Assembly (NCBI GenBank): GCA_026396115.1
Contig: JAPLXL010000005.1
Span: 137,316 to 201,315 of the forward strand
Reading direction: 5' to 3'
DNA length: 64,000 bases
DNA from: Candidatus Nealsonbacteria bacterium
GTDB lineage: Bacteria > Patescibacteriota > Minisyncoccia > Minisyncoccales > RBG-13-42-11
The notes below the pieces were generated by a model, which was given only the letters and a program-made list of their open reading frames with translations, made no database searches and was not told where the DNA came from. Both the position numbers and the translations under genes were made by a program. Shown here one piece after another: positions 1 to 64,000 of the stretch; positions within the stretch are counted from its first letter, which is position 1; every line of letters begins with the position of its first letter.

Positions 1-282
1 ATGGGTCCAATAGGAATAGGTTCTTTGGTTGCTCAAGCTGTTCAGATTGGAGTAAGTTATTTCCTTAATTTTATTGCCATAATTTCCATTTATCTTGCCG
101 TTTTTAATTTATTGCCCATACCGGCTTCGGATGGAGGCAGGTTATTGTTTCTCGGAATTGAAAAGATTAAGGGCAGTCCGGTAAATCAAAAAATTGAAGA
201 GAATATTACTGTCGGATTTTCTGTTTTATTGATTACATTAATGATTTGGGTCACCATTAAAGATATAGTAAGATTATTTTAA
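1..282 (+). CDS. C-terminal fragment of an RseP-like site-2 protease (M50 family), 5' truncated by the window edge
   Basis: Motif NLLPIPASDGG matches the conserved NxxPxPxLDGG of RseP/M50 zinc metalloproteases; flanking hydrophobic helices. Confidence 0.5.
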   Translation: MGPIGIGSLVAQAVQIGVSYFLNFIAIISIYLAVFNLLPIPASDGGRLLFLGIEKIKGSPVNQKIEENITVGFSVLLITLMIWVTIKDIVRLF

Positions 283-284
283 TT

Positions 285-1538
285 ATGCGACAATCACAAC
301 TTTTTACAAAAACAATTAAAGAAACGCCCAGGGAAGAAATTTCTGTCAATGCTCAACTTCTAATTCGCGCCGGTTTTATTGATAAGTTAATGGCCGGAAT
401 TTATTCCTATCTGCCTTTGGGATTTAGAGTTTTTAAAAAGATTGAAAATATTATTAGGGAAGAAATGAACAGAATCGGTGGACAGGAGGTTTTAATGCCG
501 GCTTTGCATCCCAAAAATTTATGGGAAAAAACTGACAGATGGCAATATCCTGAAATGTTTAAATTAAAAAATAGGGAAGGTAAAGATTATTCTTTAGGCT
601 GGACGCATGAGGAAATTATCACTCCTTTGGTTCAAAAATTTGTTAAGTCATATAAAGATTTGCCAGTTTTTGTTTATCAGATTCAAGATAAGTTTCGAGA
701 CGAATTAAGAGCAAAATCGGGATTGTTGAGGGGGGTGGAATTTATAATGAAAGACCTCTATTCTTTTCATAAGGACGAAAATGATTTGGATGAATATTAT
801 GAGAAAGTAAAAAGAGCTTATTTTAAAATTTTTCAAAGATGCGGAATAAAAAAACAGACCTTTTTGACTTTGGCTTCCGGCGGCGCTTTTTCAGATTATT
901 CTCATGAATTTCAGACGATCACTCCGGCCGGTGAAGATATAATCTATCTTTGCCAAAAATGCAAGATAGCAATTAACAAAGAAATCATTGAAAAAACAAA
1001 ATATCAATGTCCAAACTGCAAAAATAAAGAATTAAAAATTCATAAAGCCATTGAGGTCGGCAATATTTTTCAGTTAGGCGACAGATTTACCCGAGTCTTT
1101 GATTTTCAATTCCGGGACAGAGACGATAAAGAAAAATATCCGGTAATGGGATGTTATGGTATCGGTCCTGGCAGACTAATAGGTGCTATTGTAGAGGTTT
1201 CTCATGATGAAAAAGGGATTATTTGGCCGAAAGAAGTAGCCCCTTTCCAAATTCATTTAATTAAAATTGAGAATAATAAAAAACTTGAAAAAACAGCAGA
1301 AAAAATATATAAAGATTTACAGCAAAACAACATAGAAGTATTATATGATGATAGAGATAAGAGTCCCGGTGAAGAATTTGCCGAAGCCGATTTGATTGGA
1401 ATACCATATAGAATTGTGATAAGCGAAAGAACATTAAAGAATAATTGCGTGGAAATAAAAGAAAGAAGTCGAAAAAAAGCGAGTTTAATAAAAATGAACC
1501 GCTTACTACAATTTTTAAATTCAAAAGTCAATGTTTAG
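285..1538 (+). CDS. proS: prolyl-tRNA synthetase, minimal bacterial type without the INS editing domain, with an inserted CxxC...CxxC zinc ribbon
   Basis: Class II aaRS motifs (FRDELRAKSGLLRGVEFIMKDLYSFH), C-terminal anticodon-binding domain; zinc ribbon CQKCK...CPNCK. Confidence 0.85.
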   Translation: MRQSQLFTKTIKETPREEISVNAQLLIRAGFIDKLMAGIYSYLPLGFRVFKKIENIIREEMNRIGGQEVLMPALHPKNLWEKTDRWQYPEMFKLKNREGKDYSLGWTHEEIITPLVQKFVKSYKDLPVFVYQIQDKFRDELRAKSGLLRGVEFIMKDLYSFHKDENDLDEYYEKVKRAYFKIFQRCGIKKQTFLTLASGGAFSDYSHEFQTITPAGEDIIYLCQKCKIAINKEIIEKTKYQCPNCKNKELKIHKAIEVGNIFQLGDRFTRVFDFQFRDRDDKEKYPVMGCYGIGPGRLIGAIVEVSHDEKGIIWPKEVAPFQIHLIKIENNKKLEKTAEKIYKDLQQNNIEVLYDDRDKSPGEEFAEADLIGIPYRIVISERTLKNNCVEIKERSRKKASLIKMNRLLQFLNSKVNV

Positions 1539-2583
1539 CAAGTTTTTAAAATTATTTGCTGAAGATATTGCCATTGATTTGGGAACAGCCAATTCTCGTG
1601 TTTATGTTAGAGGCAGGGGAATAGTTATTACCGAACCCTCGGTAGTGGCCGTTAACCAAAAAACCGGTCAGATTTTGGCTATTGGTGAAGAAGCAAAAAA
1701 AATGGTAGGAAGGACTCCGGCCTATATTGTGGCAACCCGACCCCTGGTTTCCGGGGTTATTTCTGATTTTGAGGTAACCGAACAAATGCTCAGATATTTT
1801 ATTGAAAAAGCTCACAAAAAAAGATTTCTTTTAAATCCAAGACCCCGGGTTATTGTTGGCATTCCTTGCGGAGTAACTGAAGTTGAAAGAAAAGCGGTTT
1901 GTGACGCCACTAAAAATGCAGGAGCCAAAGATGTTTTTATTATTGAAGAACCGATGGCCGCAGCCCTTGGCTCTCGTCTACCTATTCAGGAGGCAGGAGG
2001 TAATTTTATTGTTGATATTGGCGGCGGGACAACTGATATTGCCGTAATTTCTTTAGGAGGAATAGTAATATCTAAAACTTTAAGAGTGGCCGGAGATAGA
2101 CTTAATCAAGATGTTATTCAATTTGCCCAAGACAAATATAAATTATTAATTGGAATAAGAACGGCAGAAATGATTAAAATCGGAATAGGATCAGCTTATT
2201 CCTTAAAGGAAAAGAAACAACTTCCAATGCGGGGCAGAAATTTGGTAACCGGTCTTCCTGAAGAAATTTTGGTTTCCAATGAAGACATTAAAACAGCTTT
2301 AGAAAAATCAGTAAAACAAATTGTTAAAGAAATAAAAACGGTTGTAGAAGAAACTCCCCCGGAGTTGCTAGCTGATATTATGGTTTCAGGGATTCAGATG
2401 GTAGGCGGAGGTTCTCTTTTGAAAGGATTAGCTACTTTGATTCAAAAAGAAACAAAAATTCCTACCAAAGTTATTGAAGATCCCACCACAGCTGTTGTCA
2501 GGGGAGCAGGAATGGTGCTTGAAAATCTTGATCAATTACAAGAGGTATTAGTTGAAATCGAAGATTTAGAGCTGCCAAAATAG
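1531..2583 (+). CDS. mreB: rod-shape determining actin homolog MreB
   Basis: N-terminal DLGTANSRVYV... and actin-fold phosphate/adenosine motifs (GGGTTDIAV). Confidence 0.85.
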   Translation: MFSKFLKLFAEDIAIDLGTANSRVYVRGRGIVITEPSVVAVNQKTGQILAIGEEAKKMVGRTPAYIVATRPLVSGVISDFEVTEQMLRYFIEKAHKKRFLLNPRPRVIVGIPCGVTEVERKAVCDATKNAGAKDVFIIEEPMAAALGSRLPIQEAGGNFIVDIGGGTTDIAVISLGGIVISKTLRVAGDRLNQDVIQFAQDKYKLLIGIRTAEMIKIGIGSAYSLKEKKQLPMRGRNLVTGLPEEILVSNEDIKTALEKSVKQIVKEIKTVVEETPPELLADIMVSGIQMVGGGSLLKGLATLIQKETKIPTKVIEDPTTAVVRGAGMVLENLDQLQEVLVEIEDLELPK

Positions 2584-2638
2584 GCGAAGAGGACTTCGTC
2601 CTCTTCTTTACCTTCGCCCGCCAAGGGCGGGCTCGGTA
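2584..2638. repeat. palindromic mini-element copy (intergenic, mreB-gatC)
   Basis: ggcgaagaggacttcgtcctcttctttaccttcgcccgccaagggcgggctcggta. Confidence 0.7.
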
Positions 2639-2639
2639 T

Positions 2640-2930
2640 ATGATTACAAAAAAAGAGTTGCGACGTATCGCAAAATTAGCCAGACTCAGTATAACCAAAG
2701 ATGAGGAAGAGAGGTTTACAAAGGAGCTTTCTTCGATTTTGAATTATGTTGAAAAGTTAAAAGAAGCAGATGTTTCCGGGGTTGAGCCAACCAGTCATCC
2801 ATTTGGTGTTGAAAACGTGATGAGGAGTGATAAAAATAAAAAATTTGCGAAGTCAAAAAAATTATTAGAATTGGCGCCGGAAACCAAAGACGGTTATTTA
2901 AAAGTAAAGTCAATCTTTGAAATAAATTGA
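2640..2930 (+). CDS. gatC: Asp/Glu-tRNA(Asn/Gln) amidotransferase subunit C
   Basis: Start MITKKELRRIAKLARLSITKDEEERFTKEL typical of GatC; lies immediately upstream of gatA. Confidence 0.8.
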   Translation: MITKKELRRIAKLARLSITKDEEERFTKELSSILNYVEKLKEADVSGVEPTSHPFGVENVMRSDKNKKFAKSKKLLELAPETKDGYLKVKSIFEIN

Positions 2931-3020
2931 AAATTTATTGAAAAGTGAAATGAATTGAAAATTCATTGAACTCAAAGGAGAAATGAATCGAAGATTCATT
3001 GAACTTTTAGAAGTTGGTTA

Positions 3021-4508
3021 ATGGAACTTACAAATCTCACCATCGCTCAAATACATCAGGGTTTAATAAAAAAAGATTTTTCTGCTTCTGAACTTTGTAA
3101 AACTTTTTTAGATAAGATTAAAGAAAAAAATAAGGAAATTTTTGCCTTTCTGCAGGTTTGCGAAGATTTAGCCTTATCAAAAGCAAAAGAGATTGATGAT
3201 ATGATTTTGGCGGGATACGAGATTCCTTTATTGGCCGGTGTACCTTCGGCTATCAAAGATAATATTTTAGTTGAAAATATTCCTTGTACGGCAGGTTCAA
3301 AAATCCTTGAAGATTATATAGCTCCCTATGATGCCAGAGTGGTTAAGAAACTTAAAGATCAAGGAGTGGTAATTTTAGGAAAAACCAATTTGGATGAGTT
3401 TGCCATGGGTTCTTCTACGGAAAATTCGGCTTTTGGACCGACTCGCAATCCCCTTGATTTAACCAGGGTTCCCGGCGGGTCTTCCGGTGGTTCGGCTGCG
3501 GCCGTGGCAGCCAGATTATCTGTTTTTACATTAGGTTCAGATACCGGAGGTTCAATAAGACAGCCTTCTTCTTTTTGCGGAGTAGTTGGTTTAAAACCAA
3601 CCTATGGCGCAGTATCACGTTATGGGTTAATTGCTTTCGCTTCTTCTTTAGACCAAATAGGCCCTATTGCCAAGACCGTAGAGGACTGCCAGATTGTTTT
3701 TAATGCCATAAAAGGTAAAGATGAAATGGATTCAACCAGTGTGGAGGTTTCAAAAATTGAAAATTATAGGTCAAAGAGGCGTGCCTCTTCTTCACCTCCG
3801 CTGCGGCGTTCGGTAATTGAAAATTTATGCATTGGTGTTCCTAAAGAATATTTTGTCAAAGGTATTAATCCTGAAGTGGAGAGGGTAATTAAGCTAGCAA
3901 TTAAAAAATATGAGGAGATGGGCGCTTATATCAAGGAAATTAGCTTACCGCACACAGAATATGCTTTACCTTGCTATGCCGTAATTTCTTGCCCCGAGGC
4001 CTCGGCAAATCTGGCAAGGTATGACGCCATTAAATATGGTGAAATAAAAAATAAAAAATTAAAAATAAAAAGTTTATTTGATTATTATTTAATTGCCAGA
4101 GGAGAAGGTTTTGGAGCAGAGGTAAGAAGAAGGATAATGTTGGGAACTTATGCCTTGTCTGCGGGCTATTACGAAGCTTACTATTTAAGAGCTCAAAAGA
4201 TAAGAACTTTAATAAAAAATGATTTTGAAAGAGCTTTTAAAGAAGTTGATCTAATTTTTGCCCCGGTTTCTCCTTTCTTACCGTTTAAAATTGGAGAAAG
4301 AATTAATGATCCTCTTTCAATGTATTTGTCTGATATTTATACTGTCTCTGTTAATTTAGTCGGATTTCCCGCTCTTTCTCTGCCAATAGGCAAAGCAGCC
4401 CCCCTTCAAAATGGTGGTGATGGGTTGCCGGTTGGCCTCCAAATTATTGGAAAACCTTTTGAGGAAGATAAAATTTTAGAAATAGGAAAATTATATGCCA
4501 GCAATTGA
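3021..4508 (+). CDS. gatA: Glu-tRNA(Gln) amidotransferase subunit A (amidase), with an in-frame mini-element insertion
   Basis: Amidase signature [37 protein letters not shown]; inserted peptide [15 protein letters not shown] is encoded by a repeat copy. Confidence 0.9.
3773..3815. repeat. mini-element copy, in-frame in gatA
   Basis: aaagaggcgtgcctcttcttcacctccgctgcggcgttcggta. Confidence 0.7.
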
Positions 4509-5025
4509 AAACTTTCCTGAAAGTTTAATATCATTTTTTATTTCTCCGTCTTTTACCGATTGGCTGTTAATTATTAAAATTATTTTTATAGTTTTGTCTT
4601 TGCTGTTCATCTGTTTTATTATTTTTGCGCTTATGAAAACTTCTTGGTTAAAGTTTCGTTTTTCATATGATGTAGTTGAACTTTTAACTTATCGACCGTT
4701 TGGAGTTAGAATAATGGAAAAAAGTTGGAAAAAAATTGCAGCAAGAATAGATACGGGCTTAGAGTCAGAATATAAATTGGCAGTAATTGAGGCGGATAAT
4801 ATGATGAATGATACATTAAAAAGAATGGGATATGGGGGAGAAAGTTTAGGGGAGAGGTTAGAAAAGTTAACCGCAGCCACTCTTCCTGATATTGAAGGAA
4901 TTAGAGAGGTCCATCAAGTCCGCAATAATATTATTCATGATCCTAATTATAAATTATCTTTGAATGATACAAGAAGATTGTTAGACATTTTTGAGAAAGC
5001 ATTTAAAGATTTGGAAGCTTTTTAA
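4495..5025 (+). CDS. hypothetical membrane protein (N-terminal transmembrane helices)
   Basis: Open frame with a hydrophobic N-terminus; no recognised family. Confidence 0.35.
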
Positions 5026-5060
5026 TCTTGATTTTTTTTAAAAATAGAATATAATGATAT

Positions 5061-5131
5061 CGCGGCGTGGAGGAGTAGTACCTTGCGAGGCCCATAACCT
5101 CGAGACCCCTGTGCAATTCAGGGCGCCGCAA
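5061..5131 (+). tRNA. tRNA-fMet (initiator, anticodon CAT), CCA not encoded
   Basis: Cloverleaf by hand-fold: acceptor CGCGGCG/CGCCGCA with a C1:A72 mismatch, A11:U24, and close overall similarity to the E. coli initiator tRNA pattern. Anticodon loop CCCATAA has C at position 33, which is unusual. Confidence 0.55.
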
Positions 5132-5139
5132 CAAATTTC

Positions 5140-5215
5140 GCCGGCGTAGCTCAGCGGTAGTAGCAGGGTCTTCATAAGGCCAAGGTCACAGGTTCGAGTC
5201 CTGTCGCCGGCACCA
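5140..5215 (+). tRNA. tRNA-Met (elongator, anticodon CAT; tRNA-Ile2 not excluded), CCA encoded
   Basis: Hand-folded cloverleaf: acceptor GCCGGCG/CGCCGGC, anticodon loop TTCATAA, T-arm ACAGG-TTCGAGT-CCTGT, 3' ACCA. Confidence 0.7.
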
Positions 5216-5216
5216 T

Positions 5217-5295
5217 GCGGGTGTAGCTTAGTCCGGTTAAAAGCGCTGCCCTGTCACGGCAGAGATCGTGGGTTCAAATCCCATCGCCCGCGCCA
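5217..5295 (+). tRNA. tRNA-Asp (anticodon GTC), CCA encoded
   Basis: Acceptor GCGGGTG/CGCCCGC, anticodon stem-loop CTGCC-CTGTCAC-GGCAG, T-arm GTGGG-TTCAAAT-CCCAT, 3' GCCA. Confidence 0.8.
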
Positions 5296-5300
5296 AATTT

Positions 5301-5328
5301 CCCTCCCATTTTGATGGGCGGGTTTTTT
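5301..5328 (+). terminator. intrinsic terminator after the tRNA array
   Basis: Hairpin ccctcccat-tttg-atgggcggg (9 bp, one mismatch) followed by a T6 run. Confidence 0.4.
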
Positions 5329-5352
5329 GTCCGGTTATCCCCAGTTTTCAAC

Positions 5353-5381
5353 TTGAAATCAGGATAAAATTAAGTTATAAT
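5353..5381 (+). promoter_or_regulatory. sigma70-like promoter for pheS-pheT (TTGAAA-17-TATAAT)
   Basis: TTGAAA at 5353-5358, 17-nt spacer, TATAAT at 5376-5381; ATG at 5394 gives a very short leader without an SD. Confidence 0.4.
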
Positions 5382-5393
5382 TAATATATAACT

Positions 5394-6416
5394 ATGACCA
5401 AAATGAATCTAAAATTACTCAAAAATCGGGCGAAGGAAGAGATAGAAAAAGTTAAAGATTTAAAAGAATTAAACGAGATTTTTAATAAGTATCTGGGTAA
5501 AAAAGAAGAGCTTGCTTTAATTTTGCGCTCTTTAGAAAGACTTCCCAAAACCAAAAGAATGAAGATCGGAAAGAGCGCAAATGAACTTAAAAATTTTCTC
5601 AAGATTGAGTTTGAGAAAAAATCTCAAGAAATAAAAGAAAAAATTCAGAAAGAAGCTGAAGAAAAAGAGTGGATTGACATTACGGTTCCGGGGGAAAAGC
5701 CTGTTTTGGGCCATTTGCATCCTTTAACCATTGCTAAAAGAAAAGTTGAAGAAATTTTTCAAGTAATGGGTTTTTCTATAATTGAGGGACCGGATATAGA
5801 AACAGAGTGGTATAACTTTGATGCCCTAAATATACCAAAAGAGCATCCGGCCAGAGATATTTGGGACACTTTCTATCTTAAAAATGGATTATTGTTGCGA
5901 ACTCACACCAGTCCGGTGCAGATTCGTCATATGGAAAAAAACAATCCTCCTTTAAGAATAATTGTTCCTGGAAGCGTTTTCAGGCACGAAGCAACCGATC
6001 CTTCCCATGAGTTCCAACATTATCAGATTGAAGGACTAATGGTTGATAAGAGAATTTCAGTAGCTAATTTAAAAGCCATTATCGGAGAGTTTTTCCGCAG
6101 ATTTTTTGAAAAAGACGTTAAGTTTCGATTAAAACCGGATTATTTCCCATTTACCGAACCCTCTTTTGATATTGGTATAAGCTGTGTTATATGCAACGGT
6201 AAAGGATGCTCTGTTTGTAAAAAAAGCGGTTGGCTTGAAGTGGCCGGAGCCGGCATGGTTCACCCCAATGTTTTTAAAGCTTCGGGTTTAATTCCCAAAG
6301 ATTGGCAGGGGTGGGCATTCGGTTTTGGCTTAGAAAGATTAGCTATGCTTAAATACAAAATTAACGATATCAGGTTATTTCGTTCCGGCGATTTAAGATT
6401 CCTCACCCAATTTTAA
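5394..6416 (+). CDS. pheS: phenylalanyl-tRNA synthetase alpha subunit (contains a C4 zinc ribbon)
   Basis: Class II motifs, FPFTEPSFD; zinc ribbon CVICNGKGCSVCKK. Confidence 0.9.
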   Translation: MTKMNLKLLKNRAKEEIEKVKDLKELNEIFNKYLGKKEELALILRSLERLPKTKRMKIGKSANELKNFLKIEFEKKSQEIKEKIQKEAEEKEWIDITVPGEKPVLGHLHPLTIAKRKVEEIFQVMGFSIIEGPDIETEWYNFDALNIPKEHPARDIWDTFYLKNGLLLRTHTSPVQIRHMEKNNPPLRIIVPGSVFRHEATDPSHEFQHYQIEGLMVDKRISVANLKAIIGEFFRRFFEKDVKFRLKPDYFPFTEPSFDIGISCVICNGKGCSVCKKSGWLEVAGAGMVHPNVFKASGLIPKDWQGWAFGFGLERLAMLKYKINDIRLFRSGDLRFLTQF

Positions 6417-6422
6417 AATTGT

Positions 6423-8636
6423 ATGGTATTTTCCTACAATTGGTTACAATCATTTTTTCAAAAAAGACTACCTACTCCTCAAAGATTAGCTGAGCTCTTG
6501 ACTCTTCACTTTGCTGAAGTTGAAGAAATAAAGAAGGTTGGTAGCGACTTTGCTTTAAATATTGATGTCAGGCCCAACCGGGCTTCCGATTGTTTTTCCC
6601 ATATGGGAATTGCCAGAGAAATTTCAGCAATTTGCGGTTTAAAATATCAGAATTTACCCAGTAAATTTAGAGAATTAAAAAACAAAAAAGCTAAAGATTT
6701 TGTTTCAGTAAAATTCAATGAATTTCCAATTCATTTCACCGTGGAGGTAAAAAATAAGAGAGCCTGCCCTCGCTACAGTGCCAAAGTAATCACTGACGTT
6801 AAAGTAGGTCCCTCACCAAAATGGATACAAGATAAATTAAAAGTCTGTGGTTTGAGACCGATCAATAATATTGTTGATATTGCTAATTATGTAATGCTGG
6901 AGACCGGTCAACCCCTACATGCTTTTGATGGTCAAAAGCTTGAAGGTAGAAAAATTATTGTCAGATTCGCCAAGGAAAGGGAAAAGATTATTACTCTGGA
7001 TGAAGAAAAGTATGATTTAGATGAAAATATTTTGGTCATCGCCGATGTTAAAAAACCAGTAGCCATTGCCGGAATTAAAGGCGGAAAACTTCCAGAAATT
7101 GATAAGAAAACAAAAATAGTGGTTTTGGAGTCAGCCAACTTTAATCCTCAAGTTATAAGAAAAGGTTCTAAAAAATTAAATCTCAAAACCGATGCTTCTT
7201 TAAGGTTTGAGCACGGCATAGATCCTAATCTGACAGAATTTGCAATAAATAGGGCAGCTTTTTTAATTCAAAAAATTGCTGAAGGTAAGGTTAGTTACGG
7301 ACTTGTTGATGTTTATAATAAAAAGGTTTTGCCGCAGAGAATCAAATTAGATTTAAATTATGTTGAGAAACTGCTCGGAGTAAAAGTTCCAAAAAAAGAA
7401 ATTAAAAACATTCTAAAAAAGCTGGGATTTCAATGTAAATCTACCAGAGATTCTTATGACGAAGAGGATAAATCCTCTTCTTTACCCTTCGCTGCGGCTT
7501 GGGTTATTGAGGTGCTGGTTCCGACTCGGAGATTAGATATAAGCATTCAGGAAGATTTAATTGAGGAGATAGGCAGAATTTATGGTTATGATAAAATTCC
7601 TTGTACTTCTCCAATATCTTCTTTGTTTCTGCCCCAAAAGAATTTAAATATTTTCTGGGAAGATTTTACCAAAAATATTTTAAAAGAAGCCGGATTTACT
7701 GAAGTTTATAACTATTCATTTTTTGGGGAAGAAGAAGCTAAACTTTTCGGATACCGAGCTTCCGAAGGAAGCGAGGGGGAAGAAAAGGACGAAGTCCTCT
7801 TCGCCCATAAAGAAGAAGAATTAATAGAAGTAGAAAATCCTTTAAGTCAAGAATATAAATATCTAAGGGCTAGTTTAATTCCTAATTTGTTAAAAAATGT
7901 TGAAAAAAATCAAAGATACTTTCCCGAAATGAAAATTTTTGAATTAGGAAAAATTTTCCAACCTCCCGAGCAACAGCGAAGGGGGAAGAAGAAGATTTAT
8001 CTTCTTCGCCCTCCGAAATCTGAAAATAGAATACTTGTTGGAGTAATTACAGGCGACGCTTTTTATGAAGTAAAAGGCGTAGTCGATTTACTTTTAAATA
8101 AATTAGGAATAGCTAATATTTGTAGGTATGATGAATATCCGAATGAATTAAAAAAATCAAAAACCTTCTGGCTACATCCACAAAAATGTGCTGAAATTAA
8201 GGTTGATCACCAAAAAATTGGTCTTTTGGGAGAAGTTTCTCCAAAAATTCTGAGCAGATTGGATATAAAAGAGAGAACGGTTTTGTTCGATATTGATTTT
8301 GAAAAACTTTCTCAATTGGCTTCAGAAGAACATGAATACCGGCCGATTTCTAAATTCCCGTCAGCCGTCAGAGATATAGCGGTTTTAGTCTCGAGAAATG
8401 TAAAAATAGCAGAAGTTCTAAATAAAATTTATGATACTGGCGGAAAGATAATTCGGGATGTTGACCTCTTTGATATTTACGAGGGAGAGGAGATTCCTGC
8501 AGGGAAAAAGAATTTGGCTTTTCATATAATTTATCAGGCCCAGGATCGAACCTTATCTTCGGAAGAGATAGATGAATTACAAAATAAAATAATTAAAATT
8601 CTGGAAAAAAATCCAGAGTGGACTGTGAGAAAATAG
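6423..8636 (+). CDS. pheT: phenylalanyl-tRNA synthetase beta subunit (short form), with three in-frame mini-element insertions
   Basis: B1, B3/B4 and FDX-like C-terminal domain pattern. Inserted peptides DEEDKSSSLPFAAAW, YRASEGSEGEEKDEVLFA and RRGKKKIYLLRPP are each encoded by a repeat copy. Confidence 0.85.
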   Translation: MVFSYNWLQSFFQKRLPTPQRLAELLTLHFAEVEEIKKVGSDFALNIDVRPNRASDCFSHMGIAREISAICGLKYQNLPSKFRELKNKKAKDFVSVKFNEFPIHFTVEVKNKRACPRYSAKVITDVKVGPSPKWIQDKLKVCGLRPINNIVDIANYVMLETGQPLHAFDGQKLEGRKIIVRFAKEREKIITLDEEKYDLDENILVIADVKKPVAIAGIKGGKLPEIDKKTKIVVLESANFNPQVIRKGSKKLNLKTDASLRFEHGIDPNLTEFAINRAAFLIQKIAEGKVSYGLVDVYNKKVLPQRIKLDLNYVEKLLGVKVPKKEIKNILKKLGFQCKSTRDSYDEEDKSSSLPFAAAWVIEVLVPTRRLDISIQEDLIEEIGRIYGYDKIPCTSPISSLFLPQKNLNIFWEDFTKNILKEAGFTEVYNYSFFGEEEAKLFGYRASEGSEGEEKDEVLFAHKEEELIEVENPLSQEYKYLRASLIPNLLKNVEKNQRYFPEMKIFELGKIFQPPEQQRRGKKKIYLLRPPKSENRILVGVITGDAFYEVKGVVDLLLNKLGIANICRYDEYPNELKKSKTFWLHPQKCAEIKVDHQKIGLLGEVSPKILSRLDIKERTVLFDIDFEKLSQLASEEHEYRPISKFPSAVRDIAVLVSRNVKIAEVLNKIYDTGGKIIRDVDLFDIYEGEEIPAGKKNLAFHIIYQAQDRTLSSEEIDELQNKIIKILEKNPEWTVRK
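7458..7504. repeat. mini-element copy, in-frame in pheT
   Basis: gacgaagaggataaatcctcttctttacccttcgctgcggcttgggt. Confidence 0.75.
7752..7806. repeat. mini-element copy (opposite orientation), in-frame in pheT
   Basis: taccgagcttccgaaggaagcgagggggaagaaaaggacgaagtcctcttcgcc. Confidence 0.75.
7986..8025. repeat. short mini-element copy, in-frame in pheT
   Basis: gcgaagggggaagaagaagatttatcttcttcgccctccg. Confidence 0.6.
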
Positions 8637-8640
8637 AATT

Positions 8641-10578
8641 ATGGTGCATAAACCAAAAACAACAAAAAAAGAGTCAACTTACGAGGCAAAAGACATTTAT
8701 GTCTTAGAAGGCCTTGAACCGGTCAGAAAAAGACCGGGAATGTATATTGGTTCCACGGGACCGGAAGGTCTTCATCATTTAATTTGGGAGTGCGTTGATA
8801 ATAGTTTAGATGAGGCAATGGCTGGCTACGCTAAAAACATTGAACTAATTCTTTTGCCCGGGAATAAAGTTAAAACAACTGATGATGGTAGGGGAATTCC
8901 AGTTGAAAAGCATCCTCAAACGAAAAAATCTGCCCTGGAAACGGTAATGACTACCCTTCATGCCGGAGCAAAATTCGGCGGTAAGGCCTATCAAGTAGCC
9001 GGCGGACTTCATGGGGTTGGAGTTTCGGTGGTTTGTGCTCTTTCAAAATGGATGAGAGTCGAAGTTTGTCGCAACGGTATCCGTCATTGGCAGGAATATG
9101 TGAGAGGAAAAGCCATAACAAAAGTAAAGAAAGGTGAAAGATGCAGACAAATCGGCACCTCGGTTTATTTTGAGCCTGACCCCGAAATTTTCAGCGATAT
9201 TAAATTTGATTTAAAGAAAATTTTAAATCATCTTCGTCAGCAGGCCTATTTAAGCAAAAAAGTAAAAATTATCGTTGTTGACCAGAGAGAAAAACCGGAC
9301 AAATCCTACACTTTTTATTTTGAGGGAGGACTTGCATCTTATGTTAAACATTTAACCAGGGGAGCAGTAAAACGTCATCCGAATATTTATTATGGTTCGG
9401 GAGAGAAAAATGGAATGTTGATTGAGTCCGCTTTTCAATATACCGAAGAATACGAATATTTTGAGGAAAGTTTTGCCAACAATATTTATACTGGCGAAGG
9501 CGGGACGCATTTAACCGGCTTTAGAACCGCCCTGACGAGAACTTTTAATGATTATGCTAAGAAAAATAGTCTTTTAAAGAATAACGATGACAATTTATCG
9601 GGAGAAGATGTCAGAGAAGGGTTTAGCGGCGTAATTTCGGTAAAATTGAAAGATCCTCAATTTGAAGGTCAAACAAAGGCAAAATTAGGAAATCAGGAGG
9701 CAAAAACAGCGGTTGAGACAATAGTTTCTGAAACCCTGTCAGATTTTTTAGAAAGAAATCCTCAAGACGCCCGGGCAATTATTGAAAAATGCATTCTTTC
9801 TTCAAGAGCCAGGAAAGCAGCCAAGGTTGCCAGAGACACTGTTTTAAGAAAAGGTATCTTGGAAGGATTAGCTTTGCCCGGTAAATTGGCTGATTGTACT
9901 TCAAAAAAACCGGAAGAATCAGAACTTTATATTGTTGAAGGGGAGAGTGCCGGAGGTTCAAGCCGCCAAGCCAGAGATAGAAGGTTTCAGGCGATTCTGC
10001 CTTTGAGAGGAAAAATTTTAAATGTTGAGAGGGCACGATTGGATAAGATTTTGTCTTCAAAAGAAATAAGGTCTTTAATCATTGCTTTAGGAACAGCGAT
10101 CGCCGAAGATTTTAATATAAAAAAAGCCAGATATCATCGGATTATCATAATGACTGATGCCGACGTTGATGGTTCGCATATCAGGACTCTTCTTTTAACT
10201 CTTTTTTACCGTTATTTTAGACCTCTTATTGAAGCAGGTTTTTTATATATCGCCCAACCGCCTCTTTATCGTATTCAGGTCGGGAAAAAAATAGAATATG
10301 CTTATAGCGAGGAAGAAAAAAATAAAATTTTAGAAAAAATAAAAAAAGAAAGGACAATTGGTTTATCTCTTCAAAGATATAAAGGTTTGGGAGAAATGAA
10401 TTCCGACCAGTTGTGGGAAACTACCATGAATCCGGAAAAAAGAGTGTTTTTGAAAGTAAATATTGAAGAAGCGAAAGAAGCGGATAGAATTTTTGATATT
10501 TTAATGGGAGATGAAGTTCTGCCTCGAAAGAAATTTATCCAAGCACACGCTAAGAAAGTCAAGAATTTAGACGTGTAA
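8641..10578 (+). CDS. gyrB: DNA gyrase subunit B (ParE not excluded)
   Basis: GHKL ATPase motifs (YVLEGLEPVRKRPGMYIGST, IWECVDNSLDEAMAGY), Toprim EGESAGG, PLRGKILNVE, C-terminal tail. Confidence 0.75.
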   Translation: MVHKPKTTKKESTYEAKDIYVLEGLEPVRKRPGMYIGSTGPEGLHHLIWECVDNSLDEAMAGYAKNIELILLPGNKVKTTDDGRGIPVEKHPQTKKSALETVMTTLHAGAKFGGKAYQVAGGLHGVGVSVVCALSKWMRVEVCRNGIRHWQEYVRGKAITKVKKGERCRQIGTSVYFEPDPEIFSDIKFDLKKILNHLRQQAYLSKKVKIIVVDQREKPDKSYTFYFEGGLASYVKHLTRGAVKRHPNIYYGSGEKNGMLIESAFQYTEEYEYFEESFANNIYTGEGGTHLTGFRTALTRTFNDYAKKNSLLKNNDDNLSGEDVREGFSGVISVKLKDPQFEGQTKAKLGNQEAKTAVETIVSETLSDFLERNPQDARAIIEKCILSSRARKAAKVARDTVLRKGILEGLALPGKLADCTSKKPEESELYIVEGESAGGSSRQARDRRFQAILPLRGKILNVERARLDKILSSKEIRSLIIALGTAIAEDFNIKKARYHRIIIMTDADVDGSHIRTLLLTLFYRYFRPLIEAGFLYIAQPPLYRIQVGKKIEYAYSEEEKNKILEKIKKERTIGLSLQRYKGLGEMNSDQLWETTMNPEKRVFLKVNIEEAKEADRIFDILMGDEVLPRKKFIQAHAKKVKNLDV

Positions 10579-10633
10579 TATATAGTTCTTAGCGTGTCGA
10601 AAAGAGCTTTAGCTCGCAAAAAAGGTTAAAAAC

Positions 10634-10662
10634 CTTGACGTTTAGCCATCTTTCGGTTAACA
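10634..10662 (+). promoter_or_regulatory. candidate promoter for secE-nusG-rplK (TTGACG-17-TAACAT)
   Basis: cttgacgtttagccatctttcggttaacat upstream of secE. Confidence 0.3.
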
Positions 10663-10670
10663 TTTGAAAC

Positions 10671-10871
10671 ATGAACATAGCAAATATTCCAAACAAAGTC
10701 ATCACTTTCTTAAAAGAGGTTAGGATGGAAATGAGAAAAGTTAATTGGCCGACCAAAGAAGAAACCATAAAATATACTTTGATTGTTATTGGAATTTCGG
10801 TTGTTGTGGCTATATTTTTGGGTGGCTTTGATATTTTATTCACCACCTTACTGGAGAGGTTTGTAATCTAA
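10671..10871 (+). CDS. secE: preprotein translocase subunit SecE
   Basis: FLKEVRMEMRKVNWPTKEETIKYT plus a single C-terminal TM; classic secE-nusG-rplK order. Confidence 0.8.
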   Translation: MNIANIPNKVITFLKEVRMEMRKVNWPTKEETIKYTLIVIGISVVVAIFLGGFDILFTTLLERFVI

Positions 10872-10915
10872 AGAGCGAGCCCGTAAGGGCGAGCGATTAA
10901 TTTTGTATTACCACT

Positions 10916-11461
10916 ATGCCCAAACAGCAAATTTCTCAAGACAGAAATTGGTATGTTCTGCACACTTATTCCGGTTATGAGGATGCCGTGGCCAAAGCTT
11001 TAAAACAAAGAGTTGAGTCTTTGGATATGGAAGATAAAATTTTTAACGTTATTGTTCCTAAAGAAAAAAAGATTAAAATTAAAAATGGTAAAAGAAAAAC
11101 GGTCGAAGAAAAAGTTTATCCGGGTTATGTCTTGGTAGAAATGATTGTTACTGACGATAGTTGGTACGTGGTAAGAAACACCCCAAATGTTACGGGGTTT
11201 GTGGGAGCAGGGACAACGCCTGTTCCGGTTTCTAAAGAAGAAATTGAAAATTTAAAAAAACGAATGATGGGAGAAGAGCCCCAATATAAGATAGAAGCGA
11301 AAATAGGCGACTTGGTAAAAATTATTGATGGACCCTTTAAAGATTTTGATGGCAAGATTTCCGAGATTGACCAAGAGCGGGGAAAGATTAAAGTGTTGGT
11401 CAATATATTTGGCAGGGATACTCCCGTTGAGCTGGATTCATTACAAATAAAGAAGTTGTAA
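10916..11461 (+). CDS. nusG: transcription termination/antitermination factor NusG
   Basis: NGN domain (WYVLHTYSGYE) and C-terminal KOW (GDLVKIIDGPFKDFDGKI). Confidence 0.85.
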   Translation: MPKQQISQDRNWYVLHTYSGYEDAVAKALKQRVESLDMEDKIFNVIVPKEKKIKIKNGKRKTVEEKVYPGYVLVEMIVTDDSWYVVRNTPNVTGFVGAGTTPVPVSKEEIENLKKRMMGEEPQYKIEAKIGDLVKIIDGPFKDFDGKISEIDQERGKIKVLVNIFGRDTPVELDSLQIKKL

Positions 11462-11467
11462 AAAAAC

Positions 11468-11887
11468 ATGGCAAAAAGAGTAAAAGCAATCGTAAAACTT
11501 CAAATTAAAGCTGGTCAGGCAACGCCTGCTCCGCCGGTTGGCCCGGCTTTGGCTCAGTACGTGAATATATCCGAATTTTGCCAAAGATTTAATGACGCCA
11601 CAAAAAATAATCAGGGCTTTACAGTCCCGGTTGAAATTAAGGTCTATGAAGATAGAACTTATGATTTTGTATTAAAACAGCCGCCGGCTTCTGAATTATT
11701 GAAAAAAGCAGCCGGTATTGAAAAGGGTTCGGGAGAGCCGAATAAAACAAAGGTGGCCAAAATAACCAAAGCCCAACTCAGAGAAATAGCCAAGACCAAA
11801 ATGCCCGATTTAAATGCAACTGACCTTGAAAGTGCAATGAAAATTATTGAAGGCACCGCTCGCAATATGGGAATAACTATTGAGTAA
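11468..11887 (+). CDS. rplK: 50S ribosomal protein L11
   Basis: [30 protein letters not shown]... N-terminus typical of L11. Confidence 0.9.
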
Positions 11888-11889
11888 TT

Positions 11890-12435
11890 ATGCCAAGGAT
11901 ATCAAAAGAAGAATACTATTTAAATATTGCCAAAGAAGTTGCCGAGAGGTCAACCTGTTTTAGAAATAAAGGCGGAGCAATTATTGTTAGGGGAGATCAA
12001 ATTGTGGCTACAGGTTTTATCGGCGCACCCCGAAAAACAAAAGATTGTTTTGAAAGGGGAGAATGCTTAAGAGACAAATTAAAAATTCCCCACGGCAGGA
12101 ATTATGAAATCTGTCGCTCGGTGCACGCGGAGCAAAATTGCATAATCAACGCAGCAAGAGCAGGAGTTACTTTATTTGGTGGAGACATTTATATTTACTG
12201 TAAAAATCCAAAAGACAACATAAAAAGAGATAGTTTTCCTTGTTTTATTTGTAAAAAAATGATTATTAATTCTGGCTTAAATAGAGTAATTTGCTCAACT
12301 AAAACCGGTGAGATAAAAATATTTCAAGTAGAAGATTGGGTTAAAGAGTGGCAGGAAAAAGACATTTTGGATGATAAATTTCAATTCGGAAAAGATTTAA
12401 ATTTGAAAGAAAATTTTAAAGATGATTTGGGATAA
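11890..12435 (+). CDS. dCMP deaminase (ComEB/CDA family zinc deaminase)
   Basis: HAEQNCIINAA and PCFICKKMI zinc-ligand motifs; occupies the position where rplA is normally found. Confidence 0.75.
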   Translation: MPRISKEEYYLNIAKEVAERSTCFRNKGGAIIVRGDQIVATGFIGAPRKTKDCFERGECLRDKLKIPHGRNYEICRSVHAEQNCIINAARAGVTLFGGDIYIYCKNPKDNIKRDSFPCFICKKMIINSGLNRVICSTKTGEIKIFQVEDWVKEWQEKDILDDKFQFGKDLNLKENFKDDLG

Positions 12436-12488
12436 AAAATTCAAAAATAAAATAGTTCTTTAAATTTAAGAAGAAGGAGGGAAAAAAG

Positions 12489-13067
12489 ATGAAAAAAGTG
12501 AAAAAGCGAGGATGGATTGAAGTTGTTACTGGTCCGATGTTTTCGGGCAAGAGCGAGGAGCTGATCCGCCGCTTGGTACGGGCCCAGATAGCCCGTCAGA
12601 AGGTTCAGGTCTTCAAACATTCAGCCGATGATCGTTATTCGCCTGACGAATTAGTAGTCCACCCCGGGGTTATTCGTCATGAGGCAATAGCGGTCCCAAA
12701 TGCAAGAACCTTGTTAGAGTTGGCTGATCCTGACACCGATGTCGTGGCTATCGATGAGGCTCAGTTTTTTGGCGGTGATCTTCCTGAAGTCTGTAACGAA
12801 CTGGCCGATAGAGGTATCCGGGTGATCGCAGCCGGGCTAGACATGGACTTTCGCGGTGAGCCCTTTGGGCAAATGCCAATTATTTTAGCCATAGCCGAAA
12901 AGGCGGATAAACTTTCGGCTATTTGTGTAAAATGCGGAGAACCGGCTACCCGTAGTCAACGCCTGATTAATGATCATCCGGCTTCTTATGATGACCCGAT
13001 TATTGTTGTAGGAGCTAAAGAAATGTACGAAGCCCGTTGTCGTCATTGTTATAAAGTGAAAAAATAA
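12489..13067 (+). CDS. tdk: thymidine kinase; markedly GC-rich relative to its neighbours, with its own AAGGAGG RBS
   Basis: P-loop [14 protein letters not shown] and a C-terminal zinc ribbon (CVKCG...CRHC); the codon usage and GC differ visibly from the flanking genes. Confidence 0.85.
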
Positions 13068-13073
13068 AAAAAA

Positions 13074-13107
13074 TGGCCAACCTTGTATGGTTGGCCAATT
13101 TTTTTTT
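13074..13107 (+). terminator. intrinsic terminator after tdk
   Basis: tggccaacc-ttgtat-ggttggcca hairpin followed by a T9 run. Confidence 0.6.
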
Positions 13108-13125
13108 ATATGGTATTATATTTTA

Positions 13126-13842
13126 ATGAGAAAGAATCCTTATCCAGGAAAACTTATTGTTTTGGAAGGATTGGACGGTTCTGGTAAATCTACCCAAACG
13201 AATTTATTAATTTCTCATTTAAAAAAGGAGGGATATAAAACTGCGATAATAGATTTTCCCCAATATGGAACAAAATCGGCTGGTCTTATAGAAGAATATT
13301 TAAATGGAAAATATGGTTCGGCATTGGAGGTGGGACCTTATCGGGCTTCTATCTTTTATGCCTGCGATCGCTACGATGCTTCTTTTAAAATAAGAAAATG
13401 GTTAAAAGAAGGAAGAATAGTTATTTCTGATAGATATGTTGCTTCAAATATTGGCCATCAAGGGGGAAAAATTAAAAATAAAGAAGAAAGAAAAACATTT
13501 TTGAAATGGTTATATAATCTTGAATATAATATTTTTGGCATTCCAAAACCTGATATTACTTTTCTTTTAAAAACTTCTCCCAAATTAGCTCGAGAAATGG
13601 CGCCAAAAATAACAGACAAAAAGAAAAAGAAAAAAAGAATTGCCTATTTAGGAAGTAAAACAAGAGATATCCATGAAAGTGATTTAAATCATTTAACCAA
13701 AGCCCTTAATTCTTATTTAGAAACAGCCAAAGAATTTCCAAAAGAATTTAAAATGATAGAATGCATGAAAAATAACAAATTCATACCTCCGGAAATAATT
13801 CATCAAGAAATTATTAAAATTGTAAACAGTAAATTAAGATAA
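13126..13842 (+). CDS. tmk: thymidylate (dTMP) kinase
   Basis: LIVLEGLDGSGKSTQTNLL P-loop and DRY motif (ISDRY); the start was moved to the internal Met to clear the tdk terminator. Confidence 0.8.
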   Translation: MRKNPYPGKLIVLEGLDGSGKSTQTNLLISHLKKEGYKTAIIDFPQYGTKSAGLIEEYLNGKYGSALEVGPYRASIFYACDRYDASFKIRKWLKEGRIVISDRYVASNIGHQGGKIKNKEERKTFLKWLYNLEYNIFGIPKPDITFLLKTSPKLAREMAPKITDKKKKKKRIAYLGSKTRDIHESDLNHLTKALNSYLETAKEFPKEFKMIECMKNNKFIPPEIIHQEIIKIVNSKLR

Positions 13843-13847
13843 ATAAA

Positions 13848-14501
13848 ATGGCAGAGATTTTAAAAAACGCAGGCAGTCATCGGATTTTGGCGATAATGGC
13901 GGGAATTGATGGTAAAAATTCTTTGCAATTGATTGAAGTAGCCGGGCGGACGGCTTATCAGAGCAGAGATAAGATTACTGACGAGTCAGCAGTCAGATTT
14001 GTAAAAATGCTTAGAGATAGGGGTCATGAAAGCGTTCTTGAACACTCTTGTATGACAGTGGAGTTTAACGATGTTTGCCGGGGTTTTACTCACGAGCTGG
14101 TTCGCCACAGAATTGCGGCTTTTACCCAGGAATCAACCCGCTATGTTGATGAAAGTAATTTCAGGGTAGTTGTTCCGCCGGACAAAGACCCCGATGAAAA
14201 AATAGTAGAATTGGATTTTCCAGATGGTACGAAAATAAAAATTTCCTTTCGAGAATGGATGGAATTAAACGAACAGATGTATCAAGGATTAAGAAAAGCA
14301 AATTGGGTTGCTCAAGATGCTAGACAGGTTCTGCCCATTGGTATTAAATCGCAAATTGTAATGACAGCCAATTTTCGGGAGTGGCGGCACGTTTTTAAAC
14401 TAAGAACCACCCCCAATGCTCACTGGGAAATTCGTCGGGTGATGACAAATCTTTTGAACGATGTTAAACAGCGAATACCGGTGATATTTGATGATCTTTA
14501 A
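13848..14501 (+). CDS. thyX: flavin-dependent thymidylate synthase ThyX
   Basis: ThyX signature RHRIAAFTQESTRY (RHRxxxxxxxSxRY). Confidence 0.8.
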   Translation: MAEILKNAGSHRILAIMAGIDGKNSLQLIEVAGRTAYQSRDKITDESAVRFVKMLRDRGHESVLEHSCMTVEFNDVCRGFTHELVRHRIAAFTQESTRYVDESNFRVVVPPDKDPDEKIVELDFPDGTKIKISFREWMELNEQMYQGLRKANWVAQDARQVLPIGIKSQIVMTANFREWRHVFKLRTTPNAHWEIRRVMTNLLNDVKQRIPVIFDDL

Positions 14502-14516
14502 ACAGAAATCAAAAAA

Positions 14517-15842
14517 ATGAAACTTTCTAAAACCGATCTTAAAATTTACGTTTTAATCAAAAAAGAAATTCAGCGCCAAAAAGATGGCTTGGTTTTGATT
14601 CCTTCGGAAAATTACGCCAGCCCGGCCGTACTCTCTAGCATGGGTACGCCTTTAAGCAATAAGTATTCCGAAGGTTATCCAAAAAAGCGATATTACGGCG
14701 GCAATGAATTTATTGACCAAATTGAACAAATTGCTATTGACCGGGCAAAAAAATTATTTAAAGCAGAACATGCCAACGTTCAACCGCATTCCGGTTCTCA
14801 GGCAAATGCCGCAGTCTATCTGGGTTTATTAAATTACCGCGATAAAATTTTGGGAATTGATTTGTCAGCCGGCGGACATTTGACTCACGGCTCTCCGGTT
14901 AATTTTTCGGGTAAATTATATAAATTTGCTTATTATGGAGTTAATCCAAAAACAGAAAGGGTTGACTTGAAAGAAGTAGAAAAAATCGCCCTCAAGTTTA
15001 AGCCAAAGCTAATTATTATCAGCACTACTTCTTATTCAAGGACCCTTAATTTTAAGGCCTTCCGAAAAATTGCCGATAAAGTTGGAGCTTACTTGATGGC
15101 AGACATTGCCCATATTGCCGGTTTGGTGGTAACCGGTCTTCATCCTCACCCTTTTCCTTATTGCGATGTGGTTACCACCACCACTCACAAAACCTTAAGA
15201 GGCCCTCGTGGCGGATTAATATTGTCTAAAATCAAAGATAGATTGGATGCAAAAGGAAAACTCAATTTAGCTCAAAAAATTGATAAAGCTGTTTTTCCGG
15301 GGACGCAGGGAGGACCCTTAGATCATGTTATTGCTGCCAAAGCCGTTTGCTTTTTGGAAGCAATGAAACCTACTTTCAAAAAATATCAAAAGCAGATACT
15401 TATTAACGCCAAAGCTATGGCTGATGAATTCATAAAACAGGGGATAAGAGTGGTTAGCTGTGGCACAGACAACCATTTAATGGTCATCGACGTTTCTCCT
15501 TTTGGAGACAGTTCTAAAAGAATCCAGGACGAATTGGATAAAGTTGGAATTTATGTTAATCGCAACTCCATTCCGTTTGATAAAAGACCGCCCTATAATC
15601 CTTCGGGCATCAGATTGGGATCACCGGCCATTACCAGCCGGGGATTAAAAGAAAAAGAGTGCCGATATATTGTGCGACTGATTGTCAGATTAATAAAAAA
15701 TATTAACAACCAAGAAATTAAAAACCGAGCCCCACGTCAGTGGAGCGAAGGTGGAAAAGAGAACGAAGTTCTCTTTGACATAAAAAAAGAAGTTAGCAGA
15801 ATTACAAAAAAATTCCCCATCTATGCGGATTTTCAATGGTAA
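14517..15842 (+). CDS. glyA: serine hydroxymethyltransferase
   Basis: PLP-binding region TTTTHKTLRGPRGG and overall SHMT architecture. Confidence 0.9.
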   Translation: MKLSKTDLKIYVLIKKEIQRQKDGLVLIPSENYASPAVLSSMGTPLSNKYSEGYPKKRYYGGNEFIDQIEQIAIDRAKKLFKAEHANVQPHSGSQANAAVYLGLLNYRDKILGIDLSAGGHLTHGSPVNFSGKLYKFAYYGVNPKTERVDLKEVEKIALKFKPKLIIISTTSYSRTLNFKAFRKIADKVGAYLMADIAHIAGLVVTGLHPHPFPYCDVVTTTTHKTLRGPRGGLILSKIKDRLDAKGKLNLAQKIDKAVFPGTQGGPLDHVIAAKAVCFLEAMKPTFKKYQKQILINAKAMADEFIKQGIRVVSCGTDNHLMVIDVSPFGDSSKRIQDELDKVGIYVNRNSIPFDKRPPYNPSGIRLGSPAITSRGLKEKECRYIVRLIVRLIKNINNQEIKNRAPRQWSEGGKENEVLFDIKKEVSRITKKFPIYADFQW

Positions 15843-16746
15843 AAAAGAAGCTGAAAAAATCTTATTGGATTTAGGAAAAAGAATATCTAAAGAAAAACTT
15901 AAGCCTAAATTAGCCGTAATCCTGGTTGGCGAGGATAAAGCATCGAGGCTCTACATAAAATTAAAAAGAAAAGCGGCCAAAAAAATTAGTATAAAATTAG
16001 TTCTTTATAAGTTCAAAGAAGCCACAGTAGAAGAAAAAATTATTCAAAAAATAAAAACTTTAAACAATAATTCTTCAATTCATGGAATTATTGTTCAATT
16101 ACCTCTTCCTAAAAAATTCAACCAGAATAAAATTGTCGGGGCGGTAAATCCCAAAAAAGACGTTGACGGTTTTCAAAAAAACGGTTGGTTTCTGCCGGTA
16201 TTGCCTTCGGCAATTTTATTTACTATTAAAAAGGCAATGAAAACATCTTTCAAAAAAAAGAAGGTCGTGGCACTGGTAAATTCAAAGATTTTCGGGCAAA
16301 GGCTTAAATCTTTTTTTAAAAAAGAGGGAATAGAATTAGATTATATTTTAAGGAAAAAGCATTCTTTTACCGAGCTTCCGAGGGAAGCGAGCTCGAAGAA
16401 CATTCATTCTTCTCGACCCTTCGCTGCGACTCGGGTAGATGAAGAAGAAGATTTTATCTCTTCGACTTTTGAAAATAAAAATAAATTGAAAAGGGCAGAT
16501 ATTATTATTACAGTTTTGGGTTCCCCCAATGCAATTTGGGGTGATATGATAAAGAAGAAGGCAATTTTAATTGACGCCGGCATTAGTAAAATTGCAGCAA
16601 AAAAAGTGGTTGGCGACGTAAATAGAGAAAGCGTAAAAGAAAAAGCAGCTTTCTTAACTCCGGTACCAGGCGGCATCGGCCCCTTAACGGTCGCTTTATT
16701 ATTAAAAAACGTTTATTATGCGGCAAAATATAGCCAAGTTAATTGA
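15823..16746 (+). CDS. folD: bifunctional methylene-THF dehydrogenase/cyclohydrolase FolD, with an in-frame composite mini-element insertion
   Basis: N-terminal KLKPKLAVILVGEDKASRLYIKLKRKAAKK and C-terminal TPVPGGIGPLTVALLLKN; the inserted ~33-aa segment FTELPREASSKNIHSSRPFAATRVDEEEDFISS is a repeat copy. Confidence 0.8.
   Translation: MRIFNGKKEAEKILLDLGKRISKEKLKPKLAVILVGEDKASRLYIKLKRKAAKKISIKLVLYKFKEATVEEKIIQKIKTLNNNSSIHGIIVQLPLPKKFNQNKIVGAVNPKKDVDGFQKNGWFLPVLPSAILFTIKKAMKTSFKKKKVVALVNSKIFGQRLKSFFKKEGIELDYILRKKHSFTELPREASSKNIHSSRPFAATRVDEEEDFISSTFENKNKLKRADIIITVLGSPNAIWGDMIKKKAILIDAGISKIAAKKVVGDVNRESVKEKAAFLTPVPGGIGPLTVALLLKNVYYAAKYSQVN
16368..16466. repeat. composite mini-element (about 2 units), in-frame in folD
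   Basis: ttaccgagcttccgagggaagcgagctcgaagaacattcattcttctcgacccttcgctgcgactcgggtagatgaagaagaagattttatctcttcg. Confidence 0.7.
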
Positions 16747-17416
16747 CCAAACATTTCTTAAGAAAGGAGCAACTGAGGAAGAAATAAAAAAGGTTTGCCA
16801 GGAAACAAAGGAATACGATTTTCGGGGTTTTTGTATTTTCCCGGAATATACAAAATTAGCCAAAGAATTTCTTAAAGACACCGATATTAAGGTTACGACC
16901 TTGATAGATGAGCCAACCGGCGCCAGTTTGCACGAAGAAAGGATTAAAATGGTAAAGAAAGCTAAAGATGAGGGTTCCGACGAAGTTGATGTGGTAATGA
17001 AAATAGATGATTTTAAGAATGGAAAATACGACGAGGTTTTAAATGATTTAAAAGAAATCTGCAAGATTCTGCCGGTAAAAGTAATTATTGGTTCAGGTTA
17101 CCTGACTGACGAAGAAATTAAAAAGGCATCGGAAATTGTTAAGGTCTCGGGAGCAATTTGCGTAAAAACTGCCACTATAAACGATCCTTTGGACCGGTCG
17201 GAGTTGCCGGAAAAGGCAAAACATATCAGGATTATGAAAGAATCGGCCCCCGGTTTATTGGTTAAAGCGGCGGGCTCCATCAGAAATTTGCAGGACTTGG
17301 AAATGATGGTTGCCTCGGGAGCTGATATTATAGGCACCAGTTCCGGAGTTGAAATAGCAAATGAGGCAACAGAAAAAGAAACAAAAGCAACAAAAGACGG
17401 CAGATTAGTTGAATAA
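16718..17416 (+). CDS. deoC: deoxyribose-phosphate aldolase
   Basis: LIDQTFLKKGATEEEI..., catalytic Lys region CVKTATI, GADIIGTSSG. Confidence 0.75.
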   Translation: MRQNIAKLIDQTFLKKGATEEEIKKVCQETKEYDFRGFCIFPEYTKLAKEFLKDTDIKVTTLIDEPTGASLHEERIKMVKKAKDEGSDEVDVVMKIDDFKNGKYDEVLNDLKEICKILPVKVIIGSGYLTDEEIKKASEIVKVSGAICVKTATINDPLDRSELPEKAKHIRIMKESAPGLLVKAAGSIRNLQDLEMMVASGADIIGTSSGVEIANEATEKETKATKDGRLVE

Positions 17417-17431
17417 AATTAAAACATAGTC

Positions 17432-18037
17432 ATGAAACTCTTAATTGCCAGTCATAATCCTGCCAAAGTAGAAGAGTACAAACATTATTTATCCGATTTA
17501 CTATTAGAGTTTATCTCTCTATCCGATTTAAATATCAAAGAAGAAGCGCCAGAAGATGGCAAGACCTTCAAAGAAAACGCAGTAAAAAAAGCCAAATTTT
17601 ACCATAAATTAACCGGCTTGCCGGTGATTGCTGATGACGGTGGATTAATGATAGATGTTTTAAACGGTGCCCCGGGCGTAAAAAGCCGACACTGGTTAGG
17701 TTATAAAATGACTGATGAAGAGATGATTCAGTCTGTAATTGAGAAGATGAAAGATATTCCAGAAGGCAAAAGAACTTGTCATTTGGTTGGGGTATTAGCT
17801 TTAGTAATGCCCGATGGCAAAATTCATACCCAATGGGCACAAATTGACGGGGTAGTAGCTCAGATACCGACCGGAAAAAGATTGAATGGTTATCCTTATC
17901 GCTCATTTTTTTACCTGCCAGAATTTAAAAAATTCTATCTTGAATTAACTGATAAAGAACACGAGCAAATGAATCACCGGAAAATTGCTTTATTAAAATT
18001 GAAGCCATATTTATTAAAATTAGTTAACGGATATTAA
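17432..18037 (+). CDS. rdgB: non-canonical purine NTP pyrophosphatase (Ham1/RdgB, ITPase)
   Basis: MKLLIASHNPAKVEEY, ADDGGLMIDVLNGAPGVKSRHW. Confidence 0.8.
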   Translation: MKLLIASHNPAKVEEYKHYLSDLLLEFISLSDLNIKEEAPEDGKTFKENAVKKAKFYHKLTGLPVIADDGGLMIDVLNGAPGVKSRHWLGYKMTDEEMIQSVIEKMKDIPEGKRTCHLVGVLALVMPDGKIHTQWAQIDGVVAQIPTGKRLNGYPYRSFFYLPEFKKFYLELTDKEHEQMNHRKIALLKLKPYLLKLVNGY

Positions 18038-18040
18038 CAT

Positions 18041-19693
18041 ATGTATAAACCAATTATCGGCCTGGAAACCCACGTAGAATTAAATACAAAAACAAAGATG
18101 TTTTGTTCTTGTCCGAACGATCCTGATGAAAAAAGGCCTAATGTTAATATCTGTCCGACATGTACTGCGCAACCGGGGACGCTTCCTGTGATAAACGAAG
18201 AGGCAGTAAAAAAGGTAATAAAAACCGGTTTAGCTTTAAATTCTCAAATTCCCGAATACTCCAAATTTGACAGAAAGAATTATTTTTATCCCGATTTACC
18301 AAAAGGTTATCAGATTTCTCAATTGTATCAGCCTCTCTGCAAGGAGGGATTTTTGGAAATTGATGGAAGAAAAATTAGGATAAGAGAGGTTCATTTAGAA
18401 GAAGACACTGGCAGATTAGTTCACCCCGAAGGTGCAGACTATTCTTTGGTTGATTTTAATCGCGCCGGGATTCCTTTAATGGAATTGGTTACCGAGCCCG
18501 ACATTACTTCAGCCAAAGAAGCAAGAAAGTTCGCTGAAACCCTGCATTTAATTTTGCACTATCTTGATGTTTCCGATGCCGATATGGAAAAAGGCCAAAT
18601 GCGAGTGGAGGTTAATATTTCTCTTACCGAACTTTCGCGCAGCGAAAGCGAAGGTGAAGAAGAGGATTTATCCTCTTCGTCCACCGAGCTTCCGTTTACG
18701 GAAGCGAAGGTGAAGAAGAGTACGAAGAAAAGTTTTTCTTCTTTCGTCTCGTCTTCGACTCGACGAACGAAGTTCTCTTCGCCCAGCAAAAATGAAAAAT
18801 TGGGCACAAAAGTTGAAATTAAAAATTTAAATTCTTTTCGGACAGTAGAGCGAGGGATTGATTACGAAATTAAGCGGCAGACGGAATTGCTGGAATCCGG
18901 CAAAAAGATTGTTCAGGAAACGCGCGGCTGGGACGATGTTAAAGGAATAACCGTCAGTCAAAGAGAAAAAGAAGAAGCTCATGATTATAGATATTTTCCC
19001 GAGCCGGATTTGCCGCCGCTTCATTTTTCAAAAGAATTTGTTCAAAAAATTAAATCTGAAATTCCGGAGCTTCCCACCCAAAGAAGGGAGCGCCTTAAAA
19101 AAGAATATGGTTTATTGGACAAAGAGGCTGAAATTTTTGTTTATCATAAAAATTTAGGAGAATATTTTGAAAAAGTAGTATCCGAACTGCCGCCCAATCT
19201 GTCACAGGAAAAACTTTCAAAACTAATTAAACTCACCTCTAATTATTTAATTTCCGACTTGCAGGGATTATTAAAAGGACAATCGGTTACCGAGCGAAGC
19301 GAGGTGAAGAAGAGGGCAAAGCCCTCCTCGCCTGACGCCAAGAACTTTTTAATTACTCCGGAAAATTTCGCTGAATTCATCACCTTAATCTACGATGGAA
19401 AAATTTCCAGTAAGATTGCCAAAATGGTGCTCTTGGAAATGTTTAAAATCGGAGCCGACCCTTCAAATATTATTGAAGAAAAGGGATTAACTCAGATTAC
19501 CGACAAAACCGAGATTGAAAAAATTATTGAAGAGGTGATTAATAATAATCCAAAACCGGTAGAGGATTACAAATCAGGAAAAGAAACCGCTTTCCAATTT
19601 TTAGTTGGCCAAATAATGGCAAAATCAAAAGGAAAAGCCAATCCTCAAATCGTAAATAGACTCTTAAAGGAAATCTTGACAAAAACAAAATAA
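18041..19693 (+). CDS. gatB: Asp/Glu-tRNA amidotransferase subunit B, with two in-frame mini-element insertions (one ~55 aa composite)
   Basis: GLETHVELNTKTKMFCSC N-terminus and C-terminal YqeY-like domain; the inserted low-complexity segments ([32 protein letters not shown]...; TERSEVKKRAKPSSPDAK) are repeat copies. Confidence 0.9.
   Translation: MYKPIIGLETHVELNTKTKMFCSCPNDPDEKRPNVNICPTCTAQPGTLPVINEEAVKKVIKTGLALNSQIPEYSKFDRKNYFYPDLPKGYQISQLYQPLCKEGFLEIDGRKIRIREVHLEEDTGRLVHPEGADYSLVDFNRAGIPLMELVTEPDITSAKEARKFAETLHLILHYLDVSDADMEKGQMRVEVNISLTELSRSESEGEEEDLSSSSTELPFTEAKVKKSTKKSFSSFVSSSTRRTKFSSPSKNEKLGTKVEIKNLNSFRTVERGIDYEIKRQTELLESGKKIVQETRGWDDVKGITVSQREKEEAHDYRYFPEPDLPPLHFSKEFVQKIKSEIPELPTQRRERLKKEYGLLDKEAEIFVYHKNLGEYFEKVVSELPPNLSQEKLSKLIKLTSNYLISDLQGLLKGQSVTERSEVKKRAKPSSPDAKNFLITPENFAEFITLIYDGKISSKIAKMVLLEMFKIGADPSNIIEEKGLTQITDKTEIEKIIEEVINNNPKPVEDYKSGKETAFQFLVGQIMAKSKGKANPQIVNRLLKEILTKTK
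18625..18785. repeat. composite mini-element (about 3 units, ~160 bp), in-frame in gatB
   Basis: Contains accgaactttcgcgcagcgaaagcgaaggtgaagaagaggatttatcctcttcg, then accgagcttccgtttacggaagcgaaggtgaagaagag, then degenerate repeats. Confidence 0.7.
19287..19333. repeat. mini-element copy, in-frame in gatB (second site)
   Basis: taccgagcgaagcgaggtgaagaagagggcaaagccctcctcgcctg. Confidence 0.65.
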
Positions 19694-19774
19694 AATGATA
19701 TAGTTCTTTCTATAGTCAGTTCTTTTTATTTCTAAAATATTTTATATTAAGAAAAGAAAAAGGAGGAAGAAAAG

Positions 19775-20173
19775 ATGAAAAAAAGGGAGAGGAGAATAGA
19801 AATTCTGCCGCATCCAAACGATGCGTACGGATTTCTAGTTGTTTTTCCTTTTATCAAAAGGAAAAACGCCAAGGAAGAGGTAGAAGAAATTCGAAAAATG
19901 GTTATGGTGGATTTACTGGAGCGAAAGTATCTACCAAAACCGACCGAGGTTGAGAAACGAGATGGATTATATTGTTTTTTGGTCGCAGTTAAAGAATCGC
20001 GATCAGAGTTACTGGAAGATTTGAAACAGGCCTTGAATAGAGCTTTGGAAAGAAAAGTAAAAAAAGTTTACTGGGGCGAGATTTCCATCAAACAGGCTCA
20101 ACATCTGGCCCAAAAAGGGTTTGCCGTGTTATGCGATGGCGACAAAAAATTATCTATTCTTGAGAGAGAATAG
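19775..20173 (+). CDS. hypothetical protein with canonical AAGGAGG RBS and slightly elevated GC
   Basis: ORF only; no family recognised. Confidence 0.35.
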   Translation: MKKRERRIEILPHPNDAYGFLVVFPFIKRKNAKEEVEEIRKMVMVDLLERKYLPKPTEVEKRDGLYCFLVAVKESRSELLEDLKQALNRALERKVKKVYWGEISIKQAQHLAQKGFAVLCDGDKKLSILERE

Positions 20174-20185
20174 ATAATTAAAAAA

Positions 20186-20224
20186 GGAGGGAAGACTGAA
20201 TTCAGTTTCCCCTCCTTATTTTTT
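20186..20224. terminator. bidirectional intrinsic terminator between the convergent ORF 19775-20173 and miaB-miaA
   Basis: Long hairpin ggagggaagACTGAATTCAGTttcccctcc flanked by an A-run (5') and a T-run (3'). Confidence 0.5.
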
Positions 20225-22256
20225 CCAAAAACGCTTTTGTTAGTTTTTCAGCCTTCTTGTAATTTTTAAACCAATGAATGCGGTCATCTTTCTTAAACCA
20301 GGTTAATTGCCTTTTGGCGAAATGTTCAATTTCTTTTTGAAGGAGATTAATCATTTCGTCGTATTCCAATTTTTTTTGAAGATATTGCGCGATGAAACGA
20401 TATTCCAAGCCAAATTCTTCAAGTCGTTTCCAGAAAATTCCTGCTTTGCGGAGTTTTTTTACTTCCTCAATCATTCCTTCCCCTTTTAATCTTCTTAAAA
20501 GTCGTTTATTTATTAGTTTTTTCAATTCTTCTTTTTCTTTTTTAATTCCTAACATTAAAACAGGATAGGGAAGAGGATTTTTTTTGGAAACAGGCACCGG
20601 TTTTTTTGTTTTAATCACAATTTCCAAAGCCCTGATTAATCTTCTTCTGTTGTTCTTATCAATTGTTTTTGCCCTTTTTGGGTCAAGTTTTTTCAATCTA
20701 TTAAAAAGCTCATCCGTGCTTAGTTGTTCGAGATTCGATCTCAATCGCCAATCTGGTTTTACTTCGGGGATGACTATTCCGTCTAATACGGCTTGAATAT
20801 AAAATCCAGTTCCCCCGCACAAAATCGGAATTTTTCCTTTCTTAAAAATTTTATTTATTGTTTTAATTGCCAGCTTTTTGTATTGAACAACAGTAAATCT
20901 TCTTTTTGGACTGGCTACATCTAAAAGATAATGTGAGATATTCTGCATTTCTTTTTTGGTTATTTTGCCGGTACCGATATCCATTCCTTTATAAACTTGC
21001 CTTGAATCAGCTGAAATTACTTCTCCATTGAATTTTTTGGCTAATCTTACTGCTAATTCCGATTTTCCTGAGGCAGTGGGCCCTAGAATAACAATCAATT
21101 TTTTCAATGGACTAACTCCGGGTTTTATATCGTTGGGTTTTTCAGCATATTGTTGAATTATTTCTCTTAATATTTTTTCTCTTTTCTTTTTTTCTATTAA
21201 AGGGACACTGTCTTTCATTTTGAAAGCGGCGGTTCCCGAACGAGGGGAGTATTTGGAAATATAAGCCCAGTCAAATTTATTTTTTTTGAATAATTTTACC
21301 GTATTCCGGAACTGTTTTTTGGTTTCTCCGGGGAATCCGACAATTGCATCTGTTGAAAGTTTAACTGGCGTGATTTTGGCCCGTATTTTTTTGACCAGAT
21401 TTTTATATTCTTTTACAGAATAATTTCTGTTCATTTTTCTTAAAATTTTGTCATCCCCGGACTGGACAGGCAAATTTATATATTTTCCGAATTTTTTACA
21501 ATTAACTAAAGTATCAATCAGTTCATCGGAAAAATTACTGGGGTGAGGAGAGGTGAAAAGAATTTTAAAATCACCGGGAATATCATCAGTCATTTTTAAA
21601 AGTTTAGCAAAATTAATTTTGGGATTGGTAGGCGAAGAGGATATATCCTCTTCTTCACCCTTCGCTGCGGCTCGAGTAGGTGATTGATAATCATTAACAT
21701 TTTGGCCCAAAAGCCAAATCTCTTTGAAGCCATTTTTTACTGCGTTTTCTACTTCCTTTAAAATTTCTTTATGGTCGCGGCAAACTAGAGGTCCTCGCAC
21801 AAATGGAACAACACAATAAGAGCAGAAATTATTGCAGCCATTAGAAATAGGAACAAAAGCCATCGATTTTTCTCGGTATTTAGTCAAAGAGCTAAAATCC
21901 TTTTCTTTACCCTTCGTTGCGGCTCGGGTTGGTGAATACTTTAATAAATCTTTAAACTTTAAAATTTGATCAAATCCCTTAGCAAATTTTTGTCTATCTT
22001 TTTTTAAAATACAACCCGTGAGAATAGTTTTAAGTTTTGGTTTTTTGTTTTTAAGCGTTTTAAATTTGTGTAATAATCCATAAACCCTATCCACTGCCGA
22101 TTGTCTGACAGAACACATATTAACCAGAATCAAATCCGCCCCATCTTTTTTTGGGGCCTCTTTATAGCCCTTTCTTTCTAAAGCAACAGCAATCCGCTCA
22201 GAATCAGCTTTATTCATCTGGCAGCCGTATGTAATTATAAAATATTTACCCTGCAT
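20202..22256 (-). CDS. fusion protein: MiaB-like radical-SAM methylthiotransferase (N-terminal ~385 aa, TRAM domain absent) fused to tRNA dimethylallyltransferase MiaA (C-terminal ~300 aa); two mini-element insertions in the MiaB part
   Basis: N-terminus MQGKYFIITYGCQMNKADSE (UPF0004) and radical SAM CNNFCSYCVVP; C-terminus LIVILGPTASGKSELAVRLAKKFNGEVISADSRQVYKGMDIGTGK (MiaA P-loop). Inserts encode SPTRAATKGKEKDFSS and SPTRAAAKGEEEDISSSPT. Confidence 0.75.
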   Translation of the reverse strand: MQGKYFIITYGCQMNKADSERIAVALERKGYKEAPKKDGADLILVNMCSVRQSAVDRVYGLLHKFKTLKNKKPKLKTILTGCILKKDRQKFAKGFDQILKFKDLLKYSPTRAATKGKEKDFSSLTKYREKSMAFVPISNGCNNFCSYCVVPFVRGPLVCRDHKEILKEVENAVKNGFKEIWLLGQNVNDYQSPTRAAAKGEEEDISSSPTNPKINFAKLLKMTDDIPGDFKILFTSPHPSNFSDELIDTLVNCKKFGKYINLPVQSGDDKILRKMNRNYSVKEYKNLVKKIRAKITPVKLSTDAIVGFPGETKKQFRNTVKLFKKNKFDWAYISKYSPRSGTAAFKMKDSVPLIEKKKREKILREIIQQYAEKPNDIKPGVSPLKKLIVILGPTASGKSELAVRLAKKFNGEVISADSRQVYKGMDIGTGKITKKEMQNISHYLLDVASPKRRFTVVQYKKLAIKTINKIFKKGKIPILCGGTGFYIQAVLDGIVIPEVKPDWRLRSNLEQLSTDELFNRLKKLDPKRAKTIDKNNRRRLIRALEIVIKTKKPVPVSKKNPLPYPVLMLGIKKEKEELKKLINKRLLRRLKGEGMIEEVKKLRKAGIFWKRLEEFGLEYRFIAQYLQKKLEYDEMINLLQKEIEHFAKRQLTWFKKDDRIHWFKNYKKAEKLTKAFLEKIRRGN
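21631..21682. repeat. mini-element copy, in-frame in miaB-miaA
   Basis: ggcgaagaggatatatcctcttcttcacccttcgctgcggctcgagtaggtg. Confidence 0.75.
21903..21934. repeat. partial mini-element copy, in-frame in miaB-miaA
   Basis: ttctttacccttcgttgcggctcgggttggtg. Confidence 0.6.
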
Positions 22257-22400
22257 TTATTTACTCTTAAAGTTAAAAGTGCCTTAGGTTTTTTGAAGAA
22301 ATTTCAATTTATTTACCTAAAGCACTTTTTTGGTTCCCCTACTGAGGTTTTTTTCTTTTTTTGGTCTTTTAGATTTTTTCTTTCTCATTTTCTATCTCCT

Positions 22401-22742
22401 TTAATTAGTTTCTATTTTCCAGACATCTTCTGAATAGTTTTGTTTTATATCTTGAAGAAAAGACCTAAGGGCTCCCTCGTAGCACAATTCAATGTTTTTT
22501 AGATCAATCTCTTCTCTTTTTTTGGAATGTTTTTTGTCATTGCCATTGCCATATTTGTCTTCAAATATATCGAGCGGCGTCCTGAAACTGCTGAGCATTT
22601 TAATATACTTCTCTCGGATTTCTTTCCACCATTTAGAATACTCTTTGGGAGGAGAAGCCCGAGCGTTAAAGATCTCTGAATTAAATTTTTCTCCTTTGCA
22701 TGTCCATTTCGTCTTGAGCAGAATGTTCCATCTTATATCCAT
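22401..22742 (-). CDS. hypothetical protein
   Basis: ORF only. Confidence 0.3.
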   Translation of the reverse strand: MDIRWNILLKTKWTCKGEKFNSEIFNARASPPKEYSKWWKEIREKYIKMLSSFRTPLDIFEDKYGNGNDKKHSKKREEIDLKNIELCYEGALRSFLQDIKQNYSEDVWKIETN

Positions 22743-22816
22743 CTGATTTCACCTCCTTTTGTTCAGCAGACTTTTTTCCTCAGTAGAAGGTTTTTAAAAG
22801 AACTCAAATTTATTCA

Positions 22817-22869
22817 TTTACCGAGCTTCCGAAGGAAGCGAAGGTGAAGAAGAATAAATATTCTTCGCC
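22817..22869. repeat. mini-element copy (intergenic)
   Basis: ttaccgagcttccgaaggaagcgaaggtgaagaagaataaatattcttcgcct. Confidence 0.75.
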
Positions 22870-22897
22870 TGTTATATTATACTACCTTTAGTGTATT

Positions 22898-24526
22898 TTA
22901 ATGTATTTCCTCTTTTTTCTCCTTTAAGAAATATCTCCATTGTTCTAAAAATTCTATAAATATCTCAAAAGGCAAGTCCACCAAAGCGCTGAAAAAAACA
23001 GCTATGGCGTTATATTTTTTCCATTTATTTGACAGCCATTGGCCCAAACCAACAATCGGCAAAAATAAAATATCAAAAATAAAACTGAAAAATCCGGCTT
23101 TCTTTTCTTCAACCGTAAGCTCTTCTCCTCTGTTTCTGATTGCCAGTCCGGCAAAAGCAACTAAGGCCACAGATATAAGATTAATAACCATTGAGGTTGG
23201 TGGGAATTTGGCCCATTCAAAAATTGCCACTATAACTCCTATTGAAACTGAGGCTCCTATAAGATATAAAAGAGCGATAAAAAATTTAACCAAAGAACCT
23301 CTTTTTTTAGGAACTTTTATTTCGTAAATATCGGTTTTTTCTGTTTTATAGATAATTTTCATTGTTTCAAGCAATACTATTTCTAAATTACTTTTTGAGG
23401 GGGGCTTGATTGTTGCTACCAAAAGAAACATTAAAAAAGTTGATTCTAAAATATCTACAACTATGGTCAGGGGCGAAAAAGTCCTGCCAGTCATTTTAGC
23501 TAAGGGAATTTCTAAAACATAAAGAGCAGCAATATTGGTTAGAAAAATAGATAAAGTAGAGTAAACGGCTGCCCTGAAAAGGCGTTGTTTTAACGTAGAC
23601 GATCTTTTATTATAAGCTTTTTTAATTGATTCTTCTAAATCTTCCGGTTTGGAAATTTTCTCATAAATTTTTGCCGGGTTTTCTCCAGAGATTAAGATGT
23701 CTCCCAATAACAAATAAGGAGTATCATATCTTTCGCAGATTTTATAAAACTTGTCTTTTAAATGGTGGTTTAATTCTTTTTCTAAACTTTCCCAGATTGA
23801 AAAAATATTTTGAGCTATTTCGTGAAGTTTTGCGGTTGGGAGATCGGCCCACTGCCCTTCCCTCTTTTTCAAAAGATGATAAGTAATTATTGGTGAATCC
23901 AATTTAAAAAGAGCTCTTTGGACGGCAATATAAATTTGTCTGTTCTTTTCTTCTTCTGTCATTCCTCCAATTGAAATTACTCCTTGTTGTACTCTTATTT
24001 TATCTATCATTGATTCTGTCATGTAATCAATCAGATCTCTTTCTTTGTGAGAAGGAGAAAGAATTTCTTCGATTTCACAAGCAGTAATACTGAGCAGCCA
24101 ATTATAAAGTTGCATCTTCTGTTTTTCAGAACCCTTCGCTATCGCTCGGGAAGATGATGGGTTATTTTCTAAAATGTAAATATATTTGTTTAATATTTTT
24201 TCAACATCGCCAATTTTCGTTTCTTCTATGTTGTCGTTGGGAAAATGACCTCCTCTGATTAATTCCAAAATAAGGGGTTCTGAAATATTTTTTCCTTCTT
24301 TTGCCAAAAGAAATCTCCGTTTTAAAGTTCTGGCAATAGCCCCCCTTTTCATTAAATGTTCTTCTTGCCAATCAACAATTGCTCTTAATTTTTCGTAAAA
24401 TTCGGCAACTCTTGAAGCGACTTCATCAACGTGAATAAAGGACACATTTTCTTTCTTTTCAAGAGATTGGTACCAAGCTTGATATTTTTGAATTAATTTT
24501 TTAGTTGATTGAGAAATTTCCGGCAT
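22898..24526 (-). CDS. hypothetical protein with a soluble N-terminal half and a multi-TM C-terminal half; one mini-element copy inside
   Basis: Hydrophobic helices in the C-terminal ~230 aa; no recognised family. Confidence 0.4.
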   Translation of the reverse strand: MPEISQSTKKLIQKYQAWYQSLEKKENVSFIHVDEVASRVAEFYEKLRAIVDWQEEHLMKRGAIARTLKRRFLLAKEGKNISEPLILELIRGGHFPNDNIEETKIGDVEKILNKYIYILENNPSSSRAIAKGSEKQKMQLYNWLLSITACEIEEILSPSHKERDLIDYMTESMIDKIRVQQGVISIGGMTEEEKNRQIYIAVQRALFKLDSPIITYHLLKKREGQWADLPTAKLHEIAQNIFSIWESLEKELNHHLKDKFYKICERYDTPYLLLGDILISGENPAKIYEKISKPEDLEESIKKAYNKRSSTLKQRLFRAAVYSTLSIFLTNIAALYVLEIPLAKMTGRTFSPLTIVVDILESTFLMFLLVATIKPPSKSNLEIVLLETMKIIYKTEKTDIYEIKVPKKRGSLVKFFIALLYLIGASVSIGVIVAIFEWAKFPPTSMVINLISVALVAFAGLAIRNRGEELTVEEKKAGFFSFIFDILFLPIVGLGQWLSNKWKKYNAIAVFFSALVDLPFEIFIEFLEQWRYFLKEKKEEIH

Positions 24527-24529
24527 AGA

Positions 24530-26308
24530 TTATTTAATTTTAGCTAAAAATTTGTTTAATTTCATCAAACCAATATCTCCTTCTCCCCTTTTTCTTATTC
24601 TAACCGATTTTGTTTCTAATTCTTTATCTCCAACTACCAGTAAATAGGGGATTTTTTGAATTTCTCCTTCCCGGATTTTTCTTGAAACGGTTTCATTTTC
24701 ATCTTTTATAACATTGCGAATTTGCCCGAATTTACCACTAATTTCACTAATTTTTTTTGAAACCTCTCGAGCGTATTTTTCGTGTTTTGAACCCACCGGA
24801 ATAATCCAGATTTGTTCGGAAGAAAGCCAAAAGGGCAGAGCGCCGGAATAATATTCAAGTAAAACCCCAATAAATCTTTCCAGGGAGCCCAAAAGGGCGC
24901 GGTGAATCATGATTGATCTTTGTTTTTCTCCTTTTTTATTGATATAGTTGACATCAAATCTTTCTGGCAAATTAAAGTCAACTTGAATTGTGGTGCATTG
25001 CCATTCTCTTTCTAAAGCGTCTTTAATTTTTATATCAATTTTCGGACCGTAAAATGCGCCACCACCTCTATCAACTTCGTATTTCAAATTCAGTTTTTCT
25101 AAAGCGTATCTCAGAGAATTTTCGGCTTTTTTCCAAATTTTTGGATTCCCTACATATTTTTCAGGTTGAGTAGAAAGATAAACATTAAGTTCTTTGAAGC
25201 CAAATGTTTTCAATATTTTAAAAGTCAATTTAAGGGCTGAGACAAGTTCATCGGAAAGTTGTTCTGGAGTACAAAAGATATGAGCATCGTCTTGGCTTAT
25301 CTGTCTTACCCGGACCAAGCCGTGTAATGTTCCCGATTTTTCATAGCGATAGACCGTTCCCATTTCAGTATAACGCAGAGGCAGATTTTTATAACTTCTA
25401 ATTTTGGTTTTGTAAATAGCAATATGAAAAGGACAATTCATCGGCTTTATTTGATAATCATCTTTTTCTTCTTTGCCGATTTCTGCCATATGAATAGGAG
25501 GCATCATATTCTCTTTATAAAAATCAGTATGCCCCGAAACTTTCCAAAGATTTAATTTGGCTATATGAGGAGTATCTACCAATTGATAACCATTTTTCAA
25601 ATATTCATCTAAAGCGTAATCCATAATAATTTTCTTTAATAATGCTCCTTTGGGGTGCCACAAAATCAATCCCGGTCCGATATTTTCATCGATATGAAAT
25701 AAATCCAATTTTTGGCCTAAAATTCGGTGATCTCTTTTTTCGGCTTCAGCTTCTTTTGAAAAATGATTTTGCAATTCTTTTTTGGTTTGAAAAGCAATTC
25801 CGTAGATTCTGGTCAGCATCAAGTTTTTTTCGGAACCCCTCCAGTATGCTCCGGCAATTTTAGTTAATTTAAAAGCATCCGGATTAATTTCTTTTGTAGA
25901 TTTCAGATGAGGTCCCAAACATAAATCAATAAATTTTCCAGATTCATAAACAAATATGGGTTGCTTGGCTAAGCTAGGCGAAGAGAACTTCGTTCTCTTC
26001 TTCACCTTCGCTTCTTGCGGAAGCTCGGTGAGCAATTCTAATTTATAGGGTTGATTCTTGAATATCTTTTTAGCTTCGGATTTGGTAATAATTTTCTTTT
26101 TAAAGACAATATTCTGTCTTATGATTTCTTTCATTTTCTTTTCAATTTTTGGTAGATCTTCAGGCGCGACGCTTTTTGACAAATCAAAATCGTAGTAAAA
26201 CCCATTTTCAATTGCAGGCCCAATACCAAACTTGGTTCCGGGATATAATTCCTGGACCGCAGCAGCTAAAATATGGGCAAGGGAATGACGAATAGTTTCA
26301 ATTTTCAT
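24530..26308 (-). CDS. thrS: threonyl-tRNA synthetase (lacks the N-terminal TGS domain), with an in-frame mini-element insertion
   Basis: HSLAHILAAAV editing-domain zinc motif, class II catalytic core, C-terminal anticodon-binding domain; insert VKKRTKFSSPSLAKQ. Confidence 0.85.
   Translation of the reverse strand: MKIETIRHSLAHILAAAVQELYPGTKFGIGPAIENGFYYDFDLSKSVAPEDLPKIEKKMKEIIRQNIVFKKKIITKSEAKKIFKNQPYKLELLTELPQEAKVKKRTKFSSPSLAKQPIFVYESGKFIDLCLGPHLKSTKEINPDAFKLTKIAGAYWRGSEKNLMLTRIYGIAFQTKKELQNHFSKEAEAEKRDHRILGQKLDLFHIDENIGPGLILWHPKGALLKKIIMDYALDEYLKNGYQLVDTPHIAKLNLWKVSGHTDFYKENMMPPIHMAEIGKEEKDDYQIKPMNCPFHIAIYKTKIRSYKNLPLRYTEMGTVYRYEKSGTLHGLVRVRQISQDDAHIFCTPEQLSDELVSALKLTFKILKTFGFKELNVYLSTQPEKYVGNPKIWKKAENSLRYALEKLNLKYEVDRGGGAFYGPKIDIKIKDALEREWQCTTIQVDFNLPERFDVNYINKKGEKQRSIMIHRALLGSLERFIGVLLEYYSGALPFWLSSEQIWIIPVGSKHEKYAREVSKKISEISGKFGQIRNVIKDENETVSRKIREGEIQKIPYLLVVGDKELETKSVRIRKRGEGDIGLMKLNKFLAKIK
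25977..26031. repeat. mini-element copy, in-frame in thrS
   Basis: ggcgaagagaacttcgttctcttcttcaccttcgcttcttgcggaagctcggtga. Confidence 0.75.
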
Positions 26309-26353
26309 AAACCGAGTTTTTATTTATAAAAACGAAGGTGGAGAAGAGATACA

Positions 26354-29300
26354 TTAATTTTCTTTTATATCTAATATCTCTTCGATTTCCTCGCAGATTA
26401 TCTTTGGTACTCCATCTCTAGAATCCAACCTGCCGGAAACTATAACAATTTTATTTTCTTGAAAAACGGCAGGATTTTTTTCAATTACGCCTGGAAAAAC
26501 AACCACTTCAATTTTACTGTTTAAATCTTCCACATTAACAAAGAGCATTGGTTGGCCATTTCTGGTAATTATTTTCTTAATCTTAGAGATAATCCCACCG
26601 ATTTTAATTTTAATATTTTGTCTAAAGTTGTTATTTACAATTTCTGATATGGAAACAACTTTTTTTGCCAAAATTTTTTCAAAACCATTTAAAGGATGAG
26701 AACTGATAAACAGTCCCAACAATTCTTTTTCCCAGGTTAATCTCTCTTTTTCTGAGGCCGGAGTAGAAGCAGCAAAATGAATTTTATTGTTAAAATCCGT
26801 TTTATCAAACAATCCTCCTTGACCGTTAGTTTTTGTTTTTTGATTTTCTCTGGAATATTCTAAAAGTTTTTCTGAATTGGACAACAATTGATTTCTTTCT
26901 GCCATTTTATCAAAAACACCGGCTTTAATTAAACTTTCCAGGGATTTTTTATTAAGGTCTCTGGAATTAATTCTGGAAATAAAATTTTCAATTGAGGCAT
27001 ACGGCCCCTTTACCTTTTTTTCTTTAACTATTACTTCCACGATATTAGACCCAACATTTTTAATTGCTGACAAGCCAAAGCGAATTTGATTCTTTTTGGG
27101 AACTACGCTGAAAAAAGTAAAACTTTCGTTTATATCGGGCGGCAGAACGACAATACCCATTTTTTTGCATTCTTCGATCAAAACGGCAATTCTTTCCACA
27201 TCATTTCTCTCTGAAGTCAAGAGAGATGACATAAATTCTACCGGATAATGGGCTTTCAAGTAGGCTGTTTGATAAGCAATGGTGGCATAGGCACAACTAT
27301 GGCTTCGGTTAAAACCGTATTGGGCAAAAGGTAATACCCATTCCCAAATCTTTTGGGCCGTTTCTTTTTTAATACCATTTTTAATCATTCCGTTAATTAA
27401 TTTTTCTTTTTGTTCCAATAGTAAAGATTTTATTTTTTTGCCAATAGCTTTCCTTAAAACATCGGCTTCCGAAAGAGTAAATCCAGCCAATTCCTGGGCA
27501 ATTTTCATTACCTGCTCCTGGTAAATACAGATTCCGTAAGTATTTTCTAAAATTGGCTTTAGTTTTGGATGAAGATATTCAACTCTTTGCTTTTTGTGCT
27601 TTCTGGCAATGTAATCTGGAATTAATTGGATGGGACCGGGTCGGTAAAGAGCAACCATGGCAATAATGTCTTCAAATTCGGTTGGCCTTAATTGTTTTAA
27701 ATATCGCTGAACCCCTGCTGACTCCAATTGAAATACTCCTACCGTTTCCCCTTTTTGTAAAAGCTTATAAATCTTTTTATCGCCAGAAGGGATATCTTCA
27801 ATATTAATATTAATTCCGTGAATGACGTAAATTCGAGCCAACGTGTTTTCAATAATGGTTAAATTCTTTAATCCCAAAAAATCCATTTTTAAAAGGCCCA
27901 AGTCCTCAATTGAATGCATTTCATACTGGGTGACAATAGATTGGTCGTCTTGGGTTGGATGTTGGAGAGGAACAATCTCGTCCAAAGGAGTATTTGATAT
28001 GACAACACCGCAAGCATGAGTAGAGGCATGTCGGGCAACCCCTTCTAATTTTTTTGCCGCATCAATTAATTTTCTAGCTTGTTGATCGGACTCGTATAAA
28101 GAGCGAAATTCTGCCACTCTTTTCATGGTCTCATCCAGGGTCATGCCAAAAGGAATCATTTTAGCAAGCTGGTCGCAGTAAGAATATTTATAGTTCATGA
28201 CTCTCCCTACATCTCTGATTACGGCTCTGGCAGTCATGGTGCCGAAAGTAATAATTTGAGCTACCTTGTCTTTGCCGTATTTTTGGACAACATAATTTAT
28301 TACTTCATTTCTTCTTCTGTCGGCGAAATCCAAATCAATATCGGGGAGTCCGGCAACCCGACCGGGATTCAAAAATCTTTCAAATAAAAGATTATATTTT
28401 ATCGGGTCAATATTGGTTATATTCAAAACATAAGCTACCAAAGAACCTCCCACAGAACCGCGGCCGGGACCAGTGACAATTCGGTTTTCTTTTGCCCAGT
28501 TGACAAAATCCTGGACAATTAAAAAATAAGAGGCAAATCCGGTCTGTTTAATTACGGAGAGTTCGTAATTCAATCTTTCAACAACTTCTTTGTTTGGTTT
28601 TTCTCCAAATTTTTCTTTTAAACCCTTTTGACAAAGTTTTTCTAAATATTCTTCCGGTTCCTCTCCGCTTGGCACTGCAAATTGGGGAAGCTTAATCTTG
28701 CCTAATTCAAACTGGAAATTGCAAAGATCGGCGATTTTTTGGGTATTCTCAATTGCTTCTGGTAAGTCTTTAAAATCTTCAATCATTTTTTCCTTACTCT
28801 TCATTGAAAAGTCGTCGATTTTTAAAGTTAATCTTTCCGGATCATTGGGGGCAGATCCCGTATTAATCAGCATTAAAATATCTTGAGCTTCAGCGTCCTC
28901 AGATTTTAAATAATGAACATCATTGGTAGCGACCAAAGGAATTCCCAATTTTTTTGAAAACGAGACTAAAACATCGTTTACTTTTTTTTGTTCTTTGATA
29001 TTAGGATGGTGTTGTAGTTCTAAATAAAAATTATCTTTGCCAAAAATTTCTTGATATTTTAAAGCTAATTCTTCCGCCTCTTTGATTTTTTTTGCTAAAA
29101 TAAATTGGGGAATTTTTCCCTGAACACAAGCAGTCAGGGCGATTAGTCCTCGACTGTGTTGTTTTAGCAGTTCTTCGTCAATCCTCGGTCTATAATAAAA
29201 ACCCTCCAGATGGGCCCTTGTTATAAGTTTGACTAAATTTCTGTATCCCTCTTCGTTTTTAACGAGCAAAATCAGATGGTATCTTTTGTCGTCAATATTA

Positions 29301-29536
29301 GGTCTTTTATCAGACATTTTTTCAAGAGCCACATATACCTCGCAGCCGATAATCGGTTTTATTCCTTTTTCTACTGCTCTTTTATAAAACTTCACAGCCC
29401 CATAAATATTTCCGTGGTCGGTAATGGCTAAAGAATCCATGCCTAATTCCTTTACGTAATCTAAAAGTTCATCTATTTTTGGCAGACCGTCCAATAAGGA
29501 GTAGTGGGAGTGGACGTGAAGATGGGTAAATTTCAT
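26354..29536 (-). CDS. dnaE: DNA polymerase III alpha subunit
   Basis: PHP domain HLHVHSHYSLLDG, polymerase core and OB fold. Confidence 0.9.
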   Translation of the reverse strand: MKFTHLHVHSHYSLLDGLPKIDELLDYVKELGMDSLAITDHGNIYGAVKFYKRAVEKGIKPIIGCEVYVALEKMSDKRPNIDDKRYHLILLVKNEEGYRNLVKLITRAHLEGFYYRPRIDEELLKQHSRGLIALTACVQGKIPQFILAKKIKEAEELALKYQEIFGKDNFYLELQHHPNIKEQKKVNDVLVSFSKKLGIPLVATNDVHYLKSEDAEAQDILMLINTGSAPNDPERLTLKIDDFSMKSKEKMIEDFKDLPEAIENTQKIADLCNFQFELGKIKLPQFAVPSGEEPEEYLEKLCQKGLKEKFGEKPNKEVVERLNYELSVIKQTGFASYFLIVQDFVNWAKENRIVTGPGRGSVGGSLVAYVLNITNIDPIKYNLLFERFLNPGRVAGLPDIDLDFADRRRNEVINYVVQKYGKDKVAQIITFGTMTARAVIRDVGRVMNYKYSYCDQLAKMIPFGMTLDETMKRVAEFRSLYESDQQARKLIDAAKKLEGVARHASTHACGVVISNTPLDEIVPLQHPTQDDQSIVTQYEMHSIEDLGLLKMDFLGLKNLTIIENTLARIYVIHGININIEDIPSGDKKIYKLLQKGETVGVFQLESAGVQRYLKQLRPTEFEDIIAMVALYRPGPIQLIPDYIARKHKKQRVEYLHPKLKPILENTYGICIYQEQVMKIAQELAGFTLSEADVLRKAIGKKIKSLLLEQKEKLINGMIKNGIKKETAQKIWEWVLPFAQYGFNRSHSCAYATIAYQTAYLKAHYPVEFMSSLLTSERNDVERIAVLIEECKKMGIVVLPPDINESFTFFSVVPKKNQIRFGLSAIKNVGSNIVEVIVKEKKVKGPYASIENFISRINSRDLNKKSLESLIKAGVFDKMAERNQLLSNSEKLLEYSRENQKTKTNGQGGLFDKTDFNNKIHFAASTPASEKERLTWEKELLGLFISSHPLNGFEKILAKKVVSISEIVNNNFRQNIKIKIGGIISKIKKIITRNGQPMLFVNVEDLNSKIEVVVFPGVIEKNPAVFQENKIVIVSGRLDSRDGVPKIICEEIEEILDIKEN

Positions 29537-29558
29537 GGTATTGTATAAGTATATTACG

Positions 29559-30209
29559 ATGCAAAAAATTTTACAAGAAGAGAGAAAATTGTGGAAAAAA
29601 GGATTTAAAAGAGTAGTTTGTTTGGATGAAAGTGGGAGGGGACCTTTGGCGGGACCGGTTCTTGCCGCCGCCGTGAAATCGGATTTCTCGTTATTAAAAA
29701 ATTTTAGTAAATTCGATTTCGTTCATATCAAAGATTCAAAAAAATTAACGCCAAAAAAGCGAAAAGAATTTTACAAGATTTTAACGAAACATCCGAACAT
29801 AGAGTGGGGGATAGGCAGGGTTTCAGAAAAAGTAATTGATAAAATTAATATAAAAAATGCTGCTGAATTGGCGATGGAGAAAGCTTTAAGAAATCTGGAA
29901 AAGAAAATCAAAAAGAGAGCGGATTTTTTAATAATTGATGGTAATCAATTAAAAAACTATAAACTAAAAACTAAGAAATATAAACTGATAGTAAAAGCTG
30001 ATGAAAAAGTTTTTTCCTGCATGGCATCCGGAATCATTGCCAAAGTTACCCGTGACAGGATAATGCAGAACTACCATAAAAAATATCCTTGTTATGGTTT
30101 TAACCAACACAAAGGTTATCCAACTAAATATCATATTAAAATGCTTAAAAAACATGGCCCTTCAAAAATTCACAGAAAAACTTTTGGTCCATTGAAAAGA
30201 TTTTTTTAA
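29559..30209 (+). CDS. rnhB: ribonuclease HII
   Basis: VVCLDESGRGPLAGPVLAAAV catalytic motif. The start was taken at the internal Met to avoid overlapping the dnaE start; 29535 is also possible. Confidence 0.75.
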   Translation: MQKILQEERKLWKKGFKRVVCLDESGRGPLAGPVLAAAVKSDFSLLKNFSKFDFVHIKDSKKLTPKKRKEFYKILTKHPNIEWGIGRVSEKVIDKINIKNAAELAMEKALRNLEKKIKKRADFLIIDGNQLKNYKLKTKKYKLIVKADEKVFSCMASGIIAKVTRDRIMQNYHKKYPCYGFNQHKGYPTKYHIKMLKKHGPSKIHRKTFGPLKRFF

Positions 30210-30238
30210 TATGCTATTATTTTTCTATTACCACATTT

Positions 30239-30529
30239 ATGGGTGTTCCAAAACAAAAACATACTAAGTCAAGAAGAAATAAGCGCCGGATGCATATTTT
30301 CGCTAAAGCGCCGGCTTTGAATAAATGTCCAAAATGCGGAAGACCGGTTTTGTCCCACACGGTCTGTTCTAATTGCGGATATTATAAAGGAATGGAAGTG
30401 ATTGATGTTTTAAAAAAATTGACTAAAAAAGAGAAAAAACAAAGAGAGAAAGAAATTGCAGCAAAAGAAAAAGAAGAAAAGGGGGCAGAGAAAAAACCGT
30501 TAAGCTGGCAAGGACTGTCTAAAAAATAA
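30239..30529 (+). CDS. rpmF: 50S ribosomal protein L32 with a Lys/Glu-rich C-terminal extension
   Basis: MGVPKQKHTKSRRNKRR... and CPKCG...CSNCG zinc ribbon. Confidence 0.8.
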   Translation: MGVPKQKHTKSRRNKRRMHIFAKAPALNKCPKCGRPVLSHTVCSNCGYYKGMEVIDVLKKLTKKEKKQREKEIAAKEKEEKGAEKKPLSWQGLSKK

Positions 30530-30538
30530 TTCAAAACT

Positions 30539-30970
30539 ATGGCTAGTCGTCATCTATTAAGGTCCATTGCCATGCAGTCTCTTTATGAGTGGGATTTTTC
30601 AGGCAAAAAAGGGGACTTAGAAAAAATTATTAAAAAAAACACTGAAGAATTCGGGCCGGAATTAGAAGATACGAGTTTGGTCTGGCAGATAATTACCGGC
30701 GTCGTAAAACACCTGTTTAGCATTGATAAGATTATTGAAAAAGCAGCTCCCGAATGGCCGATTGACCAGATTACTATTGTTGATAGAAACATTTTAAGAA
30801 TCGGCCTTTATGAATTATTGTATGCAGATAAAGCCGAGGTCCCTCCGAAAGTGGCCATAAACGAAGCCATTGAATTGGCCAAATCATTTGGAGGAGAAAG
30901 TTCGGGAAAGTTTGTTAATGGTGTCTTGGGAACAGTCTATAAAGAATTAGAAAAAAATAAAACAAAATGA
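30539..30970 (+). CDS. nusB: transcription antitermination factor NusB
   Basis: [17 protein letters not shown] start typical of NusB. Confidence 0.8.
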
Positions 30971-31656
30971 TTGATTTTTCAGAACTTGAAAAGAAGTTAG
31001 GATTAAAATTTAAAAAAAAGGATTTGTTGGTCCAGGCATTTTGCCACCGTTCTTATTTGAACGAAAATCCAAATTCTAATTTAGAACAAAATGAAAGATT
31101 GGAATTCCTGGGCGATGCGGTTTTGGAGCTGATTGTTACGGAATATCTTTTTGAAAAATATCCAAAGAAACCGGAAGGGGAATTGACCAACTGGCGAGCC
31201 GCCTTGGTTAATGCTAAAATGCTTTTAGAAACTGCCAATGAATTAGGACTTAACGATTATTTGCTTCTTTCAAAAGGAGAAAAAAAAGAAACCGGCAAGG
31301 CAAGGCAATATATTTTAGCCGATACTTTTGAGGCTTTAATAGGTGCTGCTTATCTTGATTTGGGATACAAAAAATGTCGAGATTTCATTAAAAAGAATTT
31401 AATTATAAAATTACCGGAAATTATTGAAAAAGGTCTTTTTAAAGATACCAAATCCCGCTTTCAGGAAGAAGCCCAGGAAAGAAGTGGCGTTACTCCTACC
31501 TACAAAGTTATGAAAGAATGGGGCCCGGATCACTTCAAGCACTTTATTGTCGGAGTTTTTCTTAACAAAGAATTAGTGGCTGAGGGCGAAGGGTCTTCAA
31601 AACAGGAAGCTGAAGTTGAAGCATCTAAAAACGCTTTGGAAATTAAGGGGTGGTAA
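30967..31656 (+). CDS. rnc: ribonuclease III
   Basis: RNase III signature [13 protein letters not shown] plus a C-terminal dsRBD. Confidence 0.85.
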
Positions 31657-31662
31657 AATTAT

Positions 31663-32076
31663 ATGTTAGTAATCAGATTTTTAAGAACCGGCAAAAAAAA
31701 TCAACCATCATTTAAGCTCGTGGTTGTTGAAAAAACCAGATCGTCAACTTCCGGCCGCTTTGTGGAACAGGTTGGCTTTTATAATCCTTTGACAAAAGAA
31801 AAAGTTTTCAAGGGAGATAGAATTAAATATTGGCTTTCGGTCGGGGCTCAACCTTCAAATACGGTTTATAATTTATTGGTTTCAGAGAAAATTGTCTTGG
31901 GCAAAAAAATTCCAAAACACAAAAAATCAAAAAAGGAAGTCCCCGGAGGAGAACAAGTTCCCCACGAGGCAAACAATTCTCCTACGGGGCAGGCAAAAAA
32001 GGAAAAAGAGAAAACTACCCCGAAAATCCCAATCCAAGAAAAGCCGAAAGAAGAAAAGGTCAAAAATCCAGAATAA
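31663..32076 (+). CDS. rpsP: 30S ribosomal protein S16 with a Lys/Glu-rich C-terminal extension
   Basis: MLVIRFLRTGKKNQPSFKLVVVEKTRSSTSGRFVEQVGFYNP. Confidence 0.85.
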   Translation: MLVIRFLRTGKKNQPSFKLVVVEKTRSSTSGRFVEQVGFYNPLTKEKVFKGDRIKYWLSVGAQPSNTVYNLLVSEKIVLGKKIPKHKKSKKEVPGGEQVPHEANNSPTGQAKKEKEKTTPKIPIQEKPKEEKVKNPE

Positions 32077-32078
32077 AA

Positions 32079-32107
32079 TAATGGCAGCAGACTGCCATTA
32101 TTTTATT
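32079..32107 (+). terminator. intrinsic terminator after rpsP
   Basis: taatggcag-caga-ctgccatta hairpin followed by a T-rich run. Confidence 0.55.
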
Positions 32108-32156
32108 ATCTTTAGTTGAGTTTATCGAACTGTTGACTACTATTTCGATTCATTTC

Positions 32157-32215
32157 TTGTTATAATATTATAACAAACCAAAGGTTTGGCATATCAAAAT
32201 TTATTTTGCTATAAT
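32157..32215 (+). promoter_or_regulatory. 20-bp perfect palindrome TTGTTATAATATTATAACAA plus an extended -10 (TGcTATAAT) just upstream of the surface-protein gene cluster
   Basis: Palindrome at 32157-32176 (perfect match for all 20 bp); TGnTATAAT at 32207-32215; ATG at 32223. Confidence 0.4.
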
Positions 32216-32222
32216 ACATATA

Positions 32223-34805
32223 ATGCAAAAGAAACTCACAAAATTTATTGTTATCTTTTGTTTATTTTTGCTTTTTCTGTTTCTCTCTTTAACTACCCAA
32301 GTCGCAGTGCAGGGTGAAGAAGAGAATTTATTCTCTTCGCCCGCTTTGGCTCAAGAAAGTAAATTAGAGGTTGAATATCCGGAAATCAAAGGAATAAAAC
32401 CGGAAACGGTGACAACCGAACTGCCGGAATATGTAAGATATGTCTTTAATTTTAGCATAATAATTGCGGGTTTAGTTCTTTTTGGAGCTTTAATTTACGG
32501 AGGAGTAAAATATTTAACCTCAACCGGCAACCTGCCTGCTCTGATAGACGCCAGAGAGCAAATTTTGGCAGCTTTTTTGGGAATAATAATTTTACTTTCT
32601 TCTTATATAATTTTAACCACTATTAATCCCCAGTTAATAGTTTTTAATCTTCCCGAACTTGAAAAAGCAGAAATATTATGTAGAAATGATGATGACTGCC
32701 TCGGAGATCTTATATGTATAGAAGAAAAATGTGTTGAAGCACCCTGCGAGAAAGACGAAGATTGTCCGGGTTTTCCGGACTATGTTTGCAAATTACCAGA
32801 GGGAGTCTGCGTTTATGAAGGAAAGACTTTGATTGTTTATGAAATTCCTTTAGGCCGAATAATTGACGAAGGAGTCTGGGAGGAAGATAGGACTAAAGAA
32901 ACGGAAGATTTAATTAAAGATTTTGAAAAATTTCTTAAAGAGGAAATAAAAGTAAATCCAACTTTTAATCAGATTGCTGATTTGAATAAATATTTAAAGA
33001 CCTTGACAGAGGAATGCCAATGCGGTAATTTGGATGCTTTTTGTACCAAACCCTGGGAATGGAGTATGTCGATTGGTTGCAGCGGAGATCCTTGTAAAGA
33101 AAAACTAGAGGGGACAATCGGAGGCATTGTAGTCGGTGAAAAAACCACCAGAGAAAAAATGGAAGATGTTTTGAAAATCAATGAAGAAAAGATGAAAAAA
33201 CTTTTGGAGTTTTTAGAGAAAATCAAAGAAAAGAAAACGGTCTTCGAAAATCAACTGAATAAATTCTCCAAAGGGTTGGAAGATGCAATGGATTGTCTAA
33301 AACAAAGTAGGGAGTTATACACTTTCAAGGAGCATTTAGCTAGGGTTCAATATTATGAAGATCTTGGCTGGAACGTAAAGATCGTACAGGGTATTTTAGA
33401 AGCAAAAGCGGACCCCTTTACTTTTTACTGTTCGGTTGGAGGACCAATAATGGATTATCCCTATTTGTCGGAAATAGAATTTTCTCCGGAAGAATTCGAA
33501 TCTGTCGAAATTCCGGAGAAACTAGAAAAGCCGGAACCAATAAGCTGTCCGATTGGGATTCCAATAAGTGTAATTTTAGAACAAAGTGGCGGATTAGGAG
33601 TGGCACTGATTAACAAAATGGATGGATTAATTTATTGGATAGACGAGATGAATAAAGAAATCAGAAATATGGCTGATTTCGTTTCTCAATGCAACGAGCA
33701 AAATTGCAAAATTAATTGCGCCTGTATCCCGAATCCTTGCTTTGGTAGTCTATTACCCTGGTGTTTGTTTTTTTCTCCTGCATCTCGCTGTCTTCAGGCA
33801 ATTGGTCAATGCAGCGGTGATCCCTGTCCTTACCCGGAAATTGGAGAAACCTCAGAAAAAATTAAAAAAAATGAAGATGAGATTTTTTTACTTTTAGAAG
33901 AAATAAAAGAAATCTTCCCCAAAGTCAATGAAATTGTGAAAGTAGGCACGGAAGATGCTCTAGACCTGAAAGACATAACCTGGGCAGTTGAATTCTGTTC
34001 CGGTCCTGTGACTGAAACAGAACCACCGACCTGGTTTATGTCAGATTGTTCAATGGCTCTGGGAAGTTATGGGCCGGGCGGTCAAGTAATCGGCGATTGT
34101 CATCCCTGGGATTTCTTTTGTTGTACTCAGTCAAAAGAAGCTTTGAGGGAGGTACCTTCTTTGCCTCCGACGCTTCGAAAACTGGGACCTCGTGTTGGCC
34201 CGGAAGGTCCGGAAGAACCCACGCCTTCAGAATTAGCTAAAAGTTCAATTCCGGCAATGTCTTCGCCGCCTCTCAAGACAGGCGAAGTTAGCTGTCTAAA
34301 ACAGAGCGATCCTCGTTGGGGAAACAAATTATTTGGTCCTTGCCCGCCAGGCGGTACTTATACTGACGCAGGTTGCGGACCTTCTTCTTTAGCAATGGCA
34401 ATTAGTTATTTTCAAAACAAAGAAATTCTTGTTGATACAATCGGGGAAAAAATTGTTGAAAAAGGTTTAAGAAATTGCGACAGCGGCTCAAGCCCTAGCA
34501 TAATGACAGTTATTCCGTCACTATATGGATTATCTTCATATGAAATTAAACCGTTTGCCTTTGAAAACTGGAAAGAAGAAGTAAAGAAATGCTTTGATGA
34601 AGGAGGGTTAATTACTGCTCTAATGGCTGGCCCCAGTAAGTTTACTGCAGGCAGCGGACATTTTATAGCGCTAACTGACATAACCGATGATTATGCTTAT
34701 ATTACGGTAAATGATTCATCCAAAAGAATCTGCCCCAGACAGGAGTTATTAAAAGATGTTTTTAAGTTCAAAAAACAACCGGGTATTTGGTGTATAAAAA
34801 AATGA
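32223..34805 (+). CDS. large secreted/membrane-anchored Cys-rich protein: signal peptide, VirB2/TrbC-like two-helix pilin-like domain, Cys-rich modules, C-terminal C39-like cysteine peptidase domain
   Basis: N-terminal signal peptide; TTELPEYVRYVFNFSIIIAGLVLFGALIYGGVKYLTSTGNLPALIDAREQILAAFLGIIILLSSYIILTTINPQL has two TM helices; the C-terminus carries ...DAGCGPSSLAMAISYF... and ...GSGHFIALTDITDD... (C39-type Cys/His motifs). A mini-element copy is inserted near the N-terminus. Confidence 0.5.
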   Translation: MQKKLTKFIVIFCLFLLFLFLSLTTQVAVQGEEENLFSSPALAQESKLEVEYPEIKGIKPETVTTELPEYVRYVFNFSIIIAGLVLFGALIYGGVKYLTSTGNLPALIDAREQILAAFLGIIILLSSYIILTTINPQLIVFNLPELEKAEILCRNDDDCLGDLICIEEKCVEAPCEKDEDCPGFPDYVCKLPEGVCVYEGKTLIVYEIPLGRIIDEGVWEEDRTKETEDLIKDFEKFLKEEIKVNPTFNQIADLNKYLKTLTEECQCGNLDAFCTKPWEWSMSIGCSGDPCKEKLEGTIGGIVVGEKTTREKMEDVLKINEEKMKKLLEFLEKIKEKKTVFENQLNKFSKGLEDAMDCLKQSRELYTFKEHLARVQYYEDLGWNVKIVQGILEAKADPFTFYCSVGGPIMDYPYLSEIEFSPEEFESVEIPEKLEKPEPISCPIGIPISVILEQSGGLGVALINKMDGLIYWIDEMNKEIRNMADFVSQCNEQNCKINCACIPNPCFGSLLPWCLFFSPASRCLQAIGQCSGDPCPYPEIGETSEKIKKNEDEIFLLLEEIKEIFPKVNEIVKVGTEDALDLKDITWAVEFCSGPVTETEPPTWFMSDCSMALGSYGPGGQVIGDCHPWDFFCCTQSKEALREVPSLPPTLRKLGPRVGPEGPEEPTPSELAKSSIPAMSSPPLKTGEVSCLKQSDPRWGNKLFGPCPPGGTYTDAGCGPSSLAMAISYFQNKEILVDTIGEKIVEKGLRNCDSGSSPSIMTVIPSLYGLSSYEIKPFAFENWKEEVKKCFDEGGLITALMAGPSKFTAGSGHFIALTDITDDYAYITVNDSSKRICPRQELLKDVFKFKKQPGIWCIKK
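32302..32350. repeat. mini-element copy at the N-terminus of the 860-aa surface protein
   Basis: gggtgaagaagagaatttattctcttcgcccgctttggc. Confidence 0.6.
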
Positions 34806-37687
34806 AAAAATATTTTTTGAAAAAAAAGATTATAATTCTCTTTTCAATAATAATAACGGTAGTTTTAATCGCCGGCCTTTTCATTGTTTTTGATTTTAAT
34901 TTAGAAAATTTAACAGTTAAAAAAGGCATCCAAATGACTAAAAATAAAGCCCGAATTTTTGCCCAAGAAATCTCTCTTTCTTTTATGCCTCGTTTTCCTC
35001 AAAGATTGATGTATTTAGCCGGAGAAATGACAATCCTTACCCAGAACCTGGTTAATTTTAACGAAAAATTGAATGAACTTACAGAAGAATGTGGTTGTCA
35101 ATATGCCGAATCGCAATGTCAACAGAGTAAAATCTTGGGAGTCCAAGTAGGATGCAAACCCGGAAAGATTAAAACTTTTAGCGACCCTTGCCCCCATAGA
35201 GAAGAGATTGAAGACAGGCAATTAGATATCCAGATGAAAATAGAACAATTTTCTTATTTACAAAAATTACTCAAAAAAGAAATGGAGGTAGGATTGGAAA
35301 AAGAATTAAAAACTTTAAGGCCGGAAGTGGCTGAAGAATTAAAAGATAATTTAAATAAACTTCTTGAGTTAAATCAAGACGCTATTCTTTCGGCCTCATC
35401 TACCTACCCTTTACCTCTTCAATGTACGGCTGACAAATGCCAAGCCCAATGTCAACAGGGATCCAGTTTCAGCCTGAAGGCTTGTCTCAATCCCGGTGAG
35501 CAAAAACCAATGGAAGCGATATTTGAAGCCGGAGTGGGTTTGAATGATTTAGAACTCGGCGAAATAGGAATTAAAAATATCAATTTAGGATTACCGGAAG
35601 AAATTGAATTAAAAGACCTGGCTGAACTTTCTTCATTCACTATTTCTTTGCCAAGCGTTAATATCACTTTTCCTGAAATTACAATTGCTGAGTTTCAAGC
35701 AGGAGCATCTCTCGATCTTTCCGGCCGACCTATTATCTTCAATCCACCTTCACCAACAATTCCTCAGCCACCCTTATTGGAGTTATCCTGTCCAAAATTG
35801 CCGCCCTATGAACCATCCACTTTTTCCCAAACTTCCTTAGCCCAAACAATTGGTGATTTTCCGTTTAGGACGTTAGGCTGTGGCTGTTCTCCTAGTTGGT
35901 CAATTACTGTGGAAGAAGAGTCCGTAGATTATGTTGACGTTGAGTGGTATTTTCAAACTTTTTCCTGGTTATCGGAAAAATGTCAGGAGTTGCCGGGAAT
36001 GGAAGACCAGGGAATTCCAACTGAGAAAATTGAAAAATGTTTTGACCAGGAAAATGTCCATTTGACTATTATTCAAGAATGCGATGATTTTTGGGCAAAT
36101 TATAACCCTGAATCTCCGCCGCCTATTCCGCCAATTTGCAATGCTCTGGGACCGTCTTCTTCGGCAACTCAAATACAACAAGAATGTCAAAATTTATTTG
36201 AACAAGAAGGAGAATCCGCTCCTTCAAATTGCAACCTAAGCGTTTTAAAAGAAAAATGCGAGCAATTAAAAGATGAAGGAATAGAAGAAACTCCTGAGCC
36301 TTGTAAGTTTTTACCCCTCTTTACCGGTCAATTTCCTTCTCCGGACTCTTATGAATTTTCCGGTTCGCCCCAGTTTTCCCCAACCCAAACAATTGCCGAT
36401 TTTCCGCTTAGTATGTTGGGCTGTCCTGCATCTCCTCCCACTCTTCCCAAAATTATTTTTCCTAAAATAGTCATTCCTGATATTAAACTACCACATATTA
36501 AGTTTTGGCCCTTTTTTGATATTAAACTGCCTAATTTTATTTTTGAAGATTTGATTCTGCCTGATTTAGACCTCTGCGATTTAGATAACTGCGCCAATAT
36601 CTTTCCTGATTTAAAATTTCAATTGCCGTATCTTGATATACCGCAAATTATTGTTCCTTCCATTCAACTGCCGGACATCAGCGCTAATATTTCGGGCGTA
36701 GGAGTGATTAAAGTTCCTTTGCCGAGAGTTGAACTTAGCGAAATTGAATATCCGGTTATTTCTTTAAATTTTCTTCAATCATTTAATTTAGGCAATCTTA
36801 TTACTCCGGAATTAGAACTGCCAAGAATTGAATTGCCCCGGCCAAAAGTTCATTTTGCCTTCAAAAGTCTTAATATTGATTTCTTCAATATTCTTTTAGG
36901 ATTGATTGGTCAATTTCTTCCTATTCCATCGGGATGTATCGGCTTTGATTTCCATATAATTCCTCTCTCGATTATTTTTCCTGATTTTTATTTTACCTGG
37001 CCTGCTTTTCCGAGAATTCCAGAAATCCCTTTTTGCGAGAACATAAATGACTTTTGTCAAAAGGCGAAAACCAATTTGAAAGAAGTAACCGATAAAGTCA
37101 AAGAAATAGAAAACCTAGCCAATACAACTTTCCAAAATGAAATTCAGTCAAAACTTAATCTGGCGGCTCAAGAAATAAATCAAACATTAGCCAATGCTAT
37201 TGGAGAACAACTAAATCAGCGCAGCCAAACAATAATAGACGAGATAGAAAAACATATTCAGCTTAACGCAAAAATAGAAGCCGGGGTTTTGAAAATCCCA
37301 CCGCTTTCGATTGAAATGCCAGATATAGAAGTTCCGACTATTTCCTTGTCTGAGATAACCGGTTTGCCGGATAAAATCACTATTCCCTGGCCAGAGAGCT
37401 TGAAAAAAATTATTCTTGAAAAAGAAATAACCTATAAACTCCCGACTATATCTTTAGATAAGCTCAGTTATGAGAAAGAGATTTCAATTAAAATCCCCGG
37501 TTTTCAGATGCCTTCGCTAACAGTTACTTTAGGCTCGCTTCTTAATTATCCTTCTTGTGAAAGCCAGCCGCCTTCTGGCAGCAATCCTTGTCCTACCGGT
37601 CAAATTCAGCAGAAGCTTGAGGAGATTAAACAAGTTAAAGGTGAAATAGAAGAAACTTCCAAAAAGATAATTAATATATTAGAATGA
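34802..37687 (+). CDS. giant N-terminally anchored Cys-rich protein sharing a TEEC-x-C...GC-x-G...DPC module with the preceding protein; degenerate LP-rich repeats in the distal half
   Basis: One N-terminal TM helix; NEKLNELTEECGCQYAESQCQ...GCKPG...DPCP parallels LTEECQCGNLDAFC...GCSGDPC of the upstream gene; the start overlaps the upstream stop (ATGA). Confidence 0.45.
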   Translation: MKKYFLKKKIIILFSIIITVVLIAGLFIVFDFNLENLTVKKGIQMTKNKARIFAQEISLSFMPRFPQRLMYLAGEMTILTQNLVNFNEKLNELTEECGCQYAESQCQQSKILGVQVGCKPGKIKTFSDPCPHREEIEDRQLDIQMKIEQFSYLQKLLKKEMEVGLEKELKTLRPEVAEELKDNLNKLLELNQDAILSASSTYPLPLQCTADKCQAQCQQGSSFSLKACLNPGEQKPMEAIFEAGVGLNDLELGEIGIKNINLGLPEEIELKDLAELSSFTISLPSVNITFPEITIAEFQAGASLDLSGRPIIFNPPSPTIPQPPLLELSCPKLPPYEPSTFSQTSLAQTIGDFPFRTLGCGCSPSWSITVEEESVDYVDVEWYFQTFSWLSEKCQELPGMEDQGIPTEKIEKCFDQENVHLTIIQECDDFWANYNPESPPPIPPICNALGPSSSATQIQQECQNLFEQEGESAPSNCNLSVLKEKCEQLKDEGIEETPEPCKFLPLFTGQFPSPDSYEFSGSPQFSPTQTIADFPLSMLGCPASPPTLPKIIFPKIVIPDIKLPHIKFWPFFDIKLPNFIFEDLILPDLDLCDLDNCANIFPDLKFQLPYLDIPQIIVPSIQLPDISANISGVGVIKVPLPRVELSEIEYPVISLNFLQSFNLGNLITPELELPRIELPRPKVHFAFKSLNIDFFNILLGLIGQFLPIPSGCIGFDFHIIPLSIIFPDFYFTWPAFPRIPEIPFCENINDFCQKAKTNLKEVTDKVKEIENLANTTFQNEIQSKLNLAAQEINQTLANAIGEQLNQRSQTIIDEIEKHIQLNAKIEAGVLKIPPLSIEMPDIEVPTISLSEITGLPDKITIPWPESLKKIILEKEITYKLPTISLDKLSYEKEISIKIPGFQMPSLTVTLGSLLNYPSCESQPPSGSNPCPTGQIQQKLEEIKQVKGEIEETSKKIINILE

Positions 37688-37702
37688 AATAATAAAAAAC
37701 TT

Positions 37703-39049
37703 ATGCAGAGAAAGACAACTTTGAATAAATATTTTTTTCTCATCCTAATTTTATTTTTATTTTTTTTGTTAAGTGATTTTGCTTTGGCTAAGAAATGTAC
37801 AACCGATGCTGAGTGCGCGCCGGCAAGATGTGTAGATGAAAAATGTGTTAAGACCTTAGAGATTGTTTATCCTAAGGTTCCCGGAGCTACTGCCACTCCA
37901 GAAACCGTTGCCACCGGCTTGCCAGAATACGTCAATTATATTTTCCGATTTGCGGTTATTGTCATTGGCTTAATAATTTTTGGTGTTTTGGTTTACAACG
38001 GCGTTATTTATTTGACCTCAGTCGGGGATCCATCCAAAATGACTGATGCCAGAACCGGAATTTTTGCCGGTTTTTTAGGGGCAATTATTTTGCTTTCAGC
38101 TTATCTCATCTTTAATACTATTAATCCTCAATTAACTATTTTAAAAATGGAAGAAGTCCCTGCTCTCAAACCCATCGTCTTCCCAGGCATTTATATTTGC
38201 GCCAATAAGGTAGATGATATAGAAGGAGTTCTCAATAAATACCTTCAAGGTGATCGAGTTGAAGCTGTCGAAGAGCTCCGAAAAATAATAGAGGATAAAA
38301 TCTGCCTAAAAGCTAATTTCTCCGGCAATTTCGAGAATTTTGAAGTGAGTGCGAATAACAATACTTTTTTTGTCATTCCAGCTGAAGAGTCAAAATATGA
38401 TTCCGATAAAGCAACAACCACAACTAAATATGTGTCTAAATATGGATTAATTTTACACGAAAAAGATAATTTTAGCGGCAGATGTTTTCTCGCATTCCAA
38501 GAAAATGATAAAATATATGCATCATCATCTAAAGAAGAATTTAAGCCAATTTCCGGAAATTTTGATAAGTTACCCTCAGATTTCAAAGCCAGATCATTTA
38601 CTCTTTTTAAAGAACCTGACCCTGAACCGGCTCCTGCTGCCCAAGGAGTAATCTTATATAATTGTCTTAGTTATGACCAAACGGGGTGCGCAAAAGATGT
38701 TACGCTTAAAGAAGCTCCTTTCAATACAGGAGGCGCTGATATGAGACAGGTTACGAAAAGTGGACTGGGAGAATTAGCCCAAAATACCCGTTCAGTTAAA
38801 ATTGATCCCAAAGGTTCTTTCTTGGCTCTCCTTTATGAGAAGGACGATTTTGAAGGTAAATGTGAAGTAATTTCTAGCAATGTTGTTGACCTTACCCAAC
38901 ATCCTATTGGTCGTTGTCCGACTGACCTTGCGGGAGCTGGCTGCAATGTTATAGGAATTTGGATTTATAGTCTAGGAGGTCTGCTATCCAACCCTTATTG
39001 TCAGCCCTGTATTCAATCAATGACTGTAATTAAGGGACTAAGACTCTAA
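37703..39049 (+). CDS. secreted protein with a second copy of the VirB2/TrbC-like two-helix domain and a Cys-knot-like N-terminus
   Basis: Signal peptide; CTTDAECAPARCVDEKC; TVATGLPEYVNYIFRFAVIVIGLIIFGVLVYNGVIYLTSVGDPSKMTDARTGIFAGFLGAIILLSAYLIFNTINPQL is paralogous to the domain in the 32223 gene. Confidence 0.45.
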   Translation: MQRKTTLNKYFFLILILFLFFLLSDFALAKKCTTDAECAPARCVDEKCVKTLEIVYPKVPGATATPETVATGLPEYVNYIFRFAVIVIGLIIFGVLVYNGVIYLTSVGDPSKMTDARTGIFAGFLGAIILLSAYLIFNTINPQLTILKMEEVPALKPIVFPGIYICANKVDDIEGVLNKYLQGDRVEAVEELRKIIEDKICLKANFSGNFENFEVSANNNTFFVIPAEESKYDSDKATTTTKYVSKYGLILHEKDNFSGRCFLAFQENDKIYASSSKEEFKPISGNFDKLPSDFKARSFTLFKEPDPEPAPAAQGVILYNCLSYDQTGCAKDVTLKEAPFNTGGADMRQVTKSGLGELAQNTRSVKIDPKGSFLALLYEKDDFEGKCEVISSNVVDLTQHPIGRCPTDLAGAGCNVIGIWIYSLGGLLSNPYCQPCIQSMTVIKGLRL

Positions 39050-39054
39050 TTAAG

Positions 39055-40548
39055 ATGAAAAAAAATTATTTTTATCTCCTAATTTTAACTCTTCTTTTTC
39101 TTCTTTTTCCTTTGCCAACTTTTGCCCAATGGACATTCATCCGGGATGCTCTTTTGTTTCTTCCCACCTTGGCAATTGCTGCTATTTTGGCTTTTGTTAT
39201 TTTTCTTAGCGGAGGAATTACTTGGTTAGTGGGTGCAATTCTTAATTGGGTAATCAGCCCCGGGTTTGTCAGTTTAAGTTATACCAGAATTGATGGCCCA
39301 AATCCCAATCCAATAATTGGAATGGGATTAAACATTACCCAAAGTTTTGTTAATTTGGCTCTGGTGGTTATTTTGGTTGTTATTGCTCTTTCCATTGCCC
39401 TGCGATTGGGTGAATACGGCAGTAAAAAAATCTTTGCCAAGCTGCTTATTATTGCCTTATTGGTTAACTTTGCTCCGGTTCTTGTTGGCTTAATAGTTGA
39501 TGCTTCAAATATTGTCATGAACTATTTTTTAAATGCAATTACAGAAGGAGCAATGGATATTGGTTCTCAGGTTTCAGATTTTAGCGCTGGCATTGCGAAA
39601 GTTATTGGGGGGGCTGGCGGCAACATTATGAGCAGATTGGGATTAGTGATGCAGGGGATTACCCAGATTATAGTCAACCTGTCCATGGCTTTTGCTTTTT
39701 TACTTTTTGCCGCTCTTTTCTTGATGAGATATGTAGTCATCTGGACTTTAACTATTTTATCTCCCCTGGCTTTTGTTGCTTGGATTTTACCCGGCACTAA
39801 AAAGCTTTGGAATATGTGGTGGAATCAGCTTATTCAATGGTCAATTATTGGTATTCCCATTGCCTTTTTTCTCTATTTAGGTCTCAATAGTTTTTCCTAT
39901 CTTAGGTCTGCTTTCGTTAGCAATCTTGAAATGCCGGGCATGGAACCGGCAACTGTTGGTTTTTTAAACGAAATTTTCCCTTTTTTCGTTATCATTGTCT
40001 TCCTTATTTTAGGCTTTGCCATCGGTCTTCAAACCGGAGCAATGGGAACTAAGGCAGTGATTAAAGGATTTCAAGCCGCTAATAAAACAGCTCAAAAAAC
40101 AACATTAAAAGCCATCGGACGCGGAACAGCGGCAGTCGGAATGGCAGCCGGAGGAGCGGCAGCCGTAAGTGCTGTTGGAAAGATGCAGAGAACATATACA
40201 GCTGGAAGAGCAAAAGGCCTTTCACCGATAAAAGCGACGGGTGAAGCGGTAAAAAGACAGTGGCAAAGAAGAACGTGGCCGGCAATAAAACAGACGGGGC
40301 AAGTGATAAAAACAACATTAACAACAAAAGCAGGAGCAAAAGCAGGAGCAAAAGCAGGATGGTCTAAGGGGGTGGCTGCCGGAAAAGGAACTTGGTCTGC
40401 TGTTAAGGATATTGCCAAACAAACAGCAATCGCAGGAGCAGTCGCAGGGGGAATAATGAAGAAAAAATCACCAACTCATTGTCCATCTTGTGGAGGCGCT
40501 GCTCCGGCCGGAGCAAGTTTCTGCCCTCATTGCGGAGCTAATTTTTAA
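39055..40548 (+). CDS. polytopic membrane protein (VirB6/TrbL-like topology) with a Lys/Ala-rich tandem-repeat tail and a C-terminal CxxC...CxxC zinc ribbon
   Basis: Signal-like N-terminus plus at least six hydrophobic helices; tail KAGAKAGAKAG is encoded by a 3x9-bp tandem repeat at 40327-40358; ends HCPSCGG...FCPHCGANF. Confidence 0.4.
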   Translation: MKKNYFYLLILTLLFLLFPLPTFAQWTFIRDALLFLPTLAIAAILAFVIFLSGGITWLVGAILNWVISPGFVSLSYTRIDGPNPNPIIGMGLNITQSFVNLALVVILVVIALSIALRLGEYGSKKIFAKLLIIALLVNFAPVLVGLIVDASNIVMNYFLNAITEGAMDIGSQVSDFSAGIAKVIGGAGGNIMSRLGLVMQGITQIIVNLSMAFAFLLFAALFLMRYVVIWTLTILSPLAFVAWILPGTKKLWNMWWNQLIQWSIIGIPIAFFLYLGLNSFSYLRSAFVSNLEMPGMEPATVGFLNEIFPFFVIIVFLILGFAIGLQTGAMGTKAVIKGFQAANKTAQKTTLKAIGRGTAAVGMAAGGAAAVSAVGKMQRTYTAGRAKGLSPIKATGEAVKRQWQRRTWPAIKQTGQVIKTTLTTKAGAKAGAKAGWSKGVAAGKGTWSAVKDIAKQTAIAGAVAGGIMKKKSPTHCPSCGGAAPAGASFCPHCGANF

Positions 40549-40566
40549 AACTTCGTAAAATTATTT

Positions 40567-41043
40567 ATGTCAGAAGAATTTGAAATTCAAAAACTAAAAA
40601 GCGAATACCCGGAATTTTTTGAGCAGGTTTCTCCTGAATTTTTGGAGTTTATTTTTTCTGAAGAAACCTCTTCTAAAATTGCCGAGATTTGTTTGGAAAA
40701 CGGAATAGAAGACGAAGAAAAAATTGAAAAAATTGCTTACCGGGTTACCTTGGCTCTGTTAGAGCAAGTACCAAAAGAAAACTTAACTGAAGTCCTTGAA
40801 AAAGGAGTTGAAATAGATTTTGAAACCGCCGAAAAAATCTCTATTGAGATTAAACAGCTTATCTTTTCACAAATTCCAGAAACTCAACCAAAAGAAATTC
40901 AAAAAGAAGAGGATCAAATAGAAGAAGATGAGATAGAAGAAGATGAACTAACTCAACCGGAAAAACCGTCTCCTCCGGTGACGGAAAAAGAAGAACCTGA
41001 AAAGCCCTCAAAAAAAGATGTTTACCGAGAGCCTGTTGGATAA
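40567..41043 (+). CDS. acidic (Glu/Asp-rich) hypothetical protein
   Basis: ORF only; C-terminal EEDQIEEDEIEEDELTQPEKPSPP. Confidence 0.3.
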   Translation: MSEEFEIQKLKSEYPEFFEQVSPEFLEFIFSEETSSKIAEICLENGIEDEEKIEKIAYRVTLALLEQVPKENLTEVLEKGVEIDFETAEKISIEIKQLIFSQIPETQPKEIQKEEDQIEEDEIEEDELTQPEKPSPPVTEKEEPEKPSKKDVYREPVG

Positions 41044-41088
41044 ATAAAAAGGGAATGACTACTGTCATTCCCTCTAAAAAGCAAACAA

Positions 41089-42258
41089 CTACTTCTTTTT
41101 CTTTTTATGCCTCTTTCTCTGTTTTTTTAGTGTTTCTAGGGCTTCTCGAGCACTTTTCATTACTCTTTCTGTCTCTGGGCTTAATGGTTTTTCTGCATTT
41201 ACTTCTTCTTCTTTTGGTTCTTGTTCTGATTCACCACCCGGTATCCTCTTCCAAGCTCCGATTAGATTAAGAAAAGCTCCTTCCATTCCAGTTGCCCCAG
41301 GCGTTTCAATCCTAAGGTAAGATCTTTGTTCCATTGAAAGTTTTGTCATTGTATTGTCTACAATGGGTTGATGTTTTTGGTAGAAAACTTGGGGATCCGC
41401 CCTGAACTCTGCCTGGACCTCTTCCTCTTTTCTTCCTTCGGCTCTCGTCACCGCTAAAATCACAGTTCCCATTATTTCCTCAGCTCTACCAGCTGCCCTC
41501 ATCTCCTGTTCTTTTTTAGCAGCTCCTGCTTTCTGATATTCCGGTGATAATCCAATGCTTTTAATGTCTATTCCTTGTTTCGCAATTTGCAGCCCCCATT
41601 TAGGAAGAGTTTCTTGAATTAATTTTTCGTCTTTTAACCCAACGATTCCTTCCCCTCCTTCCCAGAGAGTTTCACTTTTACCTTTCAAAGCGATAAATTC
41701 ATCTACTGTCAACATGCTAACTCTCGCCCTCATAAGAGCGTCTATTCTGGCAAGGACATCTTCCAGAGGAGTCGGAGGAGCAATAAAGAGAAACAGAAAA
41801 GGATTCAATATCCGCATCGTTATCAATATCTCAATATCCAGCGGAATTCGTTCTGGAGGTAGGGTCTCTACCTTAAAAATTTTTGTCCAGTAAACCGCTG
41901 GTTTCAACATTACATGTCTAAGCTCTTCATCGTGAAACTGTGGTTTCTCAATTTTCTCTCCTACTTCCTCTACCCGGCGTAGATCGGTCCATCTTAAAGG
42001 ATATTTATAGATTTTATAAAAGGGCCATAAATAAACATACAAGCCACCAAAAATTTGACCATAAAGCTTACTTTCTTTTTTTTTCTTCTTCTCTTTTTTC
42101 CTCCAAATATTCCATTCAACATCCATCCAATGATTTTCCCATTGGAAGATAATTTTATAGAAAGCGCCCGCCTTCATCAGCGCCTGGGCTGTCCCTTCTT
42201 TTACAATAGTGAACCTGACAAACAAAAAAAATACTCCTAATAATATTAACCATTCCAT
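41089..42258 (-). CDS. SPFH/band-7-like membrane protein with a poly-Lys segment and basic C-terminus
   Basis: N-terminal TM then IVKEG...; later VETLPPERIPLDIEILITMRILNP and WGLQIAKQGIDIKSIGLSPEYQKAGAAKKEQE resemble SPFH core motifs. The family assignment is tentative. Confidence 0.35.
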   Translation of the reverse strand: MEWLILLGVFFLFVRFTIVKEGTAQALMKAGAFYKIIFQWENHWMDVEWNIWRKKEKKKKKESKLYGQIFGGLYVYLWPFYKIYKYPLRWTDLRRVEEVGEKIEKPQFHDEELRHVMLKPAVYWTKIFKVETLPPERIPLDIEILITMRILNPFLFLFIAPPTPLEDVLARIDALMRARVSMLTVDEFIALKGKSETLWEGGEGIVGLKDEKLIQETLPKWGLQIAKQGIDIKSIGLSPEYQKAGAAKKEQEMRAAGRAEEIMGTVILAVTRAEGRKEEEVQAEFRADPQVFYQKHQPIVDNTMTKLSMEQRSYLRIETPGATGMEGAFLNLIGAWKRIPGGESEQEPKEEEVNAEKPLSPETERVMKSAREALETLKKQRKRHKKKKK

Positions 42259-42438
42259 TTTCCTTTCACCTCCAATATAGTTTTTAAAGGGCTTTCCTCA
42301 AAGAAAACCCTCCTTTTCCTTGATAATTTACTTATATCACAATATAATATTTTTGTCAAATTTCTTGACATTGTGTTTTTCTTTGATTCTATTTGTGCTA
42401 AAATTAAAAAAGTAGTAAAATAATAAGTAGATAAAATT

Positions 42439-42747
42439 ATGCCCGTTGAAGCTGTTATCCCTAAGAAAAAAGGCGGTTGGTTTCAGAAAATTCCTACCGA
42501 AATTTTTTTATCGCCCGGCGGAATGATTTTGATTTTTTTTGCCCTTATAATTGAAATTATTGATTGGATTCCGCTTCCTTTTGTTGACCAAATATGGGAA
42601 CTACCATTGGAAATAGGTTTCATTGTTTTATTAGTTATAATAGTTAAAGATATCTCCTGGAAATCTTTAGTTATTCCTTTTATTATTGAACGCATTCCCA
42701 TAATAAGCGATATTGTTCCCACTTGGCTTATAAAAATGTTTGCCTGA
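42439..42747 (+). CDS. small two-TM membrane protein
   Basis: ORF with two hydrophobic helices. Confidence 0.3.
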   Translation: MPVEAVIPKKKGGWFQKIPTEIFLSPGGMILIFFALIIEIIDWIPLPFVDQIWELPLEIGFIVLLVIIVKDISWKSLVIPFIIERIPIISDIVPTWLIKMFA

Positions 42748-42768
42748 AGGATCGGACTTGACAAATTT

Positions 42769-42935
42769 TAAAAATAAATTACAATTTGACATAGTAGCAA
42801 TTAAGATGTGCCGCGTCTCCGAAAATCTGAAAAGGGAGATAGGCTGATCCGCCTCAGCTTTGAAGCTTCGGCGGGCAAGAAGGTCGGCGCTACTAGCAAA
42901 GATTAATTATCAGTAATTGTCTAAATCCAGAAAGA
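42769..42935 (+). promoter_or_regulatory. candidate promoter (TTGACA-16-TACAAT) and GC-rich structured leader upstream of khpA-trmD
   Basis: TTGACA at 42769-42774, TACAAT at 42791-42796; the leader contains the hairpin ccgcctcagctttgaagcttcggcgg, which is conspicuous in an AT-rich genome. Confidence 0.3.
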
Positions 42936-42938
42936 ACT

Positions 42939-43250
42939 ATGACTGAAACAAAAGGAAACGATAAAGAATTCCTTGAGTATTTAGTGAAGGCTTTAGTTGA
43001 TAACCCAGAAGATGTCAAAATCGACCGCAAGGTTGATGAAATGGGAGTTTTGCTTTCTTTGAAAGTGAACTCCGAAGATATGGGTCAGATTATCGGCAAA
43101 GCCGGTTCTACTGCCAGAGCAATTAGAGGTTTGGTTCGAATTGTCGGTCTTAAAAATCACGCCAGAGTGAATTTGAAGATCGAAGAACCGGAAGGTGGCA
43201 GAGAAACTCGAGAAATAAAAACAGAATCTATTGAAGATTTAAAGTTGTAA
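42939..43250 (+). CDS. khpA: KH-domain RNA-binding protein KhpA (UPF0109), copy 1, with a C-terminal extension
   Basis: LVKALVDNPEDVKIDRKVDEMGVLLSLKVNSEDMGQIIGKAGSTARAIRGLVRIVG; classic position between rpsP and trmD. Confidence 0.7.
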   Translation: MTETKGNDKEFLEYLVKALVDNPEDVKIDRKVDEMGVLLSLKVNSEDMGQIIGKAGSTARAIRGLVRIVGLKNHARVNLKIEEPEGGRETREIKTESIEDLKL

Positions 43251-43305
43251 ACTAAAAGTTTACAATTGCTCGAAGACCGTGCTATTATTGATAGTGCGGT
43301 TTTCG

Positions 43306-43379
43306 TTTACCGAGCTTTCACGGATGAAAGCGAAGGTGAAAATGAAGGCAAACTTCGCAGAAGGAAAACTTCATCGCCT
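43306..43379. repeat. mini-element copy immediately upstream of the trmD start codon
   Basis: tttaccgagctttcacggatgaaagcgaaggtgaaaatgaaggcaaacttcgcagaaggaaaacttcatcgcct. Confidence 0.6.
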
Positions 43380-44039
43380 ATGATAACATTTGACATTATT
43401 ACCATTTTTCCCAAGATTTTTGATTCTTATTTGAGAGAATCCTTTATAAAAAAAGCAATAGTCAAAGGCTTGCTTAAAATTAACATTCATAATTTAAGAG
43501 ATTGGGCAAAAGACCGCCACAAAACCGTTGATGATAGGCCATTTGGCGGCGGGTTGGGAATGGTCTTAAAGATTGAACCAATATATAAAGCCATAAAGGC
43601 TTTGAAAAAATCCAAAATTATTTTATTTACGCCGAGGGGAAAGAAATTTAATCAAAAAATGGCTTATCAGTTTTCCAAATTAAAGCAGATAATTATTATT
43701 TGCGGCCGTTATGAAGGAGTTGATGAAAGAGTGGCAAAAAAAATAGCCGATGTTGAGCTATCAATAGGCGATTATGATTTAATGGGCGGAGAGTTGCCGG
43801 CTATGGTGGTTATGGAGACAATAGCCAGATTAATCTCCGGAGTTCTTGGAAAGCCCGAATTATTAAAAGAAAGAATTACCAAAGAAAAGGGCTTTATTGA
43901 GTATCCTCAATATACCAGACCGGAGGTTTTTTCGCCCAAAAAAGGAGTAAAATGGCACGTGCCGAAAGTTTTGGTTTCCGGAAATCATAAAAAAATTGAA
44001 GAATGGCGGGAAAAACACCAAAAAATCATTGGGGAATAA
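43380..44039 (+). CDS. trmD: tRNA (guanine37-N1)-methyltransferase TrmD
   Basis: MITFDIITIFPKIFDSY start and SPOUT knot motifs. The longer frame starting at 43266 is open only because a mini-element copy lies immediately upstream. Confidence 0.85.
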   Translation: MITFDIITIFPKIFDSYLRESFIKKAIVKGLLKINIHNLRDWAKDRHKTVDDRPFGGGLGMVLKIEPIYKAIKALKKSKIILFTPRGKKFNQKMAYQFSKLKQIIIICGRYEGVDERVAKKIADVELSIGDYDLMGGELPAMVVMETIARLISGVLGKPELLKERITKEKGFIEYPQYTRPEVFSPKKGVKWHVPKVLVSGNHKKIEEWREKHQKIIGE

Positions 44040-44070
44040 GAAAATTTGTGATAAAATAATTAAATACCGA

Positions 44071-44115
44071 AATGAATCGCAGTTCATTGAAGGTTGAAAT
44101 AAATCAAAGATTCAT
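44071..44115. promoter_or_regulatory. two tandem 7-5-7 palindromes (AATGAAT-N5-ATTCATT family) immediately upstream of tRNA-Tyr
   Basis: gaaatgaatcgcagttcattgaa and a degenerate gaaataatcaaagattcattgaa; the same motif occurs at 2921-3000 and 54027-54045. Confidence 0.5.
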
Positions 44116-44120
44116 TGAAT

Positions 44121-44205
44121 CGGGTGCGTGGTGGAGTAGCTAACACACCACTCTGTAAAAGTGGCGCCTTCGGGCTTCGCAGGTGCAATTCCTGCCGCAC
44201 CCACC
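44121..44205 (+). tRNA. tRNA-Tyr (anticodon GTA), type II with long variable arm, CCA encoded
   Basis: Acceptor GGGTGCG/CGCACCC, anticodon stem-loop CCACT-CTGTAAA-AGTGG, 14-nt variable arm, T-arm GCAGG-TGCAATT-CCTGC, 3' ACCA. Confidence 0.75.
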
Positions 44206-44282
44206 ATAAAAATTTAAAATTAAAAATTAAAAAAGAAGAAAAGAAAAAGGAGGCAAAAGGGAAAAATATCGCCGAGGGACTT

Positions 44283-44311
44283 GACAAGGAAAAATGAATA
44301 TGCTATGATAT
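44283..44311 (+). promoter_or_regulatory. sigma70-like promoter (TTGACA-17-TATGAT) inside the tRNA-Tyr-adjacent island
   Basis: cttgacaaggaaaaatgaatatgctatgat. Confidence 0.35.
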
Positions 44312-44616
44312 AAATATTAATGAGAAATAGATAGTTCTTACAAATTAAATAAGATAAAAACAATTTCGAGGAGAGAGTCGCAATTGTTTTAAGTCAATTT
44401 TGTAAAAACCATTGGTTATTAAATTTAGTGACCAGAAATATTGTAAAAGGCGACTCTTCCAGAGCCGTCTTTTACTTTTTAAGCACCTTCAAATTAAATA
44501 TGGAGAAACCTCTTTTCTGCCACTGCATTTGGGAATATTGATATGTTCTCAGTTGCGGTGGCAGAAAAAAAGAAAGAAAAAAAATCCGCCCTCGGGCGGA
44601 AAAAGGAGGAAAAGAA

Positions 44617-45822
44617 ATGAAAAGGAAGATTGATATGCGATTTGGTGGAGGATACAATACAATTTTGTATTCTGCCAGGAGAAACTGTTTCTTTGCCTAT
44701 GAGCAGGAAGCAGTGGAAATTCATTCTAAATACGGGGGGAGGCAGTATTACTCCTCTCGAACTGGGTTGAGTGGTGCCGGTTTTCTCGAAGTTGATCCGA
44801 TCAACAATGATTTGATCCAGTTCGGGTATTACCGGACAGATGCGATGAGCGAACAGCGAATAGAGACAGTTCATACTGTCAATGGTTGTCCAGTATTTGG
44901 TTATGCCCCGATTATCTCGCATGGGGGAATTGACCAAAACGCACCGTTTGTACTCGCGGACGGTAGGAAAGTGGCGTTTGTCCATGCCTGCGATGTTCGT
45001 GATACCATTCTTAAATGGGAAGGGATTAAGGGCAAGGAAATCGAGTTGAACTATTATGATCACTACGGTCATAAAGAGAAACTCACTTTCCAGTTTTACA
45101 ATCCTGACCATTTCAGAGAAGTGAGGGCAAGCCGTTTCGTAGACTTACGAGGTCCTCGCCTAGAGGCAAAGGCAGTCCAACTCGAAGAGTTGGAAAGCGT
45201 CTTTGCTCGTCAGCTTTCCATTTCAAAAGAGATGGAAAGCGAGCGCTGGTTTCACATCAATGCCGATGGAATATTCGACATGATGTGGGAAGAGGACCCT
45301 CGTCAAATCGTCGGCGAAATCGTACCAGGATGGTACGGCGAAGGCAATGGTCTCTACTGGCGACGTGGTCGCAACGGCGTGAAAGTTTTCATGGAGATTA
45401 AAAGGTCTTCCTTGAATGGCGGGAAATATGTCGTTAATGGCAAAACTTCCGAGTTTATCGACTACGAGCAGAACTTTTCCATCTTGGAATGGTTCAGCAA
45501 GGACATTGATGCGTGGAAGAAACACTTCGTCGCGCAAGTGACGAAGAAAACACGCATGGACTACGTATATGCCTGCCAGTGTGTGGGCATAAATACTTAT
45601 GAGTTGATGAAACAACATCCGGATGTCCGAGTCTGTCTCCAAGATTCACTTGATGTTGGCAACTGTCGCCCGGCATCAGAGGAATTCGTCGAGCAATATA
45701 AAATCAAGCTCGATGAGGACGGATACACTGCCATAAAGACATTGCTAGAAAATCCGAACATCGACGAGATGTTGCGGAATTTCAACTTTCAGAAGACAAT
45801 CCACTACAAACTAGTGGATTAA
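44617..45822 (+). CDS. orphan hypothetical protein, compositionally foreign (clearly GC-richer than its surroundings), preceded by a GC hairpin and an AAGGAGG RBS
   Basis: 401-aa ORF with no motif I recognise; GC and codon usage differ from flanking housekeeping genes. Confidence 0.45.
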   Translation: MKRKIDMRFGGGYNTILYSARRNCFFAYEQEAVEIHSKYGGRQYYSSRTGLSGAGFLEVDPINNDLIQFGYYRTDAMSEQRIETVHTVNGCPVFGYAPIISHGGIDQNAPFVLADGRKVAFVHACDVRDTILKWEGIKGKEIELNYYDHYGHKEKLTFQFYNPDHFREVRASRFVDLRGPRLEAKAVQLEELESVFARQLSISKEMESERWFHINADGIFDMMWEEDPRQIVGEIVPGWYGEGNGLYWRRGRNGVKVFMEIKRSSLNGGKYVVNGKTSEFIDYEQNFSILEWFSKDIDAWKKHFVAQVTKKTRMDYVYACQCVGINTYELMKQHPDVRVCLQDSLDVGNCRPASEEFVEQYKIKLDEDGYTAIKTLLENPNIDEMLRNFNFQKTIHYKLVD

Positions 45823-46020
45823 TAATTAATCAAGGCGCTAACTGTCTTATTAGAGTTTTCGTAAGCCACCGAATGAAAATTTTAATGAAAAGTTAGTTGG
45901 TGAGATCTGTTATTAACAGATGGCCTTGACTCACCGTAAAACAAAAAGGATGCACTTATATGAAGGAGGTAAGAGTTTACTTATCAAAAGTTTACTCATT
46001 ATAATACTCTTCCTCCTTCA

Positions 46021-46062
46021 ATCTCCCAAGTTCAGAATTAAGATTCTGGATTTAGGAGATTG
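46021..46062 (+). repeat. 42-bp direct repeat, copy 1 (atcTcccaagttcagaattaagattctggatttaggagattg) with internal palindrome CAGAAT-TAAG-ATTCTG
   Basis: 41/42 identity with 46522-46563. Confidence 0.8.
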
Positions 46063-46108
46063 GAAAAAAGAAAGAAAAGAAATAAAAAGAAGAAAGGAGG
46101 TGTTTTAA

Positions 46109-46474
46109 GTGGAAAAGTTCGGTTTAAAAGCCGAAAAGTGGATAATATCTATTTTGAAAAGCAACGGGTTCTCAGTGATAAAATCGAGTGATATAGAGGA
46201 TCTAATTTTCAAAGTAGATTTCTGGATTCAGCACGATAATTACTGGATTCCAGTTCAGTTCTCGGTGGATAAGGAGGCGATTATTAGTTGGAAGGGGACT
46301 AATTCACTTCGACTGGGAATTGTTCCTATGTGGATAGATGGGAACAAGCTCAGGAGGGCTTTTGAAGATGAGGATGGGATAGAGTTAATTAAGGAGTTCT
46401 GGAATCGTGTAGAACAGATTATAGAAAATTGTTCTATAAAGCGATTTCAAACTCCAAACTGGAGTTGCGCTTAA
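46109..46474 (+). CDS. hypothetical protein carried on a cassette flanked by 42-bp direct repeats (GTG start, AAGGAGG RBS)
   Basis: ORF followed by the terminator-like hairpin ggggaactcaaattgcacacaatgagttcccc, then the second DR. Confidence 0.35.
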   Translation: MEKFGLKAEKWIISILKSNGFSVIKSSDIEDLIFKVDFWIQHDNYWIPVQFSVDKEAIISWKGTNSLRLGIVPMWIDGNKLRRAFEDEDGIELIKEFWNRVEQIIENCSIKRFQTPNWSCA

Positions 46475-46521
46475 CCAGATCACTAAAGGGGAACTCAAAT
46501 TGCACACAATGAGTTCCCCTA

Positions 46522-46563
46522 ATCCCCCAAGTTCAGAATTAAGATTCTGGATTTAGGAGATTG
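46522..46563 (+). repeat. 42-bp direct repeat, copy 2
   Basis: 41/42 identity with 46021-46062. Confidence 0.8.
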
Positions 46564-46938
46564 TTCCGAGTTTCAGAAAGATAAAATTTAACATAGAGGA
46601 AATAAAATGTTAGGATTTTAAATGGGTTTTTCTTCAGAGAGCTGTCAGTAAGTTCTAGCCCCTCCCCCCGGAGATGGCTACCAAGCTAGATCGGACATTA
46701 GTTCTGAAGACTGGCGAATTTCGCCAAAATCTCTCTCATTGTCTTCTAAAAATTGATGTTTGTATCATCCTAGCGCTTGCTGATAGCTTCTTGGAGAAAA
46801 ATATTGACATATTTAAAAAAAAGAGTAAAATAAAAGACAGCTTGGCAGAGCCAGGCAAAATAGTCGATTTTCTGGATTTCAGAAAGAGAGAATCGCAGAA
46901 TTAAAGGTCGGAAGAATTTTTAGTTTTATTAGTTTTAC

Positions 46939-47280
46939 TTGTTAAAATTAACACTTATGGCAAAAGCAACTATTGACAAAGAATTTCTTGAATACATTAT
47001 TAAAGGCCTAGTTGACTACCCCGATGATGTAAAAGTTGAAAGAAAAGTTGACGAGATGGGTGTTTTGCTCAGTTTGAAAGTCAACTCCGAAGATATGGGT
47101 CAGATTATCGGAAAGGAAGGTTCAACTGCTCGGGCAATAAGAAACCTTATTAGAATTGTAGGTCTCAAAAATCATGCCCGGGTTAACTTAAAGATTGAAG
47201 AACCAGAAGGCAGAGTAGCTGAAGTAAGAAAAGCTCCTGCCCGAAAGAAAGAAAGCGATTTGGATAGTTTAAATCTTTAA
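46939..47280 (+). CDS. khpA: KhpA paralog (copy 2) with a different C-terminal extension
   Basis: VDEMGVLLSLKVNSEDMGQIIGK is identical to copy 1, but the DNA carries many synonymous differences (an old duplicate or xenolog). Confidence 0.65.
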   Translation: MLKLTLMAKATIDKEFLEYIIKGLVDYPDDVKVERKVDEMGVLLSLKVNSEDMGQIIGKEGSTARAIRNLIRIVGLKNHARVNLKIEEPEGRVAEVRKAPARKKESDLDSLNL

Positions 47281-47354
47281 GTCTAAGGTTTACATCAAGA
47301 GAAAGCGGTGCTACTATGAAAAGGTGGTACCGTTTTTTCGTATCTCTATTATTA

Positions 47355-47427
47355 GCCTGGGTAGCTCAGTTGGCAGAGCACGTCTTTGGTAAAGACGAGG
47401 TCGCCGGTTCAATCCCGGCCTCAGGCT
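47355..47427 (+). tRNA. tRNA-Thr (anticodon GGT), CCA not encoded
   Basis: Acceptor GCCTGGG/CTCAGGC, anticodon stem-loop CGTCT-TTGGTAA-AGACG, T-arm GCCGG-TTCAATC-CCGGC. Confidence 0.75.
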
Positions 47428-47485
47428 CCCGAGCGATAGTAAAGAGGAGAGAAGAGAATTTATCCTCTACGAACTCATAAAAAAT

Positions 47486-47653
47486 ATGGCTACAAAAAAG
47501 AAACCATTTATTAAACTTCAGTGCAAAGAGTGCAAAAGAATTAATTATTTTACCCGAAAATCTAAGCAAAAAAAAGCTGAGAGAAAGTTGGAATTTAAAA
47601 AGTTTTGTAAATGGTGCAGAAAAAATACCATCCATAAGGAATCGAAAAGATAG
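47486..47653 (+). CDS. rpmG: 50S ribosomal protein L33 (missed by the ORF track because it is under 60 aa)
   Basis: MATKKKPFIKLQCKECKRINYFTRKSKQKKAERKLEFKKFCKWCRKNTIHKESKR: CxxC...CxxC zinc ribbon typical of L33. Confidence 0.8.
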   Translation: MATKKKPFIKLQCKECKRINYFTRKSKQKKAERKLEFKKFCKWCRKNTIHKESKR

Positions 47654-47662
47654 ATAAATAAA

Positions 47663-47734
47663 GGGGGCGTGGTGAAATGGCTATCATAGGAATCTCCAAA
47701 ATTTCTGTTTCAGGTTCGAATCCTGGCGCCCCCG
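47663..47734 (+). tRNA. tRNA-Trp (anticodon CCA), CCA not encoded
   Basis: Acceptor GGGGGCG/CGCCCCC, anticodon stem-loop GGAAT-CTCCAAA-ATTTC, T-arm TCAGG-TTCGAAT-CCTGG. Confidence 0.7.
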
Positions 47735-47750
47735 CTTCTTTATAAACAAT

Positions 47751-49298
47751 ATGAACAAAAAGATAATTTTAATAATCATTATCATTATTTTGGTAACCTT
47801 TGGCGTTTATCGAGTTTTTTTAAAAGAAAAAAAACCTGAGTTTAATTTGATTGAGGTGGTTCGGGGAGACATCGTCCAAGAAATTTTTGAAAGCGGCCAA
47901 GTTGGAAGGGGAGAAAAAATAAACCTTATCTTTGAAAACGCCGGAAAAATTGAAAAAATTTATGCCGGGGTGGGCGATGAGGTTAAGGCTGGCCAGGAAT
48001 TGGCAAAGCTGGACACCAGCAATCTTTATATTCAGCTTCAGGATGTTCAAACCGGCCTTGAATTAGCTCAACTAAACTTAAATAAGTTATTGGCCGGTGC
48101 CGGTCCGGAAGAAATTAAAATTACTGAAACCCAACTGGAAAACGCCGAAATTACCTTAGGGATTGCCAAAGAAAATTTAAAAAATAGCTATGAAACAGCC
48201 ATAACTGTTTCAGATGGTTCTTATCCTCAAATTTATAACGCTCTAGATTTTGTAAAAGAATTTGTCGGAGAATACATTAATATCTATGACGAAGACGGTA
48301 GAACAATAATGCGTGCCAGAGATGAAATAGAAAGAGCAGAAGCGGAAGCAAAACTTTATTTAGGGATTGCAAAAAATAATTTAAACAATGATAAAAATAT
48401 TGAAACTGCTCTTTTAATAATGAAAAACTCTCTTGAGACAGCTTTTGACAGCTTAGAAACAATCCGTGAAATTGCCGATAAATCAGCTATTTATCGAGAA
48501 AGAGTTTCGGCAGCTGACAAGGCTTCTTTGGATACCCTGAAAACAAATATTAATGGAGCCCTGACTAATGTTATTGGCGTCCAACAAACAATCTCTTCAA
48601 TGAAATCAAACGTTGAGACGGCGCAAACAAAACTTCAAGAGGCTGAGAGCCGTTTAGATTTAATCAAAGCCGAAGTCCGCCAAGTGGATATTGATTTGTC
48701 TGAAGCCCAGATAAGACAAGCTCAAACCCGGGTACAATTTTACGAAAATCAAATTCAGCAATCAAAACTTATCAGTCCGGCTGCCGGCAAAATCATTGAA
48801 ATTAAAAAGAGAATCGGGGAATTGGTTCAGCCGACCTCGCAGGACGTTGTCATCGTTGTTTTGCCCATCGCCCCTTATGAAATAAAAGTAGACATTTACG
48901 AGGAAGACGTGATTGAAATAAGCGTCGGCAATTCGGTTGAAATTACTTTGGTTGCCTTTCCGGATAAAAAAATTGAAGGGAGGGTTATCTCAATAAGTCC
49001 GGCAGAAAAAATAGTTGACGGCGTGGTTTATTATGAAACAACTATTGGTTTTGAAGAAATGCTCAAGGCGATAAAGCCCGGCATGACCGCAGACGTTATT
49101 ATTCAAGCTGATTTAAAAGAAAATGTTCTGATTATTTCCAGAGATGCAATTCAAGAAAAAGATGACAAAACAATAGTTGAAGTTTTTAAAAATGGGCAGA
49201 TTCAGGAAAGAGATATTGAAATTGGATTGAGGGGGAGCAACGATATGGTAGAAGTGCTTTCCGGTCTTGAAGAGGGAGAAAAAGTAATTCAAAGATAG
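47751..49298 (+). CDS. HlyD-family periplasmic adaptor / membrane-fusion protein (MacA-like)
   Basis: N-terminal TM, long coiled-coil hairpin region, lipoyl/beta-barrel motifs (ISPAAGKIIEIKKRIGELV; GMTADVIIQ). Confidence 0.7.
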   Translation: MNKKIILIIIIIILVTFGVYRVFLKEKKPEFNLIEVVRGDIVQEIFESGQVGRGEKINLIFENAGKIEKIYAGVGDEVKAGQELAKLDTSNLYIQLQDVQTGLELAQLNLNKLLAGAGPEEIKITETQLENAEITLGIAKENLKNSYETAITVSDGSYPQIYNALDFVKEFVGEYINIYDEDGRTIMRARDEIERAEAEAKLYLGIAKNNLNNDKNIETALLIMKNSLETAFDSLETIREIADKSAIYRERVSAADKASLDTLKTNINGALTNVIGVQQTISSMKSNVETAQTKLQEAESRLDLIKAEVRQVDIDLSEAQIRQAQTRVQFYENQIQQSKLISPAAGKIIEIKKRIGELVQPTSQDVVIVVLPIAPYEIKVDIYEEDVIEISVGNSVEITLVAFPDKKIEGRVISISPAEKIVDGVVYYETTIGFEEMLKAIKPGMTADVIIQADLKENVLIISRDAIQEKDDKTIVEVFKNGQIQERDIEIGLRGSNDMVEVLSGLEEGEKVIQR

Positions 49299-49342
49299 TC
49301 GAAGAACGTTTGTTCTTCTCCACCCTTCGCTGCGGCTCGGGT
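49299..49342. repeat. mini-element copy (intergenic, HlyD - ABC ATPase)
   Basis: tcgaagaacgtttgttcttctccacccttcgctgcggctcgggt. Confidence 0.75.
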
Positions 49343-49353
49343 GAGAAAAGTTA

Positions 49354-50058
49354 ATGTCAGGGCCAATTATTAAATTAGAAAATATCTGGAAGATTTATCA
49401 ATTGGGAAAAGTAGAACTTCCTGCCTTAAGAGGCGTAGACCTGGAGATTGCTCCAGGTGGTTTTGTTAGTATTATGGGTCCTTCGGGCTCTGGCAAGTCA
49501 ACCCTTCTGAATATGATTGGAGCTTTGGATTTTCCAACCAAAGGCAAGGTTTATTTAAAGGGTAAAGACATTTCTTTGTTTTCAGAAGACGAATTATCTC
49601 AATTAAGAGGAAGAACGATTGGTTTTGTCTTCCAGGAATTTAATATTTTGCCTAACCTTACCGCCTTAGAAAATGTTATGCTGCCAATGGTTTTTCAAGG
49701 TGTATTATCGGAAGAAAGAAAAAAAAGAGCCGAAGAACTGTTAATTTCGGTGGGTTTAAAAGATAGAATTTTTCATCAGCCGGCTGAATTATCCGCTGGC
49801 GAAAGGCAGAGAGTAGCCATAGCCAGAGCTTTTGCCAATGACCCGGAAATGGTCATTGCCGATGAACCCACCGGCAACTTAGATTCGATTACCGGTAAAA
49901 AAATAATGGAGATTTTAACGGATTTTCACCAAAAACAAGGAAAGACCATTGTGGTGGTAACTCATGATCCGAATATTGCAAACTACAGCGAAAAAATTGT
50001 AAATATTAAAGACGGTCAAATAATTATTAACGATAAACAATCAGCCGAAGTTTTATGA
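49354..50058 (+). CDS. ABC transporter ATP-binding protein (MacB/LolD/FtsE-like)
   Basis: Walker A GPSGSGKST, ABC signature LSAGERQRVAIARA, Walker B VIADEPTGNLD. Confidence 0.85.
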   Translation: MSGPIIKLENIWKIYQLGKVELPALRGVDLEIAPGGFVSIMGPSGSGKSTLLNMIGALDFPTKGKVYLKGKDISLFSEDELSQLRGRTIGFVFQEFNILPNLTALENVMLPMVFQGVLSEERKKRAEELLISVGLKDRIFHQPAELSAGERQRVAIARAFANDPEMVIADEPTGNLDSITGKKIMEILTDFHQKQGKTIVVVTHDPNIANYSEKIVNIKDGQIIINDKQSAEVL

Positions 50059-51281
50059 GTGAAATAAACGAATATTTCAAAATAGCTTTAAGAAATCTCA
50101 AGACCAGGTCTTTGAGGAGTTGGCTGACTATTTTAGGTATTGTCATTGGTATTTTTTTAGTTATTAGTTTACTTTCTTTAAGTGAGGGGATTAAAAAAGC
50201 TATTAATCAGCAGTTGGAGACCATGGGCGGAGATATGATTATGGTTATGCCCGGCAGCGAAGAAAACTTAATGGGGATGATGATGGGCGGGGAAGTGTTA
50301 GAGAGGGAAGATATTATGGCCATAGAGAAAACAAAAGGAGTTGAGAATGTTTTAATCATGTCTTATCGAGGAATTGTAGTCAGATATAAAGAAGAGGCGA
50401 AAATGGTATTTTTAACCGGACTGCCCTGGGATCAAGGATTGGAAATTCTGGAGAAATTTCAGGGTTGGAGTTTATCTGAAGGCAGATGGCCTGTTCCCGG
50501 GAAAAGGGAGGTTATAGTCGGCAAGCAATGGATTATTGATATATTTAAGGAAAAAGTCAGGGTAGATGAAGAAATAGTTATGAAAGGAAGAAAGTTTAAA
50601 GTAATAGGGATATTGAATTCTCTTGGCAATAAATCGGATGATAGTAATATTTATTTAGATATAGGTCTTTATCAGGATTTAACCGGAGAAAAAAGAGGTT
50701 CGGCCAGAGTGGCTATGGTAAAAATTGAAGAAGGATTGTCTGCCGATAAGGTAGCCCAAGACCTAAAAGAGAGTCTTCAAAAAACAAGAAAGAGAAGATT
50801 CGGAGAAGATACGGCTGATTTTGCTGTTGTCACTTCTGAAAAAATCATGGGCATAACAAACAATGTTTTAGGTATTATTCAATCTGCCATTATATTTTTT
50901 GCCAGTATTGCTATTCTTGTTGGTGGAATTGGTATAACAAATACAATGTTTACTTCTATTCGTGAAAGGACAAGAGAAATAGGCGTTATGAAGGCGATTG
51001 GTGCCAAAAATTCAACTGTTCTGACGATTTTCTTAATTGAAGCAGGAATCATTGGCTTGGTAGGAGGTGCCGGAGGCATAATATTGGGAATTATTTGTGC
51101 AAAGATTATTGAATTATATTCGCAGGCCAATCCTTTGTTTTACTTTTCTGTTTCTGTATCACCGGGTTTAATTTTATTCGGTTTAACATTTTCACTTTTT
51201 GTCGGCTGTTTCGCCGGATTTCTTCCGGCCAGGCAAGCGGCTAGATTGAAGCCGGTAGAAGCTTTAAGGAGATATGAATAA
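50055..51281 (+). CDS. ABC transporter permease, FtsX/MacB family with a large periplasmic domain
   Basis: One N-terminal TM, periplasmic domain, three C-terminal TM helices (FtsX fold). Confidence 0.75.
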   Translation: MSEINEYFKIALRNLKTRSLRSWLTILGIVIGIFLVISLLSLSEGIKKAINQQLETMGGDMIMVMPGSEENLMGMMMGGEVLEREDIMAIEKTKGVENVLIMSYRGIVVRYKEEAKMVFLTGLPWDQGLEILEKFQGWSLSEGRWPVPGKREVIVGKQWIIDIFKEKVRVDEEIVMKGRKFKVIGILNSLGNKSDDSNIYLDIGLYQDLTGEKRGSARVAMVKIEEGLSADKVAQDLKESLQKTRKRRFGEDTADFAVVTSEKIMGITNNVLGIIQSAIIFFASIAILVGGIGITNTMFTSIRERTREIGVMKAIGAKNSTVLTIFLIEAGIIGLVGGAGGIILGIICAKIIELYSQANPLFYFSVSVSPGLILFGLTFSLFVGCFAGFLPARQAARLKPVEALRRYE

Positions 51282-51774
51282 AGAAATTATAAAATACCCA
51301 AACCCGATATTGAGGAAGAAGTCCGAGGAGATGAAGGAGGTGACCGAAGATATAAAAAAATTTGGCCAAGATATGATTCAAACAATGATGGAAAAAGATG
51401 GCATAGGTTTGGCCGCTCCTCAGGTTGGAGAATTAAAAAGAATAATTGTGGTTTATCCTATTCGGGAAAGATCTCTTGAAGAAAAAGCAAAAAGAACACC
51501 TCAAGTTTTTATTAATCCTAAAATAATAAAAAAGAGTAAAGAGACTATAATTGATGAAGAAGGTTGTTTGAGCCTTCCCGAACTTTTTTTGAAAATAAAA
51601 AGAGCAAAAGAAGTTGAAATTGAAGCATTGAATGAAAGAGGAGAAAAAATTAAAATAAAAACCGAGGGTCTGCCGGCCAGAGTTTTCCAGCACGAAATTG
51701 ACCACTTAGACGGAATATTATTTATAGACAGAATTTCTTTTTTCCAAAAATTATGGCGCTTGTTGAAGAGTTAA
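51274..51774 (+). CDS. def: peptide deformylase
   Basis: GIGLAAPQVG, EGCLSLP and QHEIDHLDG motifs. Confidence 0.85.
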   Translation: MNKEIIKYPNPILRKKSEEMKEVTEDIKKFGQDMIQTMMEKDGIGLAAPQVGELKRIIVVYPIRERSLEEKAKRTPQVFINPKIIKKSKETIIDEEGCLSLPELFLKIKRAKEVEIEALNERGEKIKIKTEGLPARVFQHEIDHLDGILFIDRISFFQKLWRLLKS

Positions 51775-52367
51775 TTAAAGAAGGATGGTTGAAGACGCCA
51801 GAGGTAATTTCGGCCTTTAAAAAAATCAAAAGGGTTGATTTTTTGCCGGAAGACCTTAAAGATTTGGCCGAATTAAATGAAGCCCTGCCTATTAATTACG
51901 GCCAGACAATTTCCCAGCCCCTGGTTGTTGCTTTTATGCTGGAATTGTTGGAGCCAAAAAAAGGAGAGAAGATTTTGGATATTGGCTCGGGTTCCGGCTG
52001 GACTTCGGCTCTTTTAGGAGAAATTGTTGGACAAAAGGGAAGGGTTATAGCCATTGATATCGTTCCCGAGTTGAAGGAGTTTGGAAAAAAGAATGTTGGG
52101 AAATATAATTTTGTAGAGAAGGGGATTGTAGAATTTATTTGTGCCGACGGCTCCAAGGGTTATGAAAAAGAAGCGCCGTTTGATAAAATTTTAGTATCGG
52201 CGACCGCAATCAGAATCCCTGATTCTTGGAAAAAACAGTTAAAAGTTGGAGGAAGAATTGTCACGCCGATAAACTCCTCAATCTGGCTTTTTATAAGAAA
52301 GAGCGAAACAGAATTTGACCAAATCGAATACCCCGGCTTTATTTTCGTGCCGCTTATTGAGAAGTAA
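51753..52367 (+). CDS. pcm: protein-L-isoaspartate O-methyltransferase
   Basis: QTISQPLVVAFMLELL...ILDIGSGSGWTSALL SAM-binding motif. Confidence 0.8.
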   Translation: MALVEELIKEGWLKTPEVISAFKKIKRVDFLPEDLKDLAELNEALPINYGQTISQPLVVAFMLELLEPKKGEKILDIGSGSGWTSALLGEIVGQKGRVIAIDIVPELKEFGKKNVGKYNFVEKGIVEFICADGSKGYEKEAPFDKILVSATAIRIPDSWKKQLKVGGRIVTPINSSIWLFIRKSETEFDQIEYPGFIFVPLIEK

Positions 52368-52371
52368 AAAT

Positions 52372-53427
52372 ATGAGGAAGCGTTTATTTTTTATTATCTT
52401 AATAATTATGATTGCTGCGATTTCTTTCTGGTTGATTTTTTTGCCAACAGAATCTTTCTCCAAAAAAGAGGTAATTTTTAGCGTGGAAATAGGAGAAGGG
52501 TCAAAAGACATTGCCCTGAACTTGGCAAAAGAAAATTTGATAAGATGGGCGTCAATGTTCAGAGTTTATGTTATGGTAAGAGGAATTGCCGGAGACCTTA
52601 AAGCCGGCCAATACCTATTGTCTCCTTCAATGAATATTCCCCAGATAGCAGAGAAACTTTTTAAGGGCGATGTAATAAAAGAAAAAATTACCATAATTGA
52701 GGGGTGGAGTTTGAGAACCATCGGTTTTTATTTTGAAGACAGGGGAATGTTCCAGGCCGAAGAAGTTTTGGACATGGCTGCCAAAGATTTTTCTGACGAG
52801 TTTGACTTTTTGAAAGATAAGCCAAAGAATTTAGGGTTGGAAGGTTATCTTTTCCCCGACACCTATGAGATAAGAAAAAATGAGAGTTTGGAAAATATCG
52901 TCAAAAAAATGCTAAGCAATTTTGACAGGAAATTAACATCCGATTTAAAGGAAGAAATCAAAAGGCAGCAAAAATCAATTTTTGAAATAGTGACAATGGC
53001 CAGCATCTTGGAAAAAGAAGTCAGAACTGTTGAGGATAAAAAGATTGTCTCCGGAATTTTCTGGAAAAAAATCAATAATGGTGAGCCGTTATATAGTTGT
53101 GCGACAATAGCTTATATTTTAGGAAGAGAAAATTGGACGTTCGAAGAAGATGAATCTTCTTCTCTCTCCCGCGTTGGCGCTTGGACGTTCGAAGAAATGA
53201 GAAGAGAAATTGCTTCGGGAAAAGATATTGATTCGCCTTATAATACATATAAATATCAGGGTCTTCCTCTGGGTCCCATTTCCAACCCCGGGCTTGAAAG
53301 CATAATGGCTACAATCTATCCCGAAGAGAGCGATTACCGGTATTATTTATCCACTCCTGAAGGAGAAACTATTTTTAGTAAAACCTTGGAAGAGCATAAT
53401 ATAGCCAAGGCAAAATATTTTGAGTAG
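52372..53427 (+). CDS. mltG: endolytic murein transglycosylase MltG (YceG-like), carrying a mini-element insertion flanked by a 16-bp target duplication
   Basis: N-terminal TM and YceG domain; the insert peptide EDESSSLSRVGA lies between duplicated WTFEE segments. Confidence 0.75.
   Translation: MRKRLFFIILIIMIAAISFWLIFLPTESFSKKEVIFSVEIGEGSKDIALNLAKENLIRWASMFRVYVMVRGIAGDLKAGQYLLSPSMNIPQIAEKLFKGDVIKEKITIIEGWSLRTIGFYFEDRGMFQAEEVLDMAAKDFSDEFDFLKDKPKNLGLEGYLFPDTYEIRKNESLENIVKKMLSNFDRKLTSDLKEEIKRQQKSIFEIVTMASILEKEVRTVEDKKIVSGIFWKKINNGEPLYSCATIAYILGRENWTFEEDESSSLSRVGAWTFEEMRREIASGKDIDSPYNTYKYQGLPLGPISNPGLESIMATIYPEESDYRYYLSTPEGETIFSKTLEEHNIAKAKYFE
53133..53195. repeat. degenerate mini-element copy in mltG flanked by a perfect 16-bp direct repeat (TTGGACGTTCGAAGAA)
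   Basis: ttggacgttcgaagaa-gatgaatcttcttctctctcccgcgttggcgc-ttggacgttcgaagaa. Confidence 0.7.
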
Positions 53428-53490
53428 GCGAAGAGGATAAATCCTCTTCTTCACTTTCACTTTCACTTTCGCTACGCGAAAGCTCGGTAA
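53427..53490. repeat. mini-element copy ending at the DJ-1 start codon, containing a (CACTTT)3 micro-expansion
   Basis: ggcgaagaggataaatcctcttcttcactttcactttcactttcgctacgcgaaagctcggtaa. Confidence 0.75.
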
Positions 53491-54036
53491 ATGCCAAACT
53501 TACAAGAGAAAAAAATTGCGATAATCATTGCCTTTCGGGATTTTCGGGACGAAGAATATTTTACTCCAAGAGAAATTTTAGAGAAAGCCGGGACTGAAAT
53601 AAAAACCGTCTCAAACAAAATTGGAACTGCTATTGGCGCCGATGGGGGAGAAGTTGAGATTGACTTTTTAGTTTCTGAATTAAATTCGGCTGATTTTGAT
53701 GCAGTGATTTTTATTGGCGGGTCGGGATGCCTGAAAAATCTTGATAATGAAGATTCATACAAGATAGCGAGAGAAGCGGTCTCTCAAGATAAAGTTCTGG
53801 GAGCTATTTGTATTGCGCCAACAATTTTAGCCAAAGCCGGAGTCCTGTCCGGCAAAAAAGCGACGGTCTGGACAAGCCCGATGGATAAGTCAGCCGTTAA
53901 AATTTTAAAAGACAATGGAGCGGTTTTTGAGGATAATCCGGTGGTGGCAGACGGAAAAATTATTACGGGTTCTGGCCCTGAATCCGCCGAAGAATTTGCC
54001 ATGAAAATCATTGGACTCGAAGGTGAAATGAATTGA
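53491..54036 (+). CDS. DJ-1/PfpI family protein (class I glutamine amidotransferase-like)
   Basis: FDAVIFIGGSGC...AICIAPTILAKAGVLSGKKATVW nucleophile-elbow pattern. Confidence 0.75.
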   Translation: MPNLQEKKIAIIIAFRDFRDEEYFTPREILEKAGTEIKTVSNKIGTAIGADGGEVEIDFLVSELNSADFDAVIFIGGSGCLKNLDNEDSYKIAREAVSQDKVLGAICIAPTILAKAGVLSGKKATVWTSPMDKSAVKILKDNGAVFEDNPVVADGKIITGSGPESAEEFAMKIIGLEGEMN

Positions 54037-54080
54037 AAATTCATTGAGCTCTTGACAGGAATTTAAATTGATATAATATT
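54027..54080 (+). promoter_or_regulatory. 7-5-7 palindrome AATGAAT-TGAAA-ATTCATT abutting the -35 of the rplJ promoter (TTGACA ... TAATAT)
   Basis: Palindrome at 54027-54045 overlaps the stop of the upstream gene; TTGACA at 54053-54058; TAATAT at 54075-54080 (16-nt spacer). Confidence 0.45.
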
Positions 54081-54087
54081 AAAACAT

Positions 54088-54195
54088 ATCCGCAGACAAC
54101 AGGTAGCTTATTGAGCGTAAAACCTGTCTAGGAAAAATACACGGGTCCGACTCGTGCAAATTGGTTGTCTGCGGGAAACGCAGATTTTTTATTAC
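54088..54195 (+). ncRNA. putative ribosomal protein L10 (rplJ) autoregulatory leader
   Basis: About 110-nt 5' UTR with a long-range stem ccgcagacaacc...ggttgtctgcgg and an internal hairpin, directly upstream of rplJ. Confidence 0.4.
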
Positions 54196-54199
54196 CACC

Positions 54200-54712
54200 A
54201 TGGCATTGAATAAGGCGCAAAAACAAAAAATAATTGATGACTTAAAAGATAAAATTGCCAGACAAAAAGCAATGGTTTTAGTTGGCATTACCGGCTTGAA
54301 AGTAAAAGACATTTCCGATTTAAGAAAGAAATTAAAGGCAAATGATGGCAATCTGAAAGTGGCTAAAAAAACCTTAATAGAAAGAGCTTTCAAGGAGAGC
54401 AAATTAGAATTTGATAAAAACAAATACAAAGAGGAAGTAGCTCTAGCTTTTGGTTTTAAAGATGAAATTTCTCCGGCAAAAATCGTTTATCAATTCGGTC
54501 TCGCCAGCGGAAATCTGAAAATTTTGGCCGGATTTCTTGAAGGAAAATTCAAAGAGGCGGAAGAAATAATTGCTTTAGCCCAGCTTCCGGCAAAAGAAGA
54601 GCTTTTGGCAAAATTGGTGCGGAGCATAGCTTCGCCAATTTCGGGATTAGTCAATGTTTTACAAGGAAACATTAAAGGTCTGATAACTGTTTTGGCAAAA
54701 GCCAAAACGTAA
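54200..54712 (+). CDS. rplJ: 50S ribosomal protein L10
   Basis: MALNKAQKQKIIDDLKDKIARQKAMVLVGITGLKVKDISDLRKKLK; the start was chosen at the Met after the leader. Confidence 0.85.
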   Translation: MALNKAQKQKIIDDLKDKIARQKAMVLVGITGLKVKDISDLRKKLKANDGNLKVAKKTLIERAFKESKLEFDKNKYKEEVALAFGFKDEISPAKIVYQFGLASGNLKILAGFLEGKFKEAEEIIALAQLPAKEELLAKLVRSIASPISGLVNVLQGNIKGLITVLAKAKT

Positions 54713-54720
54713 ATTTTTAA

Positions 54721-54780
54721 TTACCGAGCTTTCGCGTAGCGAAAGCGAAGGTGAAGAAGAGGACGAAGTCCTCTTCGCCA
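54721..54780. repeat. mini-element copy (intergenic, rplJ-rplL), near-consensus
   Basis: ttaccgagctttcgcgtagcgaaagcgaaggtgaagaagaggacgaagtcctcttcgcca. Confidence 0.8.
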
Positions 54781-54796
54781 TCTAATTTTTAAACTT

Positions 54797-55252
54797 ATGA
54801 CAGAAGAAAAAAAAGAAGAAAAAAAAGAAGAAAAAAAGGAAGAAGTTAAAGAAGTGAAGATTCCGGAAAAGTTCAAAAAACTGGTTGATGAGATTGGAAA
54901 AATGTCAGTTTTAGATTTGGCTGAATTGGTTAAGGTTTTGGAAAAGAAATTCGGAGTATCGGCCGCAGCTCCGGTAGCTGCAGTTCCTACCGCTCCCGCT
55001 GCTGGCCCTGCTGCTTCGGCTGCTGAAGAAAAAAGCGTCTTCAATATTGAATTGACAGTTGTTGGTGATAAAAAGATTGAAGTGATTAAAGTAGTTAGAG
55101 ATATTGCTGGCAAAGGATTGAAAGAAGCCAAGGATTTAGTTGACGCTGCAGCTTCAAGCCCTCAAATGGTGAAAGAAAACGTCAAGAAAGAAGAAGCAGA
55201 GGATATGAAAAAGAAGTTTGAGGCAGCCGGCGCCAAAGTGGAATTGAAGTAA
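54797..55252 (+). CDS. rplL: 50S ribosomal protein L7/L12
   Basis: Ala/Pro-rich hinge ([19 protein letters not shown]) and C-terminal [20 protein letters not shown]...KVELK. Confidence 0.9.
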
Positions 55253-55329
55253 ATAAATATAATAAGAGAACGGGGTAGATTAAAACCCCGTTTTCTTTTA
55301 GTATTAACTTGGATTTTACGTTGAACTTG

Positions 55330-55358
55330 TTGACAACTTTAAATTTTAAATTTATTAT
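55330..55358 (+). promoter_or_regulatory. sigma70-like promoter (TTGACA-17-TATTAT) for the MazG-like gene
   Basis: tgttgacaactttaaattttaaatttattat; the predicted +1 coincides with the start of the 27-bp direct repeat. Confidence 0.4.
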
Positions 55359-55362
55359 AAAG

Positions 55363-55390
55363 TTGCAAATTTTGTCGGAAACATACGATA
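55363..55390 (+). repeat. 27-bp direct repeat, copy 1 (ttgcaaattttgtcggaaacatacgata) at the 5' end of the MazG-like transcript
   Basis: 21-bp identical core aaattttgtcggaaacatacg shared with 55759-55786. Confidence 0.75.
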
Positions 55391-55416
55391 CATAAATAGA
55401 CGAAGAAGTGAAAAAT

Positions 55417-55755
55417 ATGAAACTAAACGAATATCAAAAACTTTGTAAAAGAACTGCCAAGAAATTCAACAGTAAAGAAAAAGAGATATTCACTTTGGGT
55501 CTGGGAATTGCAGGAGAATCAGGGGATGTCGCTGGTTGTATTAAAAAGACGTTTTCACATGGCGATAATCAAAAGAATGGAATAAGAGAGAATTTAGGCG
55601 ATACCATGTGGTACGTGGCGATGATTTGCGATTTCTTCGGTTGGAAGTTAGAGGATATTATGAAGGAAAATATTGAAAAGCTTAAAAAAAGACACCCCAA
55701 AGGTTTTTCTGAAAAAACTGCCAAAAAGGACAAGAGAAAAGACTGGAATGAATAA
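55417..55755 (+). CDS. MazG-like NTP pyrophosphohydrolase (small all-alpha type); alternative GTG start at 55408
   Basis: EYQKLCKRTA...LGLGIAGESGDVAG...LGDTMWYVAMICDFFGW resembles the MazG/HisE-like EExxE/D and WY motifs. Confidence 0.55.
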   Translation: MKLNEYQKLCKRTAKKFNSKEKEIFTLGLGIAGESGDVAGCIKKTFSHGDNQKNGIRENLGDTMWYVAMICDFFGWKLEDIMKENIEKLKKRHPKGFSEKTAKKDKRKDWNE

Positions 55756-55758
55756 ATA

Positions 55759-55786
55759 TTGTAAATTTTGTCGGAAACATACGGTA
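55759..55786 (+). repeat. 27-bp direct repeat, copy 2, upstream of upp
   Basis: ttgtaaattttgtcggaaacatacggta. Confidence 0.75.
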
Positions 55787-55787
55787 G

Positions 55788-55835
55788 TCGAAGAGATAAA
55801 TCTCTTCTTCACCTTTCATTGCGATTCGGGTACAT
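55788..55835. repeat. mini-element copy (intergenic, upstream of upp)
   Basis: gtcgaagagataaatctcttcttcacctttcattgcgattcgggtaca. Confidence 0.65.
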
Positions 55836-55876
55836 AAAGAAAATTAGTTCTTTTAATTAAAAAGGAGGTGATAGAT

Positions 55877-56503
55877 ATGGGTGTCTATGTAATTAAACAT
55901 CCCTTAGTAGTGGACAAAGTTAATACGCTCAGACGTATTAAACTCAGCACAGAGGAATTCCGAGAAACTTCTAAAGAGTTAACGACTTTACTGATATATG
56001 AAGCTACCCGGGATTTATGCTTAAAAAAGAGAAGAATCAAGTATTGGTTGGGTTACGGAAGTTTTTCTTTTCTGCCCGGTAAGAAACTTGTCATAATTCC
56101 TATCTTGAGAGCTGGAATTGGAATGCTAGCAGGCGCATTTCAAATTACTCCTGGACTAAAGGCAGGATTTATCGGACTTTACCGAGACCATCAGACATTA
56201 AAGGCTATCCAGTATTATGTGAATCTGCCAAACAAAATGAATGAAAAAATAGCTTTTATTTTAGATCCAATGTTGGCTACGGGGAATAGCTTGGTGGCAG
56301 CCGTAAATATTGTTAAAGGTGCGGGCTGTAAAGATATCCGGGCGATCTGCTTTGTAGCTGCTCCTGAGGGATTAAAACAGCTGACAAAAAAACATCCAGA
56401 CCTAAAAATTTACGTAGCGGCAATAGATGAAAAGTTAAATGACATTGGTTATATTGTCCCCGGTCTAGGGGATGCCGGAGATAGGATGCTCGGAGTCAAA
56501 TGA
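55877..56503 (+). CDS. upp: uracil phosphoribosyltransferase (AAGGAGG RBS, moderately elevated GC)
   Basis: VIKHPLVVDKVNTLR...ILRAGIGM...ILDPMLATGNS PRPP-binding motif ...YIVPGLGDAGDRMLG. Confidence 0.85.
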   Translation: MGVYVIKHPLVVDKVNTLRRIKLSTEEFRETSKELTTLLIYEATRDLCLKKRRIKYWLGYGSFSFLPGKKLVIIPILRAGIGMLAGAFQITPGLKAGFIGLYRDHQTLKAIQYYVNLPNKMNEKIAFILDPMLATGNSLVAAVNIVKGAGCKDIRAICFVAAPEGLKQLTKKHPDLKIYVAAIDEKLNDIGYIVPGLGDAGDRMLGVK

Positions 56504-56560
56504 ATTAATTAATATAAAACAAAAAAGAGGGTTAAATTTATTTTCTAACCCTCTTTTTAT

Positions 56561-57049
56561 TTATTTTTCTTTTGGAATAAGATTCTCAAAAGGAAATTTC
56601 ACCCAGACCTTCCCTATTTTCTTTACAATGAAATCCGGTTTAAATTCAGAACCGGATTTCTCAAAAATCACAGCTGTTGAAAGTTTTTCTATTTTTTCTC
56701 CATATTTCTTTTTTAAGAAACGAACTGATTCCTTAAGTGTTCTTCCGGAATCTACTAAATCATCTGTTAAAAGACACCGTTTGCCGATGCTTTTAGTCGT
56801 CATTACTAAATTCCTTGAAAAGATTATAGTTTCTTCCTTAGAACGCCTATTGTAACTCTGAGCAGCCATAACAGCTAAGGGAATATCTCCTAATCCGAAA
56901 CTGAAAAATAAACCAGGTACAGTTCCTCCTCTTGATATTCCAATTACCATGTCAAATTCTTCTCCAGAACGACGAACTTTTTCTAACAGTTTTCGCAATA
57001 GTTCTATGTATTTTTTCCAGGAAATCTTTATCTCCTTTTTTGTTTTCAA
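56561..57049 (-). CDS. type I phosphoribosyltransferase (purine PRTase-like)
   Basis: PRPP motif CLLTDDLVDSGRTL; about 160 aa. Confidence 0.55.
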   Translation of the reverse strand: MKTKKEIKISWKKYIELLRKLLEKVRRSGEEFDMVIGISRGGTVPGLFFSFGLGDIPLAVMAAQSYNRRSKEETIIFSRNLVMTTKSIGKRCLLTDDLVDSGRTLKESVRFLKKKYGEKIEKLSTAVIFEKSGSEFKPDFIVKKIGKVWVKFPFENLIPKEK

Positions 57050-57075
57050 AGTTCACACCTCCTTTTTTGAAAATA

Positions 57076-58005
57076 TTAACCAAATAATTTTCCTTGATTG
57101 TTTAATTTGATTTTCTTCCTCTGCCGGCTTTCTCGCTCCTGAACAACTGGCCTTATTTTTTTAAAAGCATCTTCCATGGCCCGATAAATTCTGTCTTTTC
57201 TCCCTTCCTCTAAATACTTTGACAATTTAGCTAAACGCTGAATTTCCCGGGACTTTACTCTTTTTAGATAAGGCATAACTTTTATGGATAAAAGTCCGGC
57301 CAAAAGATTGTTTTTGCCTCCGGAAATTTCACTGACGATTCGCTTTAATCTTTCGTTTTTTACTCCTTCTTGCAGTTCCTTTAAAAATTTAGCTAGTCTT
57401 TGATAAACCAAGACAAAAATCCTCTCTATTCTAAGCTTTTCCTCAATCAATTTCCGGGTTCTTAATATTATCCCCCAATTTATTTCTTCAATTTCATTTA
57501 ATCTTTCGAATAAATCAACCGTAGCTTTACTAGTTTCAATTGGCACTTTTCCAGATTTTCCCCCCTTTTTATTCTTAAGCGGTGGTATCTGCTTCAATCT
57601 TGTTTGGGCTTTTGCTTTAAATTTATTGGTCACCCGACCAATTTCTGCCTGACATTTTTGAAAAGATAAGCGAATAGAGTATTGTTCTGCTTGGCTTAGT
57701 TCCTGGGGCTCTAAAAATTTAGCAGTAACTTCTTGAAGGATTTTGATTACTTTACTTAATTCCTGAATCTCTCCTGGCAGGAGCAGCTTTTCTTTTCCAA
57801 TTTGAACACTCAATCCCTGATATTGATCAATTATGTGTGTTCCTTGCCTTATGGCATCATTAATATCCTGGAGAACATTTTCAATTGAATTTGGTTTTTC
57901 GCCCCAAAAAATTCGTAGCTTCCCTTCTTTATCAACTAAGATTTTCCGGCTGATTCTCTGAACTATTTCAAAATCAACTTTCAAGTTCTTCATTTTAATC
58001 ATCAC
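57076..58005 (-). CDS. hypothetical protein, co-directional with and upstream of the PRTase
   Basis: ORF only. Confidence 0.3.
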   Translation of the reverse strand: MMIKMKNLKVDFEIVQRISRKILVDKEGKLRIFWGEKPNSIENVLQDINDAIRQGTHIIDQYQGLSVQIGKEKLLLPGEIQELSKVIKILQEVTAKFLEPQELSQAEQYSIRLSFQKCQAEIGRVTNKFKAKAQTRLKQIPPLKNKKGGKSGKVPIETSKATVDLFERLNEIEEINWGIILRTRKLIEEKLRIERIFVLVYQRLAKFLKELQEGVKNERLKRIVSEISGGKNNLLAGLLSIKVMPYLKRVKSREIQRLAKLSKYLEEGRKDRIYRAMEDAFKKIRPVVQERESRQRKKIKLNNQGKLFG

Positions 58006-58055
58006 CTTCCTTAAATAATATTTTTTAAAAAACTGATATTAACTATAAAAGATAT

Positions 58056-58718
58056 TTGGCTAATTGTCAATTTTTTGATAGAATAAAATATATGACAACC
58101 TATACGTTTATTGATGCTTCAAATCTTTTTTATGGCGGAGAGAAAAGCTTGGGATGGAAAATAGATTATCAAAAACTTCTCAACTATTTGAAAGAGAAGT
58201 ATTTGATATCCAAAGCTTTGTATTTCGGTGGGGTTGAAATACGTAATTTTGAATTTAACTACCTTGAAAATGAAACAGTTCCTATTTATGAACTTGAAAA
58301 ATATTTAGTCGACGTAATTAAAAATAAAGCAAATAAATTAAACGAAGCAGAATTATTACTTATCGGGCGCCATTTGCAAAGAGTGCGTTTTTACTTGAAG
58401 TTAAAAGAATTTGGTTATGAATTACATCTTAAGCCGGTAAAATTATATGAACAAGAAGATGGAACAACAAGAAGGAAAGCCAATTGTGATGTTGAGATGA
58501 CTTTCTATCTAATGAAAGAGAAAGATAATTTTGACCGCGCTATTATTTTATCTGGCGATGGGGACTTCTTGCCAGTTTTAAAGCATTTAAGAAATCAAGG
58601 GAGAGAAATTATTATATTAGCCCGTGGTCCACGAACCGCAAAAGAGATACGCCAATTCGCTGCTGCTAAGTTCAGAGATTTTGAATATTTGAAATATAGA
58701 TTAAAGTACGAAGAATAA
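58056..58718 (+). CDS. NYN-domain (LabA-like, PIN-related) protein
   Basis: FIDASNLFYGG...CDVEMTFYLM...ILSGDGDFLPVL pattern of acidic residues typical of NYN/LabA nucleases. Confidence 0.6.
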   Translation: MANCQFFDRIKYMTTYTFIDASNLFYGGEKSLGWKIDYQKLLNYLKEKYLISKALYFGGVEIRNFEFNYLENETVPIYELEKYLVDVIKNKANKLNEAELLLIGRHLQRVRFYLKLKEFGYELHLKPVKLYEQEDGTTRRKANCDVEMTFYLMKEKDNFDRAIILSGDGDFLPVLKHLRNQGREIIILARGPRTAKEIRQFAAAKFRDFEYLKYRLKYEE

Positions 58719-58904
58719 AATTCTTCGCCATCTACGCTAACGCTTGATAATGGAAGAAAAGTAAAAGGAGCGGACTCATATAGAATCCACTCCACGTTTA
58801 GTGGCTTTATATTAGCAGTTTAATAAAAGCTTGTCAAGAGATTATAGCATCTGGACATCTAATATAAATTCTTTGTTGAAAGAAGCTTTAACTTAAAAAT
58901 CAAA

Positions 58905-58946
58905 AACAAGTTTGAAGCGGCCGGCGCAAAAGTGGAATTGAAGTAG
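58905..58946 (+). pseudogene. relic of the rplL 3' end (~88% identical over 42 bp to 55211-55252)
   Basis: aacaagtttgaagcggccggcgcaaaagtggaattgaagtag versus aagaagtttgaggcagccggcgccaaagtggaattgaagtaa. Confidence 0.4.
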
Positions 58947-59021
58947 AAATTCTGTTAAACTAAAATAGTTTCTGATTAAAAGGTTGAAATTTTGTTAAGG
59001 GTATAAAAATAATTTTAAAAA

Positions 59022-59573
59022 ATGAAAAAAATTTTTAGTATTATTCTTGGTTTAGCGGTTTTATTTAGTATTTTATCCTTGCCAGTTGCGACCCGAGCGG
59101 TTTCCAGCACCTCATCGGCGCAGGAATTCATTACTTCTCTTCAGGAGCAAATTACCAGATTAAGGGCCCAAGTTACAGATTTAAATGTTCAATTAGAATC
59201 ATTAAGACAAGCAAAGGGCGAAGTAAAAGAAACGGCAAAAGATGTAAAAGGAACGCTTCAACTTATAAAACAGTTGAGAGTAGGCATGACCGGAGATGAT
59301 GTTAAAATATTACAGGAATTCCTGGCTACCGACCCCGAAGTTTATTCTGAAGGTCTTATCACCGGTTATTTTGGTCCTATGACAGAAAGGGCGGTTCAAA
59401 AACTTCAAAAAAGAATGTGTCTTGACCAAGTGGGGAATGTGGGGCCAAAAACAATGTGGAGAATAAATGAGTTGCTTACAGAAGGAGCGGGTTCTTCAGG
59501 CAAAGTTCCACCGGGACTTTTAAGGGCGCCCGGTATCCAGAAAAAACTTTGCGCAACCTCAACCCCGCAGTAA
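59022..59573 (+). CDS. secreted protein with a coiled-coil N-terminal region and a peptidoglycan-binding (PGBD1-like) domain
   Basis: Signal peptide; MTGDDVKILQEFLATDPEVYSEGLITGYFGPMTERAVQKLQK matches PG_binding_1 repeats. Confidence 0.55.
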   Translation: MKKIFSIILGLAVLFSILSLPVATRAVSSTSSAQEFITSLQEQITRLRAQVTDLNVQLESLRQAKGEVKETAKDVKGTLQLIKQLRVGMTGDDVKILQEFLATDPEVYSEGLITGYFGPMTERAVQKLQKRMCLDQVGNVGPKTMWRINELLTEGAGSSGKVPPGLLRAPGIQKKLCATSTPQ

Positions 59574-59746
59574 GCTCCTCTGATTAGGTCAGTAAACTTA
59601 AAATAGGTAGGACATATAGACATACAGAGGGTAGGACATTTATCAATTGACTTGACCTATCTTATTAATAAGCGTACAATAGAAAATCAATTCAGTGCTA
59701 AAAATTACTGAAATAAAAAACAAAGTTAAGATTAAATATTTTTTTT

Positions 59747-60979
59747 ATGGAAACCAATCCTAATGATTACTATAAAAACATTGAGAATCAATTGGCTCAG
59801 CAATTGGAGCCTTCCGTTATTAAATTTCTTGATTACGTCGTTGAGCATGCCTACAGCCTGAGAGCTTCTGATATTCATCTTGATCCCGTAGAGGAGGGAT
59901 TAAAAATTAGATTTCGGGTTGACGGAGTCTTACAGGATATTTACACTTTTCACCAAAACATTCATTCTGAAGTGGTTTCCAGAATAAAAATCCTTTGCGG
60001 TTTACGGACCGACGAACATCAGGCGACCCAGGATGGTCGATTTACCGATTATATTGGAACAACAAAGCCAATAGATATTAGAGTTTCCATTGTTCCAACA
60101 TATCACGGCGAAAATGCAGTTCTTCGTTTACTTGCCGATAAAGTTGAGCAATTTACTTTAGAAACTTTGGGATTTGGTGAAGATAATGTTTTGAAAATTG
60201 ATAAAGCCATACGCAAGCCCTGGGGTATGATTTTAGCTACCGGTCCTACGGGTTCGGGAAAAACCACAACACTCTATACTCTTATAAAATTACTCAACAA
60301 CAAAGACGTATCGATTATTACTATCGAAGACCCAATAGAATATGATATTAAAGATGTTAGTCAAATTCAGGTGAATCCCCGAACCAATCTGACTTTTGCT
60401 AAAGGCCTTCGCTCCATTATACGTCAAGACCCCAATATTATTATGGTGGGTGAAATTCGGGATTTTGAAACAGCAAGTTTAGCTGTAAATACCGCCCTAA
60501 CCGGTCATCTTTTGCTTTCCACCATTCATACTACTGATGCAGTTACTACCATTGTTCGCCTGCTTGATATGAAAATAGAATCATTTTTGATCGCTTCAAC
60601 CGTGAATTTAGCCATTGCCCAGCGATTAGTTCGGAAAATTTGCAATCATTGTAAGGTTTCCCACAAGATAACCAAAGCTGAATATCAAAGCTTATCTGGC
60701 ATAATACCCGCGAAACTTTTAGAAAAAGCGGAGAATTTCTATCGGGGGAAGGGCTGTCCTGAGTGCAACCAAACTGGCTACCAGGGGCGGATCAGTATCA
60801 ATGAAGTTTTGGTAACTAACGATGCCATTAGAGAAGCTATCTTGCGGCGCGAGTCATCAAATAAACTAAAGCAAGTTGCTATTGACAATGGGATGACTAC
60901 AATGCTTGAAGACGGTTTTCAAAAAGCTCTAAAGGGAATAACTACCATTGAGGAGGTTTTAAGAGTAATCAATGAATAA
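59747..60979 (+). CDS. pilB: type IV pilus assembly ATPase (PilB/GspE family, short form)
   Basis: Walker A GPTGSGKTTTLY, Asp box, His box, CxxC...CxxC tetracysteine (CNHC...CPEC). Confidence 0.85.
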   Translation: METNPNDYYKNIENQLAQQLEPSVIKFLDYVVEHAYSLRASDIHLDPVEEGLKIRFRVDGVLQDIYTFHQNIHSEVVSRIKILCGLRTDEHQATQDGRFTDYIGTTKPIDIRVSIVPTYHGENAVLRLLADKVEQFTLETLGFGEDNVLKIDKAIRKPWGMILATGPTGSGKTTTLYTLIKLLNNKDVSIITIEDPIEYDIKDVSQIQVNPRTNLTFAKGLRSIIRQDPNIIMVGEIRDFETASLAVNTALTGHLLLSTIHTTDAVTTIVRLLDMKIESFLIASTVNLAIAQRLVRKICNHCKVSHKITKAEYQSLSGIIPAKLLEKAENFYRGKGCPECNQTGYQGRISINEVLVTNDAIREAILRRESSNKLKQVAIDNGMTTMLEDGFQKALKGITTIEEVLRVINE

Positions 60980-62051
60980 GAAAAAATTTTCATTTTCATT
61001 TTCAAATCGCTTCTCATCTCATGAGAAAGAACTTTTTGTTAAGCGCCTTTCTTTTTTATTGAAAGCCGGCATTCCGATTTTACAGGGCTTAACAATGATT
61101 AAAGAGCAGACGCGTTCGAATAAACAGAAAAAAGTTATTGAAAGTTTAATGAATAGTGTTGCCAACGGTCGATCGCTTCATGCCAGCCTTAAACGCTTTA
61201 GAAATATTTTTGGCGATTTTATAATTAATATCATTCGTATTGGGGAAAATACCGGGCTTTTACATCAAAACTTAAATTATTTAGCTGAAGAGTTAAAAAA
61301 AAGAAGATTGCTTAAACGTAAGATAATTGGAGCGCTTGTCTATCCTATTTTTATTGCCGTGACCACGATTGGCATCACCACCATGCTCATTGTTTTTGTT
61401 TTCCCCAAGATTTTGCCTATTCTCAAAAGCTTGAATGTTCCTTTGCCCATTACTACAAGATTTCTTATTAGCTTGAGCGGTTTTTTAACAAACTATGGTT
61501 TTTATGTGTTGGGTGGCCTGATAGTTTTTAGTGCAGGAATATTTTTTATATCAAAATTGCCTAAGGTACGTCTTTTTATTGATATTCTTATACCTTCAAT
61601 TCCAATCATCGGGCAAATTTTGCAAAATTATCACCTTGTTAATATTTGTCGTACCTTAGGTTTGCTTTTGAAAAGCGAGGTGACTCTGAATGAAGGAATA
61701 AAAATAACAGCTGAGACGACATCCGATATGGTTTATAAAAAAATGCTTGGAAAGATGAGAGAAAATATTTTAAAAGGAAAAAAAGTTGCCGATCAGTTTG
61801 AAAATTATCCTCGCTTTTTTCCTATATTAATTACGCAAATGTTGGCAGTTGGGGAAACAACCGGTGATTTAAGCGGTTCACTCCTTTATCTGGCGGAATT
61901 TTACGAAACAGAAGTTGATGAAATGACTAAAAATCTGTCTAATATCCTGGAGCCGCTTTTGATGATATTTATGGGAACCATAGTGGGTTTTGTGGTTATT
62001 TCAATTATTACGCCGATATATGGGGTTACCCAACATCTCAATGTTAGATAA
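60972..62051 (+). CDS. pilC: type IV pilus platform protein (PilC/GspF family)
   Basis: Two GspF repeats and three TM helices. Confidence 0.8.
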   Translation: MNKKKFSFSFSNRFSSHEKELFVKRLSFLLKAGIPILQGLTMIKEQTRSNKQKKVIESLMNSVANGRSLHASLKRFRNIFGDFIINIIRIGENTGLLHQNLNYLAEELKKRRLLKRKIIGALVYPIFIAVTTIGITTMLIVFVFPKILPILKSLNVPLPITTRFLISLSGFLTNYGFYVLGGLIVFSAGIFFISKLPKVRLFIDILIPSIPIIGQILQNYHLVNICRTLGLLLKSEVTLNEGIKITAETTSDMVYKKMLGKMRENILKGKKVADQFENYPRFFPILITQMLAVGETTGDLSGSLLYLAEFYETEVDEMTKNLSNILEPLLMIFMGTIVGFVVISIITPIYGVTQHLNVR

Positions 62052-62559
62052 ATCTCGCACCAATTTTCAAGAAAAAGATGCTGGGTTTACATTGATTGAA
62101 ATTATCGTTGTGATGTCGCTGCTGGCGGCTATCGGCGCTTTGACGGCTTTTGCTAATTTTGATGTCTGGCGCGGCTATACTTTCCGCGGGGAATGCGATT
62201 TGTTGATTTCGGTTTTACAAAAAGCGCGCAGCCAGAGCGTCAACAATATTTGCTTGGGGAGCAGTTGCACTGATGGCCGACCGCACGGCGTATATATTCA
62301 AAGCGATAAATACACCATTTTCCAGGGAAGTGACTGGGACCATCGCGACGTTGCAATAGACGAAGATTTTGAAGCCAACAGTAAGGTTAGTAGCGCCAGC
62401 AGCACAATCAGCGAAGTTGTTTTCAGCCAGCTTTCAGGCGATGCCAGCTTCCCGCAAAGCCCCGGTCTGATAGAAGGCAAAATTATTTTAAACGAAATTG
62501 ACGGTTTCCATTCCGAAACTATTTCCATCAACAATGAAGGAAGAATTGATTATCAATAA
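62041..62559 (+). CDS. type IV prepilin / pseudopilin (class III signal peptide)
   Basis: MLDKSRTNFQEKDAG|FTLIEIIVVMSLLAAIGA prepilin peptidase cleavage motif. Confidence 0.7.
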   Translation: MLDKSRTNFQEKDAGFTLIEIIVVMSLLAAIGALTAFANFDVWRGYTFRGECDLLISVLQKARSQSVNNICLGSSCTDGRPHGVYIQSDKYTIFQGSDWDHRDVAIDEDFEANSKVSSASSTISEVVFSQLSGDASFPQSPGLIEGKIILNEIDGFHSETISINNEGRIDYQ

Positions 62560-64000
62560 ATCTTGTTCGGGATTTTCTACCTTGGAAATGCTGATAGCTA
62601 TGGCTATTTTAATTATGGTTATCTCAGCCGTGATTTTGGTTTCATTCGGCAGTCAGTCAATGCTCATTGACAGTCAAACCAACAGCGAAGCTTTAAATAA
62701 AGCCCAGGAACTTTTAGAAGAGGTGCAAGCTTTGGCAAGAAAGGATTATAAATTGGTAAATCCAGTAGCTACAATCACCGACGGCATATATCAAAAAAAA
62801 ATTGACGTTGAAACGCAGCCGGATTTTTTTACCAAAAAAGTGACCGCCACGGTTTCCTGGCTTGGTGAACACAATCGGAATTTAAATGTTCAGCTTTCGG
62901 CACTGGTCACCAACTTCAACAACGCCGTTGGCGGCGACACTTGCGATTCGGTGTTACGAGACAACACTGGCGCTACTAACGCCGATGTTTGGAAAACCCC
63001 GCAAGTCAAAAATTCTATCACTGATTTTGCTCAACTGGCTGGTGTTTCGGGCATTTATCCGATTACAGACATAGACGCGTATAAAGGCAAGCTTTATATA
63101 ACCACAAACAATAGTAGCGAAAATCAAAGCACTTTTTTTGTTTTCGACATTACTGATCCTACAAATCCAGTTTTGGATCACGGCGGCACTGATAAAATAG
63201 ATAATGATAGCGATAATAATAGCGGATTGAATGCGGTGGCAGTGGCAGAAAATGCCAGTGGTAATGGAAAAATCTATGCTTTTGTGGCGAATGCCAGTGG
63301 CGTTTCCGTAGGACAATTACAAATTATAGAGGTAAGCGTAAGCCCTCCTCAAGTTGTAGCCACTTATCCAATGCCAGGCGTGACCAGTACTAGTAGTAGT
63401 CAAGGAGTGGGCAACAGTATTTTTTATAAAGACGGTTTTGTTTATTTAGGCCTGAAGGCAACAGGTCCTGGGAACGGTCCAGAATTTCACATTATTGACA
63501 TGCATGATTTTCTAGCTAATCCAACCAACCCTAACCTTATTCACTACGCTGATTCATATTCAATTGGCGACGATATCAACGCTATTTACGTAAAAGGAAA
63601 TTATGCTTATTTAGCAACGTCTGACAGCCAGGAGTTGATTGTTTTGAATGTCAGTAACCCTACCGATATCTCGACTGGCAGCCCCGTTTGGGGCTACGAT
63701 GCCGCTGGTGGCGGCAACGGAAAAAGTTTATATTTGGTGGGCGATACTTTATCTTTGGGCAGAACATTTCCTTCATCTGGACCGGAATTTTATATTTTAA
63801 ACAATACTGACCCGACTAATATTCCCGTCAATAATCCTGATCCGCCATCACCATATCCCTACACCCAAAGTATCGGTAGCAGCGTAGATGGATTGGTAGT
63901 GCGAGCCGGGTTGGATACCGTTGTCCCGTCAACCTTGCATAATTTAGCTTTTTTTCTGACCTCAAGTAATTTTCAACTTTGGGATATTACCAATTTATCC
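62534..64000 (+). CDS. large prepilin-like protein (3' truncated by the window edge) with an extended C-terminal, possibly beta-propeller-like domain
   Basis: MKEELIINKSCSG|FSTLEMLIAMAILIMVISAV prepilin motif followed by more than 450 aa of repeat-like sequence; not in the ORF track because it lacks a stop. Confidence 0.5.
   Translation, partial: MKEELIINKSCSGFSTLEMLIAMAILIMVISAVILVSFGSQSMLIDSQTNSEALNKAQELLEEVQALARKDYKLVNPVATITDGIYQKKIDVETQPDFFTKKVTATVSWLGEHNRNLNVQLSALVTNFNNAVGGDTCDSVLRDNTGATNADVWKTPQVKNSITDFAQLAGVSGIYPITDIDAYKGKLYITTNNSSENQSTFFVFDITDPTNPVLDHGGTDKIDNDSDNNSGLNAVAVAENASGNGKIYAFVANASGVSVGQLQIIEVSVSPPQVVATYPMPGVTSTSSSQGVGNSIFYKDGFVYLGLKATGPGNGPEFHIIDMHDFLANPTNPNLIHYADSYSIGDDINAIYVKGNYAYLATSDSQELIVLNVSNPTDISTGSPVWGYDAAGGGNGKSLYLVGDTLSLGRTFPSSGPEFYILNNTDPTNIPVNNPDPPSPYPYTQSIGSSVDGLVVRAGLDTVVPSTLHNLAFFLTSSNFQLWDITNLS

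Follow-up and report, generated by a model that had tools for sequence, protein, structure and literature searches.

Why does a stretch of core genes in Candidatus Nealsonbacteria, a member of the CPR, carry dozens of short hairpin-forming repeats, many of them in frame inside those genes? The window analysed here, the whole 64,000-nt (64-kb) stretch, contains 24 loci with ~28 units, which account for 2.1% of the DNA at a density of ~1 per 2.5 kb (Table 1). These mini-elements are one repeat family. The sequence-only reading had proposed at least 23 sites sharing a two-hairpin module, and all 23 of 23 were recovered with nhmmer and a covariance model (CM), the latter giving 94 hits in 167 kb (window plus relatives). 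The elements are 45-60 bp long (individual units, 44-62 nt), come in two variants, type A and type B, and follow the consensus A-CC(C)GAGC-[variable hairpin 1]-GCGAAGGT-GAAGAAGAGGA-loop-TCCTCTTCGCC-(T). A pattern search with hairpin 2 returned 9 matches, where chance alone would give 0.03. The element has no terminal inverted repeats, its 5' end reading (A)CCGAGC and the reverse complement of its 3' end GGCGAAG. Nesting and tandem stacking were both seen within the family.

The initial list of sites needed refinement in places. The copy listed at 7986 is real, but that position is its middle, and the fragment at 26333 belongs to a decayed copy beginning at 26311. What had been counted as about 3 units at 18625 corresponds to gatB units 1 and 2, the second with a nested insert in its hairpin-2 loop. 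Copies listed at 24131, 47424, 53133 and 58708 were recovered, but are partial or weak, and a full copy inside glyA had been overlooked. The composite at 16368 is a nested one of 99 nt. Intergenic copies had been called the best preserved; this holds for the two top-scoring copies, but three genic ones (25977, 15724 and 7753) have CM scores that are nearly as high. Copy 53427 has the expansion that was reported and is also placed as described, with a stop codon on one side and the next start codon on the other. The copy said to lie upstream of the trmD start does lie upstream of the likely real start: the TrmD profile match starts at residue 41, and TrmD of the relatives is 226 aa long.

Table 1. 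Mini-element copies in the window, with the state of each site in loci of relatives (L numbers)
Positions	Strand	Copy and location	CM bits	Relatives and remarks
2583..2637	-	type A, between mreB-like gene stop codon and gatC start	78.3	missing from L001 and L003; empty site TAAAATG
3770..3818	-	partial, in gatA; antisense; 14-residue peptide		common to L001 and L003; different sequence at site in L002
7459..7504	-	type B, in pheT; antisense; peptide DEEDKSSSLPFAAAWV		48-nt insertion, missing from L001 and L002, present in L003
7753..7805	+	type A, in pheT; sense; peptide RASEGSEGEEKDEVLFA	71.1	54 to 57 nt missing from L002 and L003; exact junction, L001 vs L003
7965..8010	+	type B, in pheT; sense		48 nt, window only
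15724..15779	+	type A, in glyA	72.5	missing from L005, present in L002
16369..16466	+	nested composite in folD, type A with reverse type B inserted		99-nt insertion, missing from L005, present in L002
18626..18680	+	gatB unit 1, type A		57 nt missing from L005; whole cluster missing from L007
18683..18783	+	gatB unit 2, type A, another element nested in hairpin-2 loop		nesting seen in CM alignment of orthologous copy L005:10584-10688
19290..19332	+	short, in gatB; peptide ERSEVKKRAKPSSP		45 nt missing from L007
21631..21676	-	type B, in miaB-miaA; sense to gene		48 nt missing from L007
21883..21930	-	type B, in miaB-miaA; sense to gene		48 nt missing from L005, L006 and L007
22820..22869	+	type A, intergenic	62.6	partly or fully gone in L005 and L006
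24122..24157	-	fragment, in 542-aa ORF of unknown function		18-nt piece missing from L005 and L006
25977..26029	-	type A, in thrS; sense to gene; 18-residue peptide	74.5	54 nt missing from L005, exact junction
26311..26388	+	decayed AT-rich copy (GC 0.25), dnaE-thrS spacer	52.6	orthologous copy intact in L005
32295..32341	+	type B, just after signal peptide of 860-aa protein with C39-like domain
43309..43379	+	degenerate type A, directly 5' of likely trmD start	46.3	missing from L072 and L073
47428..47473	+	degenerate type B, adjoining 3' end of tRNA-Thr		missing from L072 and L073
49298..49343	-	type B, right after stop codon		44 nt missing from L072
53142..53186	-	partial, in mltG/yceG; antisense		48 nt missing from L072, present in L073
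53427..53488	-	type A, inserted into mltG TAA stop codon; (CACTTT)3 expansion		62 nt missing from L073; empty site GAGTA|AAATG
54723..54779	+	type A, top-scoring, between rplJ and rplL	80.6	missing from L073
55787..55832	-	type B, intergenic	27.6
58709..58738	-	solo hairpin 2, overlapping NYN-domain gene stop codon		weak nhmmer hit

Both stems are maintained through compensatory change. Changes on both sides of a pair were found between copies in 13 of the 20 stem pairs, in both hairpins; 94.3% of cells were paired, compared with 84.3% in shuffles and 42-52% in slid controls, and none of the 500 shuffles reached the observed covariation values. Mispairs were balanced (12 G:T vs 9 A:C) and thus do not indicate which strand matters. 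Conserved unpaired motifs and covarying stems make the copies alike at the DNA level.

About 60% of the units in the window lie within coding sequence, and 18 units are inserted in frame in 11 unrelated genes. The host genes, whose identities were checked against NCBIfam and Pfam, are gatA, pheT (three insertions), glyA, folD, gatB, miaB-miaA (two), thrS and mltG, together with one gene without a family match and one encoding a secreted protein; they are full length and score over curated cut-offs. Each genic copy resides in an intact ORF, in agreement with the claim that the host frame stays open, and the GatB profile match breaks exactly at unit 2. Genic copies are mostly in sense orientation (14-15 sense, 4 antisense), in frames giving E/K/S-rich peptides, whereas those between genes are mostly reversed and sit directly on stop codons (2-3 sense, 7 antisense; Fisher P 0.01-0.02). 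The proposed selection against stops in all six frames was, however, overstated: 5 of 6 frames are open in the type A consensus and 4 of 6 in type B, with a TGA in one sense frame, and this degree of openness is matched by ~11% of shuffled consensus sequences. In pheT copy 7965, the frame used, which usually holds this TGA, has GGG instead. In the AlphaFold model of GatB, the element peptides fall within residues 200-254 and 410-434, two stretches with pLDDT <50 that form low-confidence coil between strands and between helices. Judging solely from the intact frames, the inserted peptides appear to be translated as floppy extra loops.

To what extent the family moves was assessed by comparison with orthologous DNA of four related strains, the aligned blocks of which are roughly 84-98% identical. 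At many unrelated sites, filled and cleanly empty alleles were found, in both directions, indicating that the elements are mobile now or were so recently. A systematic scan showed that most indels of 40-100 nt between the window and the relatives consist of this element, gained or lost either way. Alignments of close orthologues, which had been suggested as a check, revealed that the inserted segments are strain-variable, with empty sites in close relatives, and that PheT has three and GatB two independently polymorphic sites. Divergence between orthologous copies is about twice that of the flanking DNA. The presence/absence patterns clash with any single strain tree, so some of the apparent gains may reflect recombination between strains or precise losses. 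Strain polymorphism and covariation of both hairpins thus bear out the original view of a dense mobile family, inserted in frame in core genes and analogous to Rickettsia palindromic elements (RPEs).

We consider it probable (roughly 85%) that the repeats are non-autonomous selfish mobile elements of 45-60 bp with two hairpins, spreading in Candidatus Nealsonbacteria and related CPR genomes. A trans-acting enzyme that reads hairpin structure rather than sequence would mobilise them, the likeliest candidate being a single-strand transposase of the HUH/Y1 type, akin to those of IS200/IS605 or to RAYT; alternatively, a recombinase might act on an intermediate in which the ends are joined. Selection would then filter the insertions. 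Within genes, a copy would survive only if its length is divisible by three and if its orientation and frame yield a hydrophilic E/K/S-rich peptide, free of stops, at a loop that tolerates it; such copies would presumably be translated and form disordered loops in essential proteins that are otherwise intact. A reversed copy that enters a TAA stop codon at its TA would restore a stop (TAG), which helps to explain why intergenic copies are mostly reversed and directly on stop codons. Neither a transposase or recombinase gene nor, specifically, a Y1/RAYT gene was found in the window, and ~0.6 Mb of loci contained no multi-copy ORF; no related autonomous IS that shares the ends of the element turned up in either. 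The mobilising enzyme is thus one that we purely infer.

At most sites, usually at T|A, the insertion comprises the element and no more than 0-2 nt that look like a target duplication. The exceptions are a 3-nt repeat at 47428 and an imperfect repeat of ~7-8 nt at 54723, and junctions 15724, 2843 and 6421 are unclean replacements. Empty sites resemble the joined ends of the element (..CTTCGCC-T|A-CCGAGC..), with a mean of 7.6 vs 6.2 of 17 matches (P ~2e-4). A bolder proposal, possible but doubtful, is that the elements are a previously undescribed double-hairpin class that integrates via joined ends, site-specifically or guided by microhomology, with no classical transposase, and that this class, along with at least one other family, keeps reshaping the surface loops of essential proteins throughout Nealsonbacteria and Parcubacteria. 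Selfish DNA inserted in frame would then be a general and major reason why protein lengths vary in ultra-small CPR genomes.

The junctions also bear on whether the elements are classical MITEs, that is, deletion derivatives of an IS630/Tc1-mariner-type IS moved by a DDE transposase that duplicates TA. Many copies are flanked by TA..TA (2583, 21631, 53427, 10865), and the junction at 7753 shows an exact TA duplication between L001 and L003. However, target-site duplications are not of fixed length, and at non-TA sites the flanks differ as predicted for a fixed inserted piece (19288, TA/TG; 16368, TA/TT; 10669, A..T; 53427, none). Moreover, the stems covary and no binding sequence is kept, and neither the window nor ~0.6 Mb of loci yielded a DDE gene. 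The absence of terminal inverted repeats itself argues that the elements are not classical MITEs, an origin that we regard as unlikely.

Selection by the host, as terminators, mRNA stabilisers or REP-like protein-binding sites, could instead maintain such hairpins as functional RNA or DNA signals. Their folds are stable (z-scores -3 to -6.5), the reversed intergenic copies right after stop codons would suit this role, and hairpin 2 in reverse orientation is followed by a T-rich tail (weakly), with a terminator-like flag at 53430 on the + strand. Hairpin 2 was also flagged at 49318, 54779 and 58728 on the - strand; these flags oppose + strand genes and so have no bearing on their termination. 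Yet the coding location of most units in the window, and of 42% of nhmmer hits in other genomes, which fall within long ORFs, speaks against host signals, as do the empty state of the same intergenic sites in close relatives with intact genes and the fast divergence of orthologous copies. Furthermore, no Rfam family matches the element at the gathering threshold, the best E-value hits being far under their cut-offs. We find host signals quite unlikely.

A very improbable third possibility is that no mobile DNA is involved and that the proteins have simply gained low-complexity insertions or expansion segments in particular lineages, alike in composition only. The peptides are of low complexity and E/K/S-rich, and the same GatB loops are hit in several lineages; but a single nucleotide module recurs in either orientation, in several frames and also between genes, with similarity at the DNA level that extends to unpaired motifs and covarying stems, and is empty or filled among closely similar strains. 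This explanation is already contradicted by the DNA-level tests.

Beyond the window, 64 strict matches were found in species-representative genomes, nearly all of them in Nealsonbacteria, Parcubacteria or Paceibacteria MAGs, and the matched loci gave 118 CM hits. Hits in two Dehalococcoides-type bins and a Pseudomonadales bin lacked the hairpin and were discarded as chance matches; true matches are confined to CPR genomes. Every sequence comes from MAG or metagenome contigs, but an artefact of assembly or binning is the least credible account of all, given the same insertions in independent NCBI, JGI and ENA assemblies, the reading frames that they keep open, and copies in a complete genome of 639,534 bp and in a single-cell genome.

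To place the elements among known systems, we compared them with other small repeats. Like REP/BIME (RAYT, Y1/HUH) and IS200/IS605-derived elements, they have imperfect palindromes that form hairpins towards both ends, lack terminal inverted repeats and duplicate little or none of the target, and some begin (G)TAG|G.., reminiscent of the GTAG head of REPs. REPs, however, are strictly extragenic, unlike most units here, and IS200/IS605 elements insert 3' of a fixed tetra- or pentanucleotide, whereas no fixed tetranucleotide precedes the mini-elements, the left flanks of which are merely T-rich (GGAT, GATT, TTTT, GCTC, GCCT, GAAA). Correia elements and RUP, TA-target MITEs, are likewise small, non-autonomous, abundant and often TA-flanked, but their terminal inverted repeats are clear and most of them lie between genes. 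The double-hairpin elements of Allomyces reportedly consist of two hairpins and occur in coding regions. In yeast mitochondria, GC clusters such as GC42 have stems conserved compared with loops, a 2-nt target (AG) and a tendency to merge, and no transposase is known for them (PMC4478555, which cites Paquin et al. 2000 for the Allomyces elements). The mini-elements share with these mitochondrial elements the form of G+C-rich hairpins in a compact A+T-rich genome, but reside in a bacterial genome rather than an organelle, are unrelated in sequence and include many in-frame genic copies.

The closest parallel is with RPEs, which are ~100-150 bp long, longer than the units here, and in the 1.27-Mb genome of R. 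conorii occur at ~1 per 29 kb, so that the mini-elements are ~10 times denser. As summarised in a review, RPEs (Ogata et al. 2000, via PMC10969869) are small palindromic repeats of a reduced genome, inserted in frame in unrelated housekeeping genes, with 44 copies in R. conorii; by the review's account they encode a conserved peptide apparently compatible with protein function, and no transposase is known. The mini-elements resemble them in all of these respects of location, palindromic form and missing transposase, but differ in their two-hairpin, nested and tandem architecture and in their CPR host. The literature searched contains no description of such elements in CPR.

If the elements are selfish, ~2% of a 64-kb core-gene region would be selfish hairpin DNA, despite the extreme streamlining attributed to CPR genomes. 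In aminoacyl-tRNA synthetases, the Gat amidotransferase and tRNA-modification enzymes, one to four strain-variable inserts are tolerated in each case, which amounts to a natural strain-resolved experiment on insertion-tolerant protein loops and is a likely cause of length heterogeneity in CPR proteins (PheT, 675-743 aa; GatB, 480-550 aa). The family also offers a compact system in which to seek the enzyme behind RPE-like and mitochondrial GC-cluster-like elements. In practice, such repeats affect MAG assembly, gene calling (by supplying or displacing starts and stops) and strain typing. Finally, comparison with L006 shows a polymorphism at window position 24529 that involves a solo hairpin of 23 nt, similar to the copy at 58709.

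The sequence-only reading had listed 23 sites in the window that share a two-hairpin repeat. All of these were recovered by a repeat finder, iterative nhmmer and a covariance model, and an additional full copy was found at 15724 in glyA, the total being 24 loci with about 28 units. Together they cover 1,341 nt (2.1% of the window); the G+C content is 50% in the elements and 37% in the window. A pattern search of the window for hairpin 2, GGCGAAGAGGA-N5-TCCTCTTC, gave 9 matches versus 0.03 expected. The long form of the element, type A, reads in orientation A (T)A-CC-GA-GC[stem-loop-stem]GC-GAA-GGT-GAA-GAAGAGGA-loop(3-5)-TCCTCTTC-GCC-(T)A, and in the short form, type B (about 46 nt; ACCC-GAGC-CGCA-GCGAA-GGGT), hairpin 1 has no inner stem. 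Hairpin 2 also occurs alone, at 58709 and as a polymorphic 23-nt copy in a related genome (locus L006). Units stand in tandem at 18626 and 18683 and are nested in the folD composite (16369-16466) and in the second gatB unit, where the insert lies within the hairpin-2 loop. No terminal inverted repeats are present at the termini.

The folding of single copies was far above that of shuffled sequence (z-scores of -3 to -6.5). For covariation, a model (R1) was built on 11 copies, and its 27 best matches in the window plus seven related loci were aligned. In this alignment, 94.3% of the stem cells were paired, versus 84.3% in the shuffled controls and 42-52% with slid partners; changes on both sides were seen in 13 of the 20 stem pairs, and the observed values were reached by none of 500 shuffles. 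The stems vary (TTCC/GGAA, TTTCGC/GCGAAA, CCCGCC/GGCGGG, GAGGAC/GTCCTC, GAGAAC/GTTCTC), whereas the unpaired motifs GA, GCGAAGG and GAA are constant. G:T and A:C mispairs, counted as a test of RNA- versus DNA-level structure, were balanced (12 versus 9) with no strand asymmetry and thus gave no sign of an RNA transcribed from one particular strand. Reading the GA/GAA internal loop as a K-turn was ruled out by inspection, because the bulge length is unfit, and Rfam holds no family for the element at either gathering or E-value thresholds.

Mobility became apparent when the window was compared with orthologous regions in the genomes of four relatives (loci L001-L007, L072 and L073); long aligned blocks are ~84-98% identical to the window. 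Across 26 kb of alignment, the majority of indels of 40-100 nt correspond to this element, with many sites filled in the window and empty in a relative (Table). The reverse polarity was found too: gatC, gatA, the pheS-pheT spacer and other sites carry insertions in relatives and are empty in the window. All 3 pheT sites differ in presence among PheT orthologues sharing 82-92% protein identity (89-96% if only aligned columns are counted, with gaps left out), and the length of PheT is 737 aa in the window against a baseline of 675 aa. Among strains, GatB ranges from 480-482 aa up to 550 aa, with 0, 1, 2 or 3 units in its hot-spot loop. The copy at 7459 is shared by the window and relative G3, that at 7753 by the window and G1, and that at 15724 by the window and G2; such patterns are at odds with a single tree and imply that strains have recombined or that copies have repeatedly been gained and lost. 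Divergence between orthologous copies is about twice that of the surrounding DNA (12.4% versus 6.8%), which, together with a decayed copy at 26311 whose G+C content is down to 25%, indicates a family of mixed ages.

Table. Insertion sites and their junctions, and positions of the second repeat family
Position	Feature	Occupancy	Junction
2583	element	filled in window, empty in a relative	one flank substitution needed
7459	element, pheT	filled in window, empty in a relative	one flank substitution needed
7753	element, pheT	filled in window, empty in a relative	exact (L001 vs L003)
7965	element, pheT	filled in window, empty in a relative	
15724	element	filled in window, empty in a relative	exception: unclean replacement
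16368	element	filled in window, empty in a relative	exact
18626	element	filled in window, empty in a relative	exact
19288	element	filled in window, empty in a relative	exact
21634	element	filled in window, empty in a relative	exact
21881	element	filled in window, empty in a relative	one flank substitution needed
25975	element	filled in window, empty in a relative	exact
49298	element	filled in window, empty in a relative	
53142	element	filled in window, empty in a relative	
53427	element	filled in window, empty in a relative	piece one base shorter, inside TAA stop codon (TA|A becomes TAG...GGT-AA-ATG)
54723	element	filled in window, empty in a relative	exception: imperfect repeat, about 7-8 nt
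2843	element		exception: unclean replacement
6421	element		exception: unclean replacement
10669	element		exact
10865	element		exact
47428	element		exception: 3-nt repeat
2919-3002	family 2		
6706-6738	family 2		
44096-44118	family 2		
54025-54047	family 2		

At most sites, filled and empty alleles differ only by the piece A-CC..GCC-T, placed between T and A or a similar dinucleotide, so that the element appears to be flanked by TA on either side. Empty sites resemble the joined ends of the element, CTCTTCGCCT followed by ACCGAGC, matching on average 7.6 of 17 positions versus 6.2 at random sites (P about 2e-4), and this likeness was unchanged against controls restricted to T|A sites; examples are AATCGCCTACCAATCC, ATTCACCTAAATACCGAG and TTTTCGGATAT. 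The elements are thus mobile, structure-constrained and non-autonomous, lack terminal inverted repeats, and integrate with near-zero target duplication at sites like their own joined ends.

Within genes, 18 units lie in 11 intact ORFs, and the identity of the hosts gatA, pheT, glyA, folD, gatB, the miaB-miaA fusion, thrS, mltG/yceG and trmD was confirmed with NCBIfam and Pfam, all above curated cut-offs. The copy at 43309 lies upstream of the likely real trmD start, and that at 32295 lies in the gene of a secreted, C39-like-domain protein, just after its signal peptide. The fused miaB and miaA form one 684-aa ORF (20202-22256, minus strand), a fusion conserved in relatives (634-665 aa). Genic inserts always have lengths that are multiples of three (45, 48, 51, 54, 57 and 99 nt) and are free of stops, whereas intergenic ones, counted by hand on the sequences, have mixed lengths (57, 51, 58, 63, 46 and 46 nt), which rules out excision at the RNA level. 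Orientation also differs, with 14-15 sense and 4 antisense units in genes versus 2-3 sense and 7 antisense between them (Fisher P 0.01-0.02). Two sense frames are in use, encoding peptides that resemble an 18-residue or a 17-residue sequence. The third is interrupted by a TGA; its single use is at 7965, where a GGG has replaced this codon. Of the antisense frames, it is the hydrophilic ones that are used. The proposal that all six frames are kept stop-free proved overstated: 5 of 6 frames are open in the type A consensus and 4 of 6 in type B, an openness that is only mildly unusual, since 11% of shuffles of the consensus and 3.6% of 54-mers drawn from the window equal it. In GatB, the profile match is interrupted exactly at the element cluster. 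An AlphaFold2 model based on an alignment of 90 sequences gives pLDDT below 50 for two segments that include the element peptides, residues 200-254 and 410-434. The peptides are predicted to be coil, with strands 187-197 and 258-263 on either side in the first case and helices 389-412 and 440-451 in the second.

For the intergenic copies, a host function is possible, for example in weak termination or in uncoupling genes whose stop and start codons overlap as TAAAATG, but it is unsupported apart from one weak terminator-like match, at 53430 on the coding strand. As to mobilization, the covarying stems and constant unpaired motifs point to an enzyme that would read the shape of the hairpins. 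Candidates would be an HUH/Y1 single-strand transposase (IS200/IS605-like or RAYT-like) or else a recombinase whose substrate is an intermediate with joined ends; a DDE transposase binding inverted repeats fits less well. No transposase was detected with NCBIfam and Pfam among 38 window ORFs (the larger and the unannotated ones), no multi-copy gene emerged when the ORFs of 0.6 Mb of related loci were clustered all against all, and the supplements of the Nealsonbacteria DGGOD1a genome paper gave no match for the transposase terms used. A longer autonomous element would be expected to show 5' modules without hairpin 2 at its ends; a search for such modules returned only degenerate copies or chance matches.

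To assess the distribution of the family, we searched the species-representative genome collection with the strict type A pattern and obtained 64 matching stretches, nearly all from Nealsonbacteria, Parcubacteria or Paceibacter-type MAGs and including a complete Nealsonbacteria genome (CP179888.1, 639,534 bp) and one genome from a single cell. Matches in two Dehalococcoides-type bins and a Pseudomonadales bin lack the hairpins and were dismissed as chance. The strict-match stretches hold 118 R1 copies in 428 kb. Among nhmmer matches, 42% fall inside long stop-free ORFs versus 78% of random positions; genes thus contain fewer elements than expected by chance, though many are still found there. 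The strict pattern had no match in viral contigs, and plasmid records showed no similarity to the element. In function, the family most resembles the Rickettsia palindromic element (RPE; reviewed in PMC10969869); in structure, it comes closest to mitochondrial GC clusters and double-hairpin elements (PMC4478555). Compared with RPEs, its members are smaller and about ten times as dense, have a modular build and are hosted by CPR bacteria. The literature searched, including one Nealsonbacteria genome paper, describes no such elements in CPR or Patescibacteria.

A second, unrelated family consists of a 23-33 nt palindrome, GAAATGAAT-N5-ATTCATTGA, with 6 copies in the window versus 0.34 expected, including three tandem copies in the gatC-gatA spacer. 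In pheT it forms a 33-nt in-frame insertion encoding FNEFPIHFT, which neither L002 nor more distant PheT proteins contain. Further recurrent inserted peptides (LDEATASSRRVAGARV, VVEASPHLPPRSTSWS, YNPSSTSSRRAGPY and LRPSHHPPVSSPL) occur at various positions in PheT and GatB of relatives (sequences P0005, P0015, P0055, P0079, P0125, P0129, P0143 and P0197) and suggest that the clade may harbor additional element families. Together with the in-frame family 2 copy in pheT, they indicate a phenomenon broader than one family.

Other features were also noted. Short tandem repeats are polymorphic among strains, namely (CACTTT)3 inside copy 53427 (53445-53468) and (AAGAT)n in L006, compared with window position 19706, and gatA of L002 carries four copies of TCACTNAG (6320-6360) where the window has the 3770 element. 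An intein interrupts gyrB in L002 (12033-15272; 1079 aa, Pfam Intein_splicing) and is absent from the window gene (8641-10578, 645 aa; corresponding site about 9953-9962). Adjoining the tRNA-Met/Met/Asp cluster (5136-5323), relatives have extra genes that the window lacks: a 229-aa HTH protein in L003 (7923-8612), possibly encoded by a gene of homing-endonuclease type located in or next to a tRNA, and a 278-aa Ku-like ORF in L002 (7993-8829). Both were rejected as mobilizers, showing no link to the element. In L001, a phage-like island (16700-22100; DUF6166, YopX, HNH and helicase genes) stands in place of the thymidylate-metabolism genes at 13-14.5 kb of the window. A 236-nt direct repeat of 76% identity (42960-43195 and 46975-47210) represents two paralogous small KH-domain (KhpA-like) genes, and a ribosomal protein L10 leader (Rfam RF00557, 46.2 bits) lies at 54072-54199, upstream of rplJ and just downstream of a family 2 repeat.

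Follow-up and report, generated by a model that had tools for sequence, protein, structure and literature searches.

How the thymidine kinase gene tdk came to stand out from its surroundings in a genome of the CPR was analyzed in a stretch of 64,000 nucleotides, referred to here as the window, in which the gene is located between the genes for dCMP deaminase and dTMP kinase (tmk). Alleles of tdk in related contigs are designated A-type, exemplified by contig L163, and B-type, exemplified by contigs L164 and L166. The explanation favored here, to which a probability of approximately 0.75 is attached, is that tdk resides in an old insert of ~690 bp, that an A-type patch was later introduced within the gene by recombination, and that this patch alone looks foreign. 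The features that are discussed below are collected in Table 1.

The tdk reading frame consists of 192 uninterrupted codons. The product aligned with the entire Pfam TK profile PF00265 (positions 1–176 of 176; E 2.9e-53; 180.7 bits with a cut-off of 20.6), and scored 273.3 bits against the NCBIfam thymidine kinase equivalog NF003296 for which the cut-off is 183. The closest solved structure was chain 1xx6_A (E 4.8e-73; full-length match), the thymidine kinase (TK) of Clostridium acetobutylicum, and the alignment with this protein was gap-free through the catalytic motif and cysteines, except for one residue in a variable loop. In an alignment of 11 TK sequences, invariant positions included G15, G20, and K21 in the P-loop GPMFSGKS (residues 15–22), D89, E90, Q92, F93, and F94 in the DEAQFF motif, and the four zinc-binding cysteines C146, C149, C184, and C187. 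The protein also has the same length as 1xx6_A and its kin, with which it shares the P-loop, the DEAQFF motif, and the cysteines. Family membership and the intact motifs identify the window gene as encoding a type II (TK1-like) TK that is predicted to use ATP to phosphorylate thymidine or deoxyuridine to dTMP or dUMP, respectively. The gene is preceded by gyrB, secE, nusG, rplK, and the dCMP deaminase gene, and is followed by genes for dTMP kinase, ThyX, SHMT, FolD, and a DeoC-like aldolase. No second copy of tdk that could act as a conversion donor was detected within the 64-kb window. A literature search yielded no specific report on thymidine kinase in CPR, Patescibacteria, or Saccharibacteria.

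Table 1. Positions in the window of tdk, its subdivisions and its flanking genes and signals, with the contigs that carry tdk in the same slot.
Feature	Position	Strand	Basis or remark
dCMP deaminase gene, flank 5′ of the insert	11890–12435	+	Pfam dCMP_cyt_deam_1, E 4.3e-15
Spacer of the insert, 53 nt, with Shine-Dalgarno AAGGAGG (12474–12480)	12436–12488	+	
tdk, type II (TK1-like) thymidine kinase, 192 aa, apparently intact	12489–13067	+	Pfam/NCBIfam profile matches
GC-rich recombinant patch in tdk	12524–12848	+	Core 12524–12764 A-type (L163-like); 12765–12848 finer mosaic
3′ third of tdk, putative resident B-type allele	12849–13067	+	L164/L166-like, native-like composition
Intrinsic-terminator-like hairpin TGGCCAACC-TTGTAT-GGTTGGCCA with T9, A8 in front	13074–13107	+	
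Promoter-like TTGGCC-17 nt-TATTAT, TG at 13111–13112	13091–13119	+	Consensus scan; CPR promoter rules poorly known
tmk (dTMP kinase), flank 3′ of the insert	13126–13842	+	Pfam Thymidylate_kin 6.8e-29 from residue 13
thyX, flavin-dependent thymidylate synthase, same dTMP cluster	13848–14501	+	Pfam Thy1 4.1e-49; TIGR02170 136.6 bits
Contigs with tdk in the same slot			L081, L082, L163–L167, L370–L372

The window has a GC content of 36.9%. The initial annotation, which was made from the sequence alone, described tdk as different in composition from all of its neighbors. Among 63 window ORFs the gene indeed showed the highest GC (0.480, ~3.2 sd above the mean of 0.370, sd 0.034) and the highest GC1 (0.622), and its GC3 was 0.430 compared to an ORF mean of 0.332 (sd 0.056). 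The difference between the GC of tdk and that of its flanks was +0.112, the second largest in a comparison with 73 other, metagenomic tdk loci in which the difference was +0.025 ± 0.029. TK genes in these 73 loci generally were ~2.5 points richer in GC than their flanks. When the gene was subdivided, the segment at 12524–12848 displayed a GC of 0.532. The GC3 of codons 13–120 was 0.53 (z 3.3) with a synonymous-codon fit of z = −3.7, a fit that was as poor in 0.15% of 647 native 108-codon windows. Codons 121–192 (12849–13067) were native-like, with GC 0.425, GC3 0.31, and a codon fit of z about −0.2. The atypical composition and codon usage are limited to 12524–12848 and are absent from 12849–13067. 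The statistical comparison that had been proposed with the compositional claim supports it for the patch, but not for the 3′ third of the gene. The GC-rich stretch that originally was quoted lies within 12524–12848.

The slot that tdk occupies is filled by a homologous gene in nine other contigs of the lineage. The list of protein matches for the window TK opened at 95% identity, dropped to 72%, and continued with thousands of matches at 60–68%. The 95% match was the TK of L081, whereas the TKs of L163–L167 and L371/L372 were only 66–72% identical to the window protein. The flanks in L164, L166, and L081 were 93–96% (dCMP deaminase), 95–98% (L11), and 85–87% (tmk) identical to those of the window. 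The GC of tdk was 0.40–0.43 in most of the same-slot alleles. The allele in L163 had a GC of 0.52 and was GC-rich along its whole length. L370 is a more distant relative in which L11 shares 77% amino acid identity with the window; the deaminase gene was lost from this contig, but a 22-nt piece from its 3′ end still stands before tdk, together with the same spacer. As L370 keeps this remnant, the junction between the deaminase gene and tdk predates the L370 split or moved with the flank.

The region outside this group of contigs was examined in relatives that were gathered by a ThyX-anchored scan with one genome per species, which provided 21 loci from CPR/Patescibacteria MAGs, some labelled Gribaldobacteria or Parcubacteria group, with ThyX proteins that were 62–85% identical to that of the window. 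Comparisons by tblastn with the window proteins revealed that the order gyrB-secE-nusG-L11-(variable)-thyX-...-gatB is conserved among these loci. No tdk gene was detected by tblastn in the 20-kb loci of the 21 relatives, including the 17 in which the L11-thyX interval is complete (0/17). L004 is the only relative that possesses the same type of deaminase (73%) and the same type of tmk (73%) as the window. In this contig, the stop codon of the deaminase gene shares nucleotides with the start of tmk (ATGAATAA), and the Tmk N-terminus MNKNSHPGK aligns with MRKNPYPGK in the window, which places the true start of the window gene at 13126. An ATG at 13087 was rejected as the tmk start as it is located inside a hairpin and homology points to 13126. 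With the tmk start at this position and the two genes overlapping in L004, the insert corresponds to 12436–13125, or ~690 bp. On the evidence of these alignments, tdk is a lineage-specific insert with exact borders between the dCMP deaminase gene and tmk. The earlier proposal that tdk was dropped into a dCMP deaminase-tmk-thyX cluster is borne out by its absence there from 17 related species and by the overlapping genes in L004; the suggested survey of presence and absence revealed 17/17 related species without tdk at the site, yet nine contigs of the lineage that bear it. Mobility genes were not found at the insert borders, where the neighbors are housekeeping genes, and no convincing target-site duplications or meaningful flanking direct repeats were found around the insert. 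An 11-nt repeat, AAAGTGAAAAA, is present at both ends of the tdk coding sequence, but its two copies are inside that sequence, probably by chance in A-rich DNA.

The distribution of similarity within the gene was analyzed by codon alignment with the A- and B-type alleles. The window was 87–96% identical in nucleotide sequence across 12534–12758 to L163, which is the sole full A-type allele and is represented by a single 1.2-kb Logan contig, whereas the patch was 38–71% identical to L164/L166. Most bins of 12849–13067 were 89–98% identical to L164 or L166, and identity outside the matching blocks was 38–76%. A two-breakpoint maximum-chi-square test selected 12524–12764 (chi-square 105–117), a value that was reached in none of 1000 permutations for which the maximum was 21–25, and the segment was unchanged when the independent JGI contig L081 was used as the query. 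Informative sites comprised 61 consecutive positions of A-type (L163) at 12621–12740 and 42 consecutive positions of B-type (L166) at 12869–12965, with short alternating A and B tracts between these two long runs. As the region at 12765–12848 fits neither allele cleanly, the mosaic involves either additional parents beyond the two or more than one event. In an NJ tree of residues 13–92, the window protein formed a clade with P0002 (L163) with 100% bootstrap support and the B proteins (P0003/6/5/8/4) formed a separate clade with 85% support. In the tree of residues 121–190, the window protein was positioned inside the B clade with 100% support. The outer breakpoints coincide with the coding sequences for the P-loop and the AIDEAQFF motif, where the divergent alleles still share sequence. 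The combined comparisons indicate that the window tdk is a mosaic in which an A-type patch is embedded in a B-type allele, and that the GC-rich signal is that of an internal recombinant patch of ~240–325 bp and does not extend to the cassette as a whole.

Recombination commonly gives rise to mosaic alleles, and the penicillin-binding-protein genes of Streptococcus pneumoniae are known examples that arose by recombination between divergent alleles. In the same manner, blocks of ~90–98% identity in tdk alternate with blocks of ~40–70% identity between near-identical flanks, and conserved motifs are the sites of the outer crossovers. Unlike the penicillin-binding-protein genes, the exchanged block in tdk also differs in base composition, and no selective agent is known here.

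The initial annotation regarded tdk as a recently acquired GC-rich cassette. If the whole cassette had been imported in a single recent event from a GC-rich donor and had not yet ameliorated, the leading GC value among the window ORFs, the elevation of +0.112 above the flanks, the missing gene at the site in 17 related species, and the allele in L163 that is GC-rich throughout in the same slot would be readily accommodated. This scenario nevertheless is unlikely. As the anomaly is localized, the window allele contradicts a recent import of the whole cassette: both the spacer and the last third of the gene are native-like and share 89–98% identity with low-GC alleles from sister genomes, and the segment trees are incongruent. 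Moreover, recent acquisition does not stand when the slot is shared by nine other contigs, among them the distant L370 with its deaminase remnant, and when most of the alleles have a GC of only 0.40–0.43. Vertical inheritance of a native tdk, with a GC content that reflects the amino acid composition or codon choice of a well-expressed gene and with loss of tdk from the relatives, is highly improbable. Although TK genes on average exceed their flanks in GC, the window gene has the highest GC1 and a strong Shine-Dalgarno (SD) sequence, and its product is about equally far from the Anaerolineae/Chloroflexota and Bacillota TKs, the resident B alleles with ~95% identical flanks have a GC of just 0.31–0.40 across the patch region. 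As these low-GC alleles are only ~52% identical to the window in protein sequence across the patch, selection on codon usage is ruled out. A native gene also would have to have been lost in 17/17 related species with precise restoration of the overlap between the deaminase gene and tmk in L004.

It also was considered whether the mosaic is an assembly artefact in which reads from co-occurring A and B strains were joined in a chimeric contig. The comparison contigs are short metagenome assemblies, the A and B alleles derive from similar run series (SRR22388187, SRR22388302), and the conserved motifs at the junctions are where assemblers switch strains. However, L081 and L082, which originate independently from JGI and Logan, respectively, share this mosaic and its breakpoints, and the tdk gene of L081 differed from that of the window by 0–7% of nucleotides per 45-nt bin. 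In the light of these two contigs, an assembly artefact is scarcely credible as the source of the pattern. The preferred interpretation remains recombination within an older insert.

The insert includes candidate expression signals on either side of tdk. The SD sequence AAGGAGG (7 nt) in the spacer is situated 8 nt before the tdk ATG and has a duplex energy of −12.7 kcal/mol, which ranks sixth among 60 genes; an SD core of ≥6 nt was found in only 8 of these 60 window genes. The ribosome binding site, which had been described as strong and unlike those of native genes, is indeed strong and of a rare kind here, but a strong SD sequence also precedes seven further window genes. The spacer was 90–95% identical in L164 and its motifs recur 5′ of tdk in L081, L167, L370, and L371. 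A consensus scan of 12436–12488 for promoters with 16–18-nt spacing reported no match.

Downstream, a hairpin at 13074–13097 begins 7 nt past the tdk stop codon and consists of a 9-bp stem, of which six pairs are G-C, and a loop of 6 nt; nine T residues follow at 13099–13107. The centroid hairpin had an energy of −17.6 kcal/mol and the minimum-energy fold, in which the flanking A8 and T-run also are paired, −20.9 kcal/mol (z-score against shuffled sequences −4.5). The core motif of the hairpin occurred once in 64 kb where no copies are expected. A clean terminator that overlaps a long start of tmk had been described at this position: the hairpin and T9 are as claimed, but the ATG at 13087 is not the tmk start. 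The same stem, GGCCAACC/GGTTGGCC, is located 3′ of tdk in L081, L082, L163–L167, L371, and L372, and occurs twice in L159, whereas L370 has a different stem, GGAGGTAG/CTACCTCC, at the same position. The stem was absent from ~300 kb of the tdk-less relatives. In eight aligned copies the hairpin core was invariant with a loop of ~4 to 11 nt, and the T-run and TATGnTATTAT were conserved after every copy. The −35-like TTGGCC (13091–13096) overlaps the 3′ arm of the hairpin and the −10-like TATTAT (13114–13119) ends 6 nt before the tmk ATG. As tmk has no SD sequence and the −10-like box is so close to the ATG, the tmk mRNA may be leaderless. The hairpin and the TTGGCC/TATTAT element are predicted to act as a terminator joined to a promoter; a terminator inserted into a translationally coupled gene pair would require a restart signal of this kind. 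An Rfam search of 11800–13900 identified no known RNA family, with only sub-threshold terminator-like matches of which the best scored 30.5 bits compared to a gathering score of 55. The hairpin motif also had >120 unrelated matches in viral contigs, which are generic palindromic hairpins and are uninformative.

The interval between L11 and thyX in which tdk is found is a hot spot for swapping genes of the dTMP pathway. A further clade member, L159 (gyrB 64%, nusG 73%, and tmk 69% identical to the window), harbors an island of 2.1 kb between L11 and tmk with a GC of 0.51–0.54 compared to 0.30–0.37 around it. The island contains a different thyX, a tdk whose product is 58% identical to that of the window, and a gene for a deoxynucleoside kinase (dNK); one copy of the hairpin is 3′ of tdk and the other is 3′ of the dNK gene. 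In the relatives without tdk, the interval contains, in various combinations, two unrelated types of dCMP deaminase, two types of tmk, dCTP deaminase, dUTPase, a ThyA-like protein, and a dNMP-kinase-like protein, and that of L017 has a GC-rich radical-SAM/B12 ORF. An alternative thyX is located 5′ of tdk in L167 and two collinear remnants of this thyX are present in L163.

The recurrence of the hairpin raises the alternative that the SD sequence, ORF, and GGCCAACC...GGTTGGCC hairpin comprise a mobile cassette in which the hairpin is a recombination site like the attC site of integrons, which would account for the arrival of different kinase genes in one slot. The invariant core with a variable loop, the restriction of the hairpin to tdk-bearing loci within ~406 kb of this family, and its position after both tdk and the inserted dNK gene in L159 would suit a cassette, and the arms agree with the core and inverse core of attC at six of seven positions. 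As in integron cassettes, the tdk unit is a promoterless ORF with its own ribosome binding site that is followed by an inverted repeat, and two such units are in tandem in L159. Nevertheless, integron cassettes are defined by an attC site, with two pairs of imperfect inverted repeats over ≥55 nt, together with an integron integrase or a cassette array, whereas tdk has a single inverted repeat of 8–9 bp that is present in one copy in the 64-kb window with no integrase nearby. The hairpin of 22–27 nt is far shorter than attC, lacks a second pair of repeats, and leads into a T-run and a −10-like box. No integrase or transposase was found in the surveyed housekeeping neighborhood, and no flanking target duplications were found. 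The stem of L370 differs in sequence, as expected for a terminator that is kept for its shape, and viral contigs with no relation to this locus frequently contain the motif. A mobile cassette is very unlikely, and the hairpin is predicted to behave as a terminator-promoter module and not as a recombination site. A broader conjecture is that the post-rplK interval in this CPR family is an exchange slot dedicated to genes of dTMP supply, in which units composed of an SD sequence, a kinase gene, and the GGCCAACC/GGTTGGCC hairpin-promoter are portable cassettes that pass from genome to genome by recombination at the conserved hairpin-promoter module. This is improbable, but if it were true, thymidine and deoxynucleoside kinases of the A, B, and L159 types would have been captured repeatedly and independently, and the window tdk would be a snapshot of continuing allele turnover, possibly selected via scavenging of host nucleosides.

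The nearest TKs outside the lineage were found in two contexts. The first is in contigs with a GC of ~0.53 and the order L21-L27-L31-TK-GYD-RecJ; the second is the Bacillota-type order rho-rpmE-tdk-DUF1385-prmC-prfA. Contigs of the first type also bear genes that are untypical of CPR, e.g., for GNAT proteins and CNNM transporters. Matches with names were from Anaerolineae, Chloroflexota, Thermoanaerobacterium, and Bacillota, and the GC of the flanks exceeded 0.52 in 45 of 73 homologous tdk loci. These non-CPR contexts of its nearest homologues outside the lineage support the earlier suggestion that tdk was acquired. The Chloroflexota- and Bacillota-type TKs were 60–72% identical to the window TK. 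Their genes adjoin rpmE in a conserved housekeeping context, whereas the window tdk is in a dCMP deaminase-tmk-thyX cluster and, unlike those near rpmE, carries its own SD sequence and a predicted terminator-like hairpin.

The TKs of Anaerolineae and Thermoanaerobacterium were 60–66% identical to each other, which equals the identity of either to the window TK. The TK family appears to be almost star-like at 60–70% identity, and assignment of a donor phylum from identities was abandoned for this reason. The donor of tdk may be inside the CPR. The A, B, and L159 lineages of TK were 47–58% identical to one another over an N-terminal segment, and each was closer to non-CPR TKs (62–72%); the three did not group together in NJ trees whose deep nodes were weakly supported. 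This pattern fits several independent imports of TK into this CPR group, and the origin of the original tdk insert probably was horizontal. A phage origin was rejected as the best TK match in viral contigs was 55% identical, below the 62–72% of cellular matches.

The following course of events is proposed. A unit of ~690 bp that consisted of the spacer with its SD sequence, tdk, the terminator hairpin, and the promoter-like −10 element would have entered this CPR lineage, landing exactly between the dCMP deaminase and tmk genes that previously overlapped. The resident B allele, which is common to related genomes, would then have drifted towards the native composition. Later, in the lineage of the window itself, the region at ~12524–12764, with finer mosaicism to ~12848, was probably replaced when the gene underwent homeologous recombination with an A allele, very divergent and rich in GC, that is in circulation within the genus; both the direction and the mechanism of this exchange are inferred. 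The hairpin and T-run probably end a secE-nusG-rplK-deaminase-tdk transcript, and TTGGCC/TGnTATTAT probably restarts transcription of tmk-thyX-glyA-folD, possibly as a leaderless mRNA. Beside the de novo route that involves the deaminase, ThyX, SHMT, and FolD, the TK would convert scavenged nucleosides to dTMP and dUMP and in this way feed the adjacent Tmk.

Scavenging of nucleosides is believed to be essential to CPR bacteria. The locus illustrates how a salvage step from thymidine to dTMP can be bolted onto a de novo dTMP cluster of dCMP deaminase, ThyX, SHMT, FolD, and Tmk by an insert that apparently brought with it signals that are predicted to keep the split operon expressed. The enzyme belongs to an ordinary, well-studied family, and transfer and recombination are of a known kind; knowledge of the enzyme or of gene transfer in general is unchanged by this locus. 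It is established that CPR bacteria have gained metabolic genes in a patchy manner through lateral transfer (Jaffe et al., 2020; PMC7304191). Like the cases described in that study, tdk is an accessory metabolic gene that is confined to one small clade, is missing in its relatives, and shows affinities beyond the group. Thymidine kinase is not treated in the paper, in which the term 'thymid' does not occur (Jaffe et al., 2020), and in comparison with the cases there the insertion point of tdk is defined at single-nucleotide precision and the slot harbors TKs of at least three lineages (A, B, and L159-type). What is specific to the present locus is the reconstruction at the nucleotide level, the link between the compositional signal and the patch, and the recurrent use of one slot. 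Caution thereby is warranted when horizontal transfer is called from composition, as the atypical signal here would date a later intragenic recombination event and not the acquisition of tdk. The presence of three unrelated TK lineages and other genes of the dTMP pathway in one interval suggests that DNA exchange and recombination are frequent in natural CPR populations.

The content of the rplK-thyX interval, in which the type II thymidine kinase gene (tdk) of the window resides, varied strongly among related species of the Patescibacteria (loci L002-L021). The genes detected there specify dCMP deaminases of two unrelated types, a dCTP deaminase, a dUTPase, ThyA-like and dNMP-kinase-like ORFs, and two types of tmk with a mutual identity of ~30%. 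In L017, the interval includes a 568-aa radical-SAM/B12-binding ORF with a GC content of 0.53 compared to 0.36 for the genome. A GC-rich island occupies the slot between the L11 gene and tmk in the related genome represented by L159. The GC content of this island is 0.51-0.54 versus 0.30-0.37 in the flanks, and its tdk is only 58% identical to that of the window. The module of terminator-like hairpin (GGCCAACC/GGTTGGCC), T-run and TGnTATTAT promoter-like box is present twice in L159, once 3' of tdk and once 3' of the deoxynucleoside kinase (dNK) gene.

L163, L164, L167 and L370 are other metagenome contigs with tdk in the slot. The alternative thyX that is fragmented in L163 is intact in L167, and the dCMP deaminase gene itself has been lost from L370. 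The gene remnants in L163 and L370 are traces of earlier rearrangements of the slot, and the non-tmk sequence in L164 may be one more variant.

Features of the window and of loci from related genomes
Locus	Position	Feature
L159 (JGI contig Ga0315277_10007803)	5161-8234	2.1-kb island; alternative thyX, tdk and dNK
L163	106-220	two collinear fragments of alternative thyX (77-80% nucleotide identity)
L370	620-650	22 nt of dCMP deaminase 3' end, upstream of tdk
L164	770-927	non-tmk sequence 3' of tdk hairpin and promoter-like box, up to contig end
L014	2797-7632	segmented gyrB match
L021	4384-6447	segmented gyrB match
Window	13126	tmk start
Window	14517-16746	SHMT and FolD genes
Window	44617-45822	401-aa ORF; 8-nt SD
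Window	46109-46474	121-aa ORF, next after 401-aa ORF; 10-nt SD

Downstream in the window, the SHMT and FolD genes lie between thyX and a DeoC-like gene. When the relatives were searched by tblastn, this arrangement was found only in the window and L001, whereas deoC or gatB directly follows thyX in the other relatives. SHMT and FolD may be another lineage-specific addition to the thyX cluster of the window. Elsewhere in the relatives, the gyrB tblastn match in L014 and L021 was divided into two or three segments separated by gaps of 0.2-1.6 kb, possibly reflecting inteins or insertions.

The 401-aa ORF has the highest GC3 (0.52) in the window and the worst codon fit among the 60 window genes. 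The local GC content is 0.43-0.51 with AT-rich flanks on either side, and searches of Pfam, PHROGs and PADLOC produced no match. The 121-aa ORF likewise has no assignment. This ORF, together with the 121-aa ORF, may constitute a second foreign islet.

A recognizable SD of ≥6 nt precedes only eight of the 60 window genes, a count that is approximate as the start codons of the longest ORFs were used. The tmk gene also is devoid of an SD, and the TGnTATTAT box is located 6 nt upstream of its ATG. The scarcity of SD sequences and the organization of the tmk start suggest that this genome commonly uses leaderless or non-SD initiation.

Follow-up and report, generated by a model that had tools for sequence, protein, structure and literature searches.

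The miaB and miaA genes of a Candidatus Nealsonbacteria genome are joined into one, with the radical-SAM methylthiotransferase and the dimethylallyltransferase of ms2i6A37 synthesis forming the two halves of a single polypeptide. This MiaB–MiaA fusion is real, lineage-specific and common in its clade, and it is a new variant of known enzymes. To our knowledge all characterised methylthiotransferases (MiaB, MtaB, RimO, CDKAL1 and CDK5RAP1) consist of a UPF0004, a radical-SAM and a TRAM domain, a three-domain rule from which the TRAM-less fused family departs. Comparison with related sequences suggests that the gene probably encodes a bifunctional ms2i6A37 synthase. It would have arisen from an adjacent miaB–miaA pair through fusion and then repeated TRAM deletion, the tethering of the two enzymes perhaps making the TRAM domain dispensable.

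One reading frame for miaB and miaA

The window analysed is a 64-kb stretch of DNA, and its relevant features are collected in Table 1. A sequence-only reading of it had described a single minus-strand MiaB–MiaA gene of 684 codons, and the ORF is exactly that, uninterrupted and without frameshifts or stop codons. The protein consists of a MiaB-type core (aa 4-373), a linker (aa 373-383) and MiaA (aa 385-684). Pfam annotation returns UPF0004, Radical_SAM and IPPT in that order, with TRAM absent. The same single-ORF order, with TRAM present or absent between Radical_SAM and IPPT, recurs in independent genomes. An identical protein from a Candidatus Nealsonbacteria MAG is held in NCBI nr (P0001), where it is labelled MiaA. 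A ThrRS–fusion–GatB synteny is conserved across relatives, including the TRAM-containing fusion P0019, which occupies the same locus. Three ORFs beside the fusion (19775-20173, 22401-22742 and 22898-24526) match no Pfam family and show no tie to it.

Table 1. Features of the fused gene and candidate tRNA substrates in the 64-kb window
Feature	Position	Strand	Details and evidence
Whole fused gene, MiaB-type core + short linker + MiaA	20202..22256	-	684 aa plus stop, ATG start; ORF list, Pfam, NCBIfam
UPF0004 / MTTase N-terminal domain, aa 4-96	21969..22247	-	auxiliary-cluster C12, C48, C82; Pfam PF00919, E 1.9e-23
Mini-element insertion 1, 48 nt, 16 codons	21882..21929	-	peptide about SPTRAATKGKEKDFSS; empty site in L083; nhmmer 21880-21936, E 8e-12
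Radical-SAM domain, aa 135-322	21291..21854	-	Pfam PF04055, E 1.5e-26; best solved structures MiaB 7MJZ, 7MJV
Radical-SAM cluster motif CNNFCSYC (C141, C145, C148)	21813..21836	-	direct sequence reading
Mini-element insertion 2, 48 nt	21636..21683	-	peptide SPTRAAAKGEEEDISS, intact palindrome GAAGAGGATATATCCTCTTC; empty sites in L082, L083; nhmmer E 3e-16
Inter-enzyme linker KPNDIKPGVSP, aa 373-383	21108..21140	-	TRAM site of TRAM-containing fused relatives; AF2 pLDDT<50
Complete MiaA (tRNA dimethylallyltransferase) module, aa 385-684	20205..21104	-	TIGR00174, Pfam IPPT, AF2 superposition
MiaA P-loop GPTASGKS, aa 392-399	21060..21083	-	direct sequence reading
tRNA-Tyr(GTA), A36-A37-A38, candidate substrate	44122..44206	+	ARAGORN; anticodon loop CT[GTA]AA
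tRNA-Trp(CCA), A36-A37-A38, candidate substrate	47663..47735	+	ARAGORN; anticodon loop CT[CCA]AA

The same fusion is found in related genomes, where each of the best 120 database matches to the window protein is fused (120/120). The alignment used below holds 117 fused proteins, the window protein and 116 of these matches, at the level of 90%-identity clusters. The fused set thus comprises at least 117 proteins at that level, and about 20 fused clusters at 50% identity. The earlier view that this is not a standard architecture holds across bacteria but not within this clade, where it is common and already present in public databases under automatic names. A literature search with subscription journals largely outside its coverage found no description of a MiaB–MiaA fusion in the papers retrieved.

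A sequencing or assembly error, in which a lost base joins neighbouring miaB and miaA genes, could in principle imitate such a gene. Overlapping separate miaB–miaA genes do exist in two related loci (L001 and L002), where an error of one nucleotide would suffice, and a further locus (L006) resembles a frameshifted fusion. Against this stand the fused proteins from independent JGI, ENA, NCBI and Logan assemblies, at least 117 in number, and the in-frame divergence of the junction region across the family. Two independent assemblies from different samples (L082 and L083) contain the same in-frame DNA and the identical junction peptide as the window. Because independent assemblies share the uninterrupted junction and all 120 best matches are fused, an artefact, to which the sequence-only reading had given room, is effectively refuted and retains a negligible probability.

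A MiaB-type core and a complete MiaA

The N-terminal half had been recognised as MiaB-like from its UPF0004 and radical-SAM sequences, an assignment upheld by the Pfam matches and by the presence of all six cluster cysteines. The radical-SAM triad C141-x3-C145-x2-C148 is kept without exception by all 117 fused proteins, as are C48 and C82 of the auxiliary cluster, and C12 is present in all 81 proteins whose gene call reaches that column. NCBIfam scores fall from 328 bits for MiaB to 257 for MtaB and 219 for RimO, and PDB searches give E-values of 7e-57 for MiaB and 2.5e-38 for RimO. In the MiaB structure 7MJV, residues 19-378 of the 457-residue chain align with aa 4-364, and MiaB 7MJZ is the fold match of this half in the AF2 model (best MiaB TMt 0.70). 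With 360.4 bits the protein clears the cutoff (251) of the MiaB/RimO subfamily model TIGR00089. The MiaB equivalog model TIGR01574 is matched at positions 1-372 of 437 only, and the score of 328.0 bits lies under the curated cutoff of 355.3 because the TRAM part (positions 373-437) is missing. Canonical MiaB (Bacteroides uniformis, PDB 7MJV-7MJZ) and the window protein have in common a three-cysteine UPF0004 domain and the CxxxCxxC core. The latter differs in lacking the C-terminal TRAM domain, in continuing into MiaA after a linker of about 10 residues, in carrying two 16-residue repeat-derived loops and in falling short of the equivalog cutoff.

The C-terminal half had been claimed to be a complete MiaA and proves to be so. 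TIGR00174 matches aa 387-665 over nearly its full length (model positions 1-285 of 288) with 256.3 bits (cutoff 148.65), and Pfam IPPT (PF01715) matches aa 420-657 over its entire length (1-243 of 243, E 2.3e-70). The MiaA structures 2QGN and 3D3Q align to aa 385-667. In addition to the P-loop the module has a DSRQ motif at aa 417-420, an instance of DSxQ, the Asp of which we take to be the catalytic residue as in E. coli MiaA. Residues G392, G397, K398, D417, S418 and Q420 are the same in all 117 fused proteins. The invariance of these P-loop and DSxQ residues and of the six Fe-S cysteines across the 117 proteins argues that both halves are under purifying selection.

AF2 predicts a high-confidence fold for both halves, with the linker and the repeat inserts disordered. 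When the predicted MiaA module is laid over E. coli MiaA in complex with tRNA (2ZM5/3FOZ), the match has a TMt of 0.84-0.86 and an rmsd of about 3 Å over about 302 columns, and by this superposition the model contains both the core and the helical insertion domain that forms the anticodon-stem clamp of the MiaA fold. P-loop, DSxQ motif and full length are common to canonical MiaA (E. coli–tRNAPhe complexes 2ZM5 and 3FOZ; B. halodurans 2QGN/3EXA) and the window module, which differs in lacking a start of its own and in being translated as the C-terminal half of the 684-aa protein. A candidate internal start for a separate MiaA was considered, as a TTG codon of the window (L384) is preceded at a distance of 8 nt by GGAG and the site resembles the MKK(L/I)IVILGPT N-terminus of unfused MiaAs. 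It is ruled out as a conserved feature; at these positions L082 has GGCG and L083 has TTA.

By the proposed mechanism the MiaA module would transfer dimethylallyl from DMAPP to N6 of A37 in UNN-reading tRNAs that carry A36-A37-A38. The MiaB-type radical-SAM core, with two [4Fe-4S] clusters, would next place a methylthio group onto C2 of the same base. Both tRNA-Tyr(GTA) and tRNA-Trp(CCA) of the window have A36 as the last anticodon base, followed directly by two A residues.

Loss of TRAM and the hand-off of the tRNA

The sequence-only reading had the MiaB part ending right after the radical-SAM core without a TRAM domain, and Pfam, TIGR01574 and the alignment of relatives all agree. No PF01938 match is found in the window protein at E<=0.1, and a family-specific TRAM HMM derived from relatives has no match in any frame of the 64-kb window, the part of the genome in which a second methylthiotransferase or a free-standing TRAM protein was sought. 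A hidden or divergent TRAM between the halves is ruled out as well, since the roughly 10 residues that join them leave no space for a domain of about 60 aa. [quoted passage not shown]

Fused relatives of other Patescibacteria show what has been removed. P0019, P0049, P0054, P0065, P0067, P0108 and P0110, and the representatives of 50%-identity clusters P0121, P0124, P0125, P0129, P0137 and P0153, have the domain order of the window protein and 45-66% identity to it, and they keep a TRAM (PF01938) of about 60-70 residues between the radical-SAM core and MiaA. In the alignment this TRAM appears as an insertion at the position of the linker (P0019, P0049, P0054 and others), and the window protein shows a clean deletion. 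Across the fused family linker lengths are bimodal; in TRAM-less fusions the median linker is 4 residues long, and K and R make up 44% of linker residues versus 21% for the whole protein.

Among the 117 aligned fused proteins 98 lack TRAM and 19 have it. The TRAM-retaining forms include the earliest-branching fused proteins, and unfused pairs of Patescibacteria are basal in the tree. On every one of the 100 bootstrap NJ trees the fused proteins show at least 6 switches of TRAM state (median 8). The trees have short internal branches, and errors of topology inflate counts of this kind. TRAM-less groups also differ in linker sequence and deletion boundaries. Taken together, the sequences point to fusion first and repeated TRAM loss afterwards. 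The starting point would have been the neighbouring miaB and miaA genes of Patescibacteria, which often overlap and would have become one when the stop codon of miaB was lost. The earliest fused proteins would have retained TRAM as an internal domain, and several independent deletions, one of them in the Nealsonbacteria lineage of the window, would have removed it.

The unfused relatives, a sparse and biased sample drawn from the best 80 loci of the scan, fit such an origin in gene order. Adjacent pairs occur in Patescibacteria (L002, L007, L010, L014 and L025, and with a TRAM-less MiaB L001, L004, L005 and L009) and in Actinomycetota (L008, L021 and L054). As in the fusion miaB precedes miaA, the genes often overlap and some MiaBs are TRAM-less already; the difference from the window gene is that two polypeptides are made. 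L001 has a stop/start overlap (ATGA) and L002 a short one, which shows how a change of one nucleotide can toggle between fused and separate genes. By the Pfam TRAM model, unfused TRAM-less MiaBs are found in five Patescibacteria loci (L001, L004, L005, L009 and L062) and in an Omnitrophica MAG (L041), which is the only such case outside Patescibacteria among the sampled best 80 loci. The call was limited to ORFs that end right after the core, as the Patescibacteria-derived TRAM HMM misses some TRAM domains of other phyla; L008, L056, L066 and L070 were missed by it and have a TRAM by Pfam.

The unfused TRAM-less MiaBs bear directly on the earlier proposal that MiaA replaces TRAM and that the tRNA is channelled between the active sites, neither of which is established. 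The early-branching TRAM-containing fusions, the repeated losses among fused proteins and the description of TRAM as a non-specific clamp support the replacement, and the occurrence of TRAM-less MiaB as a separate protein speaks against this idea. As L062 has no miaA within 3 kb of its TRAM-less MiaB, covalent fusion is not required for TRAM loss, and the replacement is for this reason plausible but not proven. These reduced genomes may be able to do without TRAM irrespective of any tether on MiaB.

In solved complexes (2ZM5/3FOZ for MiaA and 7MJV-7MJY for MiaB) the two enzymes hold one and the same part of the tRNA, the anticodon stem-loop, with A37 flipped out. It follows that MiaA cannot simply hold the stem-loop while MiaB acts, and that the two steps, each of which needs the same flipped-out base, are sequential rather than simultaneous on one stem-loop. 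The favoured fusion-then-deletion scheme would involve a proximity hand-off: the tether would keep newly prenylated tRNA concentrated around the MiaB core and, together with the short Lys/Arg-rich linker, could make the generic RNA clamp of TRAM dispensable. The TRAM losses are as expected if the MiaA tether makes TRAM redundant.

A more far-reaching version can be entertained only tentatively. MiaA, as a fused domain or as a tightly coupled neighbour, might have taken over substrate docking from TRAM in this clade of Patescibacteria, giving an obligate two-step ms2i6A37 synthase in which the tRNA is handed on without release; the takeover would have left its mark in the repeated, independent deletions of TRAM that followed fusion. 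Such an enzyme would be the first methylthiotransferase to do without TRAM, and it would show that in nature an RNA-modifying enzyme can act as the RNA-binding module for the enzyme of the following step.

Conversely, the fusion may be incidental and the loss of TRAM unrelated to it, a reading that appears rather unlikely. In the compact genomes of Patescibacteria, which evolve by reduction, overlapping genes would fuse and split by 1-nt changes, and the two enzymes would remain independent with no gain from hand-off. MiaB of this group would manage without TRAM on other grounds, such as a limited set of tRNAs or tight stem-loop binding by the core. The six unfused TRAM-less MiaBs would be explained, above all the one in L062, as would the 3-5 changes between fused and separate state on the trees and the ease of flipping seen in L001 and L002. 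AF2 yields no confident inter-domain geometry either, with pTM values of 0.54 and 0.58 for the window protein and the short-linker relative P0043 and no confident MiaB–MiaA interface. However, miaA lies immediately or closely downstream of five of the six unfused TRAM-less MiaBs, which leaves room for a non-covalent partnership, and such MiaBs are confined to Patescibacteria but for the single Omnitrophica case in the sample. The losses among fused proteins suggest relaxed selection on TRAM once fused, and shrinkage of the linker to a few basic residues in most TRAM-less fusions is unexpected for indifferent domains.

MnmC offers a precedent for two consecutive tRNA-modification activities in one polypeptide. 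It is bifunctional, catalyses two consecutive steps of mnm5(s2)U34 synthesis, and in some bacteria the activities reside on separate proteins. The parallel is one of organisation, as the folds and chemistry are unrelated and the MnmC fusion is not known to be linked to the loss of an RNA-binding domain.

Close relatives of the window gene thus form a natural series in which separate and fused enzymes occur with and without TRAM, in all four combinations and partly at the same locus. The series can be used to test the share of TRAM in substrate capture, the hand-off between consecutive tRNA-modifying enzymes, how reduced genomes shed RNA-binding modules and whether a tethered partner replaces an RNA clamp. 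As fused proteins are labelled either MiaA or MiaB, pathway reconstructions for Patescibacteria will mistakenly report that one of the two steps is absent.

Repeat-derived insertions in the MiaB half

Two mini-element insertions had been noticed in the MiaB half, and DNA comparison with the empty sites of relatives gives each a length of exactly 48 nt. Insertion 1, the boundaries of which are accurate to within a few nt, lies in the variable stretch that connects UPF0004 to the radical-SAM domain; its palindrome is partly decayed and it is common to L082. Insertion 2 is found only in this genome among the relatives compared. Both are predicted to be disordered (AF2 pLDDT<50 at aa 111-128 and aa 195-211, respectively). 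They are members of a family of dispersed palindromic repeats, and many other members likewise sit in frame within long ORFs.

These insertions, together with the loss of TRAM, could be taken as signs that the MiaB half is decaying or has been repurposed, in which case the protein would be a MiaA only or its radical-SAM core would modify something other than i6A37-tRNA. The score under the MiaB equivalog cutoff and the NCBI label, which names MiaA alone, would agree with decay. Such a fate is nevertheless very improbable for a half in which the six cluster cysteines and many core residues are invariant across 117 proteins spanning 45-89% identity, which has no frameshifts or stop codons and whose best match in sequence and fold is MiaB, not MtaB or RimO. 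The inserts themselves are exact multiples of 3 and lie in naturally variable loops, and they are recent because relatives at 81-87% identity lack them (apart from insertion 1 in L082). They would be recent, neutral additions to surface loops.

A likeness may be drawn to the Rickettsia palindromic elements (RPEs), short palindromic repeats that interrupt protein-coding genes without shifting the frame. Like these, the 48-nt inserts represent a dispersed palindromic family that enters ORFs in frame and would add surface loops. The window repeats differ in belonging to another sequence family and host phylum and in their much shorter unit (about 48-60 nt).

Domain composition and conservation of the fused protein

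The gene is a single open reading frame with an ATG start, and its product carries UPF0004, Radical_SAM and IPPT domains in that order (see the table); no Pfam TRAM match is found in it, even at E<=0.1. The NCBIfam MiaB model TIGR01574 is covered over positions 1-372 of 437, leaving its TRAM part unmatched, and scores 328 bits, below the 355.3 cutoff, and the cutoff of the MiaB/RimO subfamily model TIGR00089 is exceeded (360 vs 251 bits). In a search of solved structures aa 4-364 align with residues 19-378 of the 457 of Bacteroides uniformis MiaB (7MJV) and aa 385-667 with the MiaA structures 2QGN, 3D3Q and 2ZM5. The N-terminal half belongs to the MiaB/RimO subfamily and probably works like MiaB. 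It lacks two marks of canonical MiaB, a TRAM domain and a score above the equivalog cutoff, and is therefore called a MiaB-type core here, not a standard MiaB. The C-terminal half is an ordinary MiaA: aa 387-665 match TIGR00174 nearly over its full length (positions 1-285 of 288), with 256 bits where the cutoff is 148.65. A sequence-only reading had described a MiaB–MiaA fusion without TRAM; the open reading frame and the Pfam, NCBIfam and solved-structure matches bear out every factual point of it, including the motifs it quoted.

Key residues are conserved in both halves. C48, C82, C141, C145 and C148 are invariant in all 117 fused proteins aligned, C12 is present in each of the 81 whose gene call extends to it, and in the MiaA part G392, G397, K398, D417, S418, Q420 and several arginines are invariant across the 117. 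Judged by this conservation, the protein is very probably a bifunctional ms2i6A37 synthase. The A36-A37-A38 determinant occurs in the tRNA-Tyr(GTA) and tRNA-Trp(CCA) of the window. AlphaFold2 (AF2) predicts both halves at high confidence, with a mean pLDDT of 84.9. Confidence is low at aa 111-128 and 195-211 (the two repeat inserts), in the Cys loop without its cluster, in the linker at 373-383 and in the C-terminal tail. The best Foldseek matches are MiaB 7MJZ (TMt 0.70) and the tRNA-bound E. coli MiaA 3FOZ (TMt 0.86).

Features of the fused protein, its locus and the dispersed repeat
Feature	Position	Remark
UPF0004	aa 4-96	Pfam
Radical_SAM	aa 135-322	Pfam
IPPT	aa 420-657	Pfam
GatB	18041-19693 (+)	
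MiaB–MiaA fusion	20202-22256 (−)	684 aa
23-aa ORF	22316-22387 (−)	MRKKKSKRPKKEKNLSRGTKKVL
Predicted membrane protein	22898-24526	542 aa
ThrRS	24530-26308 (−)	
tRNA-Thr(GGT)	47354-47430	
Insert 1	about 21882-21929	in L082 too, missing from L083; repeat copy at 21880-21936
Insert 2	21636-21683	missing from L082 and L083; repeat copy at 21625-21683
Repeat copies in GatB	18633-18762	three or four, adjacent or nested
Repeat copy in ThrRS	25971-26019	
Repeat copy at tRNA-Thr(GGT)	47420-47479	
Other repeat copies (examples)	2577-2620, 3764-3821, 7455-7511, 7762-7810, 7957-8016, 15744-15781, 16389-16473, 22828-22874, 32287-32363, 49292-49349, 53134-53183, 53421-53480, 54731-54785, 55781-55839	

Distribution of the fusion and loss of TRAM

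An identical protein, named only "MiaA", is present in NCBI nr from a Candidatus Nealsonbacteria MAG (Patescibacteria, Parcubacteria group). The best 120 matches in a collection of 5.8 billion proteins are all fused in the same domain order, with identities down to 45% and sources comprising JGI, ENA, NCBI and Logan assemblies, and the DNA of two close relatives from different samples (L082 and L083) has the same uninterrupted in-frame junction. The fusion thus recurs widely among related genomes, the survey that the sequence-only reading had called for, and an assembly artefact is ruled out by the several assembly sources and the intact junction in L082 and L083. When a stretch across the junction (aa 300-470) was searched against 1.84 billion 50%-identity representatives, 34 clusters were found at E<=1e-30, about 20 of them fusions, as against 9,024 clusters at E<=1e-10. 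Among all MiaA and MiaB proteins the fusion thus makes up a small share confined to one lineage, yet it is well established within Patescibacteria. A Pfam scan of ten fused clusters confirmed both TRAM-less and TRAM-containing forms. Hundreds of fused proteins are already in databases under automatic names, one of which (P0105, from JGI) gives both activities. In full-text literature of incomplete coverage, which leaves absence unproven, no MiaB–MiaA fusion or natural TRAM-less methylthiotransferase was found described. The fusion is real and apparently undescribed, and its evolutionary pattern is informative; it still joins two known enzymes of one pathway.

In the 117 fused proteins the spacing from the invariant R359 of MiaB to G392 of the MiaA P-loop is bimodal, comprising 17-43 residues in 98 and 80-110 in 19. 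Most long forms have a precomputed Pfam TRAM match (distant cluster representatives were checked likewise), and their alignment shows a segment of roughly 60-70 residues with no counterpart in the window protein, in which TRAM has been cleanly deleted. The linker of the TRAM-less fusions has a median of 4 residues and is 44% K+R, vs 21% for the whole protein.

The locus runs ThrRS, a membrane protein and a small ORF, then the fusion, which faces small ORFs and GatB on the opposite strand (18041-26308). This ThrRS–fusion–GatB order is kept in close relatives (L081, L082 and L083) and around the TRAM-containing fused relative P0019, which is because of this shared neighbourhood an orthologue at the same locus. 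The membrane protein and the 113-aa and 132-aa ORFs match no Pfam family. A 23-aa ORF sits directly upstream of the fusion gene; its ribosome-binding site, AGGAG, is strong, and after the ORF comes a long imperfect inverted repeat, AAAGTGCTTTAGG … CCTAAGGCACTTT.

The unfused relatives are a sample, not a full census, drawn by scanning GTDB species representatives; the loci listed were examined by ORF and HMM and checked with Pfam. At least five Patescibacteria loci have separate, adjacent miaB and miaA with TRAM (L002, from another Nealsonbacteria, L007, L010, L014 and L025), and the Actinomycetota loci L008, L021 and L054 have the same gene order, likewise separate and with TRAM. Among the Patescibacteria loci listed, separate TRAM-less genes occur in L001, L004, L005 and L009 (Microgenomates) and in L062 (Shapirobacteria), which has no miaA within 3 kb. 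Outside Patescibacteria, L041 (Candidatus Omnitrophica bacterium 4484_213) encodes a TRAM-less MiaB at 7-1236, a 410-aa stop-to-stop ORF without a Pfam TRAM match, with miaA (1980-3059) about 750 nt downstream. Five of the six TRAM-less unfused MiaBs have miaA just downstream. In L001 an ATGA combines the start of miaA with the stop of miaB (about 960-985), and in L002 the genes share a few bases (about 4190-4205), so that a one-base change would fuse or split them. L006 (927-2874) looks like a TRAM-containing fusion with a frameshift inside the MiaB part; taken with the overlaps, it indicates that single-base changes toggle fused, split and broken states in the clade.

On a neighbour-joining (NJ) tree of the concatenated MiaB core and MiaA (620 columns, 130 sequences) the unfused Patescibacteria pairs are basal and the fused clade is derived, its earliest branches carrying TRAM, with TRAM-less and TRAM-containing groups interleaved. 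In each of 100 NJ bootstrap replicates, Fitch parsimony counted 6 or more changes in TRAM state within the fused set (median 8); the changes between fused and separate genes numbered 3-5. These are counts that topology error inflates, the internal branches being short, and for which the unfused sampling is biased. Repeated loss is the best reading of the TRAM changes, since regaining the domain at one and the same position would be implausible, and the differing deletion end-points and linker sequences among TRAM-less groups agree with this.

MiaA and the missing TRAM domain

In the pathway MiaA acts first and MiaB second. The fusion has its domains in the opposite order, which reflects the ancestral arrangement of the genes. 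The structures of the complexes (2ZM5/3FOZ for MiaA, 7MJV-7MJY for MiaB) have each enzyme gripping the anticodon stem-loop and flipping A37 into its own active site. MiaA, which had been proposed from the sequence to replace TRAM, therefore cannot merely keep its grip on that stem-loop during MiaB catalysis, and the shared target requires a sequential hand-off. In the favoured model the tether would hold the freshly prenylated tRNA at high local concentration by the MiaB core, and together with the short basic linker it would make TRAM less necessary. This tether model is supported by the repeated losses of TRAM after fusion; the TRAM-less unfused MiaBs, although five of the six have miaA close by, show that the loss does not presuppose covalent fusion. 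The AF2 models have a pTM of 0.54 (window protein) and 0.58 (P0043, a relative with a short linker), and the domain arrangement is not confidently placed. Anton et al. [quoted passage not shown] That MiaA functionally compensates for TRAM is a tentative and somewhat doubtful proposition.

Inserts in the MiaB half and a dispersed repeat

The two mini-element insertions first noticed in the MiaB half are real, each being exactly 48 nt (16 codons) against the empty sites of relatives. The insert loops vary in length across the fused family and are predicted to be disordered; the inserts are recent and, as to function, probably neutral. They belong to a family of dispersed units of about 48-60 nt, with roughly 25 copies in the 64 kb, which resembles the Rickettsia palindromic elements. 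Each unit has a conserved 5′ part, ACCCGAGCCGCAGCGAAGG, and then a hairpin, e.g., GAAGAGGAT-N-ATCCTCTTC, whose stem sequences differ by copy yet pair (GAGGAT/ATCCTC, GAGAAT/ATTCTC, GAAGAT/ATCTTC, GAGGAC..GTCCTC). Long ORFs contain many of the copies in frame, among these ThrRS, with one copy, and GatB, where the adjacent or nested copies insert about 60 residues. Another copy starts within the 3′ end of tRNA-Thr(GGT), its conserved 5′ part overlapping the 3′ strand of the acceptor stem (CTCAGGCTCCCGAGCG…), which could be chance or a hint on the origin or target of the repeat.
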